Shown here: positions 1-64,000 of the stretch, in pieces
How the letters are laid out: every line of letters starts with the position of its first letter
Numbering within the stretch: the first letter of the stretch is position 1
Assembly: GCF_988242995.1 (NCBI RefSeq)
Contig: NZ_OZ547043.1
Length of the DNA stretch: 64,000 nt
Strand: one strand, 5' to 3'
The notes under the pieces: model-generated
The model's input: the letters and a program-made list of their open reading frames with translations, nothing else
What the model was told of the DNA's origin: nothing
The model's database searches: none
Program-made: the position numbers and the translations under genes

Positions 1-66
1 AATGGCTTTCACCGTTACTGATGGACAACCACAAAATGGACATGGTTTAACATTGTCATATCTCAT
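1..66 (-). CDS. ralR: Restriction-alleviation protein RalR/Lar, N-terminal 22 codons only (gene continues beyond window start)
   Basis: Minus-strand translation from ATG at 66 reads MRYDNVKPCPFCGCPSVTVKAI, matching the start of Rac RalR as I recall it; lies just downstream of recT as in K-12 Rac. Confidence 0.6.
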   Translation of the reverse strand, partial: MRYDNVKPCPFCGCPSVTVKAI

Positions 67-122
67 AACTTTTCTCATAAAAAATATTTCAAGTTGGCGG
101 TGCATTACACCGCCAGGCTGAA

Positions 123-932
123 TTATTCCTCTGAATTATCGATTACACTGTATTCCCCGGTTAATACAGAGGAATCTGCAGGATCGATTGTCAGTGGTTC
201 CTTTTCATCCATTGATACTGCACGCTGGATCTCAATTGATACGGGCAGATATTTGAACAGGCGACGAATAGCCGTTTTCTTTGCCATTTCTTCCCAGTGA
301 GTTACCCACGGCCCGTTATTACCAGCTTTACTCAGGCTGCGCACCAGCTCAATCTGTTTGCGCGTCATAACTTCAAACTGAGTACCTCCGTCTTTCAGTC
401 TTGCGACAGCATAGACGTGGGTAACCGGGGCATCTTCGTTTTCTCCCGGGCGGTGTATTAACTTTTCATCAAGGCCAAATTCGAAGCTAAACTCGTCACC
501 TTCACGGACAACACGGGCTGACAGGCTGGCGATTTGACCAGAACGGCGAGCCAGATCAATCATGCCGCGATAGCCAATGATTAGCTGAACGTTCTTTTTA
601 CCGCTCTTTTCGTTTTTATTACCAAAAGGCAGTAAATATGCATGACCGAGGGCGCTACCTGGCTCAAGTCCGAGCTGTGAACACTGTACGATCGCACTGA
701 CAAAACTCATAGTGTCACAGTTTCCTAACGCCGGAACTTTACGAATTTCTGTAGTGGCGATACGGATCATACGTTCAGCCGTCATATGGCGTGGAAGAGC
801 TGCTGCCAGTTGCTCTTTCATTGATGGCTGGTTAATAAAGCTAATCACGTCGCTATTTTTAACTGCTGCTGGTGCACGGTTTCCCTGAGTTTTTTGCAGA
901 TCGGCTTTTGCGATTGGTGGTTGCTTAGTCAT
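123..932 (-). CDS. recT: RecT single-strand annealing recombinase (Rac prophage)
   Basis: ORF 123..989; product from internal Met [21 protein letters not shown]... is 269 aa and matches K-12 RecT from memory. Confidence 0.95.
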
Positions 933-3525
933 TTGCATATTCCTTAGCCCAGCGGGGCAGTGATAATGTCTTAATAGCTGGCCATTCATCGGTATTCAGG
1001 CAGTCAGACAGGGTTCGCAGATTGCGGTGATATTCCTGTTGACCTGCCAGTTTTGCTTCTTCGCCCATCATGAAAATTTCAACCGGATAACGTCCGCATT
1101 CAATAGTTGTGCTGGCAACCAGAAAAACGAAAGTTGGCTGCACTCCAAACTGTGCTTCATAACCGTCACTGTAGAATGCATCCTGAACGTGATAGCGGTA
1201 GTCGTAATAAGCGGTTTTGAATCGTTGAATATCCGCCGTAGTTTTCACGTCCATGATCCAGTGAAATTCAGGGATAATTTTGTCCGGACGGCACCGACAC
1301 AAAATTCCTGTTTCAGGATCTTCCCAGTAAATTGATGATTCAGCGTGTCCGGCGCTTTCAACAAGCCATTGCCCCAGCGGCAAAGCCATAACGCTTTGAT
1401 ACATGAGTTCAATTTTCCGGCCTTCTTCCGCAGTGATAACCGTTTTTCCTGTGCTTGCGCATTCCATCAGAAACGCTTTCTCTTCTTCTTTTCCGGCGTT
1501 TGTACGGCGGTTAAATTCAGGTGCTACGATAAAGCGGTTACTGAATTCTTCCGGTTCAAGTACCCGGCAGTGGAAAGCAGTTCCTAAATCGAGCGTTTTT
1601 GTCTTTGTGGTGTCCACGGGGGCATTTTTACGCCACAAATATAGTGCCGGAGTATCAGCAATGTCATCGAGCTGAGACTTACTGATACCGGGACCCGCGT
1701 GGTAATTCTCATTCGAAATTCCGTAATAAATACCTGGCTCTATGTCTTCTACGATTACGGGATCTGCGACTTCGCCAGTTTCATCACTGCAATCGTGATG
1801 CGGATCGCTGCCAGCATTCTCATTGTGCGGATGTTCAGCGCCTTCCATTTCCTCCGGATCATTTTCCTTAGCTTCAACCTGACTCTCTTCATCGAATGTT
1901 TCCTGGTATGTTGCGTCGCCCATCACCGCACCACAGTCAGGGCAGTTATCCCCGCCAGTCTGGCCGCAGGCATTGCAGGCTATTTCCGGTTCCTGTTGCA
2001 CTACTGGCTCAGGTTGATTCATATCTGGGCTGGTTTTTTCCGTTTCTGGCTGGTTCTGGTACACACAATCGCGAGTCTGGATCCCCTTTACCCATTTCGG
2101 ATCGTTCGGGTCGCTAATTCCGTCAACAAATTCACCACGTGATGCAGCAAGCAATTTATCGGCATCGACAGGATTTTTTGATGGAATGTTTTTCCGGGCT
2201 TCATGGAGTTCTGCCCACAGTTCCTGATATTTCGCATCAACAGAATTTACCTGTGACTGAGCATCCAGCGGCTGCGTGTCCTGATGATGTTCAGTTGCGT
2301 CCGGTTCCATTGTTTCAGCCTCTCCCTGTTCAACTGCCGTTGTTCCAGATGGTTGCGGTTTTTCTTCATCATCCTGTTTTCCTTCTTCTGTTACTCGCTG
2401 CGGCATCGGGGCAGAGGAGCGACCGCAGGCAATATCCACGATTTCCGGATCAGGGTTGGCATGATCGGTTTCAGTCAGTACTTTGTTCAGATATTCAGTG
2501 ACGTGCGCGGGGATGACCTCGATCCCAATTGGTGCTTCTTTTACGGACGCAACCACGATGGCGCGGGAATAATCCAGCCCGCCAGGCATGGTGATGAATT
2601 TGTCGCGGAAAACAGAAAAGGGCGGTTTATTTTCAGCGATAATTTCCTCAATGCGTTTAGCGTGTGCCGGATGAAGGTTATAGATGTCCAGATCCATTGA
2701 ACGGGCCAGTACGCCAGTGGCTACGTCGCGCGCCAGTGACGTCAGATCGTGTACGAAACCTTCGCCGCGATCGGTGAGGTTTCCGCCGCCAGCATTAGCA
2801 CCGGAAGCCGTGCGAGTGATGTGTGAAACACGATTACCCTTCATCCACTCTTTTGTCAGCAGTCCTCGATCGGTGTAGTCAGCGTTCAGGTATGCTTCGA
2901 AAAAAGCAGTTATCAGTCCCAGGTTTGAATTACCAGGATTAGGGAAAACTTTGTCAGTGTCACGAACCAGTTTGTGGAGTTCGCGAATTTCCAGCGGGTC
3001 GAGCAGGCTGGTTTTGTGGGAAACAGCCAGGGCAGTAACAGCCGGTAGTTCTTCAGCCCGAGCAATGTGTAATGCCTGGAGTCCGTCGCGTGAAACGTGC
3101 GTTACCGGTTTTTCGCTGCCGTGTTGAGCAAGCCAACGAATGGGCAGTTCCTGGCCAGAAATTGGGAGTAGCATATTCTCCTCAATCTCAGTCATGTCTT
3201 CGCCGTTGACGTTGGTATTGCCTTGATAGTGAGCGTTGTCTGGTGCTGCTCCCGGTTTTAGTTCCCATGTCATGGAGTCTTTGCTGAGTTGATAGCGTTC
3301 ACTCCAGGTAAAATCGATCTCACCTTCAGTGGGCAGGTCATTAACGACAGGAAAATTCGTGGCAACAGCTTTAAAATAGCTGCTCAGTTTTTTACCTGAC
3401 TTAACGATCAGGTAGTCCAGAGTGGCACAGGTCGATTCAAAATCGTTGCTTGCCCACAGGACGACGTCAGGTTCACCGGATGATTTTTTCGCTTTCCGTA
3501 ACAGGAAGAGTGGTTTTGTGCTCAT
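925..3525 (-). CDS. recE: Exodeoxyribonuclease VIII (RecE)
   Basis: 866-aa [23 protein letters not shown]...; length and sequence match K-12 RecE; overlaps recT start as in Rac. Confidence 0.95.
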
Positions 3526-3624
3526 TGTTTTTTAACCTCAACTCAGATTAAAATTCGTTTTGTTCAGTGAATGATCTTGCCGGATACACACTGTTCATAG
3601 CCTGCGCCATACGCAGGCTATTTC

Positions 3625-4337
3625 TTGTGCACAGAAAACCCCCAGCTAGGCTGGGGGTTCCGGAAAGCTTTCAGCTTTGAGCCAGTTATTAAAACCCCTT
3701 TTGATTTGTTAAAACACTTTGCGGTCTGGCAACTGCAAGTGTCAAACAAGAAATCAAAAGGGGGTCCCAATGGGGAACGAAAAGAGCTTAGCGCACACCC
3801 GATGGAACTGTAAATATCACATAGTTTTTGCGCCAAAATACCGAAGACAGGTGTTCTACAGAGAGAAGCGTAGAGCAATAGGCAGTATTTTGAGAAAGCT
3901 GTGTGAGTGGAAAAGCGTACGGATTCTGGAAGCTGAATGCTGTGCAGATTATATCCATATGCTTGTGGAGATCCCGCCCAAAATGAGCGTATCCGGCTTT
4001 ATGGGATATCTGAAAGGGAAAAGCAGTCTGATGCTTTACGAGCAGTTTGGTGATTTGAAATTCAAATACAGGAACAGGGAGTTCTGGTGCAGAGGGTACT
4101 ACGTCGATACAGTGGGTAAGAACACGGCGAAGATACAGGATTACATAAAGCACCAGCTTGAAGAGGATAAAATGGGAGAGCAGTTATCGATTCCCTATCC
4201 GGGCAGCCCGTTTACGGGCCGTAAGTAACGAAGTTGGATGCAAATGTCAGATCGTGTGCGCCTGTTAGGGCGCGGCTGGTAAGAGAGCCTTATAGGCGCA
4301 TTTGAAAAACCTCCGGCTATGCCGGAGGATATTTATT
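3625..4337 (+). mobile_element. IS200-family insertion sequence (IS200/IS605 family, tnpA only), copy 1
   Basis: About 713 bp identical to 16039..16751; left-end perfect palindrome cccccagctaggctggggg; single Y1 transposase ORF; 3' end hairpin cctccggctatgccggagg. Confidence 0.9.
3770..4228 (+). CDS. tnpA: IS200 transposase TnpA (HUH/Y1 type)
   Basis: MGNEKSLAHTRWNCKYHIVFAPKYRRQVFY...; classic IS200 TnpA sequence with H-x-H motif (YIHMLVEIPP); SD aagggggt upstream. Confidence 0.9.
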   Translation: MGNEKSLAHTRWNCKYHIVFAPKYRRQVFYREKRRAIGSILRKLCEWKSVRILEAECCADYIHMLVEIPPKMSVSGFMGYLKGKSSLMLYEQFGDLKFKYRNREFWCRGYYVDTVGKNTAKIQDYIKHQLEEDKMGEQLSIPYPGSPFTGRK

Positions 4338-4613
4338 TCAGATTTCACCTTTTAATTTCATTGCAATTAGAGTTGCCAGAAATTCGGCTTTTTTTTCTGC
4401 GGGCAGATTCTTTCCGATATGCACCAGGCACATTTTTTTGACACCTTCATCAAGTGTTTTTACGTTGCCTGATGGACCATCGATATCAACCACAGTGAAT
4501 GGGGTTTCTTTATTTTCTGTTTTAATTACGTAGCCAATGCGCTTTCCTTCCAGATTCACCTCGTGAACAATGTCATCGGTAGTTACAACAGTGGCTTCAT
4601 AATTGGTAATCAT
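4338..4613 (-). CDS. racC: Rac prophage protein RacC
   Basis: 91-aa product MITNYEATVVTTDDIVHEVNLEGKRIGYV... matches K-12 RacC from memory; stop codon abuts IS200 right end. Confidence 0.8.
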   Translation of the reverse strand: MITNYEATVVTTDDIVHEVNLEGKRIGYVIKTENKETPFTVVDIDGPSGNVKTLDEGVKKMCLVHIGKNLPAEKKAEFLATLIAMKLKGEI

Positions 4614-4687
4614 GTTTTTCTCCTTAATTAAGGTTGAGCGAATACCTGCCATTTCTGGCATAAATTTAGTTTCGAATAGTCAATTAA

Positions 4688-4858
4688 TTAAAGTTCATGT
4701 GCCATCTGGTCTTTTTCGGCACAAGCTTCACTGCAATATTTTCTCGGTTCGTCTTTTGATAAAATCCCGTGCATGAAGTGAAGCATTCTTTCAATAGCTT
4801 TGCTTTCTTCAACGTCTTTTTTGCAAAGGTGGTAAGCACATTTTATTTTCTTAGTCAT
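4688..4858 (-). CDS. ydaE: Small Cys-rich protein YdaE (56 aa)
   Basis: Hand translation [56 protein letters not shown]; start overlaps kilR stop (TGATG); below ORF-track length cutoff. Confidence 0.7.
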   Translation of the reverse strand: MTKKIKCAYHLCKKDVEESKAIERMLHFMHGILSKDEPRKYCSEACAEKDQMAHEL

Positions 4859-5079
4859 CACCATGACTCCGCCTTTACAGGTAAACCATCACGACCGAGG
4901 AAGACTTTAATCATGCGGTCAGTAATGCATGTTTTTGTGGTCAGGTTACGAATATATAGTTTTCGCTTTTTAATATTGTTTGCCGAGGCAATATATGTCC
5001 GGCCTTCATGAAGAACATAATCGCCAGGAGTCACACACTGACGTGGTATTTCATCAGTTCCGAAGTGATGTGCAATCAT
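4858..5079 (-). CDS. kilR: Cell-division inhibitor KilR (FtsZ inhibitor)
   Basis: 73-aa product [38 protein letters not shown]... matches K-12 KilR. Confidence 0.85.
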
Positions 5080-5520
5080 AATTATCTCCATTTTTACAAA
5101 TGAACTTTGTTGATGCGGTGCCTGGTGCCTCCAGGTGACTGCAACCAGTTAACAATTACAGTCGGCTTTCCCACCCAAACCAATAAGGACTAACATGACT
5201 TTTAACTGTGCCACGTGCGCTTAGCCGCATTCACCGCATCACAAAATTCACTTTAAAAAGGGCGGACATCAGCCGAACTTCAAGAAAAAAACTGATGCCG
5301 CCAGGACTACACACAGCAATGTCGTTATTTACAACCGGAGGCGCACTCCCACCATTTAAATTTAACAGACAAGACCGACTCTTTATGGATATCGGAAATG
5401 CGCCTTCGTGTTGTGCCCGGTTTTATTTCACCACCTCCGGGCTTCGGTGGTCTCGGCTATACCCCTACAGCGAGAGCTTGTGTTAACATTTCAATACCCT
5501 TACAGTTGAGAGTTATTGAT

Positions 5521-6009
5521 ATGTTGGATGTATTTACTCCATTGTTGAAACTTTTTGCTAACGAGCCACTCGAAAGACTTATGTATACGATTATCATTTT
5601 TGGTCTCACTCTCTGGCTGATACCGAAAGAGTTTACTGCCGCATTCAATGCTTATACTGAAATACCTTGGCTCTTTCAGATTATCGTTTTTGCCTTTTCT
5701 TTCGTGGTCGCCATTTCCTTCTCAAGATTGCGAGCACATATTCAAAAGCATTATTCATTACTACCAGAGCAACGAGTATTGCTTCGTTTATCTGAGAAAG
5801 AAATCGCTGTATTTAAAGATTTCCTTAAAACAGGAAATCTTATTATCACTTCTCCTTGCCGTAACCCGGTTATGAAAAAATTAGAACGGAAGGGCATCAT
5901 TCAACATCAGAGTGATAGCGCAAACTGTTCTTATTATCTCGTCACCGAAAAATACTCCCATTTTATGAAGTTATTCTGGAACAGCAGGAGTAGACGTTTT
6001 AATCGTTAG
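5521..6009 (+). CDS. sieB: Superinfection exclusion protein B
   Basis: 162-aa product from MLDVFTPLLKLFANEPLERLMYTIIIFGLTLWLIP... matches K-12 SieB; membrane segments visible. Confidence 0.9.
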   Translation: MLDVFTPLLKLFANEPLERLMYTIIIFGLTLWLIPKEFTAAFNAYTEIPWLFQIIVFAFSFVVAISFSRLRAHIQKHYSLLPEQRVLLRLSEKEIAVFKDFLKTGNLIITSPCRNPVMKKLERKGIIQHQSDSANCSYYLVTEKYSHFMKLFWNSRSRRFNR

Positions 6010-6161
6010 CTTACTGTGTGCTTCTCCAACCATCGGCGCGCACCAGTTTCGGTTTTAAATGTTTTGCTTTTGGTATACGTCATGGCAGTGAACGTTCCAT
6101 CCTGGTTGGGGAACACGCCGCACACCAGGGATTCGTTGTTGCCGAGGTCGATTTTTTGCAT
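6006..6161 (-). CDS. ydaF: Rac prophage small protein YdaF (51 aa)
   Basis: Hand translation MQKIDLGNNESLVCGVFPNQDGTFTAMTYTKSKTFKTETGARRWLEKHTVS; 3' end overlaps sieB stop. Confidence 0.7.
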   Translation of the reverse strand: MQKIDLGNNESLVCGVFPNQDGTFTAMTYTKSKTFKTETGARRWLEKHTVS

Positions 6162-6171
6162 TTTGCGAATC

Positions 6172-6306
6172 TCACATCTTGTTGCTACGTATAGCGACTT
6201 CTGCCTGCCAGAGATCCCAGTCGTTGCTGCGTAAAGCCTGCACAGCCTGGTTGTAAGTGATACCGCAACAATCCATCAAATACTGAACTACTTCGTAATG
6301 CACCAT
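6172..6306 (-). CDS. ydaG: Rac prophage small protein YdaG (44 aa)
   Basis: Hand translation MVHYEVVQYLMDCCGITYNQAVQALRSNDWDLWQAEVAIRSNKM. Confidence 0.65.
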   Translation of the reverse strand: MVHYEVVQYLMDCCGITYNQAVQALRSNDWDLWQAEVAIRSNKM

Positions 6307-6475
6307 CTTATCTCTCCCCTTAACGCCGGGTGGCGGAACTAACTGCTGCACTGCAAAATTTGAATCCCGCCGTCATGTTCATACGCCTCGGGCTGGCTAC
6401 TTAACCCCTTACCACTGCCTGGTAACTCGAAGTATTGCCCGGCGTTCTGTGGGGCGGGGTGGGTGGTATGCTGGA

Positions 6476-6517
6476 ACTATAGGTAATGCCTAATTGATTG
6501 TCAATAGGCTATGCCTA
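6476..6517 (-). promoter_or_regulatory. Leftward early promoter (PL-like) with repressor operator half-sites
   Basis: Minus strand -35 TTGACA (6504..6499), 17-bp spacer, -10 TATAGT (6481..6476); palindrome TAGGCtatGCCTA at 6505..6517 and GCCTAAT half-site in the spacer. Confidence 0.55.
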
Positions 6518-6614
6518 ATGTTTTGAGCGTAACCTAATAGGTGATGGCGACAGCAGAAAGTGATGGGGGGGTTAAATAACGGAATCCAGGAGTTTTCCGT
6601 CAGACCATATAAGT

Positions 6615-7091
6615 TTAAGTTCCAGTTTTTGTGATGTTCTGGCTTTTCCGTTCAGATTCTAGAGCTTTCAGATACTTACCCACTTTCATTTCCATCGCTG
6701 CTATATAGGCGCGAACATCGTGGTCAACCCAATCTGGTTCTGTAGCATTTCCAGATAACAGGAAAGCTACAATCGCTCTTATTTCATCAGAGGCTGCTTG
6801 ATAAAGGTTGTTTATATCTAAAAGTTCACTTTTTGTATCTGAATTGGTGGGGGTTGGTATGGGGTATTCGTTAAGCCCCCAATGCTCTGGACCAACAACA
6901 TCAGAAAAGAAACGCCATAATTCTGGAAGTTTATCTTTACTTATAGAGCCTTTCTTAATCCAGTCATAAATTGATGGTGGTTGGACTTTGAAGTGGCGTG
7001 CGACCTCCGCCTTTGATTTGACGGATCCCGATGCGATTTTTTTGTTAATGGCCTGCTCTATCGCTCGGCCTAAGTCTTTACCACTAAGCAT
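6615..7091 (-). CDS. racR: Rac prophage repressor RacR
   Basis: 158-aa ORF MLSGKDLGRAIEQAINKKIASGS...; matches K-12 RacR; divergent from ydaS. Confidence 0.9.
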   Translation of the reverse strand: MLSGKDLGRAIEQAINKKIASGSVKSKAEVARHFKVQPPSIYDWIKKGSISKDKLPELWRFFSDVVGPEHWGLNEYPIPTPTNSDTKSELLDINNLYQAASDEIRAIVAFLLSGNATEPDWVDHDVRAYIAAMEMKVGKYLKALESERKSQNITKTGT

Positions 7092-7144
7092 TGCTTAATA
7101 TTCTCCTATGCGCATTACATTAGGCAATCCCTACCCTTACCGCA

Positions 7145-7188
7145 TTAGGCACAGCCTATTGACAATTGCGTTAGGCGTCGCCTAATAT
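7145..7188 (+). promoter_or_regulatory. Rightward early promoter (PR-like) with two operator palindromes
   Basis: Palindromes TTAGGCacaGCCTA (7145..7158) and TTAGGCgtcGCCTAA (7171..7185); -35 TTGACA 7159..7164 and -10 TAATAT 7183..7188 about 27 bp upstream of ydaS. Confidence 0.55.
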
Positions 7189-7214
7189 TTCTGTGTGTTT
7201 TTGGAGTTCATTCG

Positions 7215-7511
7215 ATGAAAAAAGAGAACTATTCATTCAAGCAAGCTTGTGCTGTTGTCGGTGGGCAATCAGCAATGGCTAGGCTTTTAGGTGTATCACC
7301 TCCAAGCGTAAATCAATGGATCAAAGGGGTACGTCAATTGCCTGCCGAGAGATGTCCAGCAATTGAACGTGCAACAAGAGGTGAGGTTCTGTGCGAAGAA
7401 CTTCGTCCTGATATTGACTGGTCATATTTACGACGTTCGGCATGTTGTTCGCAGAATATGTCAGTGAAGCAACTAAATGACAGTAACAAATCCTCATTTG
7501 ATCATACCTGA
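7215..7511 (+). CDS. ydaS: Cro-like HTH regulator YdaS
   Basis: 98-aa ORF MKKENYSFKQACAVVGGQSAMARLLGVSPPSVNQWIKG...; HTH motif; matches K-12 YdaS. Confidence 0.9.
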   Translation: MKKENYSFKQACAVVGGQSAMARLLGVSPPSVNQWIKGVRQLPAERCPAIERATRGEVLCEELRPDIDWSYLRRSACCSQNMSVKQLNDSNKSSFDHT

Positions 7512-7533
7512 AACATCAAGAGGCAAATGATTC

Positions 7534-7956
7534 ATGAAAATCAAGCATGAGCACATCGAATCAGTGTTGTTTGCCCTAGCAGCCGAAAAAGGGCAGGCAT
7601 GGGTAGCCAATGCAATTACTGAAGAATATCTGCGCCAGGGGGGCGGCGAATTGCCCCTGGTTCCAGGCAAGGACTGGAACAATCAGCAGAATATCTATCA
7701 CCGTTGGTTGAAAGGTGAAACGAAAACGCAAAGAGAAAAAATTCAGAAGCTGATCCCAGCAATTCTGGCAATCCTTCCGCGCGAGCTGCGTCACCGACTC
7801 TGCATCTTCGATACCCTGGAACGCCGTGCATTACTGGCGGCGCAGGAAGCGTTAAGTACGGCAATTGATGCGCATGATGATGCAGTCCAAGCCGTTTACC
7901 GGAAAGCGCATTTCAGCGGCGGCGGTTCTTCCGACGATTCTGTCATTGTTCATTAA
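7534..7956 (+). CDS. ydaT: Rac prophage protein YdaT
   Basis: 140-aa ORF matching K-12 YdaT from memory. Confidence 0.85.
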   Translation: MKIKHEHIESVLFALAAEKGQAWVANAITEEYLRQGGGELPLVPGKDWNNQQNIYHRWLKGETKTQREKIQKLIPAILAILPRELRHRLCIFDTLERRALLAAQEALSTAIDAHDDAVQAVYRKAHFSGGGSSDDSVIVH

Positions 7957-7968
7957 GCAAAAGTTTCC

Positions 7969-8826
7969 ATGCTGTTTGTGCTTATTCTAAGCCACCGGGC
8001 AGCATCATACGGGGCAATTATGGCCGCATTACCATACATGCAACTGTACATAGCTGATTACCTGGCTGACACCATGCATTTGTCAGCAGAGGAGCATGGT
8101 GCGTATTTGTTGCTGATGTTCAATTACTGGCAAACAGGAAAGCCAATACCTAAAAACAGGCTGGCAAAAATTGCCCGTCTGACTAACGAGCGATGGGCTG
8201 ATGTTGAACCATCCTTGCAGGAGTTTTTTTGCGATAACGGCGAGGAATGGGTGCATCTTCGGATTGAGGAAGATCTGGCATCAGTCAGGGAAAAATTAAC
8301 CAAAAAATCAGCCGCAGGAAAAGCATCTGTTCAGGCCAGAAGAAGCAGAAAGGAAGCAGATGTTCAAACAAAACAAGAGAGAAATTTAACAGGTGTTCAA
8401 ACAGATGTTGAAGTGGTGTTTGAACATGATGTCAACACAAAGGCAACTAATAAAGATACAGATAAAGATCTAAAAACAGATCCCCCCCTAAATCCCCCCC
8501 GGGGGAATCGAGGTGTCAAAAAGTTTGACCCTCTGGATATTGCTTTGCCGAACTGGATTTCTGTCTCGCTTTGGCGTGAGTGGGTTGAATTTCGCCAGGC
8601 ATTGCGAAAACCGATTCGAACGGAGCAGGGCGCTAACGGGGCGATACGGGAGCTGGAAAAATTCCGCCAGCAGGGTTTTTCACCTGAGCAGGTGATTCGA
8701 CACAGCATCGCCAATGAATACCAGGGCTTGTTCGCGCCGAAAGGTGTTCGACCTGAGACGTTACTCCGACAGGTTAACACCGTCTCGTTACCGGATAGTG
8801 CGATCCCGCCAGGCTTCAGGGGGTAA
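7969..8826 (+). CDS. ydaU: Rac prophage protein YdaU (DUF1376-like, replication region)
   Basis: 285-aa ORF; position and length as K-12 YdaU. Confidence 0.8.
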   Translation: MLFVLILSHRAASYGAIMAALPYMQLYIADYLADTMHLSAEEHGAYLLLMFNYWQTGKPIPKNRLAKIARLTNERWADVEPSLQEFFCDNGEEWVHLRIEEDLASVREKLTKKSAAGKASVQARRSRKEADVQTKQERNLTGVQTDVEVVFEHDVNTKATNKDTDKDLKTDPPLNPPRGNRGVKKFDPLDIALPNWISVSLWREWVEFRQALRKPIRTEQGANGAIRELEKFRQQGFSPEQVIRHSIANEYQGLFAPKGVRPETLLRQVNTVSLPDSAIPPGFRG

Positions 8827-8832
8827 CTGACC

Positions 8833-9579
8833 ATGAAAAATATTGCGACAGGCGATGTTCTTGAACGTATCCGCAGACTGGCCCCGTCACATGTAACCGC
8901 GCCATTCAAGACGGTAGCGGAGTGGCGCGAGTGGCAACTTTCCGAAGGCCAGAAACGTTGTGAGGAGATCAACCGTCAGAATCGTCAGTTGCGGGTGGAA
9001 AAAATTCTTAATCGCTCTGGCATCCAGCCATTGCACCGCAAATGCTCGTTTTCGAATTACCAGGTGCAGAACGAAGGGCAGCGATACGCGTTGAGTCAGG
9101 CGAAATCCATCGCTGATGAACTGATGACCGGGTGTACAAATTTTGCGTTCAGCGGAAAACCTGGTACCGGAAAAAACCATCTGGCGGCGGCTATCGGGAA
9201 TCGCCTGCTGAAAGATGGCCAGACAGTGATTGTGGTTACCGTGGCTGATGTCATGAGTGCCCTACACGCCAGCTATGACGACGGGCAATCAGGCGAAAAA
9301 TTTTTGCGGGAACTGTGCCAAGTGGATCTGCTGGTTCTTGATGAAATTGGCATTCAGCGCGAGACAAAAAACGAGCAGGTGGTGCTGCACCAGATTGTTG
9401 ATCGCCGGACAGCGTCGATGCGCAGCGTGGGGATGCTGACAAACCTGAATTATGAGGCCATGAAAACATTGCTCGGCGAGAGGATTATGGATCGCATGAC
9501 CATGAACGGCGGGCGATGGGTGAATTTTAACTGGGAGAGCTGGCGTCCGAATGTCGTCCAGCCAGGAATTGCGAAGTAA
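8833..9579 (+). CDS. ydaV: DnaC-like replication/helicase-loader ATPase YdaV
   Basis: 248-aa ORF with Walker [16 protein letters not shown] and Walker B LLVLDEIG; matches K-12 YdaV. Confidence 0.9.
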
Positions 9580-9601
9580 TTTTTACCGGGAGAAAAATTT
9601 A

Positions 9602-10363
9602 ATGGAGACTGTTTTTGACGCACTGAAAGCAATGGGAAAAGCCACATCCATAGAACTTGCTGCGCGACTTGATATCAGCCGTGAAGAAGTGCTGAACGAA
9701 CTATGGGAACTGAAAAAGGCTGGTTTCGTTGATAAAAGCGCGTACACCTGGCGTGTGGCTGATAACAACGTTCAGCAGGAACAGCCAGCGCCGGCAGAAC
9801 TGCCGGAAGAAACTACCACGGCAACAGTCGCGAAAATTTCAGAGAGCGATTTAACTGCGACGATTGAACAACGTGGTCCACTAACTGCGGATGAACTGGC
9901 TACGTTGTTCGGTACCACATCCCGCAAAGTGGCTTCAACGCTGGCAATGGCAATCAGCAAAGCTCGTCTGATTCGCGTTAATCAGAACGGTAAATTTCGT
10001 TACTGCATGCCGGGCGGTAATTTACCAGCAGAGCCGAAAGCTGCATCGGTAGCGGAAACAGATGGTAAAGCCTTTCCTCAGCTAGCCGGTGTTGCGTTAC
10101 CAGTACAGGAAGCTGCAACACAGGAAGATATTAAAACAGAAACTGTGGCGGACATTGTGCAGTCGTTGCCATCGTTTACTGAAACGCAAGCGGATAACCT
10201 GATTTTACCATCGCTGCATATGGCAAACCGTGAACTGCGTCGGGCGAAAAATCATGTCCAGAAGTGGGAGCGAGTCTGCGCCGCGCTGCGGGAGCTGAAC
10301 AAGCACCGGGATATTGTTCGACAGATTTTCGATTCCTCCAGTCGTATTGTGTCGGAAAAGTGA
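9602..10363 (+). CDS. Phage protein with N-terminal winged-helix-like domain (intact counterpart of K-12 ydaW remnant?)
   Basis: ORF 9551..10363; likely start ATG 9602 ([30 protein letters not shown]...); the earlier in-frame start at 9551 would overlap ydaV. Confidence 0.5.
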
Positions 10364-10378
10364 TTGCCGGAGGCACCT

Positions 10379-10810
10379 ATGGCAAAAGTATTTACACCAG
10401 AAGAGCGGGAAAAAATTAAAGGGCAGGTTGTTGAACTTGTACGTCTGAGCGGTCGCGAGACGTTACGGGCTCTGGAGGCTAAAACCGGTGCATCAAGGTA
10501 TTACATAAGCACTCTCGCCAGAGAACTGGTCGCCAGTGGTGATGTTTACAATTCAGGCTACGGATTATTCCCGTCTGAGCAGGCTCGTAAGGACTGGCAA
10601 AACGCCCGCAAAAAACTATCCAGGGCAAAGGTGAAAAAAACGGTTGTGGTTGATCCTGACCTTATCTGGTCATTACCAGACGGAGAAATACGCCGCTACG
10701 ACAGGCGCCTGAATATAATCTGTCGCGAGTGCCGGAAAAGCGAAGTTATGCAGCGTGTACTGGCATTTTACCAGAGTAATTTCAGGAGGTTGTCTGGTGA
10801 GCACGATTAA
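10379..10810 (+). CDS. Hypothetical phage protein (143 aa)
   Basis: ORF with ATG at 10379 preceded by GGAGG; no family recognised. Confidence 0.5.
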   Translation: MAKVFTPEEREKIKGQVVELVRLSGRETLRALEAKTGASRYYISTLARELVASGDVYNSGYGLFPSEQARKDWQNARKKLSRAKVKKTVVVDPDLIWSLPDGEIRRYDRRLNIICRECRKSEVMQRVLAFYQSNFRRLSGEHD

Positions 10811-10835
10811 CTACTAGGGGGGATAACAATAAAAT

Positions 10836-10855
10836 AAAGCCTCCTAGGAGGCTTT
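10836..10855. terminator. Bidirectional intrinsic terminator between convergent genes
   Basis: Perfect palindrome aaagcctcctaggaggcttt flanked by T-runs on both strands; overlaps MTase stop codon. Confidence 0.6.
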
Positions 10856-11884
10856 GATTATATTAAGCAAATGTTTTCCAATCGTTTCAGACATCTTCGG
10901 AGGGACCGCATTTCCTATTTGACGAGCCCGAGATTGCAAAGAACCAATAAATTTATAATCCAAAGGAAATGTTTGTAGACACGCTGCTTCACGAACCGAT
11001 ATTGCTCGATTTTGTGTTGGATGTCCAAAACGTCCATTTGAATAGCTAATACAACGAGTTGTTAGTCCGCTGGCTGGTTTGTCCCAACTCAAACGTCCAT
11101 ATACGTCTGTATGCCCTTTATGGTTACGATGGCATTCTAAAATCAATTCATCTGGCCAAAATTCTCGACTTCCACCTTCAGGAGTGCATTTTATTCTACG
11201 TAAATTAAGCTCTGATAAGCGTGCAGCTTCATGATCAGGAATACTATTATGCTTTTCTCCTGCTTCTATCTTCGGTAAATTAGCGATCCAGTCCTTTACT
11301 GTTGAATAGGGAGTATTTCCAACCCCATGTGTAGGAGAAGGCAATGCGACATAAAAATCCTTGGATGCAATGAGCACTAATCTTTCTCGCGTCTGTGGTA
11401 CACCGTACCACGCAGCTGGCATTACTTTATAATCTACACTATATCCCTTTGATGAAAGCATTTCTAAAAACATCATGAATGTTCCTTCATTTTTGTTAAA
11501 CTTTTGCATTCCTGGCACGTTTTCAACAAAAATAAAATCAGGCATATAATGCTCTACAAAGCGACTGAATTCCTTTAATAGATCTAATCGTGGATCATCA
11601 TTTTTCTTATTTGAGTTTTGCTTAGAGTACGGTTGACAAGGCGCACATCCTGAAAAAAGAATGTAATCATTACGATGTTTTTTTACTAACTTGTTTATGG
11701 CATTGTTGTCGATTAACCTAATGTCCGAGTTAATAAAAGCAGCCTGCGGGAAATTTGCACGAAATGAACTGGCTGCATCAACGTCGAAATCGAGGCCAAA
11801 AACAATATCCATTCCAGCTTGATGGAAACCTTGGCTGGTTCCACCACAACCGGAAAAGAAGTCAAACACTTTGATTTTTTTCAT
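10844..11884 (-). CDS. DNA (cytosine-5)-methyltransferase
   Basis: Motif I FDFFSGCGGTSQGF, motif IV GCAPCQPYS (catalytic Cys), motif VI FVENVPGM, motif VIII QTRER, motif X GNAVPP; ATG 11884 with GAGGG SD; ORF track extends to a GTG at 11908; visibly AT-rich. Confidence 0.85.
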   Translation of the reverse strand: MKKIKVFDFFSGCGGTSQGFHQAGMDIVFGLDFDVDAASSFRANFPQAAFINSDIRLIDNNAINKLVKKHRNDYILFSGCAPCQPYSKQNSNKKNDDPRLDLLKEFSRFVEHYMPDFIFVENVPGMQKFNKNEGTFMMFLEMLSSKGYSVDYKVMPAAWYGVPQTRERLVLIASKDFYVALPSPTHGVGNTPYSTVKDWIANLPKIEAGEKHNSIPDHEAARLSELNLRRIKCTPEGGSREFWPDELILECHRNHKGHTDVYGRLSWDKPASGLTTRCISYSNGRFGHPTQNRAISVREAACLQTFPLDYKFIGSLQSRARQIGNAVPPKMSETIGKHLLNIIKAS

Positions 11885-11907
11885 TTTTCCCTCTGCATCC
11901 AGAATCA

Positions 11908-13737
11908 CTACCTAATGATACCACGGTCAAGAGCCTGAGTAATTATTTTTCTTATTTTTATAAATTCAGGCAATTCATTTTTAAGTCTTGCGGTCATCAT
12001 TTGTTGGAGGCAAAAAATTTCCTCTGCATTTACTTCTTCTTTATCATACAGGTGTTGCGCTAATAATCTTATTTGATTCTTATACAGTTCTGGATCATTA
12101 GAACTCCAGGTCTGTGAATCAATTATTTCTTTTTCACTTGGCGTAATTGCCTTTTCAATGAGTAATTGTTCGGGAGTATCAAATGGTAAATACTTCACTT
12201 TATTGAATGCATACTCAAGCACTTGCCTTTTGAGTCTATTAGATTCTTGTTCATTTTTTTTGCCATTACTACCACTGGCATTGATAATTAACTCGCAACC
12301 ATAATATTTGCACATTGTATTAACTAAATCAGCATCAGCAATTTCACTAATTCTTACTGGTTTTATTTTTTTGTTTTTATCACCATCAAGTAAAAACAAA
12401 ATATCATTGCGTTCTACCACAGCGTAACTGGGAAGATGCTTGCTTAAAATGGTCTCCGAACCACCTGGTATATAACTTACACTAAATGATAAGCTTAATC
12501 TTTCATCATTTTTAATCGCTTTATCTATAATTGCTTTAGCTAATTTATCTTCTACAATTATTGTTTTCTTGTTAATATCATGCCCTAGCTCTATAAAAGC
12601 TTCATCCGGTGCTATATTTTGAACTATTTTAGCTGTTTCACTCTCTTCATCAAAAACAAATAATTTAATGGCATCTTTGGGAAGAGTGTTCACAATAACA
12701 GGAGAATGGGTTGATATTACCACTTGATGTTTTTTCTGCTCAACAATAGAGTACAGAACATCCATCATCCTTTTTTGTGCACCAGGGTGAAGTGAAACTT
12801 CTGGTTCGTCAAGAAGAATTAATGAATTAGGTTTGGCCGAATAAATATTGAGTATTAGTGAAACTATTGCAAATTCACCACTTCCAGCAAACGCTTCTGT
12901 ATAGTTCAACTTATCAGTTGAAAGTAAAGCGGTTCCTCCTCTGGTTCCAAATAACCGATGCTCAAGAAATTTAATGACTTTATATTTTTTCCCTAATATA
13001 AATGAGACGTGCTCAACTAGTTCTGGCGCCAAGGTTATATTTTTAACAATGGTTTCCGCCCCCCAGAGTCTTAAATTACTTAGCTTTTCATCAAAAGCTT
13101 TCTTTATATATTTAGATTTGCTTCTGATATAGTCTTGCTTTGTAATTAATACACCACTCTTCTTCTTTCTTAATTTAAAATCAGAGTGATACATACATCT
13201 ATCAAATGCACTTATTTCCGATCTGAAATCTAGGAAAACCAATCCCTTCTTGATTTTTTTCCATCTGGTTGCATTACTATTAGCACCCAGATCATCCGAA
13301 ATACTCTCCATGTTATCACCAACAGATGGTCGACTTGTTTCCCAATAATCGATTGTTTTCTTGGTAGCATTGATACGTGCTTGGAGTATTTCAACTAAAC
13401 GGCCATCAGCATTTTTATATCCATATATATATCTAGGTTTAAGAGAACTGCCATCAGCAAGTTTTAGGTCAGGAAACTCATCTGTTTCAGTTGTGAACCA
13501 ATAACGAGTTATATTTTTACCATGTGGGCAACCAAATAGCGCTTTGATAACAGAACTTTTATTAGTTCCATTTTTTCCTACTAAAGCCGTTATAGGGAAC
13601 TGAAAATCGATCCTTGCATTCTGCTCTATATTTTTAAAGTATGGAAAACGGATATGTTGTATGAATGGTTCAAATTCACCGTTTTTTAACGCGCACTGGA
13701 GTGTTCGAATTTTGCTCTTGTATGCGGAAGTGCTCAT
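11908..13737 (-). CDS. OLD-family-like nuclease: N-terminal ABC-type ATPase plus C-terminal Toprim-like domain (609 aa)
   Basis: Walker A LVGKNGTNKSS; signature-like AGSGEFAIVSL; Walker B/D-loop LILLDEPEVSLHP; H-loop VISTHSP; C-terminal Toprim-like E (TIIVEDKLAK) and DxD (LFLLDGDKN); stop lies 23 bp from MTase ATG; visibly AT-rich. Confidence 0.7.
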   Translation of the reverse strand: MSTSAYKSKIRTLQCALKNGEFEPFIQHIRFPYFKNIEQNARIDFQFPITALVGKNGTNKSSVIKALFGCPHGKNITRYWFTTETDEFPDLKLADGSSLKPRYIYGYKNADGRLVEILQARINATKKTIDYWETSRPSVGDNMESISDDLGANSNATRWKKIKKGLVFLDFRSEISAFDRCMYHSDFKLRKKKSGVLITKQDYIRSKSKYIKKAFDEKLSNLRLWGAETIVKNITLAPELVEHVSFILGKKYKVIKFLEHRLFGTRGGTALLSTDKLNYTEAFAGSGEFAIVSLILNIYSAKPNSLILLDEPEVSLHPGAQKRMMDVLYSIVEQKKHQVVISTHSPVIVNTLPKDAIKLFVFDEESETAKIVQNIAPDEAFIELGHDINKKTIIVEDKLAKAIIDKAIKNDERLSLSFSVSYIPGGSETILSKHLPSYAVVERNDILFLLDGDKNKKIKPVRISEIADADLVNTMCKYYGCELIINASGSNGKKNEQESNRLKRQVLEYAFNKVKYLPFDTPEQLLIEKAITPSEKEIIDSQTWSSNDPELYKNQIRLLAQHLYDKEEVNAEEIFCLQQMMTARLKNELPEFIKIRKIITQALDRGIIR

Positions 13738-13885
13738 TGTTTACTAAAGTCCATAATAGGCTATTAACAGGTTGAGGATGACATGATAACGATTTTTAAT
13801 GCAGATAAAAGAGGTTTGTTGGTTAGCACACAACAGAAAAAGTGACCTTACCGCTTGAACGAAAGGTAAGGGTAAGTAGGCTGTG

Positions 13886-14038
13886 ATGCAGCAAAAGACG
13901 ATGTTAATCGCCCTGATTGTCATCTGTATTACCGTCGTTGTGATGGCACTGGTAACAAGGAAAGACTTCTGCGAGGTACAAATCCGAACCGGTCAGACGG
14001 AGGTCGCTGTCTTCACAGCTTACGAACCTGAGGAGTGA
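13886..14038 (+). CDS. hok: Hok/Gef-family type I toxin (50 aa)
   Basis: Hand translation MQQKTMLIALIVICITVVVMALVTRKDFCEVQIRTGQTEVAVFTAYEPEE; close to K-12 HokD/RelF as I recall; GC-rich hairpin ggcgagggagaaatccctcgcc downstream. Confidence 0.8.
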   Translation: MQQKTMLIALIVICITVVVMALVTRKDFCEVQIRTGQTEVAVFTAYEPEE

Positions 14039-14503
14039 GAGACCAGGCGAGGGAGAAATCCCTCGCCACCTCTGATGAGTCAGGCATCCTCAACGCACCC
14101 GCACTTAACCAACTTTGGCGGGTATATTTTATCTGTGAATATTTTTATAAAAATAATGCCCACGCACAGCATAAAACAAAAAGTATTACAGATAAAAAAG
14201 GAACGTAATGTGCAGATTTGTTGTTTTCCATATTTACTCACCTTAATATGATTAACCCTAATAGGGTTGTTATTTCAGCGGTTTTCAAATGAGATATTAT
14301 GGTGATCTGGCAGATTTGCATAACATTAAAATTTAATTTGTTTAACCGCTTTTAATAATAAGCGTTGTTTGTATCCCAGCAATCTGTTGTTTGGTTTTTA
14401 TTCCATTAAGGTGGGGCTTTACACTGGAGCCAGTTTATTTATACTTCATACGTCAGCCTGAACAACTGGCATCTGCTGCGCTGCGCCATCGAGAGATTAA
14501 GAA

Positions 14504-15103
14504 ATGGCGCATATACAACTGGTCAAACAAACCTCTTCCGGATTACTTCTCCCGGCGACGCCGGAGAGTTGTGATTTTCTGCATCAAATCAAAATAGGCG
14601 AGTGGATACACGCAGACTTTAAGCGTGTGCGTAACTACGCATTCCACAAGCGTTTTTTCAAACTCCTGCAACTGGGATTCGATTACTGGACTCCGGTCGG
14701 TGGGGCGATCACGCCTCGCGAACGAGAACAGCTGTCTGGTTTCGTTGATTACCTGTGCGAATCAGTTGGTCGGGAACACACGCCAGCCCTGAGTGATGCC
14801 GCAGAGCAATATCTGAATACAGTTGCGACACGCAGAACCCGGGATACGGCATTGCTAAAGTCGTTTGAGGCTTTTCGCGAGTGGGTAACCATTCAGGCTG
14901 GATTTTACACCGAACATTTTTATCCGGACGGTAGCCGCGGGCGTCGGGCAAAATCTATCGCTTTTGCGAATATGGACGAAACCGAGTTTCAGCAGGTTTA
15001 TAAATCTGTTCTGAATGTGCTGTGGAACTGGATTCTGTTCCGTAAATTTTCCTCTCCGGAACAAGTCGAAAATGTGGCCGCGCAGCTGCTGGAGTTTGCG
15101 TAA
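14504..15103 (+). CDS. Phage protein, DUF1367-like (nin-region)
   Basis: 199-aa ORF MAHIQLVKQTSSGLLLPATPESCDFLHQIKIGEW...; family call from memory and position before the YbcO-like gene. Confidence 0.5.
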   Translation: MAHIQLVKQTSSGLLLPATPESCDFLHQIKIGEWIHADFKRVRNYAFHKRFFKLLQLGFDYWTPVGGAITPREREQLSGFVDYLCESVGREHTPALSDAAEQYLNTVATRRTRDTALLKSFEAFREWVTIQAGFYTEHFYPDGSRGRRAKSIAFANMDETEFQQVYKSVLNVLWNWILFRKFSSPEQVENVAAQLLEFA

Positions 15104-15393
15104 TGGTGGATTTACGTAAAGCGGCGCGGGGGCAGATGTGCACCGTCAGAATTCCTGGCTACTGCAATCACAATCCCGAAACATCTGTGCTGGCGCATTA
15201 CAGGCTGGCGGGGACGTGCGGAACAGCGACAAAACCACACGATATGCAGGCAGCGATTGCCTGTAGCTCATGCCACGATTTAATCGACGGGCGGGTAAAA
15301 ACCAGCGATTACACCAAAGAAGAATTACGCCTGATGCATGCAGAAGGTGTTTTTCGCACACAAGAAATCTGGAGAAAGGAAGGTTATTTATGA
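15103..15393 (+). CDS. YbcO-like putative nuclease (DUF1364)
   Basis: 96-aa ORF MVDLRKAARGQMCTVRIPGYCNHNPETSVLAH...CSSCHDLID; resembles DLP12 YbcO; Cys/His motifs. Confidence 0.7.
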   Translation: MVDLRKAARGQMCTVRIPGYCNHNPETSVLAHYRLAGTCGTATKPHDMQAAIACSSCHDLIDGRVKTSDYTKEELRLMHAEGVFRTQEIWRKEGYL

Positions 15394-15932
15394 TTTACCC
15401 AACAAATACAGGCAAAAGCGGGGAACACCTTCGTCTCACCACGCTGGAAAGTGTCTGGATTCAGGGAAAACTGCGCATGTGGGGGCGCTGGTCGTATATT
15501 GGCGGCGGTAAGACGGGAAATATGTTTAACCAGTTGCTGGCATCCAAAAAATTGACGAAAACAGCCGTCAATGAAGCCCTGCGCAGGATGAAAAAAGCGG
15601 GAATAGAGAAACCTGAGCTGGAAGCGTTTTTGCGAGAGATGATCAATGGCAAGCAAAAGACCTGGCTGGCGCATTGTACTGATGCAGAGGCGTTATGTAT
15701 TGATAGAGTCATAAGTGAGGTGCTGGCAGAGCATCCTGGATTGATTAGTGTCCTCCGGCAACGGTATGAAGGACGGGGGATGACTAAGCGCAAAATGGCT
15801 GAATTGCTAAATGATGCACATCCTGAGTGGTGTTTTAGCACATGCGAAAAGCGAATTGCTAATTGGTTGGCTGTTGCTGAGTATGCCCTATATATTCCCA
15901 TGCGAGAATTATTTGCTCAAAAAATAGCTTGA
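15390..15932 (+). CDS. Putative late-gene antitermination protein (Q-like) by position
   Basis: 180 aa from MIYPTNTGKSGEHLRLTT...; last gene of the nin block before the lysis cassette; family not confirmed. Confidence 0.4.
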   Translation: MIYPTNTGKSGEHLRLTTLESVWIQGKLRMWGRWSYIGGGKTGNMFNQLLASKKLTKTAVNEALRRMKKAGIEKPELEAFLREMINGKQKTWLAHCTDAEALCIDRVISEVLAEHPGLISVLRQRYEGRGMTKRKMAELLNDAHPEWCFSTCEKRIANWLAVAEYALYIPMRELFAQKIA

Positions 15933-16038
15933 TTTTTTACGCATAAACTGCTTCAATTCCGGTATGCTTCGCAAAGCTGTATCGCGAGGCGAACCAAGCG
16001 CATGAACTTTACCAGAACCCGCCATTGAGCGGGTTTTG

Positions 16039-16751
16039 TTGTGCACAGAAAACCCCCAGCTAGGCTGGGGGTTCCGGAAAGCTTTCAGCTTTGAGCCAGT
16101 TATTAAAACCCCTTTTGATTTGTTAAAACACTTTGCGGTCTGGCAACTGCAAGTGTCAAACAAGAAATCAAAAGGGGGTCCCAATGGGGAACGAAAAGAG
16201 CTTAGCGCACACCCGATGGAACTGTAAATATCACATAGTTTTTGCGCCAAAATACCGAAGACAGGTGTTCTACAGAGAGAAGCGTAGAGCAATAGGCAGT
16301 ATTTTGAGAAAGCTGTGTGAGTGGAAAAGCGTACGGATTCTGGAAGCTGAATGCTGTGCAGATTATATCCATATGCTTGTGGAGATCCCGCCCAAAATGA
16401 GCGTATCCGGCTTTATGGGATATCTGAAAGGGAAAAGCAGTCTGATGCTTTACGAGCAGTTTGGTGATTTGAAATTCAAATACAGGAACAGGGAGTTCTG
16501 GTGCAGAGGGTACTACGTCGATACAGTGGGTAAGAACACGGCGAAGATACAGGATTACATAAAGCACCAGCTTGAAGAGGATAAAATGGGAGAGCAGTTA
16601 TCGATTCCCTATCCGGGCAGCCCGTTTACGGGCCGTAAGTAACGAAGTTGGATGCAAATGTCAGATCGTGTGCGCCTGTTAGGGCGCGGCTGGTAAGAGA
16701 GCCTTATAGGCGCATTTGAAAAACCTCCGGCTATGCCGGAGGATATTTATT
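16039..16751 (+). mobile_element. IS200-family insertion sequence, copy 2 (identical to copy 1)
   Basis: Identical to 3625..4337 (offset 12414 bp), same orientation; inserted between Q-like gene and lysis region. Confidence 0.9.
16184..16642 (+). CDS. tnpA: IS200 transposase TnpA
   Basis: Identical to the 3770..4228 product. Confidence 0.9.
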   Translation: MGNEKSLAHTRWNCKYHIVFAPKYRRQVFYREKRRAIGSILRKLCEWKSVRILEAECCADYIHMLVEIPPKMSVSGFMGYLKGKSSLMLYEQFGDLKFKYRNREFWCRGYYVDTVGKNTAKIQDYIKHQLEEDKMGEQLSIPYPGSPFTGRK

Positions 16752-16864
16752 GTTTCTGGTACTGGCGAACCTGATGTTTCATTTCTGGAGCGCGATTCCT
16801 GGCGGAATACCTAGAATCGAGACATTCTGGTAAAATTGTTTTCAGTACAGGATGTGGAGGTGAG

Positions 16865-17434
16865 ATGAGAGAACTACCTAAAGATTATTTTTTAGGAGTA
16901 GATGATGAGCTCGTCGATTATCTTGAAAAACAAGGGGAAGAGACGATACGAGAGATTCATCTTTCTAACAAAACCAATGTTGAGAATGGATACAAACTTC
17001 TGAACATTCAGATTGTTGGAATTGGTTCATCTTTTTTATTGCTGACACAGAAAACTAATTTCGATTTTCTCACCGCCGGAATTACCACATTTACATTACT
17101 ATGGACATGGTGCGCCATTTACTTGGTATGTACTGGTTTATCTGTGAAGGTTAGGGGCCTGATCAATGCCCCTCCTGATCATCTATATCATGAAAAATAT
17201 AAGGATATGGAGCCCTCGAGCTTTAAAATATTCGCTGATGCAGGATATTTAGGACCTGATAAGTTATTGCCGCTTATACGAAGGTATCGCCTTGTTGACT
17301 TGAGTGATACAGCAAGAGAGTTACTGTTGGAAAATGAGAAAATCCGCACGAGTCTCGATAAAGCAAGGATGTATACCATCCTTGCTCCGGTAGCGGCGAT
17401 GTTTATCTCGGCTGTTTTTTTATATGTTCAATGA
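16865..17434 (+). CDS. Hypothetical membrane protein (189 aa, about three predicted TM segments), AT-rich moron
   Basis: Hydrophobic stretches LLNIQIVGIGSSFLLL, GITTFTLLWTWCAIYLVCTGL and MYTILAPVAAMFISAVFLYV; visibly AT-rich versus neighbours. Confidence 0.55.
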   Translation: MRELPKDYFLGVDDELVDYLEKQGEETIREIHLSNKTNVENGYKLLNIQIVGIGSSFLLLTQKTNFDFLTAGITTFTLLWTWCAIYLVCTGLSVKVRGLINAPPDHLYHEKYKDMEPSSFKIFADAGYLGPDKLLPLIRRYRLVDLSDTARELLLENEKIRTSLDKARMYTILAPVAAMFISAVFLYVQ

Positions 17435-17564
17435 CTGAGTCGGCAGAATCTCCAACAAAAACACGACGTGTAGCAAAGTCTGTAGTACTTTGTGTTGGAG
17501 TTGGTTTTGGTGCCACGGGGTGCTGAGGTTTATTTTCACCTTGTGGTTTGTTTTTTTCAGACAT
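17403..17564 (-). CDS. Hypothetical small Lys/Pro-rich protein (53 aa)
   Basis: ATG at 17564 with AGAGGA SD 7 nt upstream; MSEKNKPQGENKPQHPVAPKPTPTQSTTDF...; convergent with and overlapping the 189-aa ORF. Confidence 0.35.
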   Translation of the reverse strand: MSEKNKPQGENKPQHPVAPKPTPTQSTTDFATRRVFVGDSADSVIEHIKKQPR

Positions 17565-17659
17565 AAAAATCCTCTTTGTTTGAATTGTTACTTTTGGCGA
17601 TTTAACGATATCAAACACGAGTATATACCGCCAGAAGCTTAATCTGGCACTCCATCTGA

Positions 17660-17683
17660 CCCCGGCATGTCCCGGGGCTTTTT
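17660..17683 (+). terminator. Intrinsic terminator upstream of holin (tR'-like candidate)
   Basis: GC stem ccccgg/ccgggg with 6-nt loop followed by cttttt. Confidence 0.5.
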
Positions 17684-17781
17684 CGTTGTTAGGCTCCGGA
17701 AACATCCTCGACTTCTTGTTAGCAAGCCTGAGAGCCTGAATCTTACACTTAGCACCATCCGAACTCTCGGAGGTGAGGCTT

Positions 17782-18123
17782 ATGAAAATGCACAATGCCC
17801 CTCATTCCTGGCCTGACTTACTGGAACTCTTACAAAGTTGGTGGCGTGGAGATACGCCGCTGGGTGCAGTGGTTATGTCAATTATTATGGCTGGTTTGCG
17901 CATTGCCTATTTTGGCGGTGGCGGCGGCTGGAAACGAAAAACGCTTGAGATTCTGCTTTGTGGTGCTCTGACGCTGACCTTTGCATCCGCGCTTGAGTAT
18001 GTCGGATGGCCTAAATCACTTTCTGTTGCCATTGGTGGTGGGGTGGGGCTGATTGGTGTTGATGCTATTCGTAGTGCGGCAATGAGGGTCATCGGTAACA
18101 AGTTCGGTGCCCATAAGGAGTAA
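17782..18123 (+). CDS. Holin
   Basis: N-terminus MKMHN... gives a dual-start motif (ATG 17782 and 17788) with GGAGGTGAGG SD; hydrophobic segments; immediately upstream of endolysin. Confidence 0.8.
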   Translation: MKMHNAPHSWPDLLELLQSWWRGDTPLGAVVMSIIMAGLRIAYFGGGGGWKRKTLEILLCGALTLTFASALEYVGWPKSLSVAIGGGVGLIGVDAIRSAAMRVIGNKFGAHKE

Positions 18124-18126
18124 TTA

Positions 18127-18603
18127 ATGCAGACACTTAATTCCCAGCGTAAAGCTTTCCTTGATATGGTGGCATGGTCAGAAGGAACAGATAACGGACG
18201 GCAGAAAACCAGAAATCACGGTTATGATATTATTGTCGGTGGCGAACTGTTCACTGATTACTCCGATCACCCCCGCAAACTTGTCACGCTAAATCCGAAA
18301 CTCAAATCAACAGCCGCTGGACGTTACCAGCTTCTTTCACGCTGGTGGGATGCCTACCGCAAGCAACTTGGCCTGAAAGATTTTTCTCCAGAAAGTCAGG
18401 ATGCTGTAGCGCTGCAGCAGATTAAAGAGCGTGGCGCTTTGCCGATGATTGATCGCGGTGATATCCGTCAGGCTATCGACCGTTGCAGCAATATATGGGC
18501 TTCACTGCCGGGCGCTGGTTATGGTCAGTTCGAGCATAAGGCTGACAGTCTGATTGCAAAATTCAAAGAAGCTGGCGGAACGGTCAGAGAGATTGAGGTA
18601 TGA
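18127..18603 (+). CDS. R: Endolysin (lambda R-like lytic transglycosylase)
   Basis: [34 protein letters not shown]...; near-identical to lambda R from memory. Confidence 0.95.
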
Positions 18604-19064
18604 GCAGAGTAACCGCGATTATCTCCGCTCTGGTTATCTGCATCGTCGTCTGCCTGTCATGGGGTGTTAATCATTACCGTGATAACGCCATCGCCTACAA
18701 AGAACAGCGCGACAAAAATGCCAGAGAACTGAAGCTGGCGAACGCGGCAATTACTGAGATGCAGATGCGTCAGCGTGATGTTGCTGCGCTCGATGCAAAA
18801 TACACGAAGGAGTTAGCTGATGCGAAAGCTGAAAATGATGCTCTGCGTGATGATGTTGCCGCTGGTCGTCGTCGGTTGCACATCAAAGCAGTCTGTCAGT
18901 CAGTGCGTGAAGCCACCACCGCCTCCGGCGTGGATAATGCAGCCTCCCCCCGACTGGCAGACACCGCTGAACGGGATTATTTCACCCTCCGGGAACGACT
19001 GGTAATGATGCAGGCCCAACTTGAAGGTGCTCAGCAATACATAACCGAGCAGTGTTTAAAGTAA
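18600..19064 (+). CDS. Rz: Spanin inner-membrane subunit Rz
   Basis: Matches lambda Rz; start overlaps endolysin stop (ATGA). Confidence 0.9.
18820..19005 (+). CDS. Rz1: Spanin outer-membrane lipoprotein Rz1 (embedded in Rz, +1 frame)
   Basis: [23 protein letters not shown]... lipobox and proline-rich region; matches lambda Rz1. Confidence 0.85.
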
Positions 19065-19201
19065 AATCTTAACTACAATATGATTCATTTTGATGATTGT
19101 TTCATAAGGAACAGTGAAGTAAGATCTAAGAGGAGTTAAATTTTATACAGTATAATCATAATATTGCAGCAAGGTGGTTATAATTGAAAGAATATTTAGA
19201 T

Positions 19202-20659
19202 ATGAATACATCTCATGTAAGAGTTGTTACTCATATGTGTGGGTTCCTGGTTTGGCTCTATAGTCTTTCAATGTTGCCACCAATGGTTGTAGCATTGTTT
19301 TATAAAGAAAAAAGCCTGTTTGTTTTCTTTATAACTTTCGTTATATTTTTTTGCATTGGTGGCGGAGCGTGGTATACAACTAAGAAATCTGGCATTCAAT
19401 TACGTACCCGTGATGGGTTTATTATAATTGTAATGTTTTGGATTTTGTTTTCTGTTATTAGTGCATTCCCTTTATGGATTGACTCAGAACTTAATTTAAC
19501 GTTCATTGATGCTCTGTTTGAAGGGGTTTCTGGAATAACAACAACAGGAGCAACTGTAATTGATGATGTTAGTTCATTACCTCGGGCATATTTGTACTAT
19601 CGGTCACAGTTAAATTTTATAGGTGGTTTAGGAGTTATTGTTCTGGCGGTTGCTGTATTGCCATTATTGGGTATTGGTGGTGCAAAGCTTTATCAGTCAG
19701 AAATGCCGGGGCCATTTAAGGATGACAAACTCACTCCCCGCCTGGCCGATACGTCACGGACACTGTGGATAACTTATTCTTTATTAGGTATTGCTTGTAT
19801 TGTCTGTTATAGACTTGCAGGAATGCCTTTGTTTGATGCTATTTGTCACGGGATTTCCACAGTTTCGCTTGGTGGTTTCTCAACTCATAGCGAGAGTATC
19901 GGATATTTTAATAACTATTTGGTTGAGCTGGTGGCTGGTTCTTTTTCCCTGCTATCGGCTTTCAACTTCACTCTTTGGTATATTGTTATTAGCAGGAAAA
20001 CGATAAAACCTTTAATCAGAGATATTGAACTTCGTTTCTTTCTGTTAATAGCCTTAGGTGTGATCATTGTTACCTCTTTCCAGGTCTGGCATATAGGTAT
20101 GTATGACTTGCATGGAAGTTTTATTCATTCGTTTTTTCTTGCCAGCTCCATGCTCACTGATAATGGTTTAGCTACGCAGGATTATGCAAGTTGGCCCACG
20201 CACACGATAGTGTTTTTGCTGTTGTCAAGTTTCTTTGGGGGATGTATAGGTTCAACTTGTGGTGGAATTAAGTCACTTCGATTTCTTATACTTTTCAAAC
20301 AAAGCAAACACGAGATAAATCAGCTTTCTCATCCCAGAGCGTTGTTGAGTGTAAATGTAGGAGGGAAGATAGTTACAGATCGTGTAATGAGGTCTGTATG
20401 GAGTTTCTTTTTTCTTTATACTCTCTTCACGGTGTTTTTTATACTGGTGTTAAATGGTATGGGATATGATTTTCTTACATCATTTGCAACAGTGGCTGCA
20501 TGCATTAATAATATGGGATTAGGTTTTGGGGCTACTGCATCGTCATTCGGAGTGCTTAATGACATTGCAAAATGTTTAATGTGCATAGCTATGATTCTTG
20601 GTCGCCTTGAAATTTATCCTGTTATTATATTGTTTTCAGGTTTTTTTTGGCGCTCCTAA
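19202..20659 (+). CDS. trkG: Trk potassium uptake protein TrkG (Rac prophage)
   Basis: ORF 19184..20659; product from MNTSHVRVVTHMCGFLVW... matches K-12 TrkG (485 aa); start may be off by 1 because my hand indexing of the displayed sequence disagrees with the ORF track here. Confidence 0.9.
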   Translation: MNTSHVRVVTHMCGFLVWLYSLSMLPPMVVALFYKEKSLFVFFITFVIFFCIGGGAWYTTKKSGIQLRTRDGFIIIVMFWILFSVISAFPLWIDSELNLTFIDALFEGVSGITTTGATVIDDVSSLPRAYLYYRSQLNFIGGLGVIVLAVAVLPLLGIGGAKLYQSEMPGPFKDDKLTPRLADTSRTLWITYSLLGIACIVCYRLAGMPLFDAICHGISTVSLGGFSTHSESIGYFNNYLVELVAGSFSLLSAFNFTLWYIVISRKTIKPLIRDIELRFFLLIALGVIIVTSFQVWHIGMYDLHGSFIHSFFLASSMLTDNGLATQDYASWPTHTIVFLLLSSFFGGCIGSTCGGIKSLRFLILFKQSKHEINQLSHPRALLSVNVGGKIVTDRVMRSVWSFFFLYTLFTVFFILVLNGMGYDFLTSFATVAACINNMGLGFGATASSFGVLNDIAKCLMCIAMILGRLEIYPVIILFSGFFWRS

Positions 20660-20796
20660 TATATGGCTGATTTATAATTGTGAGTTTAATATTATGTTGA
20701 CTCACTCATTGATCCAATACCTAACTTTACCAGCAACACCTCCGTCCCCAGTAGCACTGGCTGCTGGGGTGCGTTTTATTCATAAAGCAAGGCTGT

Positions 20797-21588
20797 ATGA
20801 GCGAGAAATTAAAGATAGTCTATCGCCCATTACAAGAATTGTCACCGTATGCGCACAACGCCAGGACGCACAGTACTGAGCAGGTGGCACAACTGGTAGA
20901 AAGTATTAAGCAATTCGGCTGGACTAATCCGGTGCTGATTGACGAAAAGGGCGAAATTATTGCGGGTCACGGTCGTGTTATGGCGGCTGAAATGCTCAAA
21001 ATGGATTCTGTTCCGGTCATTGTTCTGTCTGGCCTGACGGATGAGCAGAAAAAGGCGTACCGCCTGGCAGATAATCGCCTGCCGATGAATGCTGGCTGGG
21101 ATGAAGATCTGTTGCGGATGGAGCTGTCGGACCTAATCAATGCTGATTTTGATGTCTCCCTGACAGGCTTCATCCCGACAGAAATTGATGAACTGTTGAC
21201 GGATGTTTTGCCCGGTACAGGAAATGAGGAGGAGCCGTATACGACGAAAATTGATACGCCTGTTTATGAGCCGTCGGGCGGTAAACCGGATATCAGTGAA
21301 CTGTACGACGATACGAAAACTCAGGAGCTGATCAGCCGGATACGTTCGGCGTCCCTTGAGCCTGATATTGAGAAATTCCTCCTGTGTGCGGCAGAACGTC
21401 ACACGGTGTTTAATTTCAGCAGAATTGCGGACTATTACGCTCACGCCCCCTCTGAAATTCAGTGTTTTTTCGAGGAGTCGGCGCTGGTGATCATTGATTA
21501 TCAGCAGGCTATTGAAAATGGATTTGTCCGGATGACGCAGCGCATGGTGGAGATCATGCATGGTGGTGAGGAGGAGGAATATGCGTGA
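20797..21588 (+). CDS. ParB-like nuclease domain protein
   Basis: 263-aa ORF MSEKLKIVYRPLQELSPYAHNARTHSTEQVAQLVESIKQFGWTNPVLID... typical ParB/Srx N-terminal domain; K-12 ynaK/ydaY look like remnants of this gene. Confidence 0.75.
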   Translation: MSEKLKIVYRPLQELSPYAHNARTHSTEQVAQLVESIKQFGWTNPVLIDEKGEIIAGHGRVMAAEMLKMDSVPVIVLSGLTDEQKKAYRLADNRLPMNAGWDEDLLRMELSDLINADFDVSLTGFIPTEIDELLTDVLPGTGNEEEPYTTKIDTPVYEPSGGKPDISELYDDTKTQELISRIRSASLEPDIEKFLLCAAERHTVFNFSRIADYYAHAPSEIQCFFEESALVIIDYQQAIENGFVRMTQRMVEIMHGGEEEEYA

Positions 21589-22513
21589 TGATTTTTGCGC
21601 CTTTATTCTGACTCACGGGCGACCGGACAAAGTTCTGACTTACCGGACGTTGCGTCGTGCTGGCTATACCGGGAAAATTTTTATCGTTGTTGATGATGAA
21701 GATAAGACACGGCATCAGTACATGGCTGAATTTGGTGAACAGGTGCTGGTGTTTTCCAAAGCCGATATCGCCAGTCGTTTTGACGAAGCCGATAATTTCT
21801 GTGACCGCCGCTCAATTTTTTACGCCCGTAATGCCTGTTTCGACCTGGCAAAACTGGTCGGGTGTAAATACTTCATTCAGCTCGATGATGATTATCACGA
21901 GTTCCAGTTTCGGGTGGATCGCAACTATGACCAGGCCTATTTTCCGATAAGGAAACTGGATGCGATCCTTTCTGAAATGCTGGCGTACTACGAATCAATA
22001 CCTGCTCTTTCCATCGCTATGTCGCAGGGCGGGGATTTTCTTGGTGACAATGGCGGCCATGCTTCGTGGGTGAAACGCAAGGCAATGAACAGCTTTATCT
22101 GTTCGGTTGATCGACCGTTCTCATTCATGGGGCGCATTAACGAGGATGTGAATACGTACACGAATCTCGGTCGCTGTGGTGAATTGTTTATGACGATCGG
22201 TGCTGTCCAGTTAGGGCAGAAACAGACGCAGAAAAACAGCGGCGGAATGACCGAGCTGTATCTGGATTCCGGAACCTACGTTAAAAGTTTTTACTCCGTC
22301 ATGTATGCGCCGTCGTGCGTAAAAATTTCACTGATGGGTGCCAGCCATAAACGCATTCACCATCAGGTCACCTGGAACAACGCTGCAGTAAAAATCCTTC
22401 ACGAAAAATACAGGAAGAAGACACCCTGCATATCAATGGGGGTGACAAATGATTCCGTATTCGAAAGTCGAGTCTCTGGCAGCGTGCCGGATGACTGCAC
22501 AACAAATCGCTGA
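21581..22513 (+). CDS. Hypothetical protein (310 aa), function unknown
   Basis: ATG 21581 after strong SD GAGGAGGAA, overlapping ParB-like stop; contains HGRPDK and LDDDY motifs; no family confidently recognised. Confidence 0.5.
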   Translation: MRDDFCAFILTHGRPDKVLTYRTLRRAGYTGKIFIVVDDEDKTRHQYMAEFGEQVLVFSKADIASRFDEADNFCDRRSIFYARNACFDLAKLVGCKYFIQLDDDYHEFQFRVDRNYDQAYFPIRKLDAILSEMLAYYESIPALSIAMSQGGDFLGDNGGHASWVKRKAMNSFICSVDRPFSFMGRINEDVNTYTNLGRCGELFMTIGAVQLGQKQTQKNSGGMTELYLDSGTYVKSFYSVMYAPSCVKISLMGASHKRIHHQVTWNNAAVKILHEKYRKKTPCISMGVTNDSVFESRVSGSVPDDCTTNR

Positions 22514-22700
22514 CGTTCTGGATGTTGATCTGAACCGACTGAAAGAAAATCGGGAAGCAATGACAGATTTTTATGCGGCCATCCGTAAGGGCAGAGCGAA
22601 AGGTGAAGCCGAGTTACGAGCGGCATTGTTTAAGCTTGCCAGAAAAGGGGATGCCTTTGCTCTGCGCGAACTACTCAGGGTGGATAAAAATCAGGACTAA
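22449..22700 (+). CDS. Small putative DNA-binding protein (possible packaging accessory)
   Basis: 83-aa ORF with GGGGGTG SD; overlaps previous gene by 65 nt so the start is uncertain. Confidence 0.35.
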   Translation: MIPYSKVESLAACRMTAQQIADVLDVDLNRLKENREAMTDFYAAIRKGRAKGEAELRAALFKLARKGDAFALRELLRVDKNQD

Positions 22701-22703
22701 CTG

Positions 22704-23798
22704 ATGAGCAGACCGGACTGGGGGGCGTTGCAGCAGGAGTATATTGCTGAATACACCCGCTCCGGTATATCTCCGGTGGCATGGTGTGAAGCAAGGGGAC
22801 TGAATTACGCAACAGCCCGTCGTTACATCAAAAAAACTCCGAAAAATGCGCAGACAGAAATGTGCAAAACTGCGCAAAAAAGTGCGCAGAAAAAATCTGC
22901 GCAGACTGCACAAAAGCGGAACGAAAAATCTCAGGAAAAAAAGCCAGTATTCGATGCGGGCCTGAATGAGGGCGACGCGGAGGAATTTTCGTTCTGTCCC
23001 GATGAATTCGGCATTTCTGACCAGCAGGCTAAGTTTGCGATGCTTGTTGCTCAGGGTAAAAAGCCGACAGAGGCGTACCGACTAGCCGGTTATGAGGGGC
23101 AAGGTGCGACAGCTAACAGCAACGCCAGTCGTATGCTTAGAAATGCCAGGGTTTTTCGCGCTATCAGCTACTTCCGCAATCAGTACCAGAAACGCTATAC
23201 CGCAGACCTGGATTTACTAGTGAGTCAGTTGATGGCTATTGTCCTGGCCGACCCCAATCAGCTTGCACAATTTCGCCGTGTTAACTGCCGTTATTGCTGG
23301 GGCGAGAATCATCTCTACCAGTGGCGCGATATAGCAGAATTCGACAAGGCAGCGGCGCAGGCTTCCAGAGATGGCAAACCCGAACCGGAATATGGAGGCC
23401 TCGGCTTTGTTGATAACGCCATACCCAATCCGGACTGCCCGAAGTGCTGCGGTGAGGGAACGGGACAGCTTTATATGGCTGATACCACTCTGCTTGATGG
23501 GGATGCGCGGCAATTATATGCAGGGGCAAAATTCGGAAAATTCGGCGTTGAGATCCTGCTGGAGGATAAGGCTGCCGCCCGGCGTGAATTGTTGCGTTTG
23601 TTTTCTGCTGGCGGGGCTTTATGTGCAGATAAACGGCTACAGGAACTGGAAATTGAACGGCGCAGAATGGAAAACCAGAAGCTGCGCAAAGAGATCGAAA
23701 CGGTGGAAGATAATGAACATCCCCAGCCTGTGGCGATCAATATTAATGTGGTTGATGCCAGAGTAAGGAGTGATGAAGATGATCTCTCCGACGCTTAA
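22704..23798 (+). CDS. Terminase small subunit (putative)
   Basis: 364-aa ORF directly upstream of terminase large subunit; N-terminal HTH-like region. Confidence 0.55.
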   Translation: MSRPDWGALQQEYIAEYTRSGISPVAWCEARGLNYATARRYIKKTPKNAQTEMCKTAQKSAQKKSAQTAQKRNEKSQEKKPVFDAGLNEGDAEEFSFCPDEFGISDQQAKFAMLVAQGKKPTEAYRLAGYEGQGATANSNASRMLRNARVFRAISYFRNQYQKRYTADLDLLVSQLMAIVLADPNQLAQFRRVNCRYCWGENHLYQWRDIAEFDKAAAQASRDGKPEPEYGGLGFVDNAIPNPDCPKCCGEGTGQLYMADTTLLDGDARQLYAGAKFGKFGVEILLEDKAAARRELLRLFSAGGALCADKRLQELEIERRRMENQKLRKEIETVEDNEHPQPVAININVVDARVRSDEDDLSDA

Positions 23799-25080
23799 TG
23801 TGCCTCAGGCGCGATTTCTTTCAATGCCCCATAAATTTAAAGCCTATATTGCTGGTTTTGGCTCGGGCAAAACATGGGTTGGGTGTAGCGGCATATGCAA
23901 GGGGATTTGGGAGCATCCAGGTATAAATCAGGGATATTTTGCGCCAACGTATCCCCAAATTCGCGATATTTTTTACCCTACAGTGGAAGAAGTTGCTGCT
24001 GACTGGGGATTGAACGTAAAAATTAATGAGGGAAATAAAGAGGTTCACTTTTATTACGGACGCCAGTATCGGGGAACCACTATCTGCAGATCGATGGAGA
24101 AGCCACAAACGATCGTCGGTTTCAAAATTGGTAATGCGTTGGTGGATGAACTGGACATTTTGCCGAAGGAAAAAGCCAGAACGGCGTGGCGCAAGATAAT
24201 TGCACGTATGCGTTATAAGATTGATGGACTTCGCAACGGTATTGACGTTACAACCACGCCGGAAGGATTCAAATTTGTCTACGAGCAGTTTGTTAAAGCC
24301 GTGCGTGAAAAAACAGAGCTGGCCTCACTGTATGGTCTGGTGCAGGCATCTACTTTCGATAATGAAAAGAACCTGCCAGCAGATTACATTCCTTCGCTTC
24401 TTGAATCATACCCTCCAGAGCTGATTAAAGCCTATCTTCGAGGACAGTTTACTAACCTGACAAGTGGTACTGTTTACCATCAGTTTGACCGGAAACTGAA
24501 TAATTGCGAAGAAGTGGAGCAGCCAGGGGAGCCGATTTATATTGGGATGGATTTTAACGTTGGAAAGATGGCGGGAATCGTCCATGTGCTGCGTTTGGGG
24601 CTTCCATGTGCGGTAACTGAAATCATCAATGCCTACGATACGCCGGATATGATCCGCATCATTAAAGAACGCTTCTGGCTGTATGATGGGAATGATTACC
24701 GGAAAGTGAGGGAAATTTATATTTATCCAGATGCTTCCGGGGATTCCAGAAAATCAAGTAACGCAAGTACGACGGATATAGCCCAGCTTAAGCAGGCTGG
24801 TTTTAACGTTGTGGTGAACAGCTCGAACCCGCCAGTAAAAGATCGCGTTAACTCAATGAATGCAATGTTCTGCAATGCCAATGGTGAGCGTCGCTATAAA
24901 GTTAATGTGAAGCGTTGCCCGTTATATGCCGAATCTCTGGAGCAACAGGTCTGGGATGAGAAGGGGGAGCCTGATAAAAAATCTGGCAATGATCACCCGA
25001 ATGATGCCGGAGGTTATTTCATCGTTAAGCAATTCCCTATTGTCAAACCGACCGGAAGAGTCACATCACTTCGGATTTAA
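23770..25080 (+). CDS. Terminase large subunit
   Basis: 436-aa ORF; Walker A-like AGFGSGKT near N-terminus; position before portal. Confidence 0.7.
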   Translation: MMKMISPTLNVPQARFLSMPHKFKAYIAGFGSGKTWVGCSGICKGIWEHPGINQGYFAPTYPQIRDIFYPTVEEVAADWGLNVKINEGNKEVHFYYGRQYRGTTICRSMEKPQTIVGFKIGNALVDELDILPKEKARTAWRKIIARMRYKIDGLRNGIDVTTTPEGFKFVYEQFVKAVREKTELASLYGLVQASTFDNEKNLPADYIPSLLESYPPELIKAYLRGQFTNLTSGTVYHQFDRKLNNCEEVEQPGEPIYIGMDFNVGKMAGIVHVLRLGLPCAVTEIINAYDTPDMIRIIKERFWLYDGNDYRKVREIYIYPDASGDSRKSSNASTTDIAQLKQAGFNVVVNSSNPPVKDRVNSMNAMFCNANGERRYKVNVKRCPLYAESLEQQVWDEKGEPDKKSGNDHPNDAGGYFIVKQFPIVKPTGRVTSLRI

Positions 25081-25082
25081 TT

Positions 25083-26489
25083 ATGGCTGATATATCAACA
25101 CCCAACCTCGACTATAACGATATGCTGGAGGCGTGGGATATTAACGACGCACTGATGGGCGGTACGCTTGAAATGCGCAGGCAGGGGGAAAATTATCTCC
25201 CAAAATGGCCTAACGAAGATGAAGACGCTTATAAAAAACGCCTGTCTGTGGCTACGCTACTTCCTGTGTATGAAGAAAGCATCAAGCAAAATATTGGGCG
25301 CATATTTGCAGAGCCGACAGTATTGAGTGAGGAAACGCCGGCAAAAATCAGGGAATATGCAGAAAATATCGACATGGAGGGGAGCCGACTGGATGTGTGG
25401 GCGCAGCAATTTTTCAGCCTCGCATTTCAGTATGGTGTGGCACATGCGCTGGTGGACTATCCACGAACGGATATGAAAGAGATTCGGACAAAAGCCGATG
25501 AAAACGCGACCGGTGGTCGTCCGTACGTTACGATGCTGAATCCACGCCAGGTTATTGGATGGAAATCGAAAGTTGAAAAAGGGAAAGTTGTTCTCACTGA
25601 TTTGCGTATAAAAGAGGTCATCATTATTGATGGTGATGATTTCGGGCAGAAGAAGGTGGAGCAGATCCGCCATATTATGCCCCGTCGAGTTGAAATTTAT
25701 CGACGTAGCGAAGGCACTAATGGCGAATCTGTCTGGACGCTTCATGAGTCATGGAATACCAGCCGTGATGATATTCCTCTGGTAACACTGTACACGAAGA
25801 AAACAGGATTTATGCGTGGTACACCGCCATTGCTTAATCTTGGCTTGCTGAATATCAAGCACTGGCAAAGCCAGAGCGAGCAGGACAATATTCTTCATGT
25901 TGCCCGCGTTCCATTGCTGGTGGCCTACGGGCTGGACAGGAATGAAGAACTGACGGTTGGTGCATCCACCGCTACGATTTTTGAGGACAGAACAAAAAAT
26001 GGCCTCGAATATGTTGAACATAGTGGCGCAGCGATAGAATCTGGCGAAACATCACTTGAGAAGCTGGAAAATCAGATGCGTCATGCCGGCGCTAAACTTC
26101 TGCGTGCTGAAAATACATCCACCAAATCTGTTGATCAGACTAATGAAGAGCGAATGCAGGAAAACTCGCCGCTTTATACAATGGCGAACTCCCTCGAAGA
26201 TGCTCTCGATAATATTCTCCAGATAATGGCGGAATGGATCGGAGAGAGTTGCGGTGGCAATGTGGATGTGCGCACTGAACTGGATGTATCTGCCCAGGTG
26301 TTTGACTCATCCTCCGCGCTGGCTGTTCAGTCATTGCGTCAGGGCGGTGATATACGTCAGATTGATGCGGTTCGGGTGTTGCAGGCGTTGAAATTTATCG
26401 ATCAGGATTCCCGTCCAGAGGAAGTGATCGATGAATTAAAAAATCAGAGTGTAATGCTGATGGAAATCAATGATGCAAACCGTGAATGA
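25083..26489 (+). CDS. Portal protein (putative)
   Basis: 468-aa ORF immediately after terminase large subunit. Confidence 0.55.
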   Translation: MADISTPNLDYNDMLEAWDINDALMGGTLEMRRQGENYLPKWPNEDEDAYKKRLSVATLLPVYEESIKQNIGRIFAEPTVLSEETPAKIREYAENIDMEGSRLDVWAQQFFSLAFQYGVAHALVDYPRTDMKEIRTKADENATGGRPYVTMLNPRQVIGWKSKVEKGKVVLTDLRIKEVIIIDGDDFGQKKVEQIRHIMPRRVEIYRRSEGTNGESVWTLHESWNTSRDDIPLVTLYTKKTGFMRGTPPLLNLGLLNIKHWQSQSEQDNILHVARVPLLVAYGLDRNEELTVGASTATIFEDRTKNGLEYVEHSGAAIESGETSLEKLENQMRHAGAKLLRAENTSTKSVDQTNEERMQENSPLYTMANSLEDALDNILQIMAEWIGESCGGNVDVRTELDVSAQVFDSSSALAVQSLRQGGDIRQIDAVRVLQALKFIDQDSRPEEVIDELKNQSVMLMEINDANRE

Positions 26490-27585
26490 ACGGCTGCGTG
26501 ATGAATCAATTGCTCATGCAGTCTGGATATCCCGCTATAGCACTGGCGTGGCTGCCAGAATGGTGAAAATACTGAATGACAGCGATGCGGAACTTACTGC
26601 TCGCCTGCTGATAGCACTGGACAGCCTCGATCCAGGTAATTTTACCGTTAAGCGCCTGGAGTCACTTCTGGCGAGCGTCAGAGAGGTTAACCGCACTGCT
26701 ATTAACAGCATGTTTACCAGTCTCTCCGGAGAGCTGAACGAGCTGGCAATTTATGAGGCTGGTTATCAGTTAAGTCTGTTTGATTCTATGCTACCTGATT
26801 TTGTTGCTGATGTTCACCCTCTGGTTGGTATCTCTCCTGATGCACTTTATGCCGCTGCAATGGCGCGACCATTCCAGGGACGACTGCTCAGTGAGTGGGC
26901 CTCAGATCTTGAGGCGGATCGGCTCAGACGCATAACAAATACAGTGCGTCAGGGTTTTTTGCTGGGGGATACCAATGAGCAGATCGCAAGAAAAATTCGG
27001 GGACATGTCAGTAAGGGATTTCAGGATGGTGCATTGCAGATGAGCCGGGCTAATGCGGCCAGCATTGCAAAAACAGCGGTTGGACATCTTGCTGCTACTG
27101 CCCGTGAGAGTTTTGCCAGCGCGAATAATGATTTGATTAAGGGTAAGCAATGGTTATCAACGCTTGATAATCGTACTACGCCACAATGTCGAATCAGGGA
27201 TCGCCTCAAATATACGCTGAATAATAAACCTGTAGGTCACAGCGTGCCTTATTTGCAGGGGCCGGGAAAAATTCATTTCTGCTGCCGCTCAACGGAAACG
27301 TTCATTCTGAAATCAGCGAAGGAACTGGGTATTGATGTTCGCGATATTTCCCCGGCTGAGCGGGCCAGCATGGATGGCGTGGTGGCCGGAGATACAACCT
27401 ACAGGGAATGGTTTTTGCGTCAGCCTTACACCAGACAAAAACAGATTGTGGGGGAAACCCGAGCAAAGCTGATTCGGGATGGTGGTATGTCGCCAGATGA
27501 ATTTTACACCGATAAAGGCGAATGGCTGACGCTGAAGCAGCTCCGTGAGCGTGATGCACAGGTATTCAGAAAAGCAGGGATTTAA
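26470..27585 (+). CDS. Head morphogenesis protein (putative minor head protein)
   Basis: 371-aa ORF following portal; assignment by order and size. Confidence 0.45.
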   Translation: MMQTVNERLRDESIAHAVWISRYSTGVAARMVKILNDSDAELTARLLIALDSLDPGNFTVKRLESLLASVREVNRTAINSMFTSLSGELNELAIYEAGYQLSLFDSMLPDFVADVHPLVGISPDALYAAAMARPFQGRLLSEWASDLEADRLRRITNTVRQGFLLGDTNEQIARKIRGHVSKGFQDGALQMSRANAASIAKTAVGHLAATARESFASANNDLIKGKQWLSTLDNRTTPQCRIRDRLKYTLNNKPVGHSVPYLQGPGKIHFCCRSTETFILKSAKELGIDVRDISPAERASMDGVVAGDTTYREWFLRQPYTRQKQIVGETRAKLIRDGGMSPDEFYTDKGEWLTLKQLRERDAQVFRKAGI

Positions 27586-27604
27586 ATAAATCATTTATTA
27601 CAAC

Positions 27605-27630
27605 AGGCTACCTTCGGGTGGCCTTTTTTA
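27605..27630 (+). terminator. Intrinsic terminator-like hairpin
   Basis: aggctaccttcgggtggcct followed by ttttttatt. Confidence 0.4.
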
Positions 27631-27689
27631 TTGCTGCGATCCGGATGGTGAGCAGCGTAACTGTCGGAAGACTTAAACCAGGTACTAAT

Positions 27690-28454
27690 ATGAAACTGAA
27701 AACGGTCGAGATTAACGGAAAACAATACGCAGAAATTGATACTGCTGGCCTGCCAGTTTATGTGCACGACGATGGTAAAGAAATTGGCTTCGATGCACCG
27801 CTGGCGACAAAAAAAATTACAGAGCTTAATGGCGAGGCAAAAAATCATCGCCTGGCTAAAGAAGCTGCAGAGGAAAAACTGGCTAAGTTTGCCGCTATCG
27901 AAGACCCGAAGAAGGCGATCGAGGCACTGGAAATGCTGTCAAAAATCGACCAGAAAAAGCTGCTCGATGCGGGACAGGTTGACCAGGTTAAGGCAGAAAT
28001 TACGAAAAATTTTCAGCAGCAATTAGATGAAGAAAAGCAACGCTCTCAGATGCTGGAGAAGCAGCTTTACGATTCTATGATTGGCGGTAGTTTTGCGGGT
28101 TCAAAATATATTGCCGATAAAATTGCGATCCCGGCAGATTTATTACAAGCCCGCTTCGGGCAGGCATTCAAAGTGGAAGAAGGGAGGATCGTTGCTTATG
28201 ACGCTTCCGGCAACAAAATTTATTCCCGCGCGAAGCCTGGCGAACTGGCGCAGTTTGATGAGGCGCTGGAGTTCCTTGTCGAAAATTACCCTCAGAAAGA
28301 CTACATCCTGAAAGCCAGTGGCAACAATGGCGGCGGCTCCCGTCCGACACAGCATGATATTGGTCAGAAAACGATGAAACGCTCTGCTTTTGATGCACTG
28401 GATGTTGCAGGTAAGCAAAACGCATTGAAAGACGGTATCACAATCGTTGATTAA
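27690..28454 (+). CDS. Scaffolding protein (putative)
   Basis: Acidic, coiled-coil-like sequence immediately upstream of capsid gene; start taken at MKLKTV; ORF track begins 27618. Confidence 0.45.
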   Translation: MKLKTVEINGKQYAEIDTAGLPVYVHDDGKEIGFDAPLATKKITELNGEAKNHRLAKEAAEEKLAKFAAIEDPKKAIEALEMLSKIDQKKLLDAGQVDQVKAEITKNFQQQLDEEKQRSQMLEKQLYDSMIGGSFAGSKYIADKIAIPADLLQARFGQAFKVEEGRIVAYDASGNKIYSRAKPGELAQFDEALEFLVENYPQKDYILKASGNNGGGSRPTQHDIGQKTMKRSAFDALDVAGKQNALKDGITIVD

Positions 28455-28552
28455 CACATTTGTCAGCTTCCGGATGGGAGCTGGTGTCAGGGCTGGATAG
28501 CTCATTACTCCATCTATTCACAATTACGCAAATTTTTAAGGAATATTTAATT

Positions 28553-29692
28553 ATGGCTGGAAATACCCTGACCGGGTTGATCCCGACTATTTATACCGCC
28601 CTGGATGTTGTATCCCGTGAGCAGGTAGGTTTTATCCCTGCGGTAGCAAAAAACGCAAAAGCTGACGCCGCAGCAAAAGATCAGACGGTAACCGCGCCAG
28701 TTGCGCCTGAGGCGAAAACCGAAGATATCGTACCGGGGCCGTCAGCTCCGAATACCGGTGATCAAAATATTGGCACTGTTGATGTAAAAATTACTAAATC
28801 CAAAATGGCACCGGTTAAATGGAATGGTGAAGAACAACTGGCTCTTGGCCCTTCAGGGACTTACAACACCATTCTGGCTGATCAGTTCAAGCAGGCTTTT
28901 CGCGCCCTTGCAAACGAGGTTGAGGCTGATCTTGGTGCGTTGTATTTCGGTGCTTCCCGCGCCGTGGGAACCGCAGGGACAACGCCGTTTGGTGTTAAAG
29001 ATGATCTTTCTGATGCTGCTCTGGCTCGTCAGGTTCTGGAGGATAACGGCGCACCGACAACCGATCTGCAGATGGTGCTTGGCTCCACTGCCATTGCTAA
29101 TTTGCGCGGAAAACAGTCTGTATTGTTTAAAGTGAATGAATCCGGCACTGAACAGCTACTGCGTGAGGGCGTGTTGGGGCGTCTGGAGGGATTCAATATT
29201 CACAGTTCGGCAGGTGTGAAACGAGCGCCAAAGGTTGCTGCAACTGGTTATCTCGTGAATGGAGAGAAAAAAGAAGGCGATGTTCTTATTTCCATTGATA
29301 CTGGTTCGGGGAGTATTTCTGCAGGTCAGATTGTTACGTTCGCTGGTGATCCGAATCAGTATGTTGTGGCAGCAGCGACCAGCAATCTGATTACTCTTGC
29401 AGCGCCCGGACTGCGTCAGGATCTGGCCGATGATACTGCCATCACAGTTGTTGGGGCCTTTACTGCAAATATGGCGTTTGATCGCAACGCGTTTCTGCTG
29501 GCATCCCGTACTCCGGCAATGCCGGAAGGTGGCGATAATGCTGATGATGTAATGAATGTTACGGACCCGATTTCAGGGATTACGTTCCAGATTGCACTGT
29601 ATCGTCAGTATCGCCAGGTGCGCTATGAAGTTGGACTGGCATGGGGTGTTTCATCAGTGAAGCCGGCACATGGTTGTCTGATTCTTGGTTAA
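28553..29692 (+). CDS. Major capsid protein (putative)
   Basis: 379 aa from MAGNTLTGLIPTIYTAL... with AAGGAA SD; followed by a strong terminator. Confidence 0.6.
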   Translation: MAGNTLTGLIPTIYTALDVVSREQVGFIPAVAKNAKADAAAKDQTVTAPVAPEAKTEDIVPGPSAPNTGDQNIGTVDVKITKSKMAPVKWNGEEQLALGPSGTYNTILADQFKQAFRALANEVEADLGALYFGASRAVGTAGTTPFGVKDDLSDAALARQVLEDNGAPTTDLQMVLGSTAIANLRGKQSVLFKVNESGTEQLLREGVLGRLEGFNIHSSAGVKRAPKVAATGYLVNGEKKEGDVLISIDTGSGSISAGQIVTFAGDPNQYVVAAATSNLITLAAPGLRQDLADDTAITVVGAFTANMAFDRNAFLLASRTPAMPEGGDNADDVMNVTDPISGITFQIALYRQYRQVRYEVGLAWGVSSVKPAHGCLILG

Positions 29693-29702
29693 ACATTCAA
29701 AC

Positions 29703-29722
29703 GGGGCTTCGGCCCCATTTTT
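29703..29722 (+). terminator. Intrinsic terminator after capsid gene
   Basis: ggggcttcggcccc hairpin followed by attttt. Confidence 0.7.
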
Positions 29723-29734
29723 AATGGAGGGCAT

Positions 29735-29911
29735 ATGGCCGGATTAACTAAAGAGCAAAGAGCACAGCGTGAAGCCGCACAAAAAACGCAAATTGAGTTA
29801 GTGGTTATGGTGACCGATTATCAGATGTTTCCCGGCGCACCAACTATCGCTAATGTTCATCCTGATGAAGTTGACAACTGGAAGGCTATGGGCTGGAAAA
29901 CTCAGGAGTAA
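29735..29911 (+). CDS. Hypothetical small head-region protein (58 aa)
   Basis: Hand-found ORF MAGLTKEQRAQREAAQKTQIELVVMVTDYQMF... with GGAGGG SD; below ORF-track cutoff. Confidence 0.4.
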   Translation: MAGLTKEQRAQREAAQKTQIELVVMVTDYQMFPGAPTIANVHPDEVDNWKAMGWKTQE

Positions 29912-29914
29912 CAC

Positions 29915-30310
29915 ATGATCACTTACGTGACCTGTGATGACGTTGATAATGCGTTTGGGAACGCCTGGACGAGTGAGAACGCTAAAAATAAAGCTGTTTT
30001 AATGGCTAATGCCTGGCTTAATGGCTTCAACCTGAAAATTAACCCATCCCGTATTCCGGAAGAGGTAAAACTTGCGGGAGCATATGCAGCCAGAATTGCC
30101 TCATTCGGTAAGTTGTTTCAGCAGAAAAATGATTCTGGCGTTGTTATCAGTAAAGCCGTGTCGGCTGACGGGGTCAGTGTATCGAAATCATTTGCTGAGT
30201 TGCCAGCAAACAGCACTGTATTGCTTGAACCCGATTTACAGCTTGCGATAGCACTGCTGAAACCGTACGGACTTAGTCGCTCACAAGTCAGGGTTGTGAG
30301 GGGGGGATAA
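29915..30310 (+). CDS. Head-tail connector/adaptor protein (putative)
   Basis: 131-aa ORF in tightly packed head-to-tail gene series with overlapping stops and starts. Confidence 0.4.
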   Translation: MITYVTCDDVDNAFGNAWTSENAKNKAVLMANAWLNGFNLKINPSRIPEEVKLAGAYAARIASFGKLFQQKNDSGVVISKAVSADGVSVSKSFAELPANSTVLLEPDLQLAIALLKPYGLSRSQVRVVRGG

Positions 30311-30693
30311 TGGGGCTTCGTGAAGAGATTCAGTCAGAGGTTGCCGCTGCTTTTGATGAGGATTTAGCGGACGCCGTGAGTGATTTTTCTGGTTCTTACG
30401 TTACGCACCGGCACTGGGATCCTGTGACGGAAACTGGCGGCGAATCCACCGCAATCTATACCGGGCGAGGCGTGTTGACACGTTATAAGCTGGGCAGAAT
30501 TGATGGGATTAATATTTTGCATGGTGACCTTAAATTAACCGCTCTGGTATGCGAGGTTACGGATAAACCCGCTGTCGACCATATTATTGAGATTTATGAT
30601 CCTGTATTAAGGCAGTTACAACGATACGAGGTAATTACAGCGAGTGTAGATCCTTCCGCATCAGTTTACTCTATCCAGTTAAGGAGAGCGTAA
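30310..30693 (+). CDS. Head-tail joining protein (putative)
   Basis: 127-aa ORF, translationally coupled to neighbours. Confidence 0.4.
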   Translation: MGLREEIQSEVAAAFDEDLADAVSDFSGSYVTHRHWDPVTETGGESTAIYTGRGVLTRYKLGRIDGINILHGDLKLTALVCEVTDKPAVDHIIEIYDPVLRQLQRYEVITASVDPSASVYSIQLRRA

Positions 30694-31074
30694 ATGGCAA
30701 AGGCATGGGATATAGAACCGTCAATATTTGCCGGGATGATTGAGGAAGATGTGGGGCTGAAAATTCGCTACATCGCTATGCAGATTCTTACTGCTATTGA
30801 TATTGCTGCTCCGGTTGATACCGGACGTTTCAGAAATAACAACCTGGTGTCGTTACAGCATCCCGATTTTGGTATATCTGATAACGTGGATCCGAACGGT
30901 ACGATTGCGGTTCAGCGTGGGATCGGGGTTATTTCGAAAGCTGCAAATTACGGAGTTATTTATATCCAGAATAACCTTCCTTATGCAGAGGCTCTTGAAA
31001 ACGGTCATTCACAACAAGCGCCAACTGGCGTGTATGCCAACGCTTTTCATGGTGTTTTACAGGCTTACAAATGA
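30694..31074 (+). CDS. Head-tail joining/tail completion protein (putative)
   Basis: 126-aa ORF in head-tail series. Confidence 0.4.
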   Translation: MAKAWDIEPSIFAGMIEEDVGLKIRYIAMQILTAIDIAAPVDTGRFRNNNLVSLQHPDFGISDNVDPNGTIAVQRGIGVISKAANYGVIYIQNNLPYAEALENGHSQQAPTGVYANAFHGVLQAYK

Positions 31075-31463
31075 CGTTTACTGAAATCAGAAATACGGTT
31101 ATTTCCAGAATGACGGCACAGACGATTATTGATGGAAAAGACGTATTGTATCCGAACGCGCCAACGTTCGATCCTTCCGGTAAGTTAATCTGGGCGCGGT
31201 TAAGTAATATTCCCGGGCAGGCTGGAGTTAATGAAATTGGCGCGGGGCCGATTGTTTATCGCACGGGGATAATCATTATTCAGTTATTTGTCCCCGCAGG
31301 TTCTGGTTCAAAACTCATTACTGAGACAGCCGATAAATTGCGGGAACTGTTTGAGTTTCAGGATGACGATCGTCTCAGTTACCAGGCTGTTTCCTCAATA
31401 GCCGTTGGCGAAAAGAATGGCTGGTTCCAGCTTAATCTTCAAATTCCATATCGCGCGCTCTAG
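31071..31463 (+). CDS. Tail completion protein (putative)
   Basis: 130-aa ORF immediately upstream of major tail gene. Confidence 0.4.
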   Translation: MTFTEIRNTVISRMTAQTIIDGKDVLYPNAPTFDPSGKLIWARLSNIPGQAGVNEIGAGPIVYRTGIIIIQLFVPAGSGSKLITETADKLRELFEFQDDDRLSYQAVSSIAVGEKNGWFQLNLQIPYRAL

Positions 31464-31489
31464 CGCAATTAATGACATAGGAGGCTCCT

Positions 31490-32452
31490 GTGAGTTCAGG
31501 TGCAAAGGTTATCTCGGCATTTATCCGGGAGACGGTTGCAGGCACTACGCCAGCAAGTGGTGACTGGAGTTTATTAAAACGCACAAGCTGGGGAGTAAAA
31601 CCCACCCAGAATAAAGGCGAAAATAATGAGATTGGTGGCTCCCGGATGGCTCAGGGGGCGACGCCTGGCACTGTGGATGTCGGCGGTGATGTTGGTACCA
31701 AATTTCGCTGGGGTCAACATGATGATTTTCTTGCATCCTGTTTCGGCGCGGAATGGTCAGGCGATTCTCTGACAATGGGGAATGAGCGAATAACATTTTC
31801 TCTGGCGACCTATGCGTCCGATGTCGGAATTGCCTCTGTCGTCAGAGGAGCGCAGGTTGGCTCATGGAAAATGCAGATCCCTAACGACGGCGATATTACA
31901 GCGACCGTAACCTTTGCCGGACTGGACTGGGAATCAAAGGCCGATGATACGAATTTTATCAAAGGCGAACCTGTGGATAGTGCAGGAAAGCTACGTTATT
32001 CGTTTAAGGAGGTTTCAGCAGTAAGCCTGAATGGTGTTGCCGGAGGTAACGGTTTTTGTATCGACAGTTTTGATATTCAGTTCGATAACAAACTCCAGAC
32101 ACAGCGTTGTATCGGGACTGGCTCGCCTTATGCAGGAGCAAATATTCCGACTACTTTTACACCGTCCGGTACGGTGACGCTTTCATGGTCTAAAGCCGCG
32201 TGGGAAATCTGGAGTAAAACACTGACTGGAGAAACAGTTCCGTTCAGCTTCACGCTTTCGAATGGAGAGGGGGCATACACTTTCAGTTTCCCGAAGGTTC
32301 AGGTGTCAGGTGAATGGCCTGATGGGGGTAATAGCGACATTATCCAGGTTCAATTGAGCATTACCGCAGCAGATGAAGCACCTACGATAACCAGAAAAAA
32401 AAATTCCCCGGCTGCCGTGATCGCAAAAGCCAGTGCTGAGGCGATTAGTTGA
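31490..32452 (+). CDS. Major tail (tube) protein (putative)
   Basis: 320-aa ORF with strong SD; precedes tail assembly chaperone pair. Confidence 0.6.
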   Translation: MSSGAKVISAFIRETVAGTTPASGDWSLLKRTSWGVKPTQNKGENNEIGGSRMAQGATPGTVDVGGDVGTKFRWGQHDDFLASCFGAEWSGDSLTMGNERITFSLATYASDVGIASVVRGAQVGSWKMQIPNDGDITATVTFAGLDWESKADDTNFIKGEPVDSAGKLRYSFKEVSAVSLNGVAGGNGFCIDSFDIQFDNKLQTQRCIGTGSPYAGANIPTTFTPSGTVTLSWSKAAWEIWSKTLTGETVPFSFTLSNGEGAYTFSFPKVQVSGEWPDGGNSDIIQVQLSITAADEAPTITRKKNSPAAVIAKASAEAIS

Positions 32453-32500
32453 TTTTCCGTTATTCCTCCTGTGGTACTGCCCTACAGGGGGACGCATTGA

Positions 32501-32962
32501 ATGAGGTTATGGATGTTTATTCTTAATCAGAAAATTATCATTGGTGGAGAACGCTGGTTTACGCCAATGAAGGACTTAAAACCTGTAGACGGGTTAAAAC
32601 TGTTGGTGGTAAGCAGCGATAACGATCAGTATCGCTCCCGTAATGCATTAATCCGTCGCCACATTGAGAAAATGGATGCCAGTTTGCACGTCGGAACGAA
32701 GGAGTTTGATATTTCAAAGGTTTCCGAGGTGGATTCTGTTGATGATTTACTCATTGATAATGCCGCTCGTTATCTGCTGAAAGACTGGAAAGGGGTTGGT
32801 GAACTGGTTAATGGTGTTGAGGTTGCACTGGAATATACGGCAGAACGAGGGATCGCGCTGCTTAAGCAGAATCCAGAGTTGTACTGGCAGATCCTTGCAG
32901 AAGCAGCCAGCATCGCCCAGGGTAAAGAGCAGCAGAAGCAGGATACGATAAAAAAGCCATAG
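32501..32962 (+). CDS. Tail assembly chaperone (lambda G analogue)
   Basis: ORF upstream of tape measure gene ending with slippery A_AAA_AAG; true start may be ATG at 32567 (MKDLKPV). Confidence 0.65.
   Translation: MRLWMFILNQKIIIGGERWFTPMKDLKPVDGLKLLVVSSDNDQYRSRNALIRRHIEKMDASLHVGTKEFDISKVSEVDSVDDLLIDNAARYLLKDWKGVGELVNGVEVALEYTAERGIALLKQNPELYWQILAEAASIAQGKEQQKQDTIKKP
32950..32956 (+). other. Programmed -1 ribosomal frameshift slippery heptamer A_AAA_AAG
   Basis: In chaperone frame the codons are ATA AAA AAG CCA TAG; -1 frame is open from here to 33270. Confidence 0.7.
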
Positions 32963-33270
32963 CTGCCCAGCGGTGGTTATCGGAGTTCGGGGGAGAAAGG
33001 GGGGAAAAGGCAAGATGGAAGCGAGAAAAACTCAGGTTGCCACCGATACCGGAACCAGAAATAGACCCGGTGCTTAAGGAGTTGTTGTACGCCTATTCGG
33101 TAATATCCCGTGCCCGACGTTATGCTGGAATGGCTGGGGTGCCTTTGCCTTTATCTCTGACAGAGATAAATGAATATTTAGCCACTCATCCGGTATTGAT
33201 TGAGCGCGATGAATTTGAAGCAGTGATCTTTGCACTGGATGACCAGTATTTTCAGGAGCAGTGTGTGTAG
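32950..33270 (+). CDS. C-terminal extension of tail assembly chaperone fusion (lambda GT analogue), made by -1 frameshift
   Basis: -1 frame relative to chaperone ORF, open through the slippery site; ORF track reports 33037..33270. Confidence 0.6.
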   Translation, partial: KKAIAAQRWLSEFGGERGEKARWKREKLRLPPIPEPEIDPVLKELLYAYSVISRARRYAGMAGVPLPLSLTEINEYLATHPVLIERDEFEAVIFALDDQYFQEQCV

Positions 33271-33435
33271 TTGTTAATTACGTACACTCTGTTACAGAGA
33301 TGTGATTGTGTCTTTAATTAAATCGATGATGCTCCTGGAGAAAAGCATTGCGTGGCCTCGTAATCGCTATATCTACTATTATGTCGCCTGAAACCCACTT
33401 CGCGGTGGGTTTTTTGTTGTCAGGAGTTTTAATAA

Positions 33436-36400
33436 ATGGCAGAGCAAACCTCGCGTCTCGCAATAATTATTGATAGCACTGGAGCGAAAAATAATGCTGA
33501 CAATCTGACCTCCTCATTAGTCAAAATGACGCAGGCTGGGGAAACTGCTGCAAATAGCGCAGGGAAAGTGACTAAGGCAACAGAAGATGAGAAGAACGCG
33601 CTCGCAAAATTAAAAGCAGCTATTGATCCAGTTGGTGCCGCAATTGATACTGTCGGTCGACGCTATTCTGAATTAAAGAAATTTTTCGATAAAGGGCTTA
33701 TTGATAAAGAAGAATATGAATTTCTTGTCCGTAAACTTAATGAAACCACAGAGGAATTGAGCGGGGTTGCGCAAGCGCAGAGAGAAGCCGAGAAGGCCGG
33801 AAAACTTGCTGCCGCCCAGCAGGAAGCGCAGGCTCAGGCCTTTCAAAGAATGCTGGACAAGATCGACCCTCTGGCTGCGGCGCTAAGAAATCTTGAACAA
33901 CAGCATGATGAACTTAATGCTGCGTTTGCATCCGGGAAAATAAATGGTTCTCAGTTTGAGAATTATAGCCGAAAAATACAGGAAACACGGCGAGAGCTTA
34001 CCGGAGAGGCTCAGGCAGAGCGAGAAGCAGCAAAAGCGCATGATGAACAGGTTGTTGCTTTGCAACGTCTGATTGCTCAACTTGATCCTGTCGGAACTGC
34101 TTTTAATCGTCTGGTAGAACAACAGAAACAGCTCAATGAAGCAAAAGCTAAGGGGATGCTTTCTCCTGAAATGTATGAGGAGCTTTCTGGAAAACTTCGT
34201 GCTATGCGGAGTGAGCTTGAGGTTACTCAATCACAATTAAGCAAAACCGGAATGTCGGCAAAACAAACGGCTTTTGCTATGCGCATGTTGCCTGCACAAA
34301 TGACGGATATTGTTGTTGGGTTGTCCACTGGTCAGTCGCCATTTATGGTGTTAATGCAGCAGGGCGGCCAGCTAAAAGATATGTTCGGTGGGATTGGCCC
34401 GGCGATCAAAGGTGTAGGTTCTTATGTGCTGGGATTAATTAATCCTTTTACCCTGGCCGCAGCAGCCGTTGGGGTCTTAGGACTGGCTTACTATAAAGGC
34501 TCTCAGGAGCAGGACGAATTTAATAAATCTCTTATTCTTACCGGAAATCAGTTGGGGACAACCAGCGGGCAATTGGGCGATATAGCTCAACGTGCCGGGA
34601 ATGCGGCTGATTCGACAACTGGTGCTGCGGCGGCAGTATTAAATCAGCTTGTGCGTTCGGGAAAGGTAGCGAGCAGTTCGCTGGAGCAAGTGACGACAGC
34701 GATAGTAAAAACGAGCGAAGTAACAGGAATATCAACCGAACAACTGGTTAATGACTTCAATGAAATTGCAAAGGATCCTGTCAGTGCCATATCAAAACTT
34801 AATGATCAGTACCATTTTCTGACACTTGCGACTTATAACCAGATTAAGGCGCTACAGGATGAAGGGAACCAGCAGGAGGCCGCCCGCATTGCGACAGAAG
34901 AATACTCATCCTCAATGATCCAGCGCACCAACCAGATTAAAGAAAATCTTGGTTATCTTGAGACTGCATGGAAAGCTGTCGCAGACTCCGCAAAATGGGC
35001 ATGGGATTCCATGCTGGATATTGGCCGTGAGGCCTCCCTTGATCAAAAAATCTCAGATGTTCTCCGTCAAATTGATGAAATAGAAAAAAATACCCGACCC
35101 GGAGTTTTCGGGTTAGGTGGCATTGGAGATGGCGGAGCTCAAAATAAAAGGCTGGCACGATTAAAGCAGCAATTGGGCGTACTTCAAGCAGAAAAAATTG
35201 CTCAGGACGTACTAAATTCATCAATAAACGATTACAACAAGCGACAACAGGAAGGAATTGAACTCAGACAGAGAGCAGATGCCTTTTCAAAACAATATCA
35301 GACCCGGGAGCAGCAGAGAGCTAGTGAACTTGCAAAACTGGAAAAGCTAAAGAATCAGTATTCAAAGGAAGAATATAATAATCTTATCGCTCAAATAAAT
35401 GAGCGTTATAAAGATCCAAAGCAACCAAAGGCGAAAGGTTATTCTGATGATGCAGCCCAACGAATGATTGATCATCTGAATCAACAGAATGCGTTACTAA
35501 GTTCACAAGCTGAGTTGACCGTTAAATTAAGTTCCTCTGAACAGGAACTGGTTAAGTGGCGTCAGCGGATTGCCGACCTAGAGTCACGACCATCATCGAA
35601 ATTAACCCAGGATCAGAAATCGCTTCTCTTACACCGGGAAGAAATAACCGCGTTGATGGAGAAAAATGTTGCGATTGAAAAGAATAACAGGCTAATCAAG
35701 GAATCCGCCGAAATAACAGCATGGCGTGATTCATTGCAGGCTTCGATTGATAATCGTCAGCAGGGGTATGATATTCAGATTGCTGGTTATGGGGTTGGCG
35801 ATAAAAATCAGCAACGCCAGCAGGAATTACTGCGGATTGAACATGGATATAACAATCAGCGTCTGCAACTTGAACGTGACTATGCAGATAAATCCCGTGG
35901 AATGTCAGATCATGTTTTTCAAGAGAAAATGCAGGCTCTGAATGATGCTCTGGAACGGGAAAAAGAAATTGTCAGACAGAAAAACGAGCAGCTCGATATT
36001 CAGGCAGGAGACTGGGTTAGTGGTGCCTCCCAGGGATTCAATAACTGGCTGGATGACACTAAGGATATCAGTGAGCAGATAAAATCAACCACGACTCAGA
36101 TGTTTGATGGGATGACCGATGCGCTGGGTGATTTTGTCACGACAGGCAAGGCAAATTTTCGTTCTTTCGCTACTTCCGTGATTTCGGATCTTAGTCGAAT
36201 AGCATTAAAGGCTTCAATTACTGGGATTTTCGACAGCATTAGTAACAGTTCTTCTGGGGGGATTTTAGGAACTATCGGGAGTGCTATTAGTAAATTTATT
36301 CCGAATGCAAAGGGCGGTGTTTATGAGTCTCCGTCATTGAGCACGTATTCGAACGGTATTTATGATTCCCCGCAATTTTTTGCTTTTGCAAAAGGGGCTG

Positions 36401-36669
36401 GTGTTTTTGGTGAGGCTGGACCGGAAGCCATTATGCCATTAACACGAACTTCCGATGGTTCTCTTGGTGTCAGAGCTATTAATAGTAAAAGTGGTAATGG
36501 AGGCGGAGATATTACCTATGCCCCTGTATACCAAATCACTATTCAAAATGACGGCCAGAATGGAGAGATTGGCCCTCAGGCAATAAAAGCACTTATGGGG
36601 ATGGTTGATCAGCGGGTGCAGGGCACTCTGTTAAATATGCGACGTGATGGGGGAATGTTAAGTGGCTAA
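33436..36669 (+). CDS. Tail tape measure protein
   Basis: 1077-aa coiled-coil-rich ORF between chaperones and lambda-like M/L/K/I/J. Confidence 0.9.
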
Positions 36670-37000
36670 TACGGAAGAATTTCACTGGTTACCAGAGGAT
36701 GGAATGAAAACAGAAAATAAACCATCGATAAAAACTGTAAGATTTGGCGATGGTTATGAGCAACGAAGTCCAAATGGACTTAATCATTCTCTGCGCGTTT
36801 TCACCTGTGATTTCAAAGTTGAGGCGAATGAACGTGATTCATTTGAAAAATTTTTAGCCCGGCATGAAGGCTATAAATCTTTTTTTTGGCGCCCGCCGGG
36901 TATTAACAGAAAAATCAGAGTGGTGTGTCGAACGTGGTCAGCGACAGAACATATCACCTATACCGATTTTTCGTGTCAGTTTGACGAAGTGGTGATCTGA
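36662..37000 (+). CDS. M: Minor tail protein M
   Basis: [16 protein letters not shown]...SFFWRPPG... homologous to lambda M. Confidence 0.85.
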
Positions 37001-37698
37001 TGCAGGACATACAACAGGAAACACTGAATGAATGCATTCGGGCGGAGCAGTCGGCCAGCGTGGTGCTCTGGGAAATCGACCTGACAGAGGTTGGCGGGGA
37101 TCGCTACTTTTTCTGCAATGAGCAGAATGAAAAAGGTGAGTCTGTCACCTGGCAGAGTCGGCAGTATCAGGCCTATCCCATTCAGGGGAGTGGATTTGAG
37201 ATGAACGGCAAAGGTGCCAGTGCAAGGCCAACACTGAAAGTATCTAACCTGCACGGCATGGTCACCGGGATGGTGGAGGATTTACAGAGTCTGGTCGGCG
37301 GAACAGTCGTCCGGCGTAAGGTCTACGCCCGTTTTCTGGATGCGGTGAACTTCGTCAACGGAAACAGAGACGCCGATCCGGAGCAGGAGGTGATCAGCCG
37401 CTGGCGCATTGAGCAGTGCAGCGAACTGAGCGCGGTGAGTGCCTCTTTTGTACTGTCCACGCCGACGGAAACGGACGGCGCTGTTTTTCCGGGACGTATC
37501 ATGCTGGCCAACACCTGCACCTGGACCTATCGCGGCGATGAGTGCGGTTATCACGGTCCGGCGGTCGCGGATGAATATGACCAGCCAACGTCCGATATCA
37601 CGAAGGATAAATGCAGCAAATGCCTGAGCGGTTGTAAGTTCCGCAATAACGTCGGCAACTTTGGCGGCTTCCTTTCCATTAACAAACTTTCGCAGTAA
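37000..37698 (+). CDS. L: Minor tail protein L
   Basis: [47 protein letters not shown]... near-identical to lambda L. Confidence 0.95.
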   Translation: MQDIQQETLNECIRAEQSASVVLWEIDLTEVGGDRYFFCNEQNEKGESVTWQSRQYQAYPIQGSGFEMNGKGASARPTLKVSNLHGMVTGMVEDLQSLVGGTVVRRKVYARFLDAVNFVNGNRDADPEQEVISRWRIEQCSELSAVSASFVLSTPTETDGAVFPGRIMLANTCTWTYRGDECGYHGPAVADEYDQPTSDITKDKCSKCLSGCKFRNNVGNFGGFLSINKLSQ

Positions 37699-37702
37699 TC
37701 CC

Positions 37703-38446
37703 ATGACAGAGACAGAATCAGCGATTCTGGCGCACGCCCGGCGATGTGCGCCAGCGGAGTCGTGCGGCTTCGTGGTAAGCACGCCGGAGGGGGAAAGATA
37801 TTTCCCCTGCGTGAATATCTCCGGTGAGCCGGAGGCGTATTTCCGTATGTCGCCGGAAGACTGGCTGCAGGCAGAAATGCAGGGTGAGATTGTGGCGCTG
37901 GTCCACAGCCACCCCGGTGGTCTGCCCTGGCTGAGTGAGGCCGACCGGCGGCTGCAGGTGCAGAGTGATTTGCCGTGGTGGCTGGTCTGCCGGGGGGCGA
38001 TTCATAAGTTCCGCTGTGTGCCGCATCTCACCGGGCGGCGCTTTGAGCACGGGGTGACGGACTGTTACACGCTGTTCCGGGATGCTTATCATCTGGCGGG
38101 GATTGAGATGCCGGATTTTCATCGCGAGGATGACTGGTGGCGTCACGGTCAGAATCTCTATCTGGATAATCTGGAGGCCACAGGGCTGTATCAGGTGCCG
38201 TTGTCATCAGCACAACCGGGCGATGTGCTGCTGTGCTGTTTTGGTTCATCGGTGCCGAATCATGCCGCCATTTACTGTGGTGATGGCGAGCTGCTGCACC
38301 ATATTCCTGAACAACTGAGCAAACGAGAGAGGTATACCGACAAATGGCAGCGACGCACACACTCCCTCTGGCGTCACCGGGCATGGCGCGCATCTGCCTT
38401 TACGGGGATTTACAACGATTTGGTCGCCGCATCGACCTTCGTGTGA
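37703..38446 (+). CDS. K: Tail assembly protein K (JAB/MPN plus NlpC/P60-like)
   Basis: ILAHARRCAPAESCGFVVSTPEGERYFPCVNISGEPEAYF...HSHPGG matches lambda K; start taken at MTETES. Confidence 0.9.
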   Translation: MTETESAILAHARRCAPAESCGFVVSTPEGERYFPCVNISGEPEAYFRMSPEDWLQAEMQGEIVALVHSHPGGLPWLSEADRRLQVQSDLPWWLVCRGAIHKFRCVPHLTGRRFEHGVTDCYTLFRDAYHLAGIEMPDFHREDDWWRHGQNLYLDNLEATGLYQVPLSSAQPGDVLLCCFGSSVPNHAAIYCGDGELLHHIPEQLSKRERYTDKWQRRTHSLWRHRAWRASAFTGIYNDLVAASTFV

Positions 38447-38985
38447 AAACGGGGGCTGAAGCCATCCGGGCGCTGGCCACACAGCTCCCGGCGTTTCGTC
38501 AGAAACTGAGCGACGGCTGGTATCAGGTACGGATTGCCGGGCGTGATACAGGTGAAACGGAATTATCAGCCCGTCTTAATGAACCGCTGGCAAATGGTGC
38601 TGTGATCCATATCGTGCCGCGTCTGGCAGGAGCCAAAAGTGGCGGTGTGTTTCAGGCTGTGCTGGGGGCGGCTGTTATGGCGGTTGCTATATGGATGCCG
38701 GGGGTAGGAATTATGGCGAGTAATCTGCTGTTTTCTCTCGGTGCCAGTATGACGCTTGGCGGTGTTGCACAGATGCTGGCCCCTAAACCCAAAACCCCCC
38801 GCACACAGACAACGGATAACGGCAAACAGAACACCTATTTTTCTTCACTGGATAATATGGTTGCCCAGGGCAATGTTCTGCCCGTTCTGTACGGTGAAAT
38901 GCGCGTGGGATCACGTGTGGTATCTCAGGAGATCAGCACAGCAGATGAAGGTGATGGTGGTCAGGTTGTGGTGATTGGTCGCTGA
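38344..38985 (+). CDS. I: Tail assembly protein I
   Basis: MAATHTLPLASPGMARICLYGDLQRFGRRIDLRVKTG... matches lambda I. Confidence 0.9.
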   Translation: MAATHTLPLASPGMARICLYGDLQRFGRRIDLRVKTGAEAIRALATQLPAFRQKLSDGWYQVRIAGRDTGETELSARLNEPLANGAVIHIVPRLAGAKSGGVFQAVLGAAVMAVAIWMPGVGIMASNLLFSLGASMTLGGVAQMLAPKPKTPRTQTTDNGKQNTYFSSLDNMVAQGNVLPVLYGEMRVGSRVVSQEISTADEGDGGQVVVIGR

Positions 38986-39045
38986 TGAAAAACGTTTTAT
39001 GTGAAACCGCCTCCGGGCGGTTTTATCGTTTATGGAGCATGACGA

Positions 39046-42000
39046 ATGGGTAAAGGCAGCAGTAAGGGGCATACCCCGCGCGAAGCGAAGGACAACCTGA
39101 AGTCCACGCAGCTGCTGAGTGTGATCGATGCCATCAGCGAAGGGCCGGTTGAAGGTCCGGTGGATGGATTAAAAAGCGTGCTGCTGAACAGTACGCCGGT
39201 GCTGGACAGTGAGGGGAATACCAATATATCCGGCGTCACGGTGGTGTTCCGGGCCGGTGAGCAGGAGCAGACTCCGCCGGAGGGATTTGAATCCTCCGGT
39301 TCCGAGACGGTGCTGGGTACGGAAGTGAAATATGACACGCCGATCACCCGCACCATCACGTCGGCAAACATCGACCGTCTGCGCTTTACCTTCGGTGTGC
39401 AGGCACTGGTGGAAACCACCTCAAAGGGGGACAGGAATCCATCGGAAGTCCGCCTGCTGGTTCAGATACAACGTAACGGTGGCTGGGTGACGGAAAAAGA
39501 CATCACCATTAAGGGTAAAACCACCTCGCAGTATCTGGCCTCAGTGGTGGTGGATAACCTGCCGCCGCGCCCGTTTAATATCCGGATGCGCAGGATGACG
39601 CCGGACAGCACCACAGACCAGCTGCAGAACAAAACGCTCTGGTCGTCATACACCGAAATCATCGATGTGAAACAGTGCTACCCGAACACGGCACTGGTCG
39701 GCGTGCAGGTGGACTCGGAGCAGTTCGGCAGCCAGCAGGTGAGCCGTAATTATCATCTGCGCGGGCGTATTCTGCAGGTGCCGTCGAACTATAACCCGCA
39801 GACGCGGCAATACAGCGGTATCTGGGACGGGACGTTTAAACCGGCATACAGCAACAACATGGCCTGGTGTCTGTGGGATATGCTGACCCATCCGCGCTAC
39901 GGCATGGGGAAGCGTCTCGGTGCGGCGGATGTGGACAAATGGGCGCTGTATGTCATCGGCCAGAATTGCGACCAGTCGGTGCCGGATGGCTTTGGTGGCA
40001 CGGAGCCTCGCATCACCTGTAATGCCTGGCTGACCACGCAGCGCAAGGCGTGGGATGTGCTCAGTGATTTCTGCTCGGCGATGCGCTGTATGCCGGTATG
40101 GAACGGGCAGACGCTGACGTTCGTGCAGGACCGGCCATCGGATAAGGTGTGGACCTATAACCGCAGTAATGTGGTGATGCCGGATGATGGCGCGCCGTTC
40201 CGCTACAGCTTCAGCGCCCTGAAGGACCGTCATAATGCCGTTGAGGTGAACTGGATTGACCCGAATAACGGCTGGGAGACGGCGACAGAGCTTGTGGAGG
40301 ACACGCAGGCCATTGCCCGTTACGGTCGTAACGTCACGAAGATGGATGCCTTTGGCTGTACCAGCCGGGGGCAGGCACACCGCGCCGGGCTGTGGCTGAT
40401 TAAAACAGAACTGCTGGAAACGCAGACCGTGGATTTCAGCGTCGGCGCAGAAGGGCTTCGCCATGTACCGGGTGATGTTATTGAAATCTGCGATGATGAC
40501 TATGCGGGGATCAGCATTGGCGGGCGCGTGCTGGCGGTGAACAGCCAGACCCGGACGCTGACGCTCGACCGTGAAATCACGCTGCCATCCTCCGGTACCA
40601 CGCTGATAAGCCTGGTTGACGGGCAGGGGAGTCCGGTCAGCGTGGAGGTTCAGTCCGTCACCGACGGCGTGAAGGTGAAAGTGAGTCGGGTTCCTGACGG
40701 CGTTGCCGGATACAGCGTGTGGGGGCTGAAGCTGCCGACGCTGCGCCAGCGCCTGTTCCGCTGTGTGAGTATCCGTGAGAACGATGACGGCACGTATGCC
40801 ATCACTGCCGTGCAGCATGTACCGGAAAAAGAAGCCATCGTGGATAACGGGGCGCACTTTGACGGCGACCAGAGCGGCACGGTGAATGGTGTCACGCCGC
40901 CAGCGGTGCAGCACCTGACCGCCGAAGTCACCGCAGACAGCGGGGAATACCAGGTGCTGGCGCGCTGGGATACGCCGAAGGTGGTGAAGGGCGTGAGCTT
41001 TATGCTTCGCCTGACCGTGGCAGCGGATGACGGCAGTGAGCGGCTGGTCAGCACGGCCCGGACGACGGAAACCACATACCGCTTCAGGCAGCTGGCTCTG
41101 GGAAATTACAGTCTGACAGTCCGGGCGGTAAATGCGTGGGGGCAGCAGGGCGATCCGGCGTCGGTATCGTTCCGGATTGCCGCACCGGCAGCGCCATCGC
41201 GGATTGAGCTGACGCCGGGCTATTTTCAGATAACCGCCACGCCGCATCTTGCGGTTTATGATCCGACGGTACAGTTTGAGTTCTGGTTCTCGGAAAATCG
41301 GATTGCGGATATCAGGCAGGTTGAAACCAGCGCGCGTTATCTTGGCACGGCGCTGTACTGGATAGCCGCCAGTATCAATATCAAACCGGGCCATGATTAT
41401 TATTTTTACGTTCGCAGTGTGAACACCGTCGGCAAATCGACATTCGTGGAGGCTGTCGGTCGGGCGAGCGATGATGCGGAAGGTTACCTGGATTTTTTCA
41501 AAGGCAAGATAACCGAATCTCATCTCGGCAAGGAGTTGCTGGAAAAAGTCGACCTGACGGAGGATAACGCCAGCAGACTGGATGAGTTTTCGAAAGAGTG
41601 GAAGGATGCCAACGATAAATGGAATGCCATGTGGGCTGTCAAAATTGAGCAGACCAAAGACGGCAAACATTATGTCGCGGGTATTGGCCTCAGCATGGAG
41701 GATACAGAGGAAGGCAAACTGAGTCAGTTTCTGGTTGCCGCCAATCGTATCGCGTTTATTGACCCGGCAAACGGGAATGAAACGCCGATGTTTGTGGCGC
41801 AGGGCAATCAGATATTCATGAACGAAGTGTTCCTGAAATATCTGACGGCTCCCACCATTACCAGCGGCGGTAATCCTCCGGCATTTTCCCTGACACCGGA
41901 CGGGCGGCTGACGGCGAAAAATGCCGATATCAGCGGTAACGTGAATGCGAACTCCGGGACGCTCAACAACGTCACGATTAACGAGAACTGCCGGGTTCTG

Positions 42001-42441
42001 GGAAAACTGTCCGCGAACCAGATTGAAGGCGATCTCGTTAAAACAGTGGGCAAAGCTTTCCCCCGTGACTCCCGGGCACCGGAGCGGTGGCCATCAGGGA
42101 CCATTACCGTCAGGGTTTATGACGATCAGCCGTTTGACCGGCAAATTGTTATTCCGGCGGTGGCATTCAGTGGCGCTAAGCATGAGAGAGAGCATACTGA
42201 TATTTACTCCTCATGCCGTCTGATAGTGCGGAAAAACGGTGCTGAAATTTATAACCGTACCGCGCTGGATAATACGCTGATTTACAGTGGCGTTATTGAT
42301 ATGCCTGCCGGTCACGGTCACATGACACTGGAGTTTTCGGTGTCAGCATGGCTGGTAAATGGCTGGTATCCCACAGCAAGTATCAGCGATTTGCTGGTTG
42401 TTGTGATGAAGAAAGCCACTGCAGGCATCACGATTAGCTGA
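39046..42441 (+). CDS. J: Central tail fibre / host specificity protein J
   Basis: 1131-aa [40 protein letters not shown]... matches lambda J. Confidence 0.95.
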
Positions 42442-42508
42442 ATTTTATAACCCAGATACGGGCACCAGAAATGGTGCCTTTTTTATTGCAGAAAAGCGAG
42501 AGGTAATT

Positions 42509-43108
42509 ATGCGTAAATTATGTGCTGTTATTCTGTCCGCAGTAGTCTGGCTGGTTGCCGCTGGTACGCCAGCGAGCGCAGCAGAGCATCAGTCCACACT
42601 AAGCGCCGGGTATCTTCAGACCCATACTGATATGCCAGGCAGTGATGACCTGAAGGGCATTAACGTGAAATACCGTTATGAATTTACGGACATGCTGGGG
42701 CTGGTGACGTCATTCAGTTATGCCAATGCCAAAGATGAGCAAAGAACGCATTACAGCGATACCCGCTGGCATGAAGATTCAGTGCGTAACCGCTGGTTCA
42801 GCATGATGGCGGGGCCATCTGTACGCGTGAATGAATGGTTCAGTGCTTATGCGATGGCAGGTGTGGCTTACAGCCGTGTTTCGACGTTCTCCGGGGATTA
42901 TCTCCGCGTAACTGACAACAAGGGGAAAACGCACGATGTGCTGACCGGAAGTGATGACGATCGCCACAGCAACACGTCTCTGGCGTGGGGAGCTGGCGTG
43001 CAGTTTAACCCGACCGAATCCGTGGCCATTGATATTGCTTATGAAGGCTCCGGCAGTGGCGACTGGCGCACTGACGGTTTCATCGTGGGTGTCGGTTATA
43101 AGTTCTGA
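42509..43108 (+). CDS. lom: Lom-family outer membrane protein (Ail/Lom)
   Basis: 199-aa ORF with signal peptide; near-identical to lambda Lom from memory. Confidence 0.9.
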   Translation: MRKLCAVILSAVVWLVAAGTPASAAEHQSTLSAGYLQTHTDMPGSDDLKGINVKYRYEFTDMLGLVTSFSYANAKDEQRTHYSDTRWHEDSVRNRWFSMMAGPSVRVNEWFSAYAMAGVAYSRVSTFSGDYLRVTDNKGKTHDVLTGSDDDRHSNTSLAWGAGVQFNPTESVAIDIAYEGSGSGDWRTDGFIVGVGYKF

Positions 43109-43166
43109 TTAGCCAGGTAACACAGTGTTATGACAGCCCGCCGGTTCAGGCGGGCTTTTTTGTGGA

Positions 43167-45530
43167 GTGGATATGGCAGCAGTAAAAATCTCAGGTGTGC
43201 TGAAAGATGGTGCGGGAAAACCAATACAGAACTGCACTATTCAACTGAAGGCAAAGCGTAACAGCACCACGGTACTGGTGAACACGGTGGCCTCTGAAAA
43301 TCCGGATGAAGCCGGGCGTTACAGCATGGATGTTGAGTATGGTCAGTACAGCGTCACCCTGCTGGTTGAAGGTTTTCCGCCTTCACATGCCGGGACCATT
43401 ACCGTCTATGAAGGTTCCAGACCAGGTACGCTGAATGATTTTCTCGGTGCCATGACGGAAGATGATGTCATGCCGGAGGCATTGCGTCGTTTTGAGGCAA
43501 TGGTGGAAGAAGCGGCACGCAACGCCGAAGCCGCCTCTCAGAGCGCAGCAGCGGCAAAGAAATCCGAAACTGCAGCGGCATCATCGAAGAACGCGGCGAA
43601 AACCTCAGAAACAAATGCAGCTAACAGCGCACAGGCGGCAGCGTCCTCGCAGACTGCATCGGCAAACTCCGCGACAGCAGCCAAAAAATCAGAAACCAAC
43701 GCGAAAAATAGCGAGACAGCCGCAAAGACGAGCGAAACCAACGCAAAGTCCAGCCAGACGGCAGCGAAAACAAGCGAAACGAATGCCAAAGCCAGTGAAA
43801 CTGCGGCAAAAAACAGCCAGGTTGCAGCAGCCCAAAGCGAGAGCGCGGCAGCCGGTTCTGCGACTTCAGCAGCTGGATCAGCAACTGCTGCGGCTAACAG
43901 CCAGAAAGCTGCGAAGACGAGTGAAACTAACGCAAAGTCCAGCCAGACGGCAGCGAAGACCAGCGAAACGAATGCCAAAGCCAGCGAAACTGCGGCGAAA
44001 AACAGTCAGGATGCAGCAGCCCAAAGCGAGAGTGCTGCAGCTGGTTCTGCCACTGCATCAGCCAACAGTCAAAAAGCAGCAAAAACCAGTGAAACCAATG
44101 CAAAGACAAGCGAGACTGCAGCGGCGAACTCGGCGAAAGCATCCGCTGCAAGCCAGACCGCTGCAAAAGCAAGTGAAGACGCAGCCAGAGAGTATGCAAG
44201 CCAGGCAGCAGATCCGTATAAATATGTCTTACAGCCGCTGCCTGATGTGTGGATACCGTTTAACGATTCACTGGATATGATTACGGGCTTTTCGCCATCA
44301 TATAAAAAGATTGTTATTGGTGACGACGAAATAACGATGCCTGGCGACAAGATTGTTAAGTTTAAACGTGCATCGAAAGCAACCTATATTAACAAATCTG
44401 GTGTGTTGACAGAGGCTGCCATTGATGAGCCACGATTTGAACGTGATGGCCTGCTTATTGAGGGGCAAAGAACTAATCTTCTGCTTAATTCAACAAATCC
44501 ATCTAAATGGAATAAGTCAGGCAATCTGGAACTCACAGAAATATCCACGGATTCTTTTAATTTTACTTATGGGAGATTTACTGTAAAAGATACTCTTATT
44601 GGTCAGACAAGTGCTATTAATATCGTAACGATTTCTGGCAGTAAAGGGTTTGATGTCACAGGTGATGAAAAATATGTGACCATTTCATGCCGTGTAAGAA
44701 GTGATGTTGAAAATATAAGGTGTCGTTTAAGATTTGAACACCATGATGGTTATACTTACACTTTTTTGGGAGATGCTTACCTCAATTTATCAACACTTGT
44801 AATTGATAAAACTGGTACTGCTGCAGACCGTATTATTGCAAAGGCTGTAAAAGATGAGGTTACTGGTTGGATTTTCTATCAGGCTACAATTAATGCACTA
44901 GATACAGAGAGCATGATTGGTGCGATGGTTCAATACGCTCCTGTAAAAGGTTCAGGTACAGCATCTGGAGACTATCTGGATATCGCAACTCCACAAGTGG
45001 AAGGTGGATCAAGTGCTTCGTCATTTATTGTAACTGATATAACTGCAAGCACTCGCGCAAGCGATATGGTGACAGTCCCAATCAAGAATAACCTTTATAA
45101 TCTTCCTTTTACGGTTCTTTGTGAGGTACATAAGAACTGGTATAAAACGCCAAATGCAGCACCGCGTGTTTTTGATACCGGCGGTCATCAAACCGGAGCG
45201 GCTATTATTCTTGGCTTCGGTCGTTCAACAGATTACGACGGATTTCCTTATTGTGATATAGGTTTGGCTAACAGACGGGTAAACGAAAACGCATCGCTTG
45301 AAAAAATGGTTATGGGGATGCGTGTAAAGTCAGATCAGTCTACGTGCTCAGTAAGTAACGGGCGTATATCCAGCGAAAAGAAAGCCACATGGTCCTATAT
45401 TCAGAACTCCGCAATTATCCGTATTGGAGGCCAGACTACAGCCGGGTTGCGTCATTTATTTGGTCATGTCAGGAATTTCAGAATATGGCACAAGGCATTG
45501 ACTGATGCTCAGATGGGGGAGTCAATCTAA
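43167..45530 (+). CDS. stf: Side tail fibre protein (Stf-like) with Ala/Ser/Thr-rich repeats and distinct C-terminal domain
   Basis: N-terminus MAAVKISGVLKDGAGKPIQNCTIQLKAKRNSTT... as lambda Stf; C-terminal third is visibly AT-rich and ends with a motif I read as LamG-like (RNFRIWHKALTDAQ). Confidence 0.85.
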   Translation: MDMAAVKISGVLKDGAGKPIQNCTIQLKAKRNSTTVLVNTVASENPDEAGRYSMDVEYGQYSVTLLVEGFPPSHAGTITVYEGSRPGTLNDFLGAMTEDDVMPEALRRFEAMVEEAARNAEAASQSAAAAKKSETAAASSKNAAKTSETNAANSAQAAASSQTASANSATAAKKSETNAKNSETAAKTSETNAKSSQTAAKTSETNAKASETAAKNSQVAAAQSESAAAGSATSAAGSATAAANSQKAAKTSETNAKSSQTAAKTSETNAKASETAAKNSQDAAAQSESAAAGSATASANSQKAAKTSETNAKTSETAAANSAKASAASQTAAKASEDAAREYASQAADPYKYVLQPLPDVWIPFNDSLDMITGFSPSYKKIVIGDDEITMPGDKIVKFKRASKATYINKSGVLTEAAIDEPRFERDGLLIEGQRTNLLLNSTNPSKWNKSGNLELTEISTDSFNFTYGRFTVKDTLIGQTSAINIVTISGSKGFDVTGDEKYVTISCRVRSDVENIRCRLRFEHHDGYTYTFLGDAYLNLSTLVIDKTGTAADRIIAKAVKDEVTGWIFYQATINALDTESMIGAMVQYAPVKGSGTASGDYLDIATPQVEGGSSASSFIVTDITASTRASDMVTVPIKNNLYNLPFTVLCEVHKNWYKTPNAAPRVFDTGGHQTGAAIILGFGRSTDYDGFPYCDIGLANRRVNENASLEKMVMGMRVKSDQSTCSVSNGRISSEKKATWSYIQNSAIIRIGGQTTAGLRHLFGHVRNFRIWHKALTDAQMGESI
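43722..44100 (+). repeat. Imperfect tandem duplication (about 189-bp unit, 2 copies) inside stf
   Basis: Units beginning near 43722 and 43911 encode KTSETNAKSSQTAAKTSETNAKASETAAKNSQ.AAAQSESAAAGSAT; boundaries approximate. Confidence 0.7.
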
Positions 45531-45811
45531 TGAAAGATTTAACACTCAAATTTGCAGACAGGGCCGACTTTTCGGCCTTTATGGATAGCATTGGCTATTA
45601 TGATGACGAGTCGATGCAGGATGATATTCTTATTGACGTGATAGGTAACGTGTACAAAGAAACCGGAGAACTGACTGAAGATGGCGAACCGGTATGTGTT
45701 AAGGAAGACGGATATTTTGTAAACGTGCGCATCATTAATGATGCAAAAAAATCGTCAATATTCGATGAATACGCGGTTGTAGTTGAACATCAACTTCGTG
45801 GCTGGATGTGA
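45530..45811 (+). CDS. Hypothetical protein (93 aa) downstream of stf
   Basis: ORF with start overlapping stf stop; acidic. Confidence 0.45.
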   Translation: MKDLTLKFADRADFSAFMDSIGYYDDESMQDDILIDVIGNVYKETGELTEDGEPVCVKEDGYFVNVRIINDAKKSSIFDEYAVVVEHQLRGWM

Positions 45812-45820
45812 GGGAGACAA

Positions 45821-46525
45821 ATGGCTACATCGACAGTAATTCCAGGAGACATCACCACGTTAAAGGGAGATGTCAGTAAAGCCAAGGAAGATATTTCCTC
45901 AATTAACGGAAAAGTATCAACGCTTCAGGCTGATATGACCAGTGCAAAGCAGGATATCAGCACCAGATACACAAAAACTGAAGTTGATAATAAGCTGAAA
46001 AACAAACTGGAAGTGAACGCTCTGGAAAGCGGTCGTTATGGTGGAGATTTTTACCCGTTGACTGGCCGTGAAGCGTTTTATTTGTGGGGATTGGGCACGA
46101 CTACAGCGGCGGCAAACCTTTATCTTAATCCTGACCCCGCAATTTCGTCTGTGCTGCGGTCAACATCGTCTATCCGCTATAAACATTCAGTAGAGACAAT
46201 AGATTCAGAGCACGCCGAACTCATTTTCAGGATGCGCCCTGTGTGGTACAGGTCACAATGCGAAAATGACAGGCGTGACTGGGGATTCTACGGATTGATT
46301 GCCGAGGAAGTAGGAGAAATTGCCCCTCAGTTTGTACACTGGCGACCAGCTAACGAAGATGATGCACCGGAAGCTATTTCCAGCAATGGCCTTGTTGCCG
46401 AAGGTGTAATGTACGAACGTCTGGTTGTTCCACTGATTCACCATATCCAGAAGCTGACTGAAAGAGTTGATGAACTTGAGTCAGAATTAAAGTTGTTATC
46501 CGTTTCCCGAAGCGATATCGGATAA
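45821..46525 (+). CDS. Tail-fibre-associated protein with coiled-coil N-terminus and possible intramolecular-chaperone-like C-terminus
   Basis: 234-aa ORF; N-terminal heptad-like repeats; C-terminal region SSIRYKHSVETID...WGFYGLIAEEV reminiscent of tail-spike chaperone domains (from memory, unverified). Confidence 0.45.
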   Translation: MATSTVIPGDITTLKGDVSKAKEDISSINGKVSTLQADMTSAKQDISTRYTKTEVDNKLKNKLEVNALESGRYGGDFYPLTGREAFYLWGLGTTTAAANLYLNPDPAISSVLRSTSSIRYKHSVETIDSEHAELIFRMRPVWYRSQCENDRRDWGFYGLIAEEVGEIAPQFVHWRPANEDDAPEAISSNGLVAEGVMYERLVVPLIHHIQKLTERVDELESELKLLSVSRSDIG

Positions 46526-46535
46526 AGGAGGAGTA

Positions 46536-46829
46536 ATGGATATAACACCTTTCCTTCATGCGCTTTGTGCTGTGGCTGCGCAGCTACTGATTGGTCTTTT
46601 TACCGGGAACTGGGCTTACGGGGCGATAGCCGGTTGTACGTTCTTCATTGCGCGTGAACACACCCAGGCAGAATATCGCTGGATCGAAATGTTCGGGCAT
46701 GGCAAGCGAATGAATATGCCGTGGTGGGGCGGTTTTGATCCGCGCGCGTGGGATGTGGCAAGCCTGATGGATTTTGCTGTGCCGGTGGTGGCGTGTCTGC
46801 TGGTCTGGCTGTTGGTTAATCGTGGGTGA
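46536..46829 (+). CDS. Hypothetical membrane protein (97 aa)
   Basis: ORF with AGGAGG SD; two hydrophobic segments. Confidence 0.45.
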   Translation: MDITPFLHALCAVAAQLLIGLFTGNWAYGAIAGCTFFIAREHTQAEYRWIEMFGHGKRMNMPWWGGFDPRAWDVASLMDFAVPVVACLLVWLLVNRG

Positions 46830-46839
46830 AAAAAGGTGA

Positions 46840-46968
46840 GCTGTATATGCAACGGAGGAAGAAACCCCGTTGCTGGAAGCCTGGAAAAAGTATCGGATGC
46901 TGCTGAACCGTGTTGATACATCAACTGCACCTGATATTGAGTGGCCTACGAACCCTGTCAGGGAGTAA
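46840..46968 (+). pseudogene. tfa: Remnant of tail fibre assembly gene tfa (C-terminal about 40 codons only)
   Basis: Translation ...[37 protein letters not shown] matches the conserved C-terminus of lambda Tfa; no upstream ORF in frame. Confidence 0.75.
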
Positions 46969-47180
46969 TCATTGGGATTATGCCGCAGAAACGTTGTATG
47001 CAATAACGTTCTGCGGTTGGCTGATGCACTTTCGAGAGTGCATGTATTGAATTATTTCCAGCTATTATCGATTTTACGTATTTTTTGCATGAGAGAATTT
47101 GTACCTCCTCCCAACAACGACCTTCCATGACTTTCCGGACTTCTGTGGGCCAGCGGACGATGCTGCCCTCGGATGTTGTG

Positions 47181-48038
47181 CTAATTGGGTGATGACAAAT
47201 CCTGTGTATGGGTGTTTCCCTTTGTGCGTGCGTTGATGCTGGTAACGGTGAACGTCATGATGAACACAACCGCGAATAAGACGACAATCGTCGGAGCTGG
47301 TGCACTGTCGATAAAAAAGGACAACCAGACACCAGTCATTGACACTATTACCGATATGCCAATCGCCAGTAGGAGCGCAATATGAAAGCGTTGTGTCAGG
47401 AGTACCGCAATGGCGCCAGGCGCAATGAGCAGAGAAATGGAGAGAATGATACCTACCGCTTTCAGCGTCGCCACAATGGTCAGAGAGACCATGCACAGCA
47501 GCCCATAATGCAGACATCTCGTATGCAAACCGCTTACCTGCGCCTGTTGATAATCAAAGCTGAACAGCAAAAAATCCCGCCATTTTACGCTAATAACAAG
47601 TGTAACCAGCCCGGCAATAATCACCGTCTGGATTATATCGCCGATGGTTACCCCGAGCATGTCGCCGAAAAGAATATGGTCAAGATGTACGTCTGGTTTG
47701 ACTGCAATATACAAGATCAGACCTGCGGCAAACATGCCAGAAAAAACAATCCCCATCACTGTATCTTGCTTGATTCGGCTGTTGTCTTTCAGGTATCCCG
47801 TCGCCACCGCGCAGAATACTCCGGCGACGAATGCCCCTGTAGCCAGAGGTAACCCCAGAATCCAGGCAAGCACGATGCCAGGAAAAACCGCATGACTCAT
47901 CGCGTCACCCATCAGTGCCCAACCTTTCAGGACCAGAAAGACCGACAGCAGCGCACAGGGTATGGAAACTACCAGTGAAATCAGCAGTGCGTGACTCATA
48001 AAGGTGAACTGCAGTGGCTCCAGTAATAATGCCATCAT
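47181..48038 (-). CDS. sitD: Mn/Fe ABC transporter permease SitD
   Basis: 285-aa polytopic membrane ORF, last gene of a four-gene metal ABC operon. Confidence 0.85.
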   Translation of the reverse strand: MMALLLEPLQFTFMSHALLISLVVSIPCALLSVFLVLKGWALMGDAMSHAVFPGIVLAWILGLPLATGAFVAGVFCAVATGYLKDNSRIKQDTVMGIVFSGMFAAGLILYIAVKPDVHLDHILFGDMLGVTIGDIIQTVIIAGLVTLVISVKWRDFLLFSFDYQQAQVSGLHTRCLHYGLLCMVSLTIVATLKAVGIILSISLLIAPGAIAVLLTQRFHIALLLAIGISVIVSMTGVWLSFFIDSAPAPTIVVLFAVVFIMTFTVTSINARTKGNTHTQDLSSPN

Positions 48039-48892
48039 GAGCGATCCTCCAGCGCTTTATGCGCACGCCGACGATTTGCCAAAAGCCCATGGGTGGGCGC
48101 AAATACAAATGCTAAAAGAAACAGCAGTGTCTGCGCCACCACGATGATTCCACCTGTCGCGCCGTCCAGAAAGTAACTGACCCACGCGCCGAGGAAACTG
48201 GTTACACTGCCAATAGTTACAGCAATTATGAGCAGGCGGGGAAAACGATCGGTTAACAACCATGCTGTTGCACCGGGAGTCACCACCAGACAGATCACCA
48301 GAAAGGCACCAACCGTTTGCAGCGCCGCAACGGTCGAAACCGACAGCAGGGTGAAGAAGAGGATTTTTAATCTGCCCGGATGCAATCCAATAGCACGAGC
48401 GTGATTCTCGTCGAAAAAGGTCACCATAAGATCTTTCCATTTGAAAAAAAGCACGATGATCGAGAGAATGCCAATGATAGTGAGTTGCAGGATATCCGCC
48501 GGATCGATTGCCAGAATATTGCCCAGGACGATGGTCTGAATGTTCACGGATGTCGGGTTCAATGACACCATAAACAGCCCCAGGCCAAAAAAGGAGGAGA
48601 AGATCAGGCCGATGATGGCATCTTCTTTTAAGCGAGTGCGTTGGTTAAGAAACAGCATGCTGCCCGCTGCCAGTCCGCCGGAAAAGAAGGCTCCCAGAGA
48701 AAACGGAAGCCCCAGCATATATGCCCCCGCAACACCCGGGACAATAGAGTGCGACAGCGCATCGCCAATCAGCGACCAGCCTTTTAGCATCAGATAGCAT
48801 GACAGGAAAGCGCAGAGACCGCCGACCATCGCCGAGACCCACATCGCATTGAGCATATATTCATAGCTGAAGGGTTCCAGTAGCACGTTCAT
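48035..48892 (-). CDS. sitC: Mn/Fe ABC transporter permease SitC
   Basis: 285-aa membrane ORF paralogous to the downstream permease. Confidence 0.85.
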
Positions 48893-49716
48893 CTTGCTTC
48901 CCCCTGCACCGCTGACGGTCGATGTGCCACAAAAGGGTGTTCATCGTCAGTAATAATGCTTTCTTCCGAGCCGTTAAGTGTGACATGGCGCAGTACGCCG
49001 CTAAAAGCCAGCTCCAGGTTCTCGGCTGTAAAAGTGGTGTCTGTCGGCCCGCTTGCCAGGACGGTGCCTTTGACCATGACCGTATAATCGCAAAATGTCG
49101 TGACTGAGCCGAGATTGTGCGTTGAGACAAGCATCGTCTTGCCTTCCGCGCGTAACTCCCTCAACAGGCTGATGATTTTCGCTTCGGTTTTCACATCAAC
49201 GCCCGTAAAAGGTTCATCCAGCAGGATCACATCACCCTGCTGTGCAATCGCTCTCGCCAGAAAGACGCGTTTCTTTTGTCCACCGGAAAGCTCGCCGATT
49301 TGTCGATGGCGAAAATCCACCATATCGACACGTTCCAGCGCATCGGTGACAATCTGACGATCCCTCTTTTTGGCTATACGCAACATACCCATGTGCCCAT
49401 AGCGGCCCATCATCACCACATCTTCCACTAGTACAGGAAATGACCAGTCAACCTCTTCTGACTGAGGGACGTAGGCAACCAGGTTTTTCTGTAGCGCCTG
49501 TCGCGTGGGAATACCCAGAACAGATATCTTTCCGCTGGTCAGACGCACAAATCCCATAATCGCTTTAAACAACGTCGATTTTCCGGAACCGTTTACCCCA
49601 ACCAGAGCGGCAATAGATCCACTTGGTACTGTGAAGGATGCATCGCGCAGTGCTGTGTGCCCGTTACGCCAGGTGACAGTAACATCATTAACGACAATGC
49701 CCGCAGATTGCATCAT
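48889..49716 (-). CDS. sitB: Mn/Fe ABC transporter ATP-binding protein SitB
   Basis: Walker [13 protein letters not shown] signature LSGGQKKR, Walker [12 protein letters not shown]. Confidence 0.9.
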
Positions 49717-50630
49717 TATTTCTCCCTTTTCCCGGCTTTAATTCCCTGTACCAGCGTACTGGTAGTAACCTTCAGAAGGTCGATATACGTAGGTACCGGG
49801 CCGTTTTCTGTGCTCAGGGAATCGACATAGAGTACACCGCCGTAGTGCGCGCCGGTTTCACGCGCAACCTGACGCGCTGGTTTATCGGAAATCGTACTCT
49901 CGCTAAAGACTGCCGGGATATGATTTTTCTTCACCATATCAACAACCTTACGTACCTGCTGCGGCGTGCCTTGTTGATCGGCATTAATCGGCCACAGATA
50001 AAGCTCTTTTAGCCCCAAATCGCGTGCGAGATAAGAAAAAGCCCCTTCACTGGTGACCATCCATCGCTGATTCTCAGGGAGTTCAGCAATCTGCTTACGC
50101 AGGGGGGCAAGGGTTTGGGTAATCTTGGCTTTATAAGTATCGGCATTACGTTGGTAGGTTTGTGCATTTGCCGGATCGTATTTTATCAACGCATCACGAA
50201 TATTATCGACGTAAATCAGAGCATTATCTGGCGACATCCAGGCATGGGGGTTAGGTTTGCCCTCATAGGGGCCTTCAGTGATCCCTACTGGCGTCACACC
50301 CGAAGAGACAATTACTTCTGGAACCCCATTAAGATGCTGGTAAAAGCGTTGGAACCACAATTCCAGATTCATACCATTGGCGAGAATCAGTTGTGCCCCC
50401 TGCGCACGTTTAATATCGCCAGGGGTAGGCTGATACTCATGAATTTCTGCACCGGGCTTGGTTATGGATGAGACTTCTGCAGCATCTCCAGCCACGTTTT
50501 TGGCCATATCTGCGATGATGGTAAATGTTGTAATGACCTTGAATTTTTCAGTTGCACTCGCCTGAAATGCGATCGAGCAGGTGAGGGCGAGGCACCCCAA
50601 GAGCATGGTTACTTTTTTTATTGAGTACAT
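49716..50630 (-). CDS. sitA: Periplasmic Mn/Fe-binding protein SitA
   Basis: 304-aa ORF with signal peptide; metal-binding SBP family; first gene of operon. Confidence 0.85.
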
Positions 50631-50663
50631 AATTTAGTACCTATAGTGAGCAAAATTAGAACA

Positions 50664-50683
50664 AACATAGCAACGGCTATGTT
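50664..50683. promoter_or_regulatory. MntR operator-like palindrome upstream of sitA
   Basis: AACATAGCaacgGCTATGTT, the same palindrome type as the mntH MntR box as I recall. Confidence 0.6.
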
Positions 50684-50706
50684 TTATAGCACAACCTATA
50701 CAAAAT

Positions 50707-50725
50707 GAAAATGATTATCATTAGC
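50707..50725. promoter_or_regulatory. Fur box upstream of sitA
   Basis: GAAAATGATTATCATTAGC matches 16 of 19 positions of the Fur consensus GATAATGATAATCATTATC. Confidence 0.65.
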
Positions 50726-51216
50726 AGCTTTGGGGCCCAAAACAGGGATTAGGTTGTTTCCTGCTGGCGACGCGTTATTGAGGAAAAAAGTAAGGCAGCT
50801 AGTAGGCTTTGAAATGACTTGATGAGGAAAATTGTTGATGGCAAAAATGGGGCAAAGCGCTGCAAAAGGGGCAAAAAAGGGGCAAAAAAAGAGTGGGTTA
50901 TCGTAGCTTATTGTTGTCGCTGATGATATTTAACACATTGAAAAATAAGTAAAATACTTATGAGTCAGAGAGTTGTGATTTTTGCCCTTACTTGTTCAGG
51001 TTGTATTGTTCTTTCTTACTAAATTCTTGATTTTGCGACATTTAAAAGCGACTCAATTCGTTATATGGCATCAGAAGAGTATGCGTCATGCCGGAACGCC
51101 CAGCATAAGAAATCTGATATAAAAACTGTGGCGTGTATGGTACGGATTAGAGGGGAAAATGTCAGCACATTTGCGAAATGAATCAAAAAGCCCGCAGGAA
51201 TGTGCGGGCGTTAGTG

Positions 51217-51732
<516 letters not shown>

Positions 51733-51791
51733 TTAGATCAAAGGAGGAAGAATAAGCAGAAAAAGCCCGCCATAACAGCGGGCAGGAGGAT

Positions 51792-52910
51792 TTAGAACTG
51801 ATAAACCAGACCTAAAGCGACAATATCATCGGTAGAGATGCCGTTGGCAGCGTAGAAGCTGTCATCTTCATCCAACAGGTTGATTTTATAGTCAACATAA
51901 GTGGACATGTTTTTATTGAAATAGTAAGTCGCGCCAACATCGGCGTATTTAACCAGATCTTTATCACCGTCGGTACCGACCAAATCCTTGCCTTTAGACA
52001 TCAGGAAAGAGACTGCCGGACGCAGCCCAAAATCGAACTGATACTGCGCAGTAACTTCAAAGTTCTGGGTTTTGTTGGCAATCGTATTTGTTGAATCACC
52101 GTAAGGTGTCATGTTACGCGTTTCAGAATACATGGTCGCCAGGTAGATATTGTTAGCATCGTATTTTGCCCCGGCAGTCCAGGCATCTGCCTTATCGCCT
52201 TTTGCGGTAGAGAATTCAGCCTGCTGGTTAGTGCGATCGGAACTGGTATAGGCGGCACCAAAACTCATGCCCATACCTAAGTCGTAGGTAGTAGAGATGC
52301 CAAGACCGTCGCCATTGGCGTTCTTAATGTTTCGATCACCACCGTTTGCGGTACCTTCTTGCTCATGGGTGACCTGGTTTTCATTCGCACCCTGGTACTG
52401 TAACGCAAAATTCAGACCATCAACCAGACCGAAGAAATCAGTATTACGATAGGTTGCTACGCCATTGGCTCGACCGGTCATATAGTTATCGGCTTTGGTA
52501 TAAGAGTCACCACCGAATTCCGGTAGCATATCGGTCCAGCCTTCGATGTCGTACATTACGCCATAATTACGACCATAGTCGAATGAACCCAGGTCACCAA
52601 ATTTCAGACCGGCAAAAGCAAGACGAGTCCAGGAATCACCTTTATCACCTTCAGAGCCATTAGCCTGCACGTTATATTCCCACTGGCCATACCCAACCAG
52701 TTGATCCGTGATTTGCGTTTCACCCTTAAAACCAAAACGCACATAAGTTTGATCACCATCACTATTGGTATTATCAGAAAAATAATGCAGGCCATCAACT
52801 TTGCCATACAGATCTAATTTGTTGCCGTCTTTATTATAAACTTCGGCTGCATGTGCAGCACCTGCGGCGAGCAGGGCAGGAATTAAAAGTGCCAGTACTT
52901 TGCTTTTCAT
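51792..52910 (-). CDS. ompN: Outer membrane porin OmpN
   Basis: Signal peptide [21 protein letters not shown], porin beta-barrel ending ...VYQF; K-12 order uspF-ompN. Confidence 0.9.
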
Positions 52911-53138
52911 TGAATAAATCCTTTAGTTATTTTATTTGCCTTTTCATCCCCATTTTGGGGAGTGAAAGCATCCTAAAGGAGAAGTTCAGTTAGCCGATAA
53001 ATATCATTTGTTACGCCTTAAGTAAAACCTTAATCAAATAATTCTTCTGAAATGATAATAAGTCTGGTGAATGTATTGAAGATAATACATACAAAATAAA
53101 AATTATACTTTTAATTTGCTATACGTTATTCTGCGCGG

Positions 53139-53248
53139 GTTATATGCCTTTATTGTCACAGATTTTATTTTCTGTTGGGCCATTGCGTTGCTACTGATTT
53201 TCCAACAAATAATGAGACAAGCCCGAACAGTCGTTCGGGCTTTTTTTT
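53139..53248 (+). ncRNA. micC: MicC small regulatory RNA
   Basis: GTTATATGCCTTTATTGTCACAGATTTTATTTTCTGTTGGGCCATTG... ending in hairpin gcccgaacagtcgttcgggc plus T-run; matches K-12 micC from memory; between ompN and ydbK. Confidence 0.8.
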
Positions 53249-53276
53249 AGAATTGGATAATCCTTATCCAGTGCAT

Positions 53277-56200
53277 TTAATCGGTGTTGCTTTTTTCCGC
53301 TTTTCCGGCCATTTGTGCCAGGAAGTCATAGCGTTTTTGCAAATCAGCTGCAGCATCTTTCCATAACTGTTCTGCCACTTCTGGCTGCTGCGAATTCAGA
53401 CGACGGAAACGCTGCTCGTGAAGTAACGTTTCTTCCAGTGCTTCTGACGGCGGGCGTGAATCCAGTGCCAGCGGCAGTTTGCCTTCATCGGCTCGACGTG
53501 GATCGAAGCGATATAGCGGCCAGAAGCCGGTGGCAGTGAGTTGGCGCATCTGGTCGTGGCTGAGTGCCAGATCGTAACCATGCTCTTCACACGGGCTATA
53601 AGCAATGATCAGCGATGGCCCCGGATACGCTTCCGCTTCCTGAATCGCTTTCACCGTCTGGTTCAGCTGCGCGCCGAGAGAAATCTGCGCCACATAAACA
53701 TGACCGTACATCATCATACTGACGCCAAGATCTTTACGCGCTTTACGTTTGCCGTGCTCGCCAAACTTAGTCACCGCGCCAAGCGGCGTGGCTTTTGACG
53801 CCTGACCACCGGTATTGGAATAGCATTGCGTATCCAGCACCAGAATGTTGACGTTTTCCGTCAAACTCAATACATGATCCAGACCGCCAAAGCCGATATC
53901 GTAAGCCCAGCCGTCGCCACCAATCAGCCAGATTGATTTTTCCACCAGTGCATCTGCGTCACGTAGCAGTTCATGTGCTTCGGCAACATCGTTGAGTTGC
54001 TGGCGTAAAGCTGCGACCTGTTCTCGACGAACCTCTGGCGTGGCGTCTGATTTCAACGCAGTCAGTAATTCCGCCGGGATTTTATCGGCAAATTGATCCA
54101 GCAGACGCAGCACGCGGACACGGTGTTGATCGACCGTCAGGCGGAAACCAAGGCCAAATTCGGCATTATCTTCAAATAGAGAGTTCGCCCATGCCGGCCC
54201 GCGACCGTTGGTATCGGTGGTATACGGTGTAGAGGGCAGGTTACCGCCATAAATTGAAGAACAGCCGGTGGCGTTAGCGATCAACATCCGGTCGCCATAG
54301 AGCTGAGTCAGCAATTTAATATACGGCGTCTCGCCACAACCGGAGCAAGCACCGGAATATTCAAACAGCGGTGTAATCAGCTGCGATGTACGAATATCAA
54401 TACGCTCCAGTTTGCTACGGTCGATTTCTGGCAGGTTGAGGAAGAAATCGTAATTGATTTTCTCTTCTTCGACATGTTCCAGCCGCGACATCATATTGAT
54501 GGCTTTAATCTCTGGATTCTGACGGTCTTTCGCCGGGCAAACTTCGACGCACAGGTTACAACCGGTGCAATCTTCCGGAGCCACCTGCAAGACATATTTC
54601 TGCCCGCGCATATCACGCGATTTCACATCCAGCGAATGCAGGCTGGCAGGGGCGTTTTCCATCGCTTCAGGCGGCACCACTTTTGCGCGAATAGCTGAGT
54701 GTGGGCAAGCGGCGACGCAGTGGTTACATTGGGTACAGAGTTCCTCTTTCCAGATGGGGATCTCTTCGGCGATATTGCGTTTTTCCCAGCGCGTGGTGCC
54801 CATCGGCCAGGTGCCGTCTGGCGGCAGCGCCGAAACGGGGAGGGCATCACCAAGCCCGGCGAGCATCGCCGCGGTTACGGTTTTCACGAAATCAGGGGCG
54901 GCATCGGAAACCACTGGCGGTCGATTGGCGCTGTGCGGATTAACCGGCTGCAGCGGAACTTCTTCTACGGATTCACGTGCCAGCGCCAGAGCCTGCCAGT
55001 TGCGTTCCACCAGATCCTGACCTTTGCTACTGTAACTTTTGGCAATCGCACCCTGCAATTCTGCGAGGGCGCTATCGCCAGGCAGAATTTGCGTAAGATG
55101 GAAAAAAGCCATCTGCATGACGGTATTAATACGGGCCGCCAGGCCACATTCGCGGGCGATTTTCGCCGCGTTAATCACATAGAAGCGCGCTTTTTTCTGG
55201 TTTAACACGGCCTGAACTTCTTGCGGCAAGCGCGACCACACTTCATCTGCGCTGTACGGCGTGTTGAGCAGGAAAATGCCGCAAGGTTTTAAACGCTCAG
55301 CCATCTGATATTTATCGATAAACTGCAACTGGTGGCAGCCAACAAAATCAGCCTGGGAAATGAGATAAGCGGAACGAATCGGCTGTTCGCTCACGCGAAG
55401 GTGAGAAACCGTCAGGCCGCCCGCCTTTTTGGAGTCGTAAACAAAATAGCCCTGTGCGTACCACGGCGTGGAATTACCGATAATCTTGATATTGTTTTTG
55501 GTCGCGGAAACGCTGCCATCGCTACCAAGGCCATAAAACAAGGCTTCAAGTTTCGCCGAGTTTGGCAGGGTGTTTTCCGGCAACGGCAGTGACAGATTGG
55601 TCACATCATCGTAAATACCAACCGTAAAGCGCGCTTTCGGTTTAGCCGCGTTGAGCTCGGCAAATACCGCCAGTACACAGTCCGGGCCAAATTCTTTGGA
55701 TGAAAGACCATAGCGCCCACCAATGACACGGGGCAGGGTTTCGCGCTCGCCATTATTAAAGGCTTCTGCCAGTGCGGTCATCACATCCAGATAGAGCGGT
55801 TCAGCCTGGGCACCGGGTTCTTTGGTTCTGTCCAGTACCGCCACGCTGCGTACGGATCCCGGCAGAGCTTGTAGCAAGTGTTTGGCGGAGAAGGGACGGT
55901 ACAGGCGAACTTTCAGCACGCCGACTTTTTCGCCACGGGTTAGCAATTCATCAACCACTTCTTCACAGGTGCCAATGGCAGAGCCCATCAGGATAATCAC
56001 CCGTTCCGCTTGCGGATGCCCGTAATACTCAAACGGCTGATACTGACGACCTGTCGCGGCAGAGAAATCATTCATCGCCTGTTCAACATGGTCGTAAACT
56101 GCGTTGTACCACGGGTTGGTGGCTTCACGTGACTGGAAATAGGTGTCCGGGTTAGCCGAGGTACCACGAATCACCGGATGCTCCGGATTCAGCGCGCGGG

Positions 56201-56801
56201 CGCGGTGGGCATCAATTTCGGCCTGCGGTATCAGTTCAAGAATCGTGTCATCGGCCAGCGGGACAATTTTATTGATTTCGTGGGACGTGCGGAAACCATC
56301 AAAGAAATGAATAAATGGCACGCGACTCTTCAGCGTCGCGATGTGCGAAATAAGAGCAAAGTCTTGCGCTTCCTGGACGTTTGCCGCACACAACATCGCG
56401 CAACCCGTCTGGCGCACCGCCATAACGTCGGAATGATCGCCAAAAATAGAGAGTGCATGTGTGGCAACGGTACGTGCCGCTACATGCAGGACAAATGGCG
56501 TCAGTTCGCCTGCCAGTTTGTACAGCGTCGGGATCATCAGCAGCAAACCCTGCGATGACGTAAACGATGTTGAAAGGGCACCCGTCTGCAAAGCGCCATG
56601 CACGGTAGCGATAGCCCCCGCTTCCGACTGCATTTCAACCACGCGTGGTGTGTCTCCCCAAACGTTCTTCAAGCCGTTTCCGGCCCATGCATCAGCCTGT
56701 TCTGCCATCGTGGAACTGGGGGTAATAGGGTAGATGGCGATAACTTCACTGGTGCGAAACGCCACCGAAGCAACCGCGCCATTACCGTCAATAGTAATCA
56801 T
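53277..56801 (-). CDS. ydbK: Pyruvate:flavodoxin oxidoreductase YdbK (PFOR)
   Basis: 1174-aa ORF; ferredoxin-type Cys clusters (CTQCNHCVAACP, CTGCNLCVEVCP); matches K-12 YdbK. Confidence 0.95.
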   Translation of the reverse strand: MITIDGNGAVASVAFRTSEVIAIYPITPSSTMAEQADAWAGNGLKNVWGDTPRVVEMQSEAGAIATVHGALQTGALSTSFTSSQGLLLMIPTLYKLAGELTPFVLHVAARTVATHALSIFGDHSDVMAVRQTGCAMLCAANVQEAQDFALISHIATLKSRVPFIHFFDGFRTSHEINKIVPLADDTILELIPQAEIDAHRARALNPEHPVIRGTSANPDTYFQSREATNPWYNAVYDHVEQAMNDFSAATGRQYQPFEYYGHPQAERVIILMGSAIGTCEEVVDELLTRGEKVGVLKVRLYRPFSAKHLLQALPGSVRSVAVLDRTKEPGAQAEPLYLDVMTALAEAFNNGERETLPRVIGGRYGLSSKEFGPDCVLAVFAELNAAKPKARFTVGIYDDVTNLSLPLPENTLPNSAKLEALFYGLGSDGSVSATKNNIKIIGNSTPWYAQGYFVYDSKKAGGLTVSHLRVSEQPIRSAYLISQADFVGCHQLQFIDKYQMAERLKPCGIFLLNTPYSADEVWSRLPQEVQAVLNQKKARFYVINAAKIARECGLAARINTVMQMAFFHLTQILPGDSALAELQGAIAKSYSSKGQDLVERNWQALALARESVEEVPLQPVNPHSANRPPVVSDAAPDFVKTVTAAMLAGLGDALPVSALPPDGTWPMGTTRWEKRNIAEEIPIWKEELCTQCNHCVAACPHSAIRAKVVPPEAMENAPASLHSLDVKSRDMRGQKYVLQVAPEDCTGCNLCVEVCPAKDRQNPEIKAINMMSRLEHVEEEKINYDFFLNLPEIDRSKLERIDIRTSQLITPLFEYSGACSGCGETPYIKLLTQLYGDRMLIANATGCSSIYGGNLPSTPYTTDTNGRGPAWANSLFEDNAEFGLGFRLTVDQHRVRVLRLLDQFADKIPAELLTALKSDATPEVRREQVAALRQQLNDVAEAHELLRDADALVEKSIWLIGGDGWAYDIGFGGLDHVLSLTENVNILVLDTQCYSNTGGQASKATPLGAVTKFGEHGKRKARKDLGVSMMMYGHVYVAQISLGAQLNQTVKAIQEAEAYPGPSLIIAYSPCEEHGYDLALSHDQMRQLTATGFWPLYRFDPRRADEGKLPLALDSRPPSEALEETLLHEQRFRRLNSQQPEVAEQLWKDAAADLQKRYDFLAQMAGKAEKSNTD

Positions 56802-57074
56802 ATGACACCCTTACATTGCGCAAATGAGGGGCGCACGAAATTGCTGCGCGCCCAGTAGTAATCCTTCAATTTTAGCAAATGGCTTTCTTCTGCATTTTCG
56901 CTTTTGTGTCCCCCTCATCAGCGTAATGAATGTTTTGATCAAACAGAGGGCAAAAAAATAGCCATAAAAAAGTAAAAATGCGGGGCAACGCGCAGGACAG
57001 CTCTCGACGCCGCCCTCTGTGCTGCCTATTATTTATGGCGGTGTCGTTTGGCTTGAAGATCAGAGGAAGAAAAG

Positions 57075-57341
57075 ATGCGAGCAGCGTTTTGGGTAGGGTG
57101 TGCCGCTTTATTGTTGTCGGCGTGTAGTAGTGAACCTGTTCAGCAGGCGACTGCGGCGCACGTAGCGCCAGGTTTAAAAGCGTCGATGTCCAGTAGTGGA
57201 GAAGCAAATTGTGCAATGATCGGCGGTTCGCTTTCTGTTGCCCGTCAACTGGATGGTACGGCGATTGGGATGTGTGCATTACCCAACGGCAAACGCTGTA
57301 GCGAACAGTCACTTGCCGCCGGGAGCTGTGGCAGCTATTAA
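57075..57341 (+). CDS. ydbJ: Lipoprotein YdbJ
   Basis: 88-aa ORF with lipoprotein signal (LLSACSS); K-12 synteny. Confidence 0.8.
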   Translation: MRAAFWVGCAALLLSACSSEPVQQATAAHVAPGLKASMSSSGEANCAMIGGSLSVARQLDGTAIGMCALPNGKRCSEQSLAAGSCGSY

Positions 57342-57760
57342 TTCATTAAATCCGCTAGCTTATAAGTTAATGTCTGTTTCGCGGTCGCCAGCGTTAACTG
57401 GTTCGCGGTCAGATCCACTTGTGCACCTTCTTTCAGCATTTCGCTAATGGTGTTATCGAGTTCATTAAGCTGCGGGTTAGCGCACATCATACGGGTCATT
57501 GCCAGCCCTTTGGCTGTCAGTTTACCATTAGACAGTTTGCCATCACCGCTAAAGCGGTTACACATGCTGCCGGAAATCATCATTTTTTCACCAAAGCTGA
57601 TTTCTGGCGGATTTTTATCGCTGGTCACGGGCTTACCGTTTACGCTTTCCAGCACAAAGCGATGATGCTGTAGCTGTTCTGGGGTTACAGCAATTTTGTC
57701 ATTACTTACACATCCCGCCATCAGCAGGCTTAGCGCAACAAACGCGGCTACTTTCTTCAT
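57338..57760 (-). CDS. hslJ: Heat-shock lipoprotein HslJ
   Basis: 140 aa from MKKVAAFVALSLLMAGCVSND...; matches K-12 HslJ. Confidence 0.9.
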   Translation of the reverse strand: MKKVAAFVALSLLMAGCVSNDKIAVTPEQLQHHRFVLESVNGKPVTSDKNPPEISFGEKMMISGSMCNRFSGDGKLSNGKLTAKGLAMTRMMCANPQLNELDNTISEMLKEGAQVDLTANQLTLATAKQTLTYKLADLMN

Positions 57761-57870
57761 TGTGGTTCTCAATTACAGTTTCTGACTCAGGACTATTTTA
57801 AGAATAGAGGATGAAAGGTCATTGGGGATTATCTGAATCAGCTCCCCTGGAATGCAGGGGAGCGGCAAGA

Positions 57871-58860
57871 TTAAACCAGTTCGTTCGGGCAGGTTTCGCC
57901 TTTTTCCAGATTGCTTAAGTTTTGCAGCGTAGTCTGAGAAATACTGGTCAGTGCTTCTGCTGTCAGGAATGCCTGGTGCCCGGTAAACAGCACGTTGTGG
58001 CAGGCAGACAGACGACGGAACACGTCATCCTGGATCACGTCGTTGGATTTGTCTTCAAAGAACAGATCGCGTTCGTTCTCATACACGTCCATACCCAACG
58101 AACCAATTTTCTGATTTTTCAGCGCTTCAATTGCCGCCTGAGAATCAATCAATGCACCGCGACTGGTATTGACGATCATCACGCCATTTTTCATCTGATC
58201 GAAGGCGGCTTCGTTCAACAGATGGTAGTTTTCCGGTGTCAGCGGGCAGTGCAGAGAGATAACGTCTGATTCAGAGAACAGGGTTGGCAGATCGACATAC
58301 TCCACACCGAGTTCCAGTGCCGCCGCACTTGGATACGGATCGAACGCCAGCAGACGCATACCAAAACCTTTCAGAATGCGCAGCATCGCCACACCGATTT
58401 TACCGGTACCGATAACGCCTGCCGTTTTGCCATACATAGTAAAGCCGGTCAGACCTTCCAGAGAGAAGTTGGCGTCACGAGTACGCTGATACGCTCGATG
58501 AATACGGCGGTTCAGCGTCATCATCATACCGATGGCGTGTTCAGCAACGGCTTCTGGATCATAGGCTGGAACACGGACTACTTTCAGCCCCAGTTCTTTT
58601 GCCGCGTCAAGGTCGACGTTATTGAAACCGGCACAGCGCAGGGCGATATATTTAACGCCGTGCTTTTTCAGCTCTTCCAGCACCGGGCGGCTGCCGTCAT
58701 CGTTTACGAAAATACATACCGCTTCGCAGCCATTGGCGGTTTTAGCGGTTTTTTCCGTCAGCAGAAAGTCAAAAAATTCCAGCTCAAAGCCAAAGGACTC
58801 GTTCACCTGTTGCAGGTACTTCTTGTCGTACTGTTTTGTGCTATAAACGGCGAGTTTCAT
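57871..58860 (-). CDS. ldhA: Fermentative D-lactate dehydrogenase (NAD-dependent)
   Basis: 329-aa ORF MKLAVYSTKQYDKKYLQQVNESFGFELEFFDFLL...; matches K-12 LdhA. Confidence 0.95.
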   Translation of the reverse strand: MKLAVYSTKQYDKKYLQQVNESFGFELEFFDFLLTEKTAKTANGCEAVCIFVNDDGSRPVLEELKKHGVKYIALRCAGFNNVDLDAAKELGLKVVRVPAYDPEAVAEHAIGMMMTLNRRIHRAYQRTRDANFSLEGLTGFTMYGKTAGVIGTGKIGVAMLRILKGFGMRLLAFDPYPSAAALELGVEYVDLPTLFSESDVISLHCPLTPENYHLLNEAAFDQMKNGVMIVNTSRGALIDSQAAIEALKNQKIGSLGMDVYENERDLFFEDKSNDVIQDDVFRRLSACHNVLFTGHQAFLTAEALTSISQTTLQNLSNLEKGETCPNELV

Positions 58861-59067
58861 AAGACTTTCTCCAGTGATGTTGAATCACATTTAAGCTACT
58901 AAAAATATTTTACAAAATTTCAAATATAATTGAAAGCTATGGCGATATTGAAAAATTCATCAACAACTATGCTTAGTGTAGGCGCAACCTTCAACTGAAC
59001 GGTTAAACATGCCACAATACCCGTATTGAATGCTTAATTTTTCGCTAAATCAGGATATTAACTACCC

Positions 59068-61707
59068 ATGCTGGGTAAATATAAAGCCGTTCTCGCGCTG
59101 TTATTACTGATTATTCTTGTGCCGTTGACGCTGCTGATGACGCTCGGCTTGTGGGTTCCCACACTGGCGGGCATCTGGCTACCGCTCGGGACACGTATTG
59201 CATTAGATGAAAGCCCACGCATTACGCGTAAAGGTTTAATCATTCCCGATCTCCGTTATCTGGTGGGAGATTGTCAGCTTGCGCATATCACCAACGCCAG
59301 CCTTTCACATCCGAGCCGCTGGTTATTGAACGTCGGCACGGTAGAACTTGATTCTGCTTGTCTGGCGAAATTGCCGCAGACGGAGCAATCGCCTGCCGCT
59401 CCAAAAACCCTCGCGCAGTGGCAGGCCATGTTGCCTAACACCTGGATCAATATCGATAAACTAATTTTTTCTCCCTGGCAGGAATGGCAGGGAAAACTCT
59501 CTCTCGCATTAAACTCCGATATCCAGCAACTGCGTTATCAGGGCGAAAAAGTTAAATTTCAAGGCCAGCTGAAAGGGCAACAACTTACAGTCAGCGAACT
59601 GGATGTCGTCGCGTTTGAAAATCAGCCGCCGGTAAAACTGGTGGGGGAATTTACTATGCCGCTAGTGCCGGATGGACTTCCTGTAAGTGGTCATGCTACT
59701 GCGACGTTAAACTTGCCGCAGGAACCGTCACTGGTGGATGCCGAGCTGGACTGGTTGGAAAATAGCGGGCAATTGATTGTGCTGGCACGGGATAACGGCG
59801 ATCCGTTGCTCGATTTGCCGTGGCAAATTACTCGTCAACAATTGACCGTAAGCGATGGTCGCTGGAGTTGGCCGTATGCAGGTTTTCCTTTGAGTGGCCG
59901 ACTGGGTGTCAAAGTCGACAACTGGCAGGCAGGGCTCGAGAACGCTCTGGTCAGCGGACGACTGAGTGTGCTGACCCAGGGGCAAGCGGGTAAAGGCAAC
60001 GCGGTGCTTAATTTTGGCCCAGGAAAATTAAGCATGGATAACAACCAGCTGCCTATGCAACTGACCGGTGAAGCGAAACAGGCGGACCTCATTTTATATG
60101 CCCGTTTACCTGCGCAGCTAAGCGGAAGTCTGACTGACCCAACGCTGGCCTTTGAGCCTGGCGCGTTACTTCGTTCAAAGGGAAGAGTCATTGATTCGCT
60201 GGACATCGATGAAATCCGCTGGCCTTTAGCGGGTGTAAAAGTCACCCAACGTGGTATTGACGGACGTTTGCAGGCCATTTTGCAGGCGCATGAAAATGAA
60301 CTGGGCGATTTCGTGCTGCATATGGATGGACTGGCGAATGATTTTCTCCCTGACGCTGGCCGCTGGCAGTGGCGCTACTGGGGAAAAGGCAGTTTTACAC
60401 CGATGAATGCCACCTGGGATGTCGCAGGAAAGGGTGAGTGGCATGACAGCACGATTACGCTGACCGATCTCTCCACCGGTTTCGACCAGTTACAATACGG
60501 TACGATGACGGTAGAAAAGCCGCGATTAATTCTCGACAAGCCCGTCGTCTGGGTACGTGACGCACAGCATCCCTCCTTCAGTGGCGCGCTGTCACTGGAC
60601 GCCGGGCAAACGCTGTTCACTGGCGGCAGTGTGTTACCGCCATCAACCTTAAAATTTAGCGTCGATGGGCGCGATCCGACGTATTTCCTCTTTAAAGGCG
60701 ATTTACATGCTGGTGAGATTGGCCCGGTTCGGGTAAATGGTCGCTGGGACGGTATTCGTCTGCGCGGTAACGCCTGGTGGCCTAAACAATCACTGACTGT
60801 ATTCCAGCCGCTGGTGCCACCCGACTGGAAGATGAACTTACGCGATGGTGAACTGTATGCTCAGGTTGCATTTTCTGCTGCGCCTGAACAAGGATTCCGC
60901 GCGGGAGGGCACGGCGTGTTGAAAGGCGGTAGTGCCTGGATGCCAGATAATCAGGTTAACGGTGTCGATTTTGTCCTGCCTTTCCGTTTTGCCGATGGAG
61001 CCTGGCATCTGGGGACTCGCGGCCCCGTTACGTTGCGAATTGCCGAAGTGATTAATCTGGTGACAGCGAAAAATATTACGGCTGATTTGCAAGGGCGCTA
61101 TCCGTGGACTGAAGAAGAACCATTGCTGTTGACTGATGTTAGCGTCGATGTGTTAGGCGGTAACGTGCTGATGAAACAATTACGTATGCCGCAACATGAC
61201 CCGGCGCTGTTGCGGCTGAATAATCTCTCATCCAGCGAACTGGTTAGCGCCGTCAATCCGAAACAATTCGCCATGTCCGGGGCATTTAGTGGTGCATTGC
61301 CGTTATGGCTAAACAACGAAAAATGGATAGTGAAAGATGGTTGGCTGGCAAATAGCGGGCCAATGACCTTGCGGCTGGATAAAGACACCGCAGATGCGGT
61401 GGTGAAAGACAATATGACTGCGGGTTCAGCAATTAACTGGTTGCGCTATATGGAAATTAGCCGTTCATCGACAAATATTAATTTAGATAATCTCGGTTTA
61501 TTAACCATGCAGGCCAACATTACAGGTACCAGTCGCGTTGATGGTAAAAGCGGTACGGTAAACCTTAATTACCATCATGAAGAGAATATTTTTACGCTGT
61601 GGCGCAGTTTACGCTTTGGCGATAATCTCCAGGCATGGTTGGAGCAGAACGCACGTCTGCCGGGAAATGACTGTCCGCAAGGAAAAGAGTGTGAGGAAAA
61701 ACAATGA
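59068..61707 (+). CDS. ydbH: Large inner-membrane-anchored protein YdbH
   Basis: 879-aa ORF with N-terminal TM segment; K-12 synteny ydbH-ynbE-ydbL. Confidence 0.85.
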   Translation: MLGKYKAVLALLLLIILVPLTLLMTLGLWVPTLAGIWLPLGTRIALDESPRITRKGLIIPDLRYLVGDCQLAHITNASLSHPSRWLLNVGTVELDSACLAKLPQTEQSPAAPKTLAQWQAMLPNTWINIDKLIFSPWQEWQGKLSLALNSDIQQLRYQGEKVKFQGQLKGQQLTVSELDVVAFENQPPVKLVGEFTMPLVPDGLPVSGHATATLNLPQEPSLVDAELDWLENSGQLIVLARDNGDPLLDLPWQITRQQLTVSDGRWSWPYAGFPLSGRLGVKVDNWQAGLENALVSGRLSVLTQGQAGKGNAVLNFGPGKLSMDNNQLPMQLTGEAKQADLILYARLPAQLSGSLTDPTLAFEPGALLRSKGRVIDSLDIDEIRWPLAGVKVTQRGIDGRLQAILQAHENELGDFVLHMDGLANDFLPDAGRWQWRYWGKGSFTPMNATWDVAGKGEWHDSTITLTDLSTGFDQLQYGTMTVEKPRLILDKPVVWVRDAQHPSFSGALSLDAGQTLFTGGSVLPPSTLKFSVDGRDPTYFLFKGDLHAGEIGPVRVNGRWDGIRLRGNAWWPKQSLTVFQPLVPPDWKMNLRDGELYAQVAFSAAPEQGFRAGGHGVLKGGSAWMPDNQVNGVDFVLPFRFADGAWHLGTRGPVTLRIAEVINLVTAKNITADLQGRYPWTEEEPLLLTDVSVDVLGGNVLMKQLRMPQHDPALLRLNNLSSSELVSAVNPKQFAMSGAFSGALPLWLNNEKWIVKDGWLANSGPMTLRLDKDTADAVVKDNMTAGSAINWLRYMEISRSSTNINLDNLGLLTMQANITGTSRVDGKSGTVNLNYHHEENIFTLWRSLRFGDNLQAWLEQNARLPGNDCPQGKECEEKQ

Positions 61708-61889
61708 AAATTTTACTGGCTGCGTTGACGTCATCTTTTATGCTGGTTGGCTGTACGCCTCGCATTGAAGTCGCTGCGCCTAAGGAACCGATCACTATCA
61801 ATATGAACGTTAAAATTGAGCATGAGATCATCATCAAGGCAGACAAAGATGTCGAAGAGCTGCTTGAGACTCGTAGCGATCTTTTCTGA
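61704..61889 (+). CDS. ynbE: Lipoprotein YnbE
   Basis: 61-aa ORF with lipobox LVGCTP; overlaps ydbH stop. Confidence 0.8.
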   Translation: MKILLAALTSSFMLVGCTPRIEVAAPKEPITINMNVKIEHEIIIKADKDVEELLETRSDLF

Positions 61890-61896
61890 GGCGATG

Positions 61897-62223
61897 ATGA
61901 AGAAAACATTACTTCTTTGTGCGTTTCTTGTTGGGCTGGTAAGCAGCAATGTAATGGCATTGACTCTGGATGAAGCCAGAACTCAGGGGCGGGTAGGGGA
62001 AACATTTTATGGTTATCTGGTTGCGCTGAAAACAGATGCTGAAACAGAGAAATTAGTAAACGACATTAATGCCGAACGTAAAGCGAGTTACCAACAACTG
62101 GCAAAGCAGAATAATGTCTCGGTAGATGATATCGCGAAACTCGCCGGGCAAAAGCTCGTAGCTCGGGCTAAACCGGGGGAATATGTACAAGGGATAAACG
62201 GTAAATGGGTGCGAAAATTTTAA
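61897..62223 (+). CDS. ydbL: Periplasmic protein YdbL
   Basis: 108 aa from MKKTLLLCAFLVGLVSSNVMA (signal peptide); ORF track starts further upstream. Confidence 0.8.
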   Translation: MKKTLLLCAFLVGLVSSNVMALTLDEARTQGRVGETFYGYLVALKTDAETEKLVNDINAERKASYQQLAKQNNVSVDDIAKLAGQKLVARAKPGEYVQGINGKWVRKF

Positions 62224-62394
62224 TAGCAAAACCGCAATATCGGGATAACGCTACAGGAGAAGGCGATTATTCTATTTTCCGGAAACAAGGTGAATATTCA
62301 AAAATTCCTGTCAAATTGCCTTTCGCCCTGAAAAATGCATAGTCAAATATCTGTTTTAACTAATTCGCGTTGCTGTACATGCAACGCGAATTAG

Positions 62395-63300
62395 TTAGCG
62401 GAATTTACGTCGATACTCGCCTGGCGTCATCCCAAAGCGTTGCTTAAATACCGTTGAAAAATGACTCTGGTCGGAAAATCCCCAATGAAAGCCAATGCCT
62501 GCCAGTTTTTCATCATCTGCGGCATGGCGAATCGCATCTGCACAAAAATCGAGACGACGGTTACGGATATATTGCGCGACTACCAAACCTTTATCGGCAA
62601 ACATTCGGTACAAACTACGTACTGACATACCTGTCTCTCCGGCTATCCACTCCGGGCGTAATATCTCTTCGCGAATATTATCGTCTATCAACGTAACCAC
62701 TTTTTGAAACTGACGTTCACGGCGAGGTTGGACAGATTCCCGCTGATGAAGTACTGGGCGAAGCAGACACACCATCGCCTGTAGCGCAGCTTCACTTTCT
62801 GTTTCAGAAAGTGCCGGATTATTCATGCTCTCCTGTAACAGGCGATGACTGAGTTGCACCATGGGTAAGTCAGCGTCCAGTCTTTCTGCGCAGACAGGTT
62901 TTTGATGGGGAAAATATTGTTCCAGCAGAGTGCGTGGCAAAAGTAATGAAATCTGTTTAGAAGACTCCTGCCAGTAAAGCGAACAGGGGCGTGAGGCATC
63001 GAGTAACGTAATATCGCCAGCGCCAATCTGCACCTGACGCTCATCCTGCTCCATTATTGCCTGACCACTAAGCTGAAAAACGGTGTAAAACCAGGCATCG
63101 TCGCTGCCTTTTATTTCCTGCCAGGTGCGGGATAAATTCACCCCGTTGGTTGTCACGGTACTCAGCTTTAGTCCTTTGGCAAAATGCGTATCCAGTACAC
63201 CCGTGTAACGCTCAGTCAGCAGGCGTCCGGTAAAATTTCCGCATACCTGATTGATTTGGGAAAGCCATTGCTGAAACTCATTATCCACTGCGGGGTTCAT
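62395..63300 (-). CDS. feaR: AraC-family transcriptional activator FeaR
   Basis: 301-aa ORF with C-terminal AraC-type HTH; divergent from feaB. Confidence 0.9.
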   Translation of the reverse strand: MNPAVDNEFQQWLSQINQVCGNFTGRLLTERYTGVLDTHFAKGLKLSTVTTNGVNLSRTWQEIKGSDDAWFYTVFQLSGQAIMEQDERQVQIGAGDITLLDASRPCSLYWQESSKQISLLLPRTLLEQYFPHQKPVCAERLDADLPMVQLSHRLLQESMNNPALSETESEAALQAMVCLLRPVLHQRESVQPRRERQFQKVVTLIDDNIREEILRPEWIAGETGMSVRSLYRMFADKGLVVAQYIRNRRLDFCADAIRHAADDEKLAGIGFHWGFSDQSHFSTVFKQRFGMTPGEYRRKFR

Positions 63301-63535
63301 GGCACGTTTTCGCTCTGTGAAATGTATTTTTATTGTTGCATTTGTGTTGCAATAAACGAAGCTAATGAGCCTGACTATAGGAAATAAGTCTTGTCAGGCA
63401 TAGAGACATAAGCGGTTATTGTCACGATTTGCGGAGCTTGTCACAGCTGACAAAGCGAATGTCACAGCGAAAAAAGTGACTTTTCTTGTCGCTGCGTACA
63501 CTGAAATCACACTGGGTAAATGATAAGGAAAAGTG

Positions 63536-64000
63536 ATGACAGAGCCGCATGTAGCAGTATTAAGCCAGGTCCAACAGTTTCTCGATCGTCAACACGGTCT
63601 TTATATTGATGGTCGTCCTGGCCCCGCACAAAGTGAAAAACGGTTGGCGATCTTTGATCCGGCCACCGGGCAAGAAATTGCGTCAACTGTTGATGCCAAC
63701 GAAGCGGATGTAGATAACGCGGTCATGTCTGCCTGGCGGGCCTTTGTCTCGCGTCGCTGGGCCGGGCGATTACCCGCAGAGCGTGAACGTATCCTGCTAC
63801 GTTTTGCCGATCTGGTGGAACAGCACGGTGAGGAGCTGGCACAGCTGGAAACCCTGGAGCAAGGCAAGTCAATTGCTATTTCCCGTGCTTTTGAAGTGGG
63901 CTGTACGCTGAACTGGATGCGTTATACCGCTGGGTTAACGACCAAAATCGCGGGTAAAACGCTGGACTTGTCGATTCCCTTACCCCAGGGGGCGCGCTAT
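63536..64000 (+). CDS. feaB: Phenylacetaldehyde dehydrogenase FeaB, N-terminal 155 codons (runs off window end)
   Basis: [49 protein letters not shown]... matches K-12 FeaB N-terminus. Confidence 0.9.

Follow-up and report, generated by a model that had tools for sequence, protein, structure and literature searches.

Among 638 strains, 69% have an occupied Rac locus, and the Rac prophage of E. coli K-12 has been described as incomplete (PMC6379469). In K-12 MG1655 it is a cryptic 23-kb remnant (NC_000913.3, 1411899-1434958). KingRac, an active 46.8-kb Rac-like lambdoid phage, integrates at ttcA and replaces K-12 Rac (Frazao et al. 2019, PNAS; PMC6731689), and it is weakly inducible (PMC6731689). 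Here we have analysed a stretch of 64,000 nucleotides from contig NZ_OZ547043.1 (the window). Our analyses indicate, with a probability of about 0.9, that a lambdoid prophage of the Rac family, ~53 kb long, has inserted into the 5′ end of ttcA, and that positions 1-51017 hold its right-hand ~51 kb. KingRac, the one precedent for induction and virion production, demonstrates that a full-length relative of Rac can be active. It is of comparable size and shares the ttcA locus; the two are likened by description, the KingRac sequence existing only as SRA reads.

A full-length prophage at the Rac locus is an already documented, ordinary form that is common in sequenced E. coli. At least 80% of one half of the prophage is found in 39 complete genomes and of the other half in 177. 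The same gene order from intR to sitA, at 97-99.9% DNA identity, is seen in LST200A (NZ_CP110858) and strain 1428 (NZ_CP023366), and the same identity and order hold for records scored 'intact' by PHASTER, including vB_EcoS-683R6 and -666R9 (ON4705xx-ON4706xx). These full-length relatives lack the two IS200C insertions of the window copy and differ in the nin-region cargo and in the distal tail-fibre genes. Records labelled 'phage' that match are either predicted by PHASTER or include host flanks, and within the phage collection no virion-derived sequence joined this head type to a Rac early region.

Gene content was established by searching the window with the annotated proteins of relatives, those of LST200A included (tblastn). 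Each of the 55 genes annotated in close relatives gave one match here, full-length and without a change of frame. The order given by the sequence-only reading (ralR-recT-recE-racC-ydaE-kilR-sieB-ydaF-ydaG-racR-ydaS-ydaT-ydaU-ydaV, then lysis, trkG, packaging, head and tail genes, lom and stf) is present throughout. The early genes share 99.8-100% amino acid identity with annotated relatives, and the Rac-specific recET, racC, kilR, sieB, racR, ydaS, ydaT, ydaU and ydaV follow the K-12 order at 99-99.8% DNA identity, with 99.8% across the left recombination arm (1-3525). Features of the left arm, immunity and replication regions are as follows (percentages in this and later lists are amino acid identities).

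66-1, minus strand: 5′ end of ralR, first 22 codons only, the rest outside the window (100% to LST200A)
123-932, minus strand: recT (100% to LST200A)
925-3525, minus strand: recE (99.8% to LST200A)
4338-4613, minus strand: racC (100%)
4688-4858, minus strand: ydaE (100%)
4858-5079, minus strand: kilR (100%)
5521-6009, plus strand: sieB (100%; Pfam SieB match)
6006-6161, minus strand: ydaF (100%)
6172-6306, minus strand: ydaG (100%)
6615-7091, minus strand: racR repressor (tblastn)
7215-7511: ydaS, Cro-like (tblastn/Pfam)
7534-7956: ydaT (tblastn/Pfam)
7969-8826: ydaU, DUF1376 (tblastn/Pfam)
8833-9579: ydaV, IstB/DnaC-like ATPase (tblastn/Pfam)
9602-10810, plus strand: full-length DUF1627 protein and DUF977 protein (tblastn, Pfam)

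The leftward early operon runs kilR, ydaE, racC, recE, recT and ralR, followed by xis and int outside the window. In the immunity region racR faces ydaS and ydaT, and ydaU and ydaV are the replication genes. RacR gave no Pfam match and has no recognisable S24 autocleavage domain. Beyond the replication genes lies a low-GC (35%) cargo block (10844-14038), which also contains a PADLOC HEC-04 match (1.5e-34). Next comes a nin-like stretch (14504-15932) whose last gene is the Q-type antiterminator, then the lysis genes and further cargo.

10844-11884, minus strand: C5 cytosine DNA methyltransferase (Pfam; PADLOC MTase_II, 1e-96)
11908-13737, minus strand: OLD-family ABC-ATPase/Toprim nuclease (Pfam; PADLOC ATPase-Toprim; PDB 6p74, OLD family)
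about 13883-14038, plus strand: hok/gef toxin (Pfam)
14504-15103, plus strand: DUF1367 protein (Pfam, tblastn)
15103-15393, plus strand: YbcO nuclease family (Pfam, tblastn)
15390-15932, plus strand: Q-type antiterminator, DUF1133 (Pfam, tblastn)
16865-17434, plus strand: 189-aa membrane protein of unassigned function (tblastn)
17782-18123, plus strand: holin (tblastn, profile matches)
18127-18603, plus strand: endolysin like lambda R (94% to lambda)
18600-19064, plus strand: Rz with embedded Rz1 (Rz 93% to lambda)
19202-20659, plus strand: trkG potassium transporter, cargo (100%; same position as in K-12 Rac)
20797-21588, plus strand: ParB_N-domain protein (domain match)
21581-22513, plus strand: TAGT/GREB1-like glycosyltransferase (domain match)
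22491-22700, plus strand: small HTH protein (domain match)

The cargo occupies classic moron positions: the methyltransferase, OLD nuclease and hok genes lie in the nin region, the gene for the 189-aa membrane protein separates Q from the holin, trkG follows the lysis genes, and sitABCD is in the b-region beside attR. The methyltransferase and OLD-type nuclease pair, the hok/gef gene and the ParB_N and glycosyltransferase pair had been overlooked when the DNA was first read. A terminator-like hairpin (about 16014-16039, -16.1 kcal/mol) lies downstream of the Q-like gene, and the lysis, packaging, head and tail genes are all on the plus strand downstream of both.

22704-23798, plus strand: TerS (Pfam/PHROGs, tblastn)
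23779-25080, plus strand: TerL (Pfam/PHROGs, tblastn)
25083-26489, plus strand: DUF4055 portal (Pfam/PHROGs; 69% to HK639)
26473-27585, plus strand: Mu-F-like head morphogenesis protein (50% to HK639)
27690-28454, plus strand: DUF6651 scaffold-like protein (65% to HK639)
28553-29692, plus strand: major capsid protein with P22 coat fold (75% to HK639)
29735-29911, plus strand: 58-aa protein (tblastn)
29915-30310, plus strand: Ad1 (Pfam/PHROGs)
30310-30693, plus strand: Hc1 (Pfam/PHROGs)
30694-31074, plus strand: Neck1 (Pfam/PHROGs)
31071-31463, plus strand: tail terminator (Pfam/PHROGs)
31490-32452, plus strand: tube (Pfam/PHROGs)
32501-32962, plus strand: chaperone G (Pfam/PHROGs)
33436-36669, plus strand: tape measure (Pfam/PHROGs)
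36662-37000, plus strand: M (42% to lambda)
37000-37698, plus strand: L (93% to lambda)
37703-38446, plus strand: K (98% to lambda)
38344-38985, plus strand: I (81% to lambda)
39046-42441, plus strand: J (89% to lambda)
42509-43108, plus strand: lom (45% to lambda)
43173-45530, plus strand: stf (N-terminus 61% to lambda; 189-nt tandem repeat at 43668-44045)
45530-45811, plus strand: 93-aa ORF
45821-46525, plus strand: 234-aa fibre tip with S74 chaperone domain (domain match)
46536-46829, plus strand: 97-aa ORF
46849-46965, plus strand: tfa 3′ remnant
46982-47132, plus strand: DNA like the lambda b-region (lambda comparison)

Every structural role from TerS through the tape measure has Pfam and PHROGs matches. 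The G/GT frameshift signal is intact, with a slippery AAAAAAG at 32950-32956 and the -1 frame open to 33270. Frameshifts in essential structural genes had been a concern; by tblastn against the proteins of relatives, none of these genes carries one. Comparison with strain 1428 gave a pN/pS of 0.12 across 19 late genes. All essential modules are present and no essential gene is frameshifted or truncated. The earlier description of a largely intact lambdoid genome holds once the right boundary is moved, sit is counted as cargo and both IS200C insertions are added.

The prophage is a genuine mosaic, as had been proposed. It has the same overall module order as lambda, and aligning it to lambda (J02459) showed DNA homology only in R-Rz (910 bp) and the L-to-J tail-tip block (5,033 bp), at 91-93% identity, with 92.7% over 36978-41978. 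This module order and these high-homology patches, which would permit recombination with lambda, place it among the lambdoid prophages. R and Rz are 93-94% and L, K, I and J 81-98% identical to lambda at the amino acid level. The sequence-only reading had called the whole tail tip lambda-like; this stands for L, K, I and J, whereas M, lom and the stf N-terminus are distant relatives only. Its view that the head and packaging genes are not lambda-like was borne out, with no similarity to lambda detected in the terminase, head, connector, tube and chaperone genes, nor in the early genes (exo/bet/gam, N, cI, cro, cII, O, P, Q). The portal-to-capsid segment instead resembles that of HK639 (NC_016158), a viable lambdoid phage and the nearest cultured one with this head type. 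Its portal, MuF, scaffold-like, major capsid and small-protein block is collinear at 50-75% amino acid identity. In contrast, its tail-tip genes are just 31-35% identical, and its genes for terminase, Ad1/Hc1, tube, early functions and lysis either show no relationship or fall below detection. The terminase of the window copy resembles neither phage.

RacR would maintain lysogeny, and upon derepression the Q-like protein would let RNA polymerase cross the hairpin and transcribe the late genes. TerL, which is of Terminase_6 type, is predicted to package by headful, and excision at the 26-bp core would be the work of IntR and XisR. Judged from sequence, the odds that this copy produces phage are roughly even. 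The genome is not free of mobile elements, and its two IS200C insertions matter for the question of functional intactness. Both of these 711-bp insertions were missed by the sequence-only reading.

3627-4337, plus strand: IS200C copy 1, 711 bp, tnpA at 3770-4228 (RefSeq name IS200C; Rfam STnc490 at 3637-3760)
16041-16751, plus strand: IS200C copy 2, 711 bp, 100% identical to copy 1 and in the same orientation (Rfam STnc490 at 16051-16174)

Copy 1 separates recE from racC and is immediately preceded, on its 5′ side, by a 10-bp hairpin (-16.7 kcal/mol) and a T-rich tract. Copy 2 directly follows the hairpin that comes after the Q-like gene, and the lysis and late genes lie beyond it. Both sites are thus intergenic, in the left-operon and late-operon leader regions. 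Across 5,426 complete E. coli genomes, IS200C occupied neither site; the copy 1 site is empty in a relative (L001), and contigs with an identical Q protein lack copy 2. The two copies are recent, strain-specific insertions by this sequence comparison, and their absence from these genomes and from near-clonal contigs suggests that they are very recent. Since they bracket racC through Q as 12.4-kb direct repeats, homologous recombination between them could delete the immunity-replication-Q block. Copy 1 could also have a polar effect within the left operon, on the expression of recET, xis and int. Copy 2 follows the putative tR′ hairpin and precedes the first late gene; it adds hairpins of its own, one of them flagged as terminator-like (16724-16742), and could have a polar effect on transcription of the late genes.

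The strongest alternative, to which we give somewhat less than an even chance, is that the prophage is structurally complete but grounded, with one or both IS200C copies, in the late-operon leader and the left operon, blocking expression so that no phage is made. This copy would then be one step along the decay path that gave K-12 Rac. The regulatory positions of the insertions, the strong hairpins in IS200 ends, the direct repeats around racC through Q and the weak inducibility of KingRac itself all speak for it. However, no ORF is broken, the insertions are very recent with no further accumulated decay, and in lambda Q-modified polymerase generally passes intrinsic terminators. Conversely, it is possible but doubtful that an active phage that packages by headful survives in this copy or in its near-clones without the IS. 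Such a phage would carry sitABCD, the methyltransferase/OLD-nuclease defence pair and the ParB_N-glycosyltransferase pair from one E. coli strain to another by integrating as a lysogen at ttcA, where, like KingRac, it would replace Rac remnants already resident. If so, Rac-type phages would be a vehicle spreading sitABCD, a recognised virulence and fitness factor.

The right end had been placed at 47180, which proved wrong. The 26-bp attR core, TTGTTCAGGTTGTATTGTTCTTTCTT, is at 50992-51017, identical to the K-12 core and beside the ttcC′ fragment and uspF, and the flank continues with uspF, ompN, ydbK and onward.

47181-50630, minus strand: sitDCBA Mn/Fe ABC transporter operon (99.6-100% to relatives' proteins), between the tail-fibre genes and attR
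50839-51017, no strand assigned: right arm common to K-12 Rac, with the attR core at the ttcC′ fragment (K-12 alignment, att core match)

Because the attR core lies to their right, the sit genes are cargo within the prophage. That the prophage instead stops near 47180, with sitABCD an independent genomic island beside it, is improbable: the operon is on the opposite strand, has no phage function and is missing from K-12 Rac, but the att core and ~150 bp of the K-12 right arm lie beyond it, the tfa remnant and lambda b-region DNA precede it, the order fibre-sit-attR-uspF recurs in relatives including ON032529, and the sit region holds no second att site, integrase or flanking IS. We consider it very improbable that the identical IS200C pair, or the mosaic itself, is an assembly artefact, since despite the 100% identity of the copies and the vacancy of both sites in every other genome, both junctions are precise 711-bp insertions in otherwise colinear sequence, both targets are alike (a hairpin, then TT(C/G)TT) and the flanks differ from near-clonal contigs by 0-3 mismatches.

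As the sequence-only reading had noted, the integrase end is outside the window, with xis, int and attL to the left of position 1. In relatives L001 and L007 attL and ttcA are present. L007 is near-clonal (0 and 2 mismatches over 3.6 and 9.9 kb; 100% and 99.98% identity), and in near-clonal contigs with an identical RecE, intR and xisR are intact. Both L007 and LST200A have intact intR, xisR, rcbA, ralR and ttcA, and in L007 xisR and intR lie next to ttcA. Taken together, the analysis places sitABCD inside the prophage boundary and makes an early step of prophage decay visible in the recent insertions that form 12.4-kb direct repeats. Its value is modest, and current understanding is unchanged, as full-length Rac-locus prophages are common and one active example is published.

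K-12 Rac occupies the same locus with the same 26-bp att core, and aligns with the window in five collinear blocks of 99-99.9% identity. The high-identity stretches are ralR-recT-recE, racC through ydaV, the Rz 3′ end-trkG-ynaK, and ydaY-ynaA. K-12 lacks window positions 10052-18619, 21051-32610 and 34371-42750 (8.6, 11.6 and 8.4 kb), in agreement with the earlier claim that it has lost the nin-to-lysis segment and most structural genes. The edges are at 10051/10052 and, inside Rz, 18619/18620 for the first deletion, and at 21050/21051 on the left of the second. K-12 ydaW is a truncated form of the full-length DUF1627 protein, ynaK is the 5′ remnant of the ParB_N-domain gene, and the ydaY and ynaA/tmpR fragments map to 32611-34370. 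The full-length copy accounts for the K-12 pseudogenes and orphan genes ydaW, rzpR, ynaK, ydaY, ynaA/tmpR and lomR as junction fragments of the three deletions, and is thus a clean template for the origin of K-12 Rac. Since three deletions separate five collinear blocks, K-12 Rac is a deleted derivative of a full-length Rac-type prophage. The two also differ in that K-12 has an IS5 in lomR (lom) and no IS200C, while the window copy has two IS200C; and K-12 carries another stf C-terminus with tfaR, pinR and ynaE, where the window copy has the S74 fibre tip and sitABCD. K-12 Rac is the same element after three internal deletions and an IS5 insertion in lom, with a different distal tail-fibre and right-end segment.

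Our analysis has shown that the Rac-family prophage carries a full set of uninterrupted late genes. Translated coding sequences annotated in two E. coli relatives with full-length prophages at the Rac locus, LST200A (NZ_CP110858) and strain 1428 (NZ_CP023366), were compared with the window by tblastn. All 55 of 55 genes from recT to sitA were found once, full-length and in a single frame, mostly at 97-100% identity and in the order given by the sequence-only reading, whose gene list is correct, with zero frameshifts in structural genes. Every expected structural role was assigned by Pfam and PHROGs, namely TerS (full-length phrog_51), TerL (Terminase_6N/6C), a DUF4055 portal, a Mu-F-like head morphogenesis protein, a DUF6651 scaffold-like protein, a P22-coat-fold capsid protein, Ad1, Hc1, Neck1, tail terminator, tube, assembly chaperone and tape measure. 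The tail chaperone keeps its programmed -1 frameshift layout (slippery AAAAAAG at 32950-32956; -1 frame open to 33270). The pN/pS ratio of 19 late genes against strain 1428 was 0.12, as would be expected if purifying selection acts on them. Because a 69-aa ORF upstream also matches a TerS PHROG, it was suspected that an in-frame stop at 22698-22700 cuts TerS in two; this was ruled out, since the 364-aa protein spans phrog_51 end to end and both genes are conserved separately in all relatives. The stf gene contains a tandem repeat of 189 nt (63 codons) at 43668-44045, whose two copies are 83% identical. The fibre tip (45821-46525; 234 aa, with an S74 intramolecular-chaperone domain) stands in place of strain 1428's 346-aa fibre protein, matches that family only in its first ~32 residues, and is a putative local host-range cassette swap.

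Comparison with K-12, whose Rac is a deleted remnant, was made by blastn of the window against MG1655. The main blocks are collinear, at 99.0-99.9% identity:

Window blocks matched in K-12 Rac (blastn)
1-3626, ralR through recE
4323-10051, racC through ydaW
18620-21050, Rz 3′ end, trkG and ynaK
32611-34370, ydaY and ynaA/tmpR

Weaker K-12 matches (89-94%) were seen for lom and the 5′ end of stf, and the chromosomal match restarts at window 50839. The gaps between collinear blocks indicate that K-12 lacks window 10052-18619, 21051-32610 and 34371-42750, and on this alignment K-12 ydaW, rzpR, ynaK, ydaY, ynaA and lomR are junction fragments of three deletions. The earlier statement that K-12 Rac lacks the nin-to-lysis segment and most structural genes is thereby borne out and made precise.

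By sequence comparison, the window is E. coli chromosome at the K-12 Rac locus. In the records that match best, annotation of LST200A on the left side runs abgAB … dbpA, ttcA, intR, xisR, rcbA, ralR, recT, recE …, and that of strain 1428 on the right runs … stf, sitDCBA, uspF, ompN, nifJ/ydbK, ydbJ, hslJ, ldhA, ydbH. The prophage had previously been drawn as ending at 47180, but this is the stf/sitD border. The right end is the 26-bp Rac core TTGTTCAGGTTGTATTGTTCTTTCTT, common to K-12 attL and attR, which lies at 50992-51017 and is preceded by ~150 bp of K-12 Rac right arm. The sitDCBA genes (47181-50630) have attR on one side and, on the other, lambda b-region-like DNA with the 3′ remnant of tfa (46849-47132), which is the classic cargo position; in 2009, Fisher and colleagues reportedly placed Shigella sit beside phage genes. 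The integrase end is outside the window, as the sequence-only reading stated, since the window begins within ralR and holds only its first 22 codons. In LST200A and in all three lineages with identical RecE, none of ralR, rcbA, xisR, ttcA and the gene for a 411-aa integrase is disrupted, and the left end is therefore likely intact in this strain. The attL core of LST200A is 1,962 bp left of the position aligning with window base 1; taking this attL position, the whole element would be ~52,980 bp, including 1,422 bp of IS200C. Adjoining the prophage, the chromosomal porin gene ompN (51795-52910) shares 82% aa identity with the strain 1428 allele, while its neighbours share 98-100%, and Rfam places a MicC sRNA match at 53136-53256.

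IS200C, a 711-bp element encoding a 152-aa IS200-type TnpA (RefSeq name IS200C) and containing the Rfam STnc490 motif, is present twice in the same orientation with 100% identity, at 3627-4337 and 16041-16751. Repeated 169-aa and 121-aa ORFs and a 12.4-kb-spaced repeat were considered as a racC-kilR duplication; this was rejected, as alignment shows them to be the IS200C copies. Judged from the empty sites of LST200A, the insertions are precise and lack target duplication. A strong, GC-rich 10-bp hairpin (-16.7 kcal/mol for copy 1, -16.1 for copy 2), followed by TT(C/G)TT (window 3590-3626 and 16005-16040), precedes each copy by a few bases, and IS200C matches in other genomes run 20-50 bp into similar flanks, which hints at a hairpin-adjacent target preference. 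Copy 1 is between recE and racC. Copy 2 falls in what is presumed to be the late-operon leader: the holin lies downstream of it, and on its 5′ side it closely follows a terminator-like hairpin that comes after the gene for a Q-type antiterminator (15390-15932). IS200C was found at either site in 0 of 5,426 complete genomes, and was absent there from contigs encoding an identical RecE or Q-like protein. One of these assemblies (L007) is near-clonal, with 0 mismatches to the window over 3,626 nt and 2 over 9,911 nt, indicating that the insertions are very recent. No ORF is broken by IS200C, and lambda biology would predict that polymerase modified by Q transcribes across the copies. As direct repeats, they could permit deletion of the 12.4-kb racC-to-Q block.

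Several accessory genes accompany the structural modules. Directly 5′ of the terminase genes (20797-22513), a 263-aa ParB_N-domain protein, of whose gene K-12 ynaK is a 5′ remnant, overlaps a TAGT/GREB1-like "TET-associated glycosyltransferase" matching Pfam PF20691 (3e-35) and phrog_842. In its ParB_N part the protein is similar to the N-terminal end of ParB-methyltransferase fusions (PADLOC PDLC03229, phrog_498). The prophage contains no TET/JBP gene, and for the glycosyltransferase PDB has no homologue; the two genes may form a module that glycosylates phage DNA or protein. A minus-strand pair in the nin region (10844-13737, 35% GC) encodes a C5 cytosine methyltransferase and a 609-aa OLD-family ABC-ATPase/Toprim nuclease, with matches to PADLOC HEC-04 (1.5e-34) and ATPase-Toprim_I-B and to PDB 6p74. 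At that spot ON470595 carries an FtsH-like protein and S8 peptidase, and strain 700462 carries DUF262 and an AAA ATPase; this varying cargo suggests a defence-gene hotspot. Adjoining the pair is a Hok/Gef-family toxin gene (13883-14038); no sok-type RNA reached the Rfam gathering threshold. A 189-aa predicted membrane protein (16865-17434; phrog_11870), with no match in Pfam or PADLOC, is encoded downstream of the Q-like gene and its terminator hairpin and upstream of the holin. In Stx phages, toxin genes occupy the position between Q and holin. For the RacR repressor (6615-7091) Pfam gives no match, and it lacks an autocleavage domain of the S24 (LexA/CI) type, so SOS induction, if any, would not be possible by lambda's route.

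The window was compared with lambda by tblastn of all lambda proteins and blastn of lambda DNA. Lambda R and Rz are 94% and 93% identical (aa) to window proteins, and L, K, I and J are 93%, 98%, 81% and 89% identical, with 92.7% DNA identity across 5 kb. In contrast, M (42%), H (28%), lom (45%) and the stf N-terminus (61%) are distant, so that the tail tip, previously described as lambda-like from M to stf, is so only for L, K, I and J. Neither search found a window match for lambda head, packaging, connector, tube, chaperone or early proteins, in agreement with the view that head and packaging are not lambda-like. The nearest cultured phage by capsid protein is HK639 (75% aa); the window shares with it a collinear block of portal, MuF, scaffold-like, MCP and small-protein genes at 50-75% aa, whereas the terminases of the two are unrelated. 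At least three ancestries are therefore represented in the late region, which upholds the mosaicism claimed earlier.

DNA near-identical to both window halves was found by megablast in thousands of genomes, with at least 80% of window 1-25000 in 39 complete genomes and of 25001-50000 in 177. The packaging-to-tail-chaperone block (20700-33400) is 99.4-99.5% identical to PHASTER-"intact" prophages deposited by Lopez-Diaz et al. 2022 (bioRxiv 10.1101/2022.06.29.498070). Among matching "phage" records there was no virion-derived genome of this type, all being prophage predictions or carrying host flanks. ON032529.1 ("Salmonella phage SPF_0923, complete genome") includes E. coli uspF, ompN and ydbK, and ON470595.1 (vB_EcoS-683R6) includes E. 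coli abgT through ttcA; both are prophage-region excerpts, not virion genomes.

In conclusion, the reading of a near-complete Rac-like prophage is correct, with its boundary corrected and two IS insertions added, and the biology is already known. The Rac locus is filled in 69% of 638 genomes, and Rac is cited as incomplete in K-12 while intact elsewhere (Ramisetty and Sudhakari 2019, PMC6379469). Frazao et al. 2019 (PMC6731689) described KingRac, a Rac-like prophage of 46.8 kb at ttcA, which produces particles, responds weakly to mitomycin induction and took the place of K-12 Rac in the mouse gut. Together with the PHASTER records, these reports already document elements of this kind, how complete they are compared with K-12, and that they may be active.

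Follow-up and report, generated by a model that had tools for sequence, protein, structure and literature searches.

Paired IS200C copies with a substituted transposase HUH motif behind terminator-like hairpins of a Rac-like prophage

Relatives of the element and of its host prophage

IS200 elements transpose as single strands by the 'peel-and-paste' mechanism typical of the IS200/IS605 family. The closest relatives of the element that occurs twice in the window (the whole stretch of 64,000 nucleotides analysed) are IS200C of CFT073 and many other strains, which are 99.7% identical to it at the nucleotide level and carry the RefSeq label 'IS200/IS605-like element IS200C family transposase'. 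IS200C and IS200 of E. coli and Salmonella have the left-end terminator hairpin, the 5'UTR stem-loop (STnc490) and the right-end hairpin in common with the window copies, and their TnpA is the same 152-aa protein except for one residue. The window TnpA differs from them by a tyrosine in place of the first histidine of the HUH motif, and both insertion sites in the window are new. IS608 and ISDra2 share the Y1 HUH fold (phmmer E values of 2.6e-18 for IS608 TnpA, 2a6m, and 1.3e-15 for ISDra2, 2xm3) and, like the window element, possess subterminal hairpins instead of inverted repeats and insert 3' of a short conserved flank, always in the same orientation. This flank is TTAC or TTGAT for IS608 and ISDra2, whereas in the window it is T-rich, ends in TT and lies behind a host hairpin; the window element also lacks tnpB. 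We infer that the target would be read by a guide sequence, putatively the AAAA located 5' of both IS hairpins.

An IS200 insertion in a comparable setting is found in Lambda_ev058 and PhiR63_2, both deposited as lambdoid Escherichia phages, in which the element sits at lambda tR2 right after the terminator T-tract (junction between CAGGCCTTTTTATT and GTGCACAG) and is co-oriented with the antitermination-dependent operon. This site belongs to the N-controlled early-right operon, where it separates ren from ninB, whereas copy 2 of the window follows a Q-like gene at a putative tR'-like terminator. Moreover, the IS200 copies of both phages encode H61 while the window copies encode Y61.

The host prophage compares best with Rac of K-12, which has the same order recT-recE-racC-ydaE-kilR-sieB-ydaF-racR-ydaS-ydaT-ydaU-ydaV, a racC-recE junction 99.6% identical to that of the window, and trkG downstream. 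In contrast to the window, where copy 1 occupies it, the racC-recE site of K-12 is empty, and the window prophage additionally carries a methyltransferase/nuclease module and, at its right side, sitABCD. The preliminary description had concluded that the strain is not K-12. This conclusion stands, as the window prophage also carries Q-like, lysis, terminase, head and tail genes besides sitABCD and the K-12 site is unoccupied; K-12 is not known to carry any IS200.

Anatomy of the two copies and their place in the prophage

A base-by-base comparison at an offset of 12,414 revealed that positions 3625-4337 and 16039-16751 form a single unbroken block identical in 713 of 713 nucleotides, without a mismatch. 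Both copies lie on the plus strand in direct orientation, and the DNA flanking them on either side is unrelated. The empty sites, which read ...TTTCTT/TCAG... in K-12 (site 1) and ...TTTGTT/GTTT... in TA8571 (site 2), already hold the ambiguous TT, so that the real insert measures 711 nt and not 713. Hence, the identity, the spacing of 12,414 bp and the shared orientation given in the preliminary description are retained, but its length of 713 bp is corrected. We place copy 1 at 3627-4337 on the basis of the identical block, the empty K-12 site and the colinearity with strain LST200A, and copy 2, which is 100% identical to it over 711 nt, at 16041-16751. One junction TT of copy 1 is assignable to neither end, and the insert may thus be written as 3627-4337 or 3625-4335. 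As TT ends both the left flank and the element, an insertion without target duplication and one with a 2-bp TT duplication look alike.

The sole open reading frame of the element is tnpA (3770-4228 in copy 1 and 16184-16642 in copy 2, plus strand), which encodes a Y1 transposase of 152 aa matching NCBIfam NF033573 transpos_IS200 with 142.1 bits (cutoff 55); PF01797 (Pfam Y1_Tnp) is on record for the exact protein. Rfam STnc490 (RF01405), which represents the IS200 left end and 5'UTR stem-loop (art200 region), matches both copies over the full model with 144.6 bits (gathering score 56) at 3637-3760 and 16051-16174. The left-end hairpin CCCCCAGC-TAG-GCTGGGGG (3639-3657 and 16053-16071) lies within this match and is followed on the minus strand by TTTTCTGT, while the right-end hairpin CCTCCGGC-TAT-GCCGGAGG (4310-4328 and 16724-16742) is terminator-like on both strands and followed on the minus strand by TTTTTC. 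The left-end hairpin of IS200 has been described as a bidirectional Rho-independent terminator (PMC4513863). No inverted repeats were reported at the element termini, where the hairpins are subterminal instead. By the NF033573 and STnc490 matches and the 99.7% identity to IS200C, the element is an IS200C of the IS200/IS605 family with tnpA only, in agreement with the earlier assignment to an IS200 family with terminal hairpins.

Copy 1 occupies the gap between two minus-strand genes, racC with its stop at 4338 and recE with its start at 3525. It lies 0-2 nt beyond the stop codon of the former and some 100 nt upstream of the start of the latter. Copy 2 follows the stop codon of the Q-like gene (15390-15932), a DUF1133 gene with the PHROG match 'anti-termination protein Q-like', at a distance of 106-108 nt and precedes a 189-aa ORF (16865-17434) and then the holin/endolysin/Rz lysis cassette. 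Neither copy interrupts a coding sequence. The native prophage segment that they bracket (4338-16040; 11,701 bp between the identical blocks) extends from racC to the Q-like gene and contains racC, ydaE, kilR, sieB, ydaF, racR and ydaS/T/U/V, further DUF1627, DUF977, genes for a Dcm-type methyltransferase and an ATP-dependent nuclease on the minus strand (10844-11908 and 11908-13737, respectively), hok, DUF1367, DUF1364 and the Q-like gene. It thereby holds the racR/ydaS immunity region and the replication genes ydaU and ydaV. Annotation bore out this gene context and content as outlined beforehand. Matches to defence families were also found within the segment.

An annotated region of LST200A, intR-xisR-rcbA-ralR-recT-recE-racC...trkG, is colinear with the window, and on contigs with an identical RecE, int adjoins a gene bearing a PF01171 domain, which we take as ttcA. 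Judged by gene order and content, the host is a native Rac-like lambdoid prophage, complete in structure apart from the two inserts. LST200A and EFF60, two near-identical E. coli genomes, contain this prophage as well, with neither site occupied; the comparison with IS-free relatives suggested in the preliminary description could thus be made. Over 21 kb, window and LST200A are colinear at 99.8-99.9% identity and their sole structural difference is the two 711-nt inserts. The bracketed segment has colinear counterparts in LST200A, EFF60 and 25 other genomes, with an identity of 99.9-100.0%. Nine other E. coli loci match the reconstructed empty site 2 in 221 of 221 positions. Of 5,426 complete E. 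coli genomes, not one had an IS200 at either site. The best coverage of a chimeric query among them was 58%, as against the 77% expected from an occupied site and the 100% expected from a deletion product. Contigs encoding an identical RecE all had an empty site 1, and beside the 189-aa ORF site 2 was empty in 10 of 10 places among the matches listed. Since both sites are empty in LST200A and EFF60, the insertions are real, precise and private to the window strain. Both copies share two SNPs against the nearest complete-genome IS200C. We therefore consider it very likely that one IS200C variant inserted twice, separately and recently, into a native, structurally complete Rac-like lambdoid prophage.

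Target sites and the H61Y transposase

Both copies abut a hairpin with a T-rich tail. Target 1 (3597-3626, plus strand; fold -18.1 kcal/mol, terminator scan) consists of the GC-rich hairpin TAGCCTGCG-CCATA-CGCAGGCTA followed by TTTCTT, with the left end of the IS abutting the final TT. It resembles a terminator on the plus strand only, opposite to the direction of racC and recE, and K-12 and LST200A have the site without interruption. Target 2 (16016-16040, plus strand; fold -16.1 kcal/mol) comprises the hairpin AACCCGC-CATTGA-GCGGGTT with the tail TTTTGTT and runs in the direction of the Q-like gene, 84-108 nt beyond its stop codon; its empty site is present in TA8571 and others. From position and shape, we infer that target 2 is a tR'-like terminator of a late-operon leader. 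A promoter scan returned just one modest candidate (15867-15896).

The same configuration, a hairpin and a T-rich tail ending in TT immediately 5' of the left end, was found at 12 of 12 distinct IS200C sites, namely the two in the window, fghA/frmA, galR/aas, bamD/raiA, rplT/pheM, tynA/feaB, icd-side/ymgL, fadR/ycgB, kdsA/ldr, lambda tR2 and lacY/lacZ. In the window background, only 8.4% of the T-rich positions ending in TT have such a hairpin, against which the enrichment at the first 10 sites has a P value of about 2e-11. A preprint likewise describes terminator-like sequences as over-represented just upstream of ISs, most strongly in the IS200/IS605 family. The left end thus joins 3' of a T-rich run ending in TT, 6-10 nt past a GC-rich hairpin, that is, at the T-tract of an intrinsic terminator. 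The plus strand of the prophage offers two such targets, one just beyond racC and the other at the tR'-like terminator behind the Q-like gene. Very probably, then, target choice accounts for both positions and the shared orientation without selection for 'domestication', and the 'bracketing' of the early region is a by-product of it and not a selected arrangement. The hairpin preference could in part reflect the survival of harmless insertions instead of direct recognition. However, the orientation is fixed at 12 of 12 sites and the hairpins at site 1 and fghA/frmA are antisense to the flanking genes, both of which argue against this.

Codon 61 of tnpA (3950-3952 and 16364-16366) reads TAT for tyrosine, whereas the common allele has CAT for histidine, the first histidine of the HUH motif. 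In both copies the motif is hence Y61-I-H63 as compared to H-I-H in IS608, 2ec2 and 2f4f, and Y61 aligns with the first motif histidine of IS608 (2a6m), 2ec2 and 2f4f. The catalytic Y125 and the glutamine of the Y---Q motif, Q129, are retained, yet neither copy has the intact HUH motif of a transposase-competent IS200. Of the three ligands that hold the essential Mg2+, two come from the HUH histidines (PMC6006769). Among 20,395 complete-genome records, 324T, the nucleotide behind the tyrosine change, occurs in one, a decayed plasmid copy, and the exact Y61 protein is encoded on 25 contigs as compared to at least 1,000 for the common allele. Because the first HUH histidine is changed, the copies are probably non-autonomous and probably owed their transposition to intact copies acting in trans from other parts of the genome; such a helper would be indispensable if TnpA-Y61 were dead. 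Identical Y61 nucleotide copies do sit mid-contig at other sites in draft assemblies, and the Y61 transposase could accordingly still be active. Except for this rare active-site mutation, the paired insertions of this small and well-known element are ordinary transposon biology. Both the preference for a T-tract after a hairpin and the HUH substitution had been overlooked in the earlier reading.

A wider reading, which we regard as doubtful, is that IS200 TnpA directly recognises single-strand intrinsic-terminator DNA and that the Y61 ('YUH') lineage is still active. A hairpin trailed by a T-rich stretch of 6-10 nt with TT at its end does have the geometry of the element's own right end. If this reading were true, IS200 would possess a structure-guided 'safe-harbour' targeting mode, and copies at N- or Q-antiterminated terminators (copy 2; tR2 in Lambda_ev058) would lose their left-end terminator shield on induction and be transcribed just when the phage DNA replicates. 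Activity of the Y61 lineage would also account for the two fresh insertions and the mid-contig Y61 copies in other strains.

Alternative explanations and expected consequences

The exact identity of the copies, together with the absence of either insertion from any other genome of the collections searched, might raise the suspicion that they are a duplicated or misplaced repeat, as a repeat consensus can be pasted during assembly or polishing. Each copy, however, has unique flanks, both junctions restore the exact empty-site sequence, and both copies obey the target rule as established on ten independent sites of other genomes, which a misassembly would not; we hence give an artefact almost no credence. 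Identity could also stem from gene conversion between older insertions instead of recent transposition. IS200C polymorphisms are indeed mosaic, with positions 92, 371 and 485 assorting independently, and 371C is common on H61 copies (885 records). Since IS200 occupies neither site in the closest relatives or in any of the 5,426 complete genomes, the insertions themselves appear young, and two insertions plus two conversions are less parsimonious than two insertions, which renders conversion unlikely.

The arrangement itself invites two further explanations. Direct orientation on one strand is the geometry that a single-strand transposase would need to move the whole 13.1-kb block from the left end of copy 1 to the right end of copy 2 as a compound unit. 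Yet the bracketed DNA is native prophage backbone in its native place, colinear with the IS-free LST200A and EFF60, the encoded TnpA bears the HUH substitution, and the racC-to-Q block with IS200 flanks was absent among the 5,426 complete E. coli genomes, so the pair does not class as a composite transposon. The substrate of the family is the single-stranded DNA of replication forks, where gaps measure about 1.5-2 kb (PMC5027513). This makes a 13-kb excision very unlikely, and mobility of the block seems scarcely credible. Alternatively, the insertions may have been selected for domestication, having been kept because insulation of recET and a block of the late genes would disable the prophage, and because the pair pre-arms a deletion of the early region with its regulatory and toxic genes. 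IS200 terminators are active in both directions, copy 1 is expected to be polar on recET, and a deletion would take kilR, ydaS/T and Q along with racR and leave a silent remnant. Nevertheless, we judge this improbable: both sites are canonical IS200 targets, the insertions spare all coding sequences, antitermination should already override the terminator ahead of copy 2, and IS200 is found at tR2 in genomes deposited as phages. Moreover, the insertions occur in one strain alone with no sign of spread or fixation, and the deletion product is absent from the 5,426 complete E. coli genomes, none of which holds either insertion.

Two recent insertions, our preferred explanation, would affect the prophage as follows. 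A minus-strand transcript from racC would run through the right-end hairpin followed by UUUUUC and then the left-end hairpin followed by UUUUCUGU. Copy 1 would thus put two minus-strand terminators between racC and recE and for this reason should be polar on recET, in line with the first discovery of IS200 as a polar insertion (PMC4513863). Insulation of recET from early-left transcription is mechanistically reasonable and hence plausible. A 12.4-kb deletion by homologous recombination between the 711-bp direct repeats would be permitted but rare, as for any repeat pair; RecA-dependent deletion is therefore plausible but generic to direct repeats. Q-modified polymerase is by definition terminator-resistant. 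Copy 2 would only add terminators behind an existing one that this polymerase presumably overrides already and, since it sits just past the tR'-like terminator, it should be read through with little effect on late expression. The earlier idea that copy 2 interrupts late read-through is consequently weak.

Two IS200C insertions in the Rac-like prophage

The preliminary description reported two identical, directly oriented IS200 copies, and base comparison of the window bears this out: positions 3625–4337 (copy 1) and 16039–16751 (copy 2) form a single unbroken identical block (713/713 nt, 0 mismatches) at an offset of 12,414 bp. Both copies lie on the + strand and their flanks are unrelated on both sides. 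A repeat search of the whole window found no third IS200C copy and, within the element, no terminal inverted repeats. The sole ORF of each copy is tnpA (3770–4228 and 16184–16642, + strand; 152 aa), whose product reaches 142 bits against the NCBIfam equivalog model transpos_IS200 (cutoff 55) and has as its best solved relatives the Y1 HUH transposases of Sulfolobus, IS608 and ISDra2. At the DNA level the element is closest, with 99.7% identity, to copies that carry the annotation IS200C in CFT073 and numerous further E. coli; of the 5,426 complete genomes, 3,097 contain some match to it. The Rfam model STnc490, spanning the IS200 left end together with the tnpA 5′UTR, matches both copies at full length. 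The naming of the element as IS200 was likewise right. In copy 1 the left-end and right-end hairpins occupy 3639–3657 and 4310–4328.

The empty racC–recE site (site 1) reads ...CAGGCTATTTCTT|TCAGATT... in K-12, and the empty site that separates the Q-like gene from the 189-aa ORF ahead of the lysis cassette (site 2) reads ...GAGCGGGTTTTGTT|GTTTCTGG... in TA8571. These sequences set the real insert at 711 nt, with one TT assignable to neither end. The comparison with IS200-free relatives that had been proposed as a check is provided by E. coli LST200A, which carries the same prophage with both sites empty: positions 1–21000 of the window align to it in three colinear blocks of 99.8–99.9% identity, and the two 711-nt inserts are the sole structural differences over this range. 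Nine other E. coli loci match the reconstructed empty site 2 at 221/221 positions. Since the junctions are precise with respect to the empty sites, an assembly artefact is ruled out for both copies.

Insertion behind terminator-like hairpins

The arrangement of the two copies is best explained by the target choice of IS200. At each site a strong GC hairpin (folding at −18.1 kcal/mol at site 1 and −16.1 kcal/mol at site 2) is followed by a T-rich tail, and the left end of the copy abuts the last TT of this tail; as both target hairpins lie on the + strand, the copies share their orientation. The same arrangement recurs at ten further independent IS200C sites in other genomes (fghA|frmA, galR|aas, bamD|raiA, rplT|pheM, tynA|feaB, icd-side|ymgL, fadR|ycgB, kdsA|ldr, lacY|lacZ and lambda tR2), and at 12/12 IS200C sites the element has inserted, in fixed orientation, at the final TT of a terminator T-tract. 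Within the window, only 8.4% of T-rich ...TT positions have such a hairpin within 2–9 nt, against which a hairpin at 10/10 sites has P ~2e-11. The hairpin and T-tract of site 1, like those of fghA|frmA, run antisense to the neighboring genes, which speaks for the DNA itself being recognized and against insertions behind genes simply having survived. The right end of IS200C is built alike, with a hairpin followed by ATATTTATT, and AAAA precedes both hairpins of the element. Targeting may thus proceed by IS608-like pairing of a guide with the T-tract; such pairing was shown for IS608, whereas for IS200C we infer it from these two sequence features. Terminator-like sequences are enriched just upstream of insertion sequences, most for the IS200/IS605 family, according to a 2025–26 preprint reporting whole-family statistics, so the association of IS200 targeting with terminators is at least partly known already. 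A clean insertion rule for IS200C bears on how a 'dormant' element spares its host and is of possible interest to transposon specialists.

Orientation might instead follow replication, with the active strand on the lagging-strand template. When seven sites are placed on the K-12 map, about five fit this rule and two do not. We did not rely on it; hairpin orientation at the target accounts better for the shared orientation of the copies. It could also be supposed that the two copies flank a block, from racC to the Q-like gene, that the transposase moved as a whole. This is very unlikely, because the block is native prophage backbone in its native place and the IS200/IS605 family works on the single-stranded DNA of replication forks, whose gaps measure ~1.5–2 kb (PMC5027513). 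With independent insertion by target choice as the preferred reading, a known insertion sequence occupying two intergenic prophage sites and behaving as expected is a routine observation, to which the targeting rule and a rare HUH-site allele present in both copies add modest extra interest.

Predicted effects on recET and late transcription

Copy 1 lies between the two genes, 0–2 nt past the racC stop codon and ~100 nt upstream of the recE start, and thus disrupts no gene. A minus-strand transcript extending from racC toward recE would meet the right-end hairpin with UUUUUC first and then the left-end hairpin with UUUUCUGU. The literature describes the IS200 left-end hairpin as a Rho-independent terminator that works in both directions, and it was as a polar insertion that IS200 was first found (PMC4513863). 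Given this description and the two hairpin-plus-U sites, copy 1 is likely polar on recET unless early-left transcription is antiterminated. The earlier idea that recET is insulated is hence partly reasonable, the prediction being a possible uncoupling of recET from early-left transcription.

Shortly after a Q gene one would look for a late-leader terminator (tR′). The DUF1133 product of the Q-like gene matches PHROG 753, 'anti-termination protein Q-like', with E = 1.9e-79, and copy 2 directly follows a hairpin with the tail TTTTGTT, the two spanning 84–108 nt past the Q-like stop codon. This element resembles tR′, an assignment kept putative because the one promoter candidate from a consensus scan, located within the 3′ end of the Q-like gene, is modest. 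The hairpin and its T-tract are preserved despite the insertion. As Q-modified polymerase ignores terminators, the extra IS200 terminators of copy 2 should matter little, and the block on late genes that had been suggested is a weak proposition. Some support for a small effect comes from phage genomes. IS200 is present in only 3 of 50,697 phage records, two of which, the only Escherichia phages among them, are Lambda_ev058 (comparison sequence L031, 3443–3510) and PhiR63_2 (L032), deposited as lambdoid phages; in both, IS200 sits exactly in the lambda tR2 T-tract, with ren on one side and ninB on the other, and points the same way as the N-dependent early-right operon.

Spacers of two well-known operons in other genomes were also observed to harbor IS200C just after a hairpin with a T-rich tail, namely lacZ–lacY in E. 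coli 7/2 (L034) and frmA–frmB in the fghA|frmA sequence (L003). In both operons the insertion could be polar on the downstream gene.

Transposase allele, distribution and surroundings of the insertions

Both copies encode ...CCAD-Y-IHMLV..., where the common IS200C protein has ...CCAD-H-IHMLV.... The change (C to T at IS position 324) turns tnpA codon 61 (3950–3952 and 16364–16366, + strand) from CAT (His) into TAT (Tyr), and in alignment with IS608, 2ec2 and 2f4f this residue falls on the first His of the HUH motif; the catalytic Tyr (Y125) and Gln (Q129) are intact. Among 20,395 complete-genome records, 324T occurs in one, a decayed plasmid copy, while the neighboring synonymous variant 371C is common on copies with His61 (885 records). 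In a large protein collection, the exact Tyr61 (Y61) protein is found on 25 contigs versus at least 1,000 for the His61 form. Y61 copies also occupy several other chromosomal sites in draft assemblies, with the copies at rplT|pheM and icd-side|ymgL having the same nucleotide sequence as the element described here. The simplest reading is that the two copies of the window are non-autonomous and were mobilized by intact copies elsewhere; alternatively, the Tyr variant may retain residual activity. An argument for purifying selection from the synonymous-only differences among Y61 copies was rejected, since these were retrieved by exact protein match and the sample is thereby biased. A rare change at a metal-binding His that nevertheless appears in two apparently fresh insertions may interest transposon specialists.

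A chimeric query that runs from the left flank of copy 1 through the IS into the right flank of copy 2 should be covered to 77% by an occupied site and to 100% by a deletion product. Neither was found among 5,426 complete genomes, the best coverage being 58%. On all contigs encoding exactly the same RecE, racC directly adjoins recE, and the empty 221-nt spacer is present at 10/10 places listed for the 189-aa ORF; exact-protein look-ups with RecE, the 189-aa ORF and TnpA-Y61 returned no contig with IS200 at either site. Within the data searched, this strain is thus the only carrier of either insertion. As had been proposed, the 711-bp direct repeats could recombine homologously and excise 12.4 kb; this would take racC through the Q-like gene together with one IS copy and leave recET beside the other IS200 and the lysis and structural genes. 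Such behavior is generic for repeats, with no sign of its occurrence among the 5,426 genomes. The practical value is small: the finding marks the strain as non-K-12, provides two strain-specific junctions for typing and flags the 12.4-kb segment as losable by repeat recombination.

Between the DUF977 (Ren-like) gene and hok lies a module (10844–13737, − strand) encoding a Dcm-type cytosine methyltransferase (354-aa ORF) and a 609-aa AAA_15/AAA_21 'ATP-dependent nuclease', whose best PADLOC matches are to HEC-04 and to an ATPase-Toprim family. Other strains carry BstA-like, SIR2, YobI-ATPase or ORC/CDC6-like domains as cargo at this position, apparently a slot for variable defence genes in Rac-like prophages. 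The whole-window repeat search found no IS-sized repeat in the prophage besides the two IS200 copies; LST200A (L030) has a ~1.4 kb IS110-family insertion in its tail genes that is missing here (~37698). A 189-nt unit forms two tandem repeats of 83% identity at 43668–44045, a region aligning to LST200A tail-fibre genes where identity to that strain falls to 83–94%. By colinearity with LST200A, sitABCD, uspF, ompN and nifJ/ydbK lie to the right of the prophage, which is thus at the usual Rac locus, and the MicC sRNA is encoded at 53136–53256 (+ strand; Rfam match, 124 bits).

Follow-up and report, generated by a model that had tools for sequence, protein, structure and literature searches.

A predicted leftward promoter and operator pair downstream of racR as the probable left half of the Rac prophage immunity switch

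Introduction

Among the cryptic prophages of E. coli K-12, Rac has been widely studied; it is the source of RecET recombineering, of the division inhibitor KilR and of the essential repressor RacR. In phage lambda, the genes for CI and Cro are divergent and near-palindromic operators of 17 bp, with 23–24 bp from one to the next, lie over the promoters that flank the repressor gene. Prophage CP-933P of E. coli O157:H7 (PaaR2/YdaS/YdaT; promoters PR933P, PRM933P and PL933P) shares with Rac the gene order, homologous YdaS and YdaT proteins and an octameric repressor (PMC8630535). Its leftward promoter PL933P, whose operators resemble the right-hand ones, is active, and either PaaR2 or YdaS represses it about 100-fold (PMC8630535). 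CP-933P differs from Rac in its immunity specificity, with repeats of the GTTTAGT type, and in a toxin–antitoxin pair that separates its repressor gene from PL. The DicA/DicC switch of Qin (promoters dicCp and dicBp) resembles that of Rac in its short, non-cleavable repressor and in the operators reported on both sides of the repressor gene, one set of them at the promoter of a division-inhibitor operon (PMC10448788). Operator sequence and repressor specificity are different in Qin, where derepression by an antirepressor has been documented (PMC10448788). Lemire et al. grouped RacR and DicA with the Gifsy-type short repressors GfoR, GfhR and GtgR, for which inactivation by antirepressors, and not by RecA-stimulated cleavage, is assumed; Gifsy recE-lacZ fusions respond to the Gifsy induction pathway (PMC3121763).

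For Rac itself, the racR–ydaS intergenic region has been studied in detail. Krishnamurthi et al. (2017) described three variant GCCTAA/TTAGGC repeats within its 123 bp, and found three EMSA complexes of RacR with this DNA as well as ChIP enrichment (PMC5700373). Wisniewska et al. (2022) determined the DNase I footprint of RacR, the half-site ATTAGGC and the consensus T/ATAGGC-n3-GCCTAT/A, and named the operators O1 (at the ydaST promoter) to O3 (over the racR ATG); the O1 region was protected at the lowest RacR concentration (PMC9638921). The same work mapped a single start site for PydaS, abolished this promoter by changing TAATAT to CCCGGG, and reported that the racR mRNA is leaderless and that YdaS represses its own promoter and not racR (PMC9638921). 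RacR represses PydaS in vitro (PMC5700373, PMC9638921), and in vivo PydaS shows hardly any activity even when RacR is absent (PMC9638921, PMC11879457). By size-exclusion chromatography RacR is an octamer, which was assigned by the same group to the four inverted repeats of the intergenic region (PMC11014345). The sites of YdaT have been mapped as well (PMC11879457). Counted from the racR start, all published in vitro substrates cover −186 to +85, and the authors of PMC9638921 themselves suspected that a DNA element was missing from their templates.

Here we analyse a second operator cluster, on the other side of racR, and compare it with related loci. In the literature on Rac, RacR and KilR, including papers of 2024–2026 that mention RacR and part of the older literature, we found no promoter or operators downstream of racR. 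A search for genome-wide RacR binding data (ChIP-exo, DAP-seq or SELEX) returned nothing relevant, and one on sbcA mutations yielded no molecular detail. The left half of the Rac switch is probably unreported, yet it is what the family would predict.

Results

The racR region and its genes

All positions refer to the window, the whole stretch of 64 kb that was analysed. Its segment 6000–7600 matches a RefSeq E. coli chromosome, in which ydaF, ydaG, racR, ydaS and ydaT of the Rac prophage are annotated, at 100% identity; identity with the K-12 derivative C600 is 99.8%. The names racR, ydaS, ydaT, ydaG, ydaF, sieB, kilR, racC and recE were taken from the 100% identical record. C600 differs from the window at four positions (6660, 6705, 6990 and 7141), and all operators and promoter hexamers are unchanged, so that the K-12 literature is directly applicable here. 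The features are listed in Table 1.

The divergent genes racR and ydaS are separated by a gap of 123 bp, an arrangement typical of lambdoid switches. A Pfam scan of RacR returned only a weak HTH_17 match, under the curated cut-off, and no Peptidase_S24 domain; a self-cleaving repressor of the LexA/CI type, which would carry this domain at its C-terminus with an Ala-Gly cleavage site, was rejected on this ground. A short protein with an N-terminal helix-turn-helix and without a cleavage domain, RacR falls among the repressors of the Gifsy/DicA type (about 130–160 aa). To the left, ydaF and kilR are separated by sieB on the other strand, and transcripts from a leftward promoter must therefore cross sieB antisense. 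An IS200-family element is located between racC and recE in the window, and a second copy lies 12.4 kb away.

Table 1. Genes, operators and promoter elements around racR (window coordinates; mismatches are counted against TTAGGC-N3-GCCTAA)
Feature	Position	Strand	Sequence	Remarks
ydaF	6006-6161	-		DUF1391; second gene of the predicted PL operon
ydaG	6172-6306	-		First gene of the predicted PL operon
Conserved PL leader, untranslated	6306-6470	-		Ends at the ydaG start codon; heteroimmune homology begins at its 5′ end
PL −10	6476-6481	-	TATAGT	Predicted promoter; promoter scan
OL1, left proximal	6479-6493		TTAGGCATTACCTAT (minus-strand reading)	2 mismatches
PL −35	6499-6504	-	TTGACA	Predicted promoter; promoter scan
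OL2, left distal	6504-6518		TTAGGCATAGCCTAT (minus-strand reading)	1 mismatch
Candidate weak third left site	6523-6537			3 mismatches; overlaps conserved block 6532-6545
racR	6615-7091	-		158-aa repressor; N-terminal helix-turn-helix, no S24 self-cleavage domain
Lone half-site, right side	7068-7073			Hexamer search
Operator across racR start codon (ATG)	7084-7098		CTAAGCATTGCTTAA	3 mismatches; published O3, covers leaderless PracR3 promoter region (PMC9638921)
OR3, right operator nearest racR	7120-7134		TTAGGCAATCCCTAC	2 mismatches; inside published RacR footprint (PMC9638921)
OR2	7145-7159		TTAGGCACAGCCTAT	1 mismatch (PMC9638921)
PydaS (PR analogue) −35	7159-7164	+	TTGACA	Promoter scan; start site mapped in PMC9638921
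OR1	7171-7185		TTAGGCGTCGCCTAA	Perfect palindrome, 0 mismatches; published O1 (PMC9638921)
PydaS −10	7183-7188	+	TAATAT	Promoter scan; mutation data in PMC9638921
ydaS	7215-7511	+		Cro-like helix-turn-helix protein; Pfam YdaS_toxin, P22_Cro, HTH_3
ydaT	7534-7956	+		CII analogue (PMC11879457)

Operator-type palindromes on both sides of racR

The whole 64 kb was searched for TTAGGC-N3-GCCTAA with up to two mismatches, and the expectation was taken from shuffled sequence. Seven sites were found compared with 2.0 expected. Five of the seven flank racR within the 851 bp from 6400 to 7250, which make up 1.3% of the window, in agreement with the first-pass annotation, which had placed such palindromes on both sides of the gene. 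All three sites with at most one mismatch fall into this interval, as do 7 of the 14 exact TTAGGC hexamers of the window. The two remaining sites, at 12827 and 41000, correspond in number to the chance expectation and were dismissed. When three mismatches were allowed, the sites at 6523–6537, 7059–7073 and 7084–7098 joined the list.

The right cluster (7120–7185 plus 7084–7098), together with its TTGACA/TAATAT hexamers, is the published RacR operator region with PydaS (PMC5700373, PMC9638921). Both right-hand palindromes named at first, 7145–7158 and 7171–7185, are present, the former with its end at 7159; the sites at 7120–7134 and 7084–7098 and the half-site next to them had been overlooked. 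The TTAGGC-N3-GCCTAA motif, offered earlier as a testable operator consensus for RacR and YdaS, had already been published for RacR (PMC9638921). Neither the right half nor the operator consensus is new. Repeated operators within the intergenic region overlap both PR and the repressor's own promoter, as in lambdoid switches; the overlap is read from the sequence and binding of the repressor is known from the literature (PMC5700373, PMC9638921).

On the left, a palindrome plus a half-site at 6488–6517 had been proposed. Instead, we found two full sites (OL1 and OL2). Start-to-start spacing is 25 bp in this pair and 25 and 26 bp on the right. A block conserved among relatives, 6532–6545, consists of two abutting half-sites, ACCTAA/TAGGT, and overlaps the candidate weak third site.

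One promoter–operator design in mirror image

A promoter scan of 6000–7600 returned only two strong matches, PL on the minus strand and PydaS on the plus strand. The hexamers of PydaS are separated by 18 bp and are interleaved with the right palindromes as first described. Those of the predicted PL, likewise noted before as overlapping the left sites, have a 17-bp spacer and agree with the consensus at 11 of 12 positions. The geometry of the two is a mirror image: PydaS with OR2 and OR1 faces rightward, PL with OL2 and OL1 leftward.

Each cassette has the form TTAGGC-N3-GCCTAT joined directly to TGACA-N5/6-TTAGGC-N3-NCCTA(A/T), which runs directly into the −10. The first T of the −35 is the final T of the distal operator (7159 in OR2, 6504 in OL2), the proximal operator occupies the −35/−10 spacer, and the first three bases of the −10 are the final three of the proximal operator (7183–7185, TAA of TAATAT; 6481–6479, TAT of TATAGT). 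Hence the CCTAT end common to all distal sites, their single 'mismatch', in which the final T doubles as the first T of the −35, and hence also the lower symmetry of OL1 compared with OR1, its last three bases being shared with the −10. The segments 6497–6531 and 7132–7166 form a 35-nt inverted repeat with 83% complementarity, from which we conclude that the two cassettes are copies of each other. The same design was present at both promoters in 13 of 13 diverged loci compared, with the overlap of hexamers and operators kept in each.

The left pair is maintained in RacR-family loci

In all 84 Rac-type loci, with a RacR homologue 92–100% identical, two sites 25 bp apart were located about 95 bp past the racR stop codon. 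The comparison was extended to 121 distinct RacR-family loci (766 kb), a set that includes further relatives from a second scan, such as short one-domain versions. An operator pair exactly 25 bp apart was present 0.1–2.6 kb downstream of the repressor gene in 114 of them; among the seven exceptions are five truncated contigs, and the last two have a single degenerate site each. The further relatives from the second scan have the right cluster and one 25-bp pair, which lies 113 bp to 2.6 kb past the gene. Stray sites across the 121 loci numbered about 13, compared with about 24 expected at the shuffle rate. Homologues differ in the distance between the two clusters, which ranges from 0.65 to about 3.2 kb, so that any OL–OR loop would not be length-specific.

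A more distant example is Klebsiella phage KpF5, whose repressor is 56% identical to RacR (59 of 75 N-terminal residues identical) and whose Cro-like protein is 55% identical to YdaS. Three right sites are located at −67, −42 and −7 from the repressor gene, as in Rac. Within 5.5 kb the only further sites are two with a spacing of 25 bp, which lie 1.4 kb downstream, on the far side of a DUF450 gene and a strong intrinsic terminator. This pair sits in TTGACA-17-TAATAT, in the same orientation as the repressor gene.

Selection on single positions was assessed by a phylogenetic footprint of 56 distinct Rac-type sequences, which are related to each other, so that p-values are indicative only. Half-site columns were variable in 7 of 60 cases with a mean minor-allele fraction of 0.007, compared with 56 of 122 and 0.056–0.070 for the other intergenic and N3 spacer columns (Fisher p = 2.6e-6, indicative for these related sequences). 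For the left side alone, 3 of 24 half-site columns and 20 of 43 others were variable (p = 0.007, with the same reservation). The constraint on half-sites equals that on the first and second codon positions of racR (0.008). The PL −10 TATAGT is invariant or nearly so in the 56 distinct RacR loci.

From these comparisons, the left cluster is very probably the OL/PL of Rac, a RacR-repressed leftward promoter within a two-sided immunity switch. By sequence, conservation and position, it corresponds to the second operator cluster that lambdoid phages carry on the leftward promoter beyond the repressor gene.

A mosaic boundary and a conserved leader downstream of the predicted PL

Two heteroimmune Rac-like prophages, with other repressor and cro genes, align with the window across the leader as far as about 6466–6470 and are fully divergent beyond. 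At the point of divergence each carries a palindrome pair of its own, 25 bp apart, and in the O145 prophage the motif TACCCATGGGTA recurs at its right operator. A scan with the leader core found 110 copies. At least a dozen unrelated cassettes stand upstream of them, and almost every one has a TTGAC-like −35 flanked by repeated motifs. One CP-933P-like type comes after a RelB/ParE toxin–antitoxin pair, as in the CP-933P locus, and lies upstream of this leader just where the Rac cassette does. Phage Tritos has this leader upstream of dicF and dicB, a further link to Qin.

The PL leader was found in about 70% of complete E. coli genomes and contains invariant sequence blocks. No known Rfam family was detected in 6150–7250, and a search of the whole window at the gathering threshold returned only STnc490 (twice) and MicC. 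The single-sequence fold of the leader RNA was unremarkable (z = −1.9), and the consensus fold, from 5 and then 87 distinct sequences, was weak with zero compensatory pairs; for these reasons no structured leader RNA is claimed. The leader has a short open reading frame, beginning at 6376, whose ribosome-binding site and start, GAGG-N9-ATG (MTA...), are conserved. Its length varies from 6 to more than 32 codons, which makes a conserved leader peptide unlikely.

Discussion

A probable two-sided switch built from one cassette

A lambda-like layout with OL/PL and OR/PR, as suggested in the first-pass annotation, is the best reading of the locus: its right half is backed by published experiments, its left half by conservation, the phylogenetic footprint and the mosaic boundary. 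The immunity switch would then consist of two copies of one promoter–operator cassette facing opposite ways. RacR dimers are expected to use the N-terminal helix-turn-helix domain for binding to the 15-bp palindromes, probably cooperatively in pairs 25–26 bp apart. A dimer at the proximal site would cover the spacer and the −10 and a dimer at the distal site would abut the −35, so that RNA polymerase is blocked at both promoters. On the right, silencing of ydaS–ydaT by RacR has been established experimentally in the literature, and through the sites at 7120–7134 and 7084–7098 RacR can hold back its own promoters too. On the left, we infer that RacR silences the strong PL in the same manner as PydaS. 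OL1, with its two mismatches, may bind RacR weakly. Transcripts from PL would start near 6469, about 146 nt past the racR stop codon, and run through the conserved 160-nt leader into ydaG, ydaF, kilR, ydaE and racC and, in other strains, also into recET. A drop in RacR would cause both promoters to fire. Of the operon proposed at the outset (ydaG-ydaF-kilR-racC-recET), ydaG and ydaF do lie downstream of PL; in this window transcription might not reach recET, the IS200-family element lying between.

The Rac switch works like that of lambda; those of CP-933P and Qin are its siblings. It shares with lambda the divergent repressor and cro-like genes, the near-palindromic operators over promoters on both sides of the repressor gene and a spacing of neighbouring operators of about 2.4 helical turns (25 bp in Rac). 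A leaderless repressor mRNA and an octameric repressor are further common features (PMC9638921, PMC11014345). On the other hand, RacR (158 aa) has an unrelated C-terminal domain and lacks S24 self-cleavage, and the Rac operators measure 15 bp (6-3-6) instead of 17. The left cluster has two clear sites and not three, and the clusters are 0.65 kb apart compared with 2.4 kb. Unlike Cro of lambda, YdaS is reported not to repress the repressor gene (PMC9638921). Rac has no N gene or nut site and carries another conserved leader after PL.

A possible role of PL in the silencing of kilR

When racR expression drops, ydaF, ydaG, ydaE and racC are upregulated about 40-fold and kilR, ydaC and ralA more than 70-fold (PMC6765115). 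A RacR-controlled PL fits this derepression of 40- to 70-fold and would supply the promoter for the genes from ydaG through racC. PL, and not read-through from racR alone, is the likely source of kilR and other early-left transcripts. A viable deletion from sieB to ydaU retains kilR (PMC5700373). This is compatible with the PL model because the deletion takes out PL as well. Silencing of kilR has been ascribed to Rho-dependent termination of racR read-through and not to a repressed PL (PMC4150792). Both can coexist, control of PL being a second layer of kilR silencing.

Such read-through offers another role for the left sites, which we consider unlikely: RacR might bind them chiefly as a roadblock to transcripts running from racR into the kilR operon, or as a loop anchor, with little transcription contributed by the TTGACA/TATAGT pair. 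The stretch from the racR stop codon to the left sites yielded no convincing intrinsic terminator, the left palindromes themselves being flagged as terminator-like only on the wrong strand, and Rho termination of racR transcripts is reported to be necessary for keeping kilR silent (PMC4150792); the octameric state of RacR in solution (PMC11014345) would suit an anchor. However, conservation of the hexamers equals that of the half-sites, their overlap with the operators is kept in the 13 diverged loci, and the heteroimmune cassettes have a −35/−10 pair at exactly the same spot. The homologous PL933P is active and repressible (PMC8630535), and in KpF5 the strong terminator just ahead of the left operators would make a roadblock redundant.

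There is even less reason to assume that the left promoter is real and mainly under the control of YdaS, or of host factors and Rho, with RacR absent from the left sites in vivo. PL933P is indeed repressed by YdaS as well as by the repressor (PMC8630535), OL1 is off consensus at two positions, and the near-silence of PydaS without RacR suggests that other factors act in the region (PMC9638921, PMC11879457). Yet the left half-sites agree with ATTAGGC, the half-site known from the RacR footprint, they are constant where the N-terminal domain of RacR is conserved and are replaced along with the repressor, and the early-left genes are derepressed when racR expression drops (PMC6765115). A chance origin of the left cluster, or its survival as a functionless remnant after inverted duplication of the right operators, has hardly any probability: the 35-nt inverted repeat does speak for a common origin of the two cassettes, yet only about 0.002 sites are expected in a 75-bp stretch (an estimate from the shuffle rate), the pair is kept at exactly 25 bp, at variable distances and across repressors only 56% identical, and purifying selection acts on the half-sites and not on spacers and linkers.

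With the left cluster as a RacR-repressed PL, a more far-reaching model can be put forward, tentatively and as one that we would not favour at present. The RacR octamer might bridge the OR1–OR2 and OL1–OL2 pairs, looping out the 0.65-kb racR region, rather than occupy the four intergenic repeats, and PL might outweigh Rho-controlled read-through as the main source of kilR and early-left transcripts. If such bridging takes place, repression of PydaS, repression of PL and autoregulation of RacR would be coupled, as in lambda. It would also explain why in vitro and plasmid assays that do not include the left cluster disagree with the behaviour in vivo. The biochemical substrates (roughly window 7006–7277) end inside racR and so omit the left operator pair, which is a candidate for the element suspected to be missing.

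Meaning for Rac and related prophages

The composite cassette has one operator that shares a base with the −35 and another that shares three with the −10; this arrangement recurs at both promoters and across at least a dozen immunity types, which have one conserved leader in common. It is a tidy case of modular exchange among phages and not a new principle. For Rac, the left half is only mildly surprising; it is useful for understanding how Rac, KilR and RecET are regulated.

Conserved leader of the predicted PL operon

The segment between the predicted start of PL, the leftward early promoter downstream of racR, and its first gene, ydaG, is conserved. This leader was matched in approximately 3800 of 5426 complete E. 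coli genomes and occurs in 87 distinct versions, which are 55–99% identical to that of the window. The phages Evi and Tritos and an Actinobacillus phage likewise carry it. The immunity cassettes, i.e. exchangeable repressor/operator modules, that adjoin its 5′ end are of at least twelve unrelated kinds. The leader contains invariant sequence blocks; it matched no Rfam family and compensatory base pairs were not found in it. Its 5′ end is C-rich and G-poor and, judged by this composition, could be a candidate loading site for Rho.

A short ORF lies inside the leader and reads MTAGFKFCSAAVSSATRR (18 codons) in the window. Among its homologues the start is nearly invariant and the length varies, with 6 codons in the shortest and over 32 in the longest; in some of them the frame continues into the DUF1391 gene downstream. 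Possibly it is a translated upstream ORF, the peptide sequence of which is unimportant.

Features of the Rac immunity region, of KpF5 and of the IS200-family element (window coordinates, except for KpF5)
Feature	Coordinates	Strand	Remarks
PL leader, between predicted PL start and ydaG	6306-6470	minus	conserved, ~160 nt
Short ORF in PL leader	6320-6376	minus	conserved GAGG-N9-ATG start
Conserved block ACCTAATAGGTGAT	6532-6545		two abutting half-sites (operator arms), tail-to-tail; region 6523-6545
Cargo interval, KpF5 (L003)	2977-4373		between repressor gene and left operators; likewise in L119 and L128
IS200-family element, copy 1	3621-4337	plus (Y1 transposase ORF)	Rfam STnc490 match
IS200-family element, copy 2	16035-16751	plus (Y1 transposase ORF)	Rfam STnc490 match

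Genes of the predicted PL operon

YdaG (6172-6306, minus strand; 44 amino acids) matched the UBA-like Pfam domain UBA_4 above the curated cut-off (E = 3e-5). The two IS200-family copies (717 bp) are 99.9% identical. Copy 1 sits between recE (925-3525) and racC (4338-4661), so that the predicted PL operon is interrupted in the window; strain FORC 064 lacks the element at this site. A MicC small RNA gene at 53136-53256 (Rfam, 124 bits) indicates that the window reaches past the prophage into the host chromosome.

Interval from the repressor gene to the left operators

The conserved block begins 14 bp past OL2, the second predicted left operator of RacR. Variation is seen at positions 6523-6528, which would form the left arm of a third left operator. 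A site with two mismatches occurs in the region 6523-6545 of some Rac-type loci, at a spacing of 19–20 bp and not 25. In the stretch from the stop codon of racR to OL (6535-6620, minus strand) no convincing intrinsic terminator was found, the best hairpin reaching −11.6 kcal/mol (z = −0.9). This is consistent with published reports that Rho is required to halt read-through from racR (PMC4150792).

In phages of the type of Klebsiella phage KpF5, whose repressor is 56% identical to RacR, cargo genes, e.g. for a DUF450 protein, separate the repressor gene from the left operators and are followed by a strong intrinsic terminator. The equivalent position in lambda is occupied by rexAB. Owing to such cargo, the distance between OL and the operators on the other side of the repressor gene (OR) varies within one repressor family, from 0.65 to approximately 3.2 kb.

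What the first reader, a model, noticed from the sequence alone, without database searches (positions are those of the whole stretch)
10844..13737. C5-cytosine methyltransferase co-transcribed with an OLD-like ATPase/Toprim nuclease: candidate undescribed restriction-like defence module
Seen in sequence: two same-strand genes 23 bp apart, both visibly AT-rich against GC-balanced prophage flanks, bounded by a bidirectional terminator (10836-10855) and a 650-bp AT-rich upstream region. The 346-aa protein carries the full C5-MTase motif set (FSGCGG, PCQ, ENV, QTRER, GNAV). The 609-aa protein has an ABC/AAA15-type ATPase (Walker A GKNGTNKSS, LILLDEPEVSLHP, STHSP) and a C-terminus with Toprim-type acidic motifs (IIVEDK ... 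LLDGDKN), the architecture of OLD-family nucleases. Established knowledge: OLD-type nucleases act in anti-phage defence standing alone (P2 Old), with a UvrD-like helicase (Gabija), with retrons, or as AriA/AriB (PARIS); ABC-ATPase nucleases such as PrrC are guarded by restriction-modification enzymes. Inference: I do not recall a described system pairing an OLD-like nuclease with a Dcm-like methyltransferase, so this may be a new RM-like or methylation-guarded abortive-infection system. It sits in the replication-to-nin moron hotspot and is absent from K-12 Rac.
Basis: partly seen in the sequence, partly recalled or inferred. Interest (0 to 1): 0.88.

Follow-up and report, generated by a model that had tools for sequence, protein, structure and literature searches.

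The report
Cytosine methylase paired with OLD-type nuclease
A prophage in this E. coli window carries a tightly linked gene pair, a DNA cytosine methylase and an ATP-driven OLD-family nuclease, that recurs as a unit in about 80 bacterial species and is most likely an undescribed kind of restriction-modification-like anti-phage module.

Summary
Two minus-strand genes lie 23 nt apart and have 31-41% G+C against about 50% in the flanks. They encode a 609-aa ABC-ATPase/Toprim (OLD-family) protein and a 346-aa C5 cytosine methyltransferase with all catalytic motifs.

The pairing is not chance. In one genome per species, 73 of 80 homologues of the nuclease have a C5 methylase within 5 kb, and 54 of these are directly adjacent on the same strand, often with overlapping codons. 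Only one of the seven exceptions has informative flanks. Starting from the methylase finds the same nuclease.

ATPase and Toprim catalytic residues are invariant in 80 of 80 sequences. The family has about 550 clusters at 50% identity. Its best PADLOC match is a partial hit to HEC-04. No REase model ranks among the best matches, no source calls it a restriction enzyme, and I found no paper describing an OLD-methylase pair.

In other phyla the same nuclease is built into larger m5C systems: HpaII R-M, GHKL proteins, a receiver-domain protein and Vsr.

Best reading, about 50%: methylation marks self DNA and the OLD-like nuclease attacks unmarked DNA. Rivals are methylation-gated abortive infection and a PrrC-like guard. 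I rate it a new variant of known kinds. Function is untested.

The parts
11908..13737 (-). CDS of the 609-aa OLD-like ABC-ATPase/Toprim protein (stop codon included). PGAP names it 'ATP-dependent nuclease', WP_033547277.1.
   Evidence: ORF and PGAP name. Pfam AAA_21/AAA_15 match residues 49-350. PADLOC gives HEC-04 at 1.5e-34 and ATPase-Toprim_I-B at 3.8e-26. AF2 model pLDDT is 85.6, with Foldseek top matches 6p74 OLD and GajA.
12613..13662 (-). ABC-ATPase head with inserts (about aa 26-375): Walker A G54-S62, signature S286-G-E288, Walker B D310-E311, H-loop H344.
11911..12570 (-). Toprim core plus C-terminal helical region (about aa 390-609): E396-D397, D451-G-D453, E523, K553.
   Evidence: The model of aa 380-609 has pLDDT 93.2 and pTM 0.88. 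Its top four PDB matches are OLD C-terminal regions 6njv, 6njx, 6nk8 and 6njw (prob 0.99-1.0, TM 0.37-0.42). Residues are invariant. Pfam Toprim models did not match.
11885..11907 (-). 23-nt intergenic spacer with the Shine-Dalgarno-like GAGGG before the methylase ATG.
   Evidence: Sequence read. Homologous pairs have a median spacer of 11 nt (nuclease first) or 0.5 nt (methylase first), and 17 pairs overlap.
10844..11884 (-). CDS of the 346-aa C5 cytosine DNA methyltransferase (WP_000721512.1), catalytic Cys83 in PCQ.
   Evidence: Pfam PF00145 at 6e-61. NCBIfam TIGR00675 dcm scores 166 bits against a cut-off of 100.65. PADLOC MTase_II at 1e-96. Motifs read.
10835..10856 (.). Hairpin with T-runs on both sides. 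It is the likely terminator of the pair and of the convergent DUF977 gene, and it overlaps the methylase stop codon.
   Evidence: Terminator-like hits on both strands; sequence. This is a consensus match only.

Best explanation
The two genes form one defence module that works on restriction-modification logic.

- The C5 methyltransferase methylates its target sites on the resident DNA, both chromosome and prophage.
- The 609-aa protein is the effector. It is an OLD-family enzyme in which an ABC-ATPase head binds ATP, dimerises and engages DNA, and so controls a C-terminal Toprim two-metal nuclease.
- It acts on incoming DNA that lacks the m5C mark, most simply by cutting it, so that a lysogen excludes superinfecting phages and plasmids.

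Shown here: the domain architecture, the intact catalytic residues, the operon layout, and the near-obligate linkage of this nuclease family to C5 methylases across phyla.

Inferred: that methylation protects; that the target is DNA rather than tRNA; that the nuclease is toxic without the methylase; and the recognition site. A HgiDII-like site (GTCGAC) is only a lead from a source annotation. Whether the nuclease reads the site itself or is directed by the methylase, as Mod directs Res in Type III systems, is open.
For: 1. Linkage from the nuclease side. Among 80 species-level homologues from many phyla, a C5 methylase lies directly adjacent on the same strand in 54, adjacent on the opposite strand in 2, and within 5 kb in 17 more. 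Of the 7 without one, 3 are cut by contig ends. In 3 others the flank is filled by the GHKL and receiver genes that separate methylase and nuclease in sister loci. Only L032 is a clear negative.

2. Linkage from the methylase side. Three of three methylase homologues at 61-67% identity have the roughly 600-aa gene just upstream. All 10 distinct neighbourhoods of the exact methylase have it too.

3. Operon-like spacing. The median gap is 11 or 0.5 nt and 17 pairs overlap. Both gene orders occur, as in R-M systems.

4. The methylase is more conserved than the nuclease, for example 66% against 41% in L011. The two identity matrices correlate at r = 0.50.

5. Both catalytic centres of the nuclease are invariant in 80 of 80 sequences.

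6. The only decayed alleles seen have a frameshifted nuclease (495 + 119 aa) with an intact methylase (also L015). None had the reverse.

7. In loci where the inserted gene is a GHKL-HEPN (NmeAIP-type) or double-GHKL protein with no recognised DNase, the OLD-like protein and Vsr are the only nuclease candidates.

8. The pair sits in prophage moron and defence positions: the Rac-type nin region, between Q and holin, next to an integrase, and next to a CI-type repressor.
Against: - There is no experimental evidence of any kind.
- No REase_II model ranks among the 25 best PADLOC matches, which reach down to E 6e-13, and the models show no recognisable sequence-reading domain.
- In Bacteroidota the nuclease follows a complete HpaII-type methylase-REase pair. 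There it is at best a second nuclease, and it must work with methylases of at least two specificities.
- Relatives with the same architecture do not need a methylase (HEC-04, IbfA). Some cleave tRNA rather than DNA: P2 Old in a 2026 preprint, and PARIS AriB (abstracts).
- In the window's clade the nuclease gene comes first and there is no controller protein, which is risky on entering an unmethylated host. EcoRI has the same order (established knowledge).
- The Toprim fold match is modest (TM about 0.4) and Pfam Toprim models are silent.
Confidence: 0.5

Rival explanations
1. Methylation-gated abortive infection. The methylase still marks self DNA. The ABC-ATPase part of the OLD-like protein acts as a sensor of unmarked or replicating foreign DNA, and the Toprim domain then cleaves tRNA or nucleic acid indiscriminately. 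The infected cell stops growing instead of the invader being cut specifically.
For: P2 Old is reported to sense DNA structures through its ABC domain and to cleave tRNA. The PARIS Toprim protein AriB degrades tRNA (abstracts). IbfA, a HEC-04 homologue, gives an abortive phenotype, and HEC-04 was toxic when induced. The linkage evidence fits this reading as well as it fits direct restriction.
Against: Retron-Eco8 OLD and GajA cut DNA (abstracts). A DNA-modifying partner is most simply explained by a DNA target. Nothing in the sequence points to tRNA recognition.
Confidence: 0.2
2. PrrC-like guard. The OLD-like nuclease is held inactive by the methylase, or by the R-M complex it is embedded in. 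It is released when a phage disables methylation or restriction, for example by SAM depletion or an anti-restriction protein, and then kills the cell.
For: The nuclease is appended to complete or complex m5C R-M loci: HpaII, HgiDII-like or NmeAIP-like GHKL proteins, and double-GHKL plus receiver plus Vsr. This resembles PrrC and RloC inside Type I loci. ABC-ATPase guards of R-M are an established theme (PARIS is triggered by Ocr).
Against: In the window's whole clade, and in 54 of 80 loci, there is no restriction enzyme to guard, only a methylase. Phages gain nothing by attacking a lone methylase. No evidence of protein-protein contact could be obtained here.
Confidence: 0.12
3. Two independent morons that merely travel together: a stand-alone HEC-04/IbfA-like abortive nuclease, and an orphan phage methylase that protects phage DNA from host restriction.
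For: HEC-04 and IbfA defend as single genes. Prophages often carry orphan methylases; Dam and N6_N4 methylases occur in the same prophages.
Against: The adjacency is kept across Proteobacteria, Actinobacteria, Firmicutes, Bacteroidota, Acidobacteria, Patescibacteria and Planctomycetota, in prophage and non-prophage settings, with overlapping codons and correlated divergence. The HEC-04 profile covers less than half of the protein.
Confidence: 0.05
4. A repair accessory of m5C methylation. The ABC-ATPase/nuclease would process T:G mismatches or methylase-DNA adducts created by the partner methylase, a MutS-like or Vsr-like role.
For: Vsr genes sit next to the nuclease in the larger loci. GHKL (MutL-like) partners recall mismatch repair. 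MutS is an ABC ATPase (established knowledge).
Against: Where Vsr is present the nuclease is present too, so it does not replace Vsr. The pair has low G+C, sits in moron positions, and has a patchy distribution (31 of 5426 E. coli genomes). That pattern fits a mobile defence gene, not a repair gene.
Confidence: 0.05

Closest known systems
OLD-family nucleases, Class 1 (P2 Old, Thermus scotoductus OLD, PDB 6P74)
   Same: Single polypeptide with an N-terminal ABC ATPase carrying inserts and a C-terminal Toprim plus helical region. 6p74 is the best PDB match by sequence profile (2e-11) and by Foldseek (1e-13). It is prophage-borne like P2 Old.
   Different: Class 1 is defined as a lone gene, whereas this family is near-obligately linked to a C5 methylase. 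Sequence similarity is limited to the ATPase signature region; the PADLOC Old profile matches only residues 301-356. Identity to 6p74 is about 14%.
HEC-04 / IbfA (PADLOC candidate; ABC ATPase fused to Toprim)
   Same: Best PADLOC match (1.5e-34). Same fused architecture. In HEC-04 both Walker A and the Toprim acidic residues are needed for defence.
   Different: Only profile positions 160-383 of 494 align. The N-terminal half and the C-terminal helical extension differ. HEC-04 and IbfA act as single genes without a dedicated methylase.
Gabija GajA (Class 2 OLD)
   Same: Full-length structural similarity (Foldseek 3e-12 to 1e-11). GajA is a sequence-specific DNA-nicking OLD enzyme (abstract), which shows that an OLD nuclease can read DNA sequence.
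   Different: No UvrD-like GajB partner is present. GajA profiles match only about residues 305-370. Gabija has no methylase.
Type II restriction-modification systems with m5C methylases (EcoRI-like two-gene operons; HgiDII, HpaII)
   Same: A methylase plus nuclease operon in either gene order, with overlapping genes. The methylase is more conserved than the nuclease. Distribution is mobile and patchy. Decayed alleles lose the nuclease first. One source names a homologue of the methylase M.HgiDII.
   Different: The nuclease has an ABC ATPase and a Toprim catalytic domain. From my own knowledge, the known REase folds are PD-(D/E)XK, HNH, GIY-YIG, PLD and half-pipe. No REase_II model ranks among the best PADLOC matches. 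ATP dependence would be unusual for Type II.
PrrC / RloC and PARIS (ABC-ATPase guards linked to restriction)
   Same: An ABC-ATPase-controlled nuclease encoded inside or beside R-M loci. The multi-gene variants look similar.
   Different: There is no HEPN anticodon-nuclease domain, no Type I R-M partner, and the ATPase and Toprim are fused rather than split as in AriA/AriB. In most loci there is no restriction enzyme to guard.

Membership tests
OLD-family nuclease (ABC ATPase + Toprim) | N-terminal ABC-type ATPase with Walker A, signature motif, Walker B and H-loop | tested here: met
OLD-family nuclease (ABC ATPase + Toprim) | C-terminal Toprim domain with conserved Glu and DxD, followed by a helical region that contributes a catalytic Lys | tested here: met
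   E396, D451-G-D453 and K553 are invariant. The model of aa 380-609 (pLDDT 93) has OLD C-terminal regions 6njv, 6njx, 6nk8 and 6njw as its top four PDB matches. The PADLOC ATPase-Toprim_I-B profile aligns through residue 464. Caveats: TM is only 0.37-0.42, and there is no Pfam Toprim match.
OLD-family nuclease (ABC ATPase + Toprim) | Metal-dependent nuclease activity | not testable with these tools
   Needs purified protein.
HEC-04 / IbfA | Full-length match to the HEC-04 profile | tested here: not met
   The best stretch is residues 232-459 against profile positions 160-383 of 494.
HEC-04 / IbfA | Acts as a single gene without a dedicated partner | tested here: not met
   A C5 methylase is adjacent or nearby in 73 of 80 loci and in all E. 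coli alleles examined.
Gabija | GajA next to a UvrD-like helicase GajB | tested here: not met
   No helicase is next to the gene in the window or in L001-L009. GajA profiles match only the ATPase signature region.
PARIS | Separate AriA (ATPase) and AriB (Toprim) proteins | tested here: not met
   ATPase and Toprim are in one 609-aa polypeptide. AriA profiles match only the ATPase part.
Retron type I-B (Eco8) | OLD effector beside a reverse transcriptase and an msr/msd RNA | tested here: not met
   The neighbours are hok/gef, DUF977 and the methylase. Rfam finds nothing in 10000-15500.
Type II restriction-modification system | Active DNA methyltransferase with all catalytic motifs | tested here: met
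   PF00145 at 6e-61 over residues 4-339. TIGR00675 scores above its cut-off. Motifs I, IV, VI, VIII and X were read.
Type II restriction-modification system | Cognate nuclease gene conserved next to the methylase | tested here: met
Type II restriction-modification system | Nuclease belongs to a known restriction-enzyme family | tested here: not met
   No REase_II model ranks among the 25 best PADLOC matches. No NCBIfam restriction model scores above its cut-off; TIGR04435 scores 35.7 bits against 300. No source names it a restriction enzyme. REBASE itself could not be queried.
Type II restriction-modification system | Site-specific cleavage that is blocked by the cognate methylation | not testable with these tools
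   Needs restriction assays and methylome mapping.
PrrC/RloC-type guard | ABC ATPase fused to a HEPN anticodon nuclease and embedded in a Type I R-M locus | tested here: not met
   The C-terminus is Toprim, not HEPN. No hsd genes are nearby.

The most novel reading that the evidence does not exclude
This would be a fifth genomic class of OLD nucleases, defined by obligate linkage to m5C methyltransferases. It would constitute a previously unrecognised type of ATP-dependent restriction-modification in which a Toprim domain, a fold not known among restriction enzymes, is the restriction activity. The nuclease would possibly be directed to unmethylated sites by the methylase itself. The same nuclease module would be reused as the effector of larger GHKL, receiver-domain and Vsr m5C systems.
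Probability: 0.4. Interest if true: 0.78.

Novelty: new variant of a known kind. Interest (0 to 1): 0.62.

Why it matters
- **For the OLD field.** If the pair works as proposed, it adds a class whose trigger is simple and testable: absence of m5C. How lone OLD proteins are activated is listed as an open question in the field.
- **For restriction enzymes.** It would add a new catalytic fold and an ATP-driven mechanism.
- **For other m5C loci.** It would suggest which protein is the nuclease in m5C loci whose annotated 'restriction enzymes' are GHKL ATPases with no recognised nuclease domain.
- **Practical reach.** The pair is present in widely used strains such as E. coli ATCC 8739 and in prophages of Klebsiella, Yersinia, Salmonella, Citrobacter and Pseudomonas. 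It may therefore affect transformation efficiency and phage host range.

Tried and rejected
- **Pfam on the nuclease** gave no Toprim match, only AAA_21, AAA_15 and AAA_23. I therefore modelled the protein.
- **NCBIfam** gave nothing above its cut-offs for the nuclease.
- **Rfam** on 10000-15500 found nothing, and ARAGORN found no tRNA in the window.
- **Collections.** The phage-isolate collection had no homologue at 1e-20. The plasmid collection had one distant homologue, in Clostridium.
- **Literature.** Five searches for an OLD/Toprim plus cytosine-methylase system found nothing relevant. The PluTI and MORC papers mention OLD only in other contexts. Krishnan et al. 2020, the ABC ATPase classification and the most likely place for a prior mention, is not held.
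- **Complex prediction.** I considered predicting the methylase-nuclease complex from a concatenated sequence. I rejected this because the tool returns no inter-chain error estimates.
- **Recognition site.** I considered inferring it. The only leads are a source name, 'M.HgiDII', for a 63%-identical homologue and 40% identity to the methylase of a HgiDII-type locus. That is too weak to commit to GTCGAC.
- **Promoters.** The promoter scan was no better than shuffles (15 sites against 12.5 +/- 3.5). No promoter is claimed.
Full report
**1. The observation**

The window has two ORFs on the minus strand. One runs 11908..13737 and gives 609 aa. The other runs 10844..11884 and gives 346 aa from the ATG that PGAP also uses. 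The nuclease stop is followed by 23 nt containing GAGGG and then the methylase ATG.

G+C falls to 0.31-0.41 over the pair, against about 0.50 on both sides. A hairpin with T-runs on both strands lies at 10835-10856 and overlaps the methylase stop codon.

The 650 bp upstream is not empty. It contains a divergent 51-aa Hok/Gef toxin gene at 13883-14038.

The setting is a Rac-type prophage integrated next to ttcA. The pair lies between the replication genes (ydaV-like, DUF1627, DUF977) and the nin/Q-like genes (DUF1367, DUF1364, DUF1133). K-12 Rac lacks this entire segment.

**2. The two proteins**

The 346-aa protein is a complete C5 cytosine methyltransferase.
- Pfam PF00145 matches at 6e-61, and TIGR00675 scores above its cut-off.
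- All motifs are readable, including the catalytic Cys83.

The 609-aa protein has an ABC-type ATPase.
- Pfam AAA_21 and AAA_15 match.

For the C-terminus, Pfam gives no Toprim match, so I modelled the structure.
- The full model (pLDDT 85.6) has Thermus OLD (6p74) and GajA as its best Foldseek matches, with alignments that span the whole chain.
- A separate model of residues 380-609 (pLDDT 93.2, pTM 0.88) has as its top four PDB matches the C-terminal regions of the Xanthomonas and Burkholderia OLD proteins (prob 0.99-1.0). TM-scores are modest at 0.37-0.42.

In an alignment of 80 sequences the following residues never vary:
- Walker A Lys60
- the SGE signature
- Walker B D310-E311
- His344
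- Toprim E396-D397
- D451-G-D453
- Lys553

The protein is therefore an OLD-family ATPase-nuclease with both active sites under selection.

**3. Is it a named system?**

- PADLOC's best match is HEC-04, an ABC-ATPase/Toprim single-gene defence candidate homologous to IbfA of plasmid R64. Only profile positions 160-383 of 494 align.
- The next matches are the retron I-B ATPase-Toprim effector, AriA, PtuA, Old and GajA. Most of these cover only the ATPase signature region.
- No REase_II model ranks among the 25 best PADLOC matches, and no NCBIfam model reaches its cut-off.
- PHROGs has a family of unknown function, phrog_3940, that covers residues 23-555.
- Public sources call the protein only 'ATP-dependent nuclease', 'AAA family ATPase' or 'ATP-binding protein'.

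**4. Is the pairing real?**

- *From the nuclease side.* Full-length homologues at 38-67% identity in other E. coli prophages, in Serratia and in Bradyrhizobium are each followed by a C5 methylase.
- *Species-level scan.* A scan of one genome per species returned 80 loci. They come from Proteobacteria, Actinobacteria, Firmicutes, Bacteroidota, Acidobacteria, Planctomycetota, Patescibacteria and other phyla. An iterative profile search of their ORFs found a C5 methylase in these positions:
  - directly adjacent on the same strand in 54 loci (33 downstream, 21 upstream)
  - adjacent on the opposite strand in 2 loci
  - within 5 kb in 17 more
- *The exceptions.* Seven loci have none. Three are cut by contig ends. 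In three others the flank is filled by the same two large genes that separate methylase and nuclease in sister loci, so the methylase probably lies just outside the fetched DNA. Only one, Agromyces L032, is a clear negative.
- *Spacing.* Gaps are operon-like, with a median of 11 nt or 0.5 nt and 17 overlaps.
- *From the methylase side.* Homologues from Klebsiella, Yersinia and Pseudomonas syringae all have the nuclease gene just upstream. So do all ten distinct neighbourhoods of the exact E. coli methylase.
- *Divergence.* The methylase is the more conserved partner, and the two divergence matrices correlate at r = 0.50 over 70 pairs.
- *Family size.* A search of 1.84 billion representatives gives 548 clusters at E <= 1e-30. 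The best 150 are nearly all full length.

**5. Distribution in E. coli**

Three diverged alleles of the pair occur.
- The window type is in 31 of 5426 complete genomes, including ATCC 8739.
- Two others are in about 8 and about 10 genomes. Both lie between the Q antiterminator and the holin of lambdoid prophages and are transcribed against the late operon.

No sequenced phage isolate carries a homologue at E 1e-20.

A frameshifted nuclease allele (495 + 119 aa) with an intact methylase exists in several samples. I saw no case of the reverse.

**6. Larger architectures**

In the clade where the methylase comes first, extra genes are inserted between methylase and nuclease.
- *Bacteroidota.* The insert is a full-length HpaII restriction endonuclease (PF09561, 2e-144).
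- *Other loci.* The insert is a BbrUII/HgiDII-family GHKL protein, in one case with a C-terminal Ymh/HEPN domain, and Vsr lies downstream.
- *A third type.* The insert is a roughly 1000-aa protein with two GHKL modules plus a roughly 550-aa protein with a Response_reg_2 receiver domain, again with Vsr.

These GHKL proteins correspond to the R.HgiDII, R.NmeAIP and R.EcoUTORF4938P types, for which no nuclease fold could be assigned. The GHKL-HEPN type has been proposed to be a PrrC-like suicide module.

The window lies in a clade that is purely two-gene, with the nuclease first.

**7. Mechanism**

The simplest account of a near-obligate methylase-nuclease operon is restriction-modification logic, for four reasons:
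- both gene orders occur
- the methylase is the more conserved partner
- both nuclease active sites are kept
- decay takes the nuclease first

On this account methylation marks self DNA and the OLD-like enzyme acts on unmarked DNA. I put this at about 0.5.

Three points keep it from being higher.
- No sequence-reading domain is evident.
- The nuclease works beside methylases of at least two specificities, and in one clade beside a complete HpaII system.
- Related OLD and Toprim effectors can be tRNases triggered by DNA sensing.

The ranked alternatives are:
- a methylation-gated abortive system (0.2)
- a PrrC-like guard (0.12)
- independent morons (0.05), contradicted by the synteny
- a repair accessory (0.05), contradicted by co-occurrence with Vsr and by the mobile, patchy distribution

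Whether the methylase supplies target recognition, as Mod does for Res in Type III systems (established knowledge), is an open and testable sub-question.

**8. Novelty**

OLD proteins are currently classed as follows:
- lone genes
- Gabija
- retron-linked
- PARIS-type

Neither the 2023 review nor a July 2026 preprint mentions a methylase-linked class. The preprint does not contain the string 'methyl' at all. Five literature searches found nothing.

Two limits apply. REBASE, current DefenseFinder models and the Krishnan et al. 2020 classification of ABC ATPases could not be consulted. The PADLOC copy dates from 2023.

I therefore rate the pair a new variant of known kinds, an OLD nuclease combined with R-M logic. 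It is not categorically new.

**9. Verdict**

The function remains untested. Interest is 0.62.

Noticed in passing
It travels with the pair in all ten E. coli neighbourhoods shown. Rfam found no Sok-like RNA at gathering threshold.
   Followed up: partly
L056, L059, L067, L069, L070, L073, L053 (e.g. L056:1620-5709): In Bacteroidota the OLD-like gene is the third gene of a methylase / HpaII-endonuclease / OLD-like operon (RE_HpaII PF09561, 2e-144). A complete CCGG-type R-M system therefore carries the same nuclease as an add-on.
   Followed up: partly
L049, L062, L085, L071, L060, L083 (e.g. L049:238-7198): A five-gene m5C system: C5 methylase, a roughly 1000-aa protein with two GHKL ATPase modules (BbrUII-like N-terminus, histidine-kinase-like C-terminus), a roughly 550-aa protein with a Response_reg_2 receiver domain, the OLD-like nuclease, and Vsr. 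It looks like a phosphorelay-controlled restriction system. Apart from Vsr, the OLD-like protein is its only recognisable nuclease.
   Followed up: partly
L038, L044, L046, L043: HgiDII/BbrUII-family GHKL 'restriction enzymes' sit between the methylase and the OLD-like gene. The L044 copy carries a C-terminal Ymh/HEPN domain, the R.NmeAIP type. Published fold assignments found no nuclease domain in these proteins, so the neighbouring OLD-like gene may be the real nuclease of such loci.
   Followed up: partly
L112:3001-5895 and L113:287-3181: An E. coli allele in which the nuclease gene is split by a frameshift (495 aa + 119-124 aa) while the methylase downstream is intact. L112 also has a Fic-domain gene inserted near hok. 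The nuclease of L015 (Halospina) is also split. No allele with a broken methylase and an intact nuclease was seen.
   Followed up: partly
window 10844-11884 (-): By sequence, the methylase's best solved-structure relatives are the catalytic domains of eukaryotic DNMT1 (E 1e-38), well ahead of bacterial M.HaeIII (1e-20) and M.HhaI (1e-14).
   Followed up: no
L002-L006, L090, L091-L093, L099-L101: Other alleles of the pair in E. coli and Klebsiella always sit between the Q antiterminator and the holin of lambdoid prophages, transcribed opposite to the late genes. In Klebsiella the pair lies next to a HicAB toxin-antitoxin pair. In P. syringae (L097) it lies directly after the CI-type repressor gene.
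   Followed up: partly
L008:3286-5458: In Bradyrhizobium the pair is preceded by another two-gene unit, a 441-aa AAA_21/AAA_15 ATPase plus a 281-aa protein with no Pfam match. It may be a second ABC-ATPase defence system in the same island.
   Followed up: no
window 1-64000 versus L001:17568-17721: ARAGORN finds no tRNA gene anywhere in the window. The closely related ATCC 8739 prophage has tRNA-Thr and tRNA-Gly about 2.4 kb beyond the pair, so the two prophages differ downstream of the nin region.
   Followed up: no
L098 (K-12 MG1655 1417000-1427000): K-12 Rac goes from a short ydaW straight to the rzpR pseudogene and trkG. It has lost the whole DUF977-to-lysis segment, not only the methylase-nuclease pair.
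   Followed up: yes
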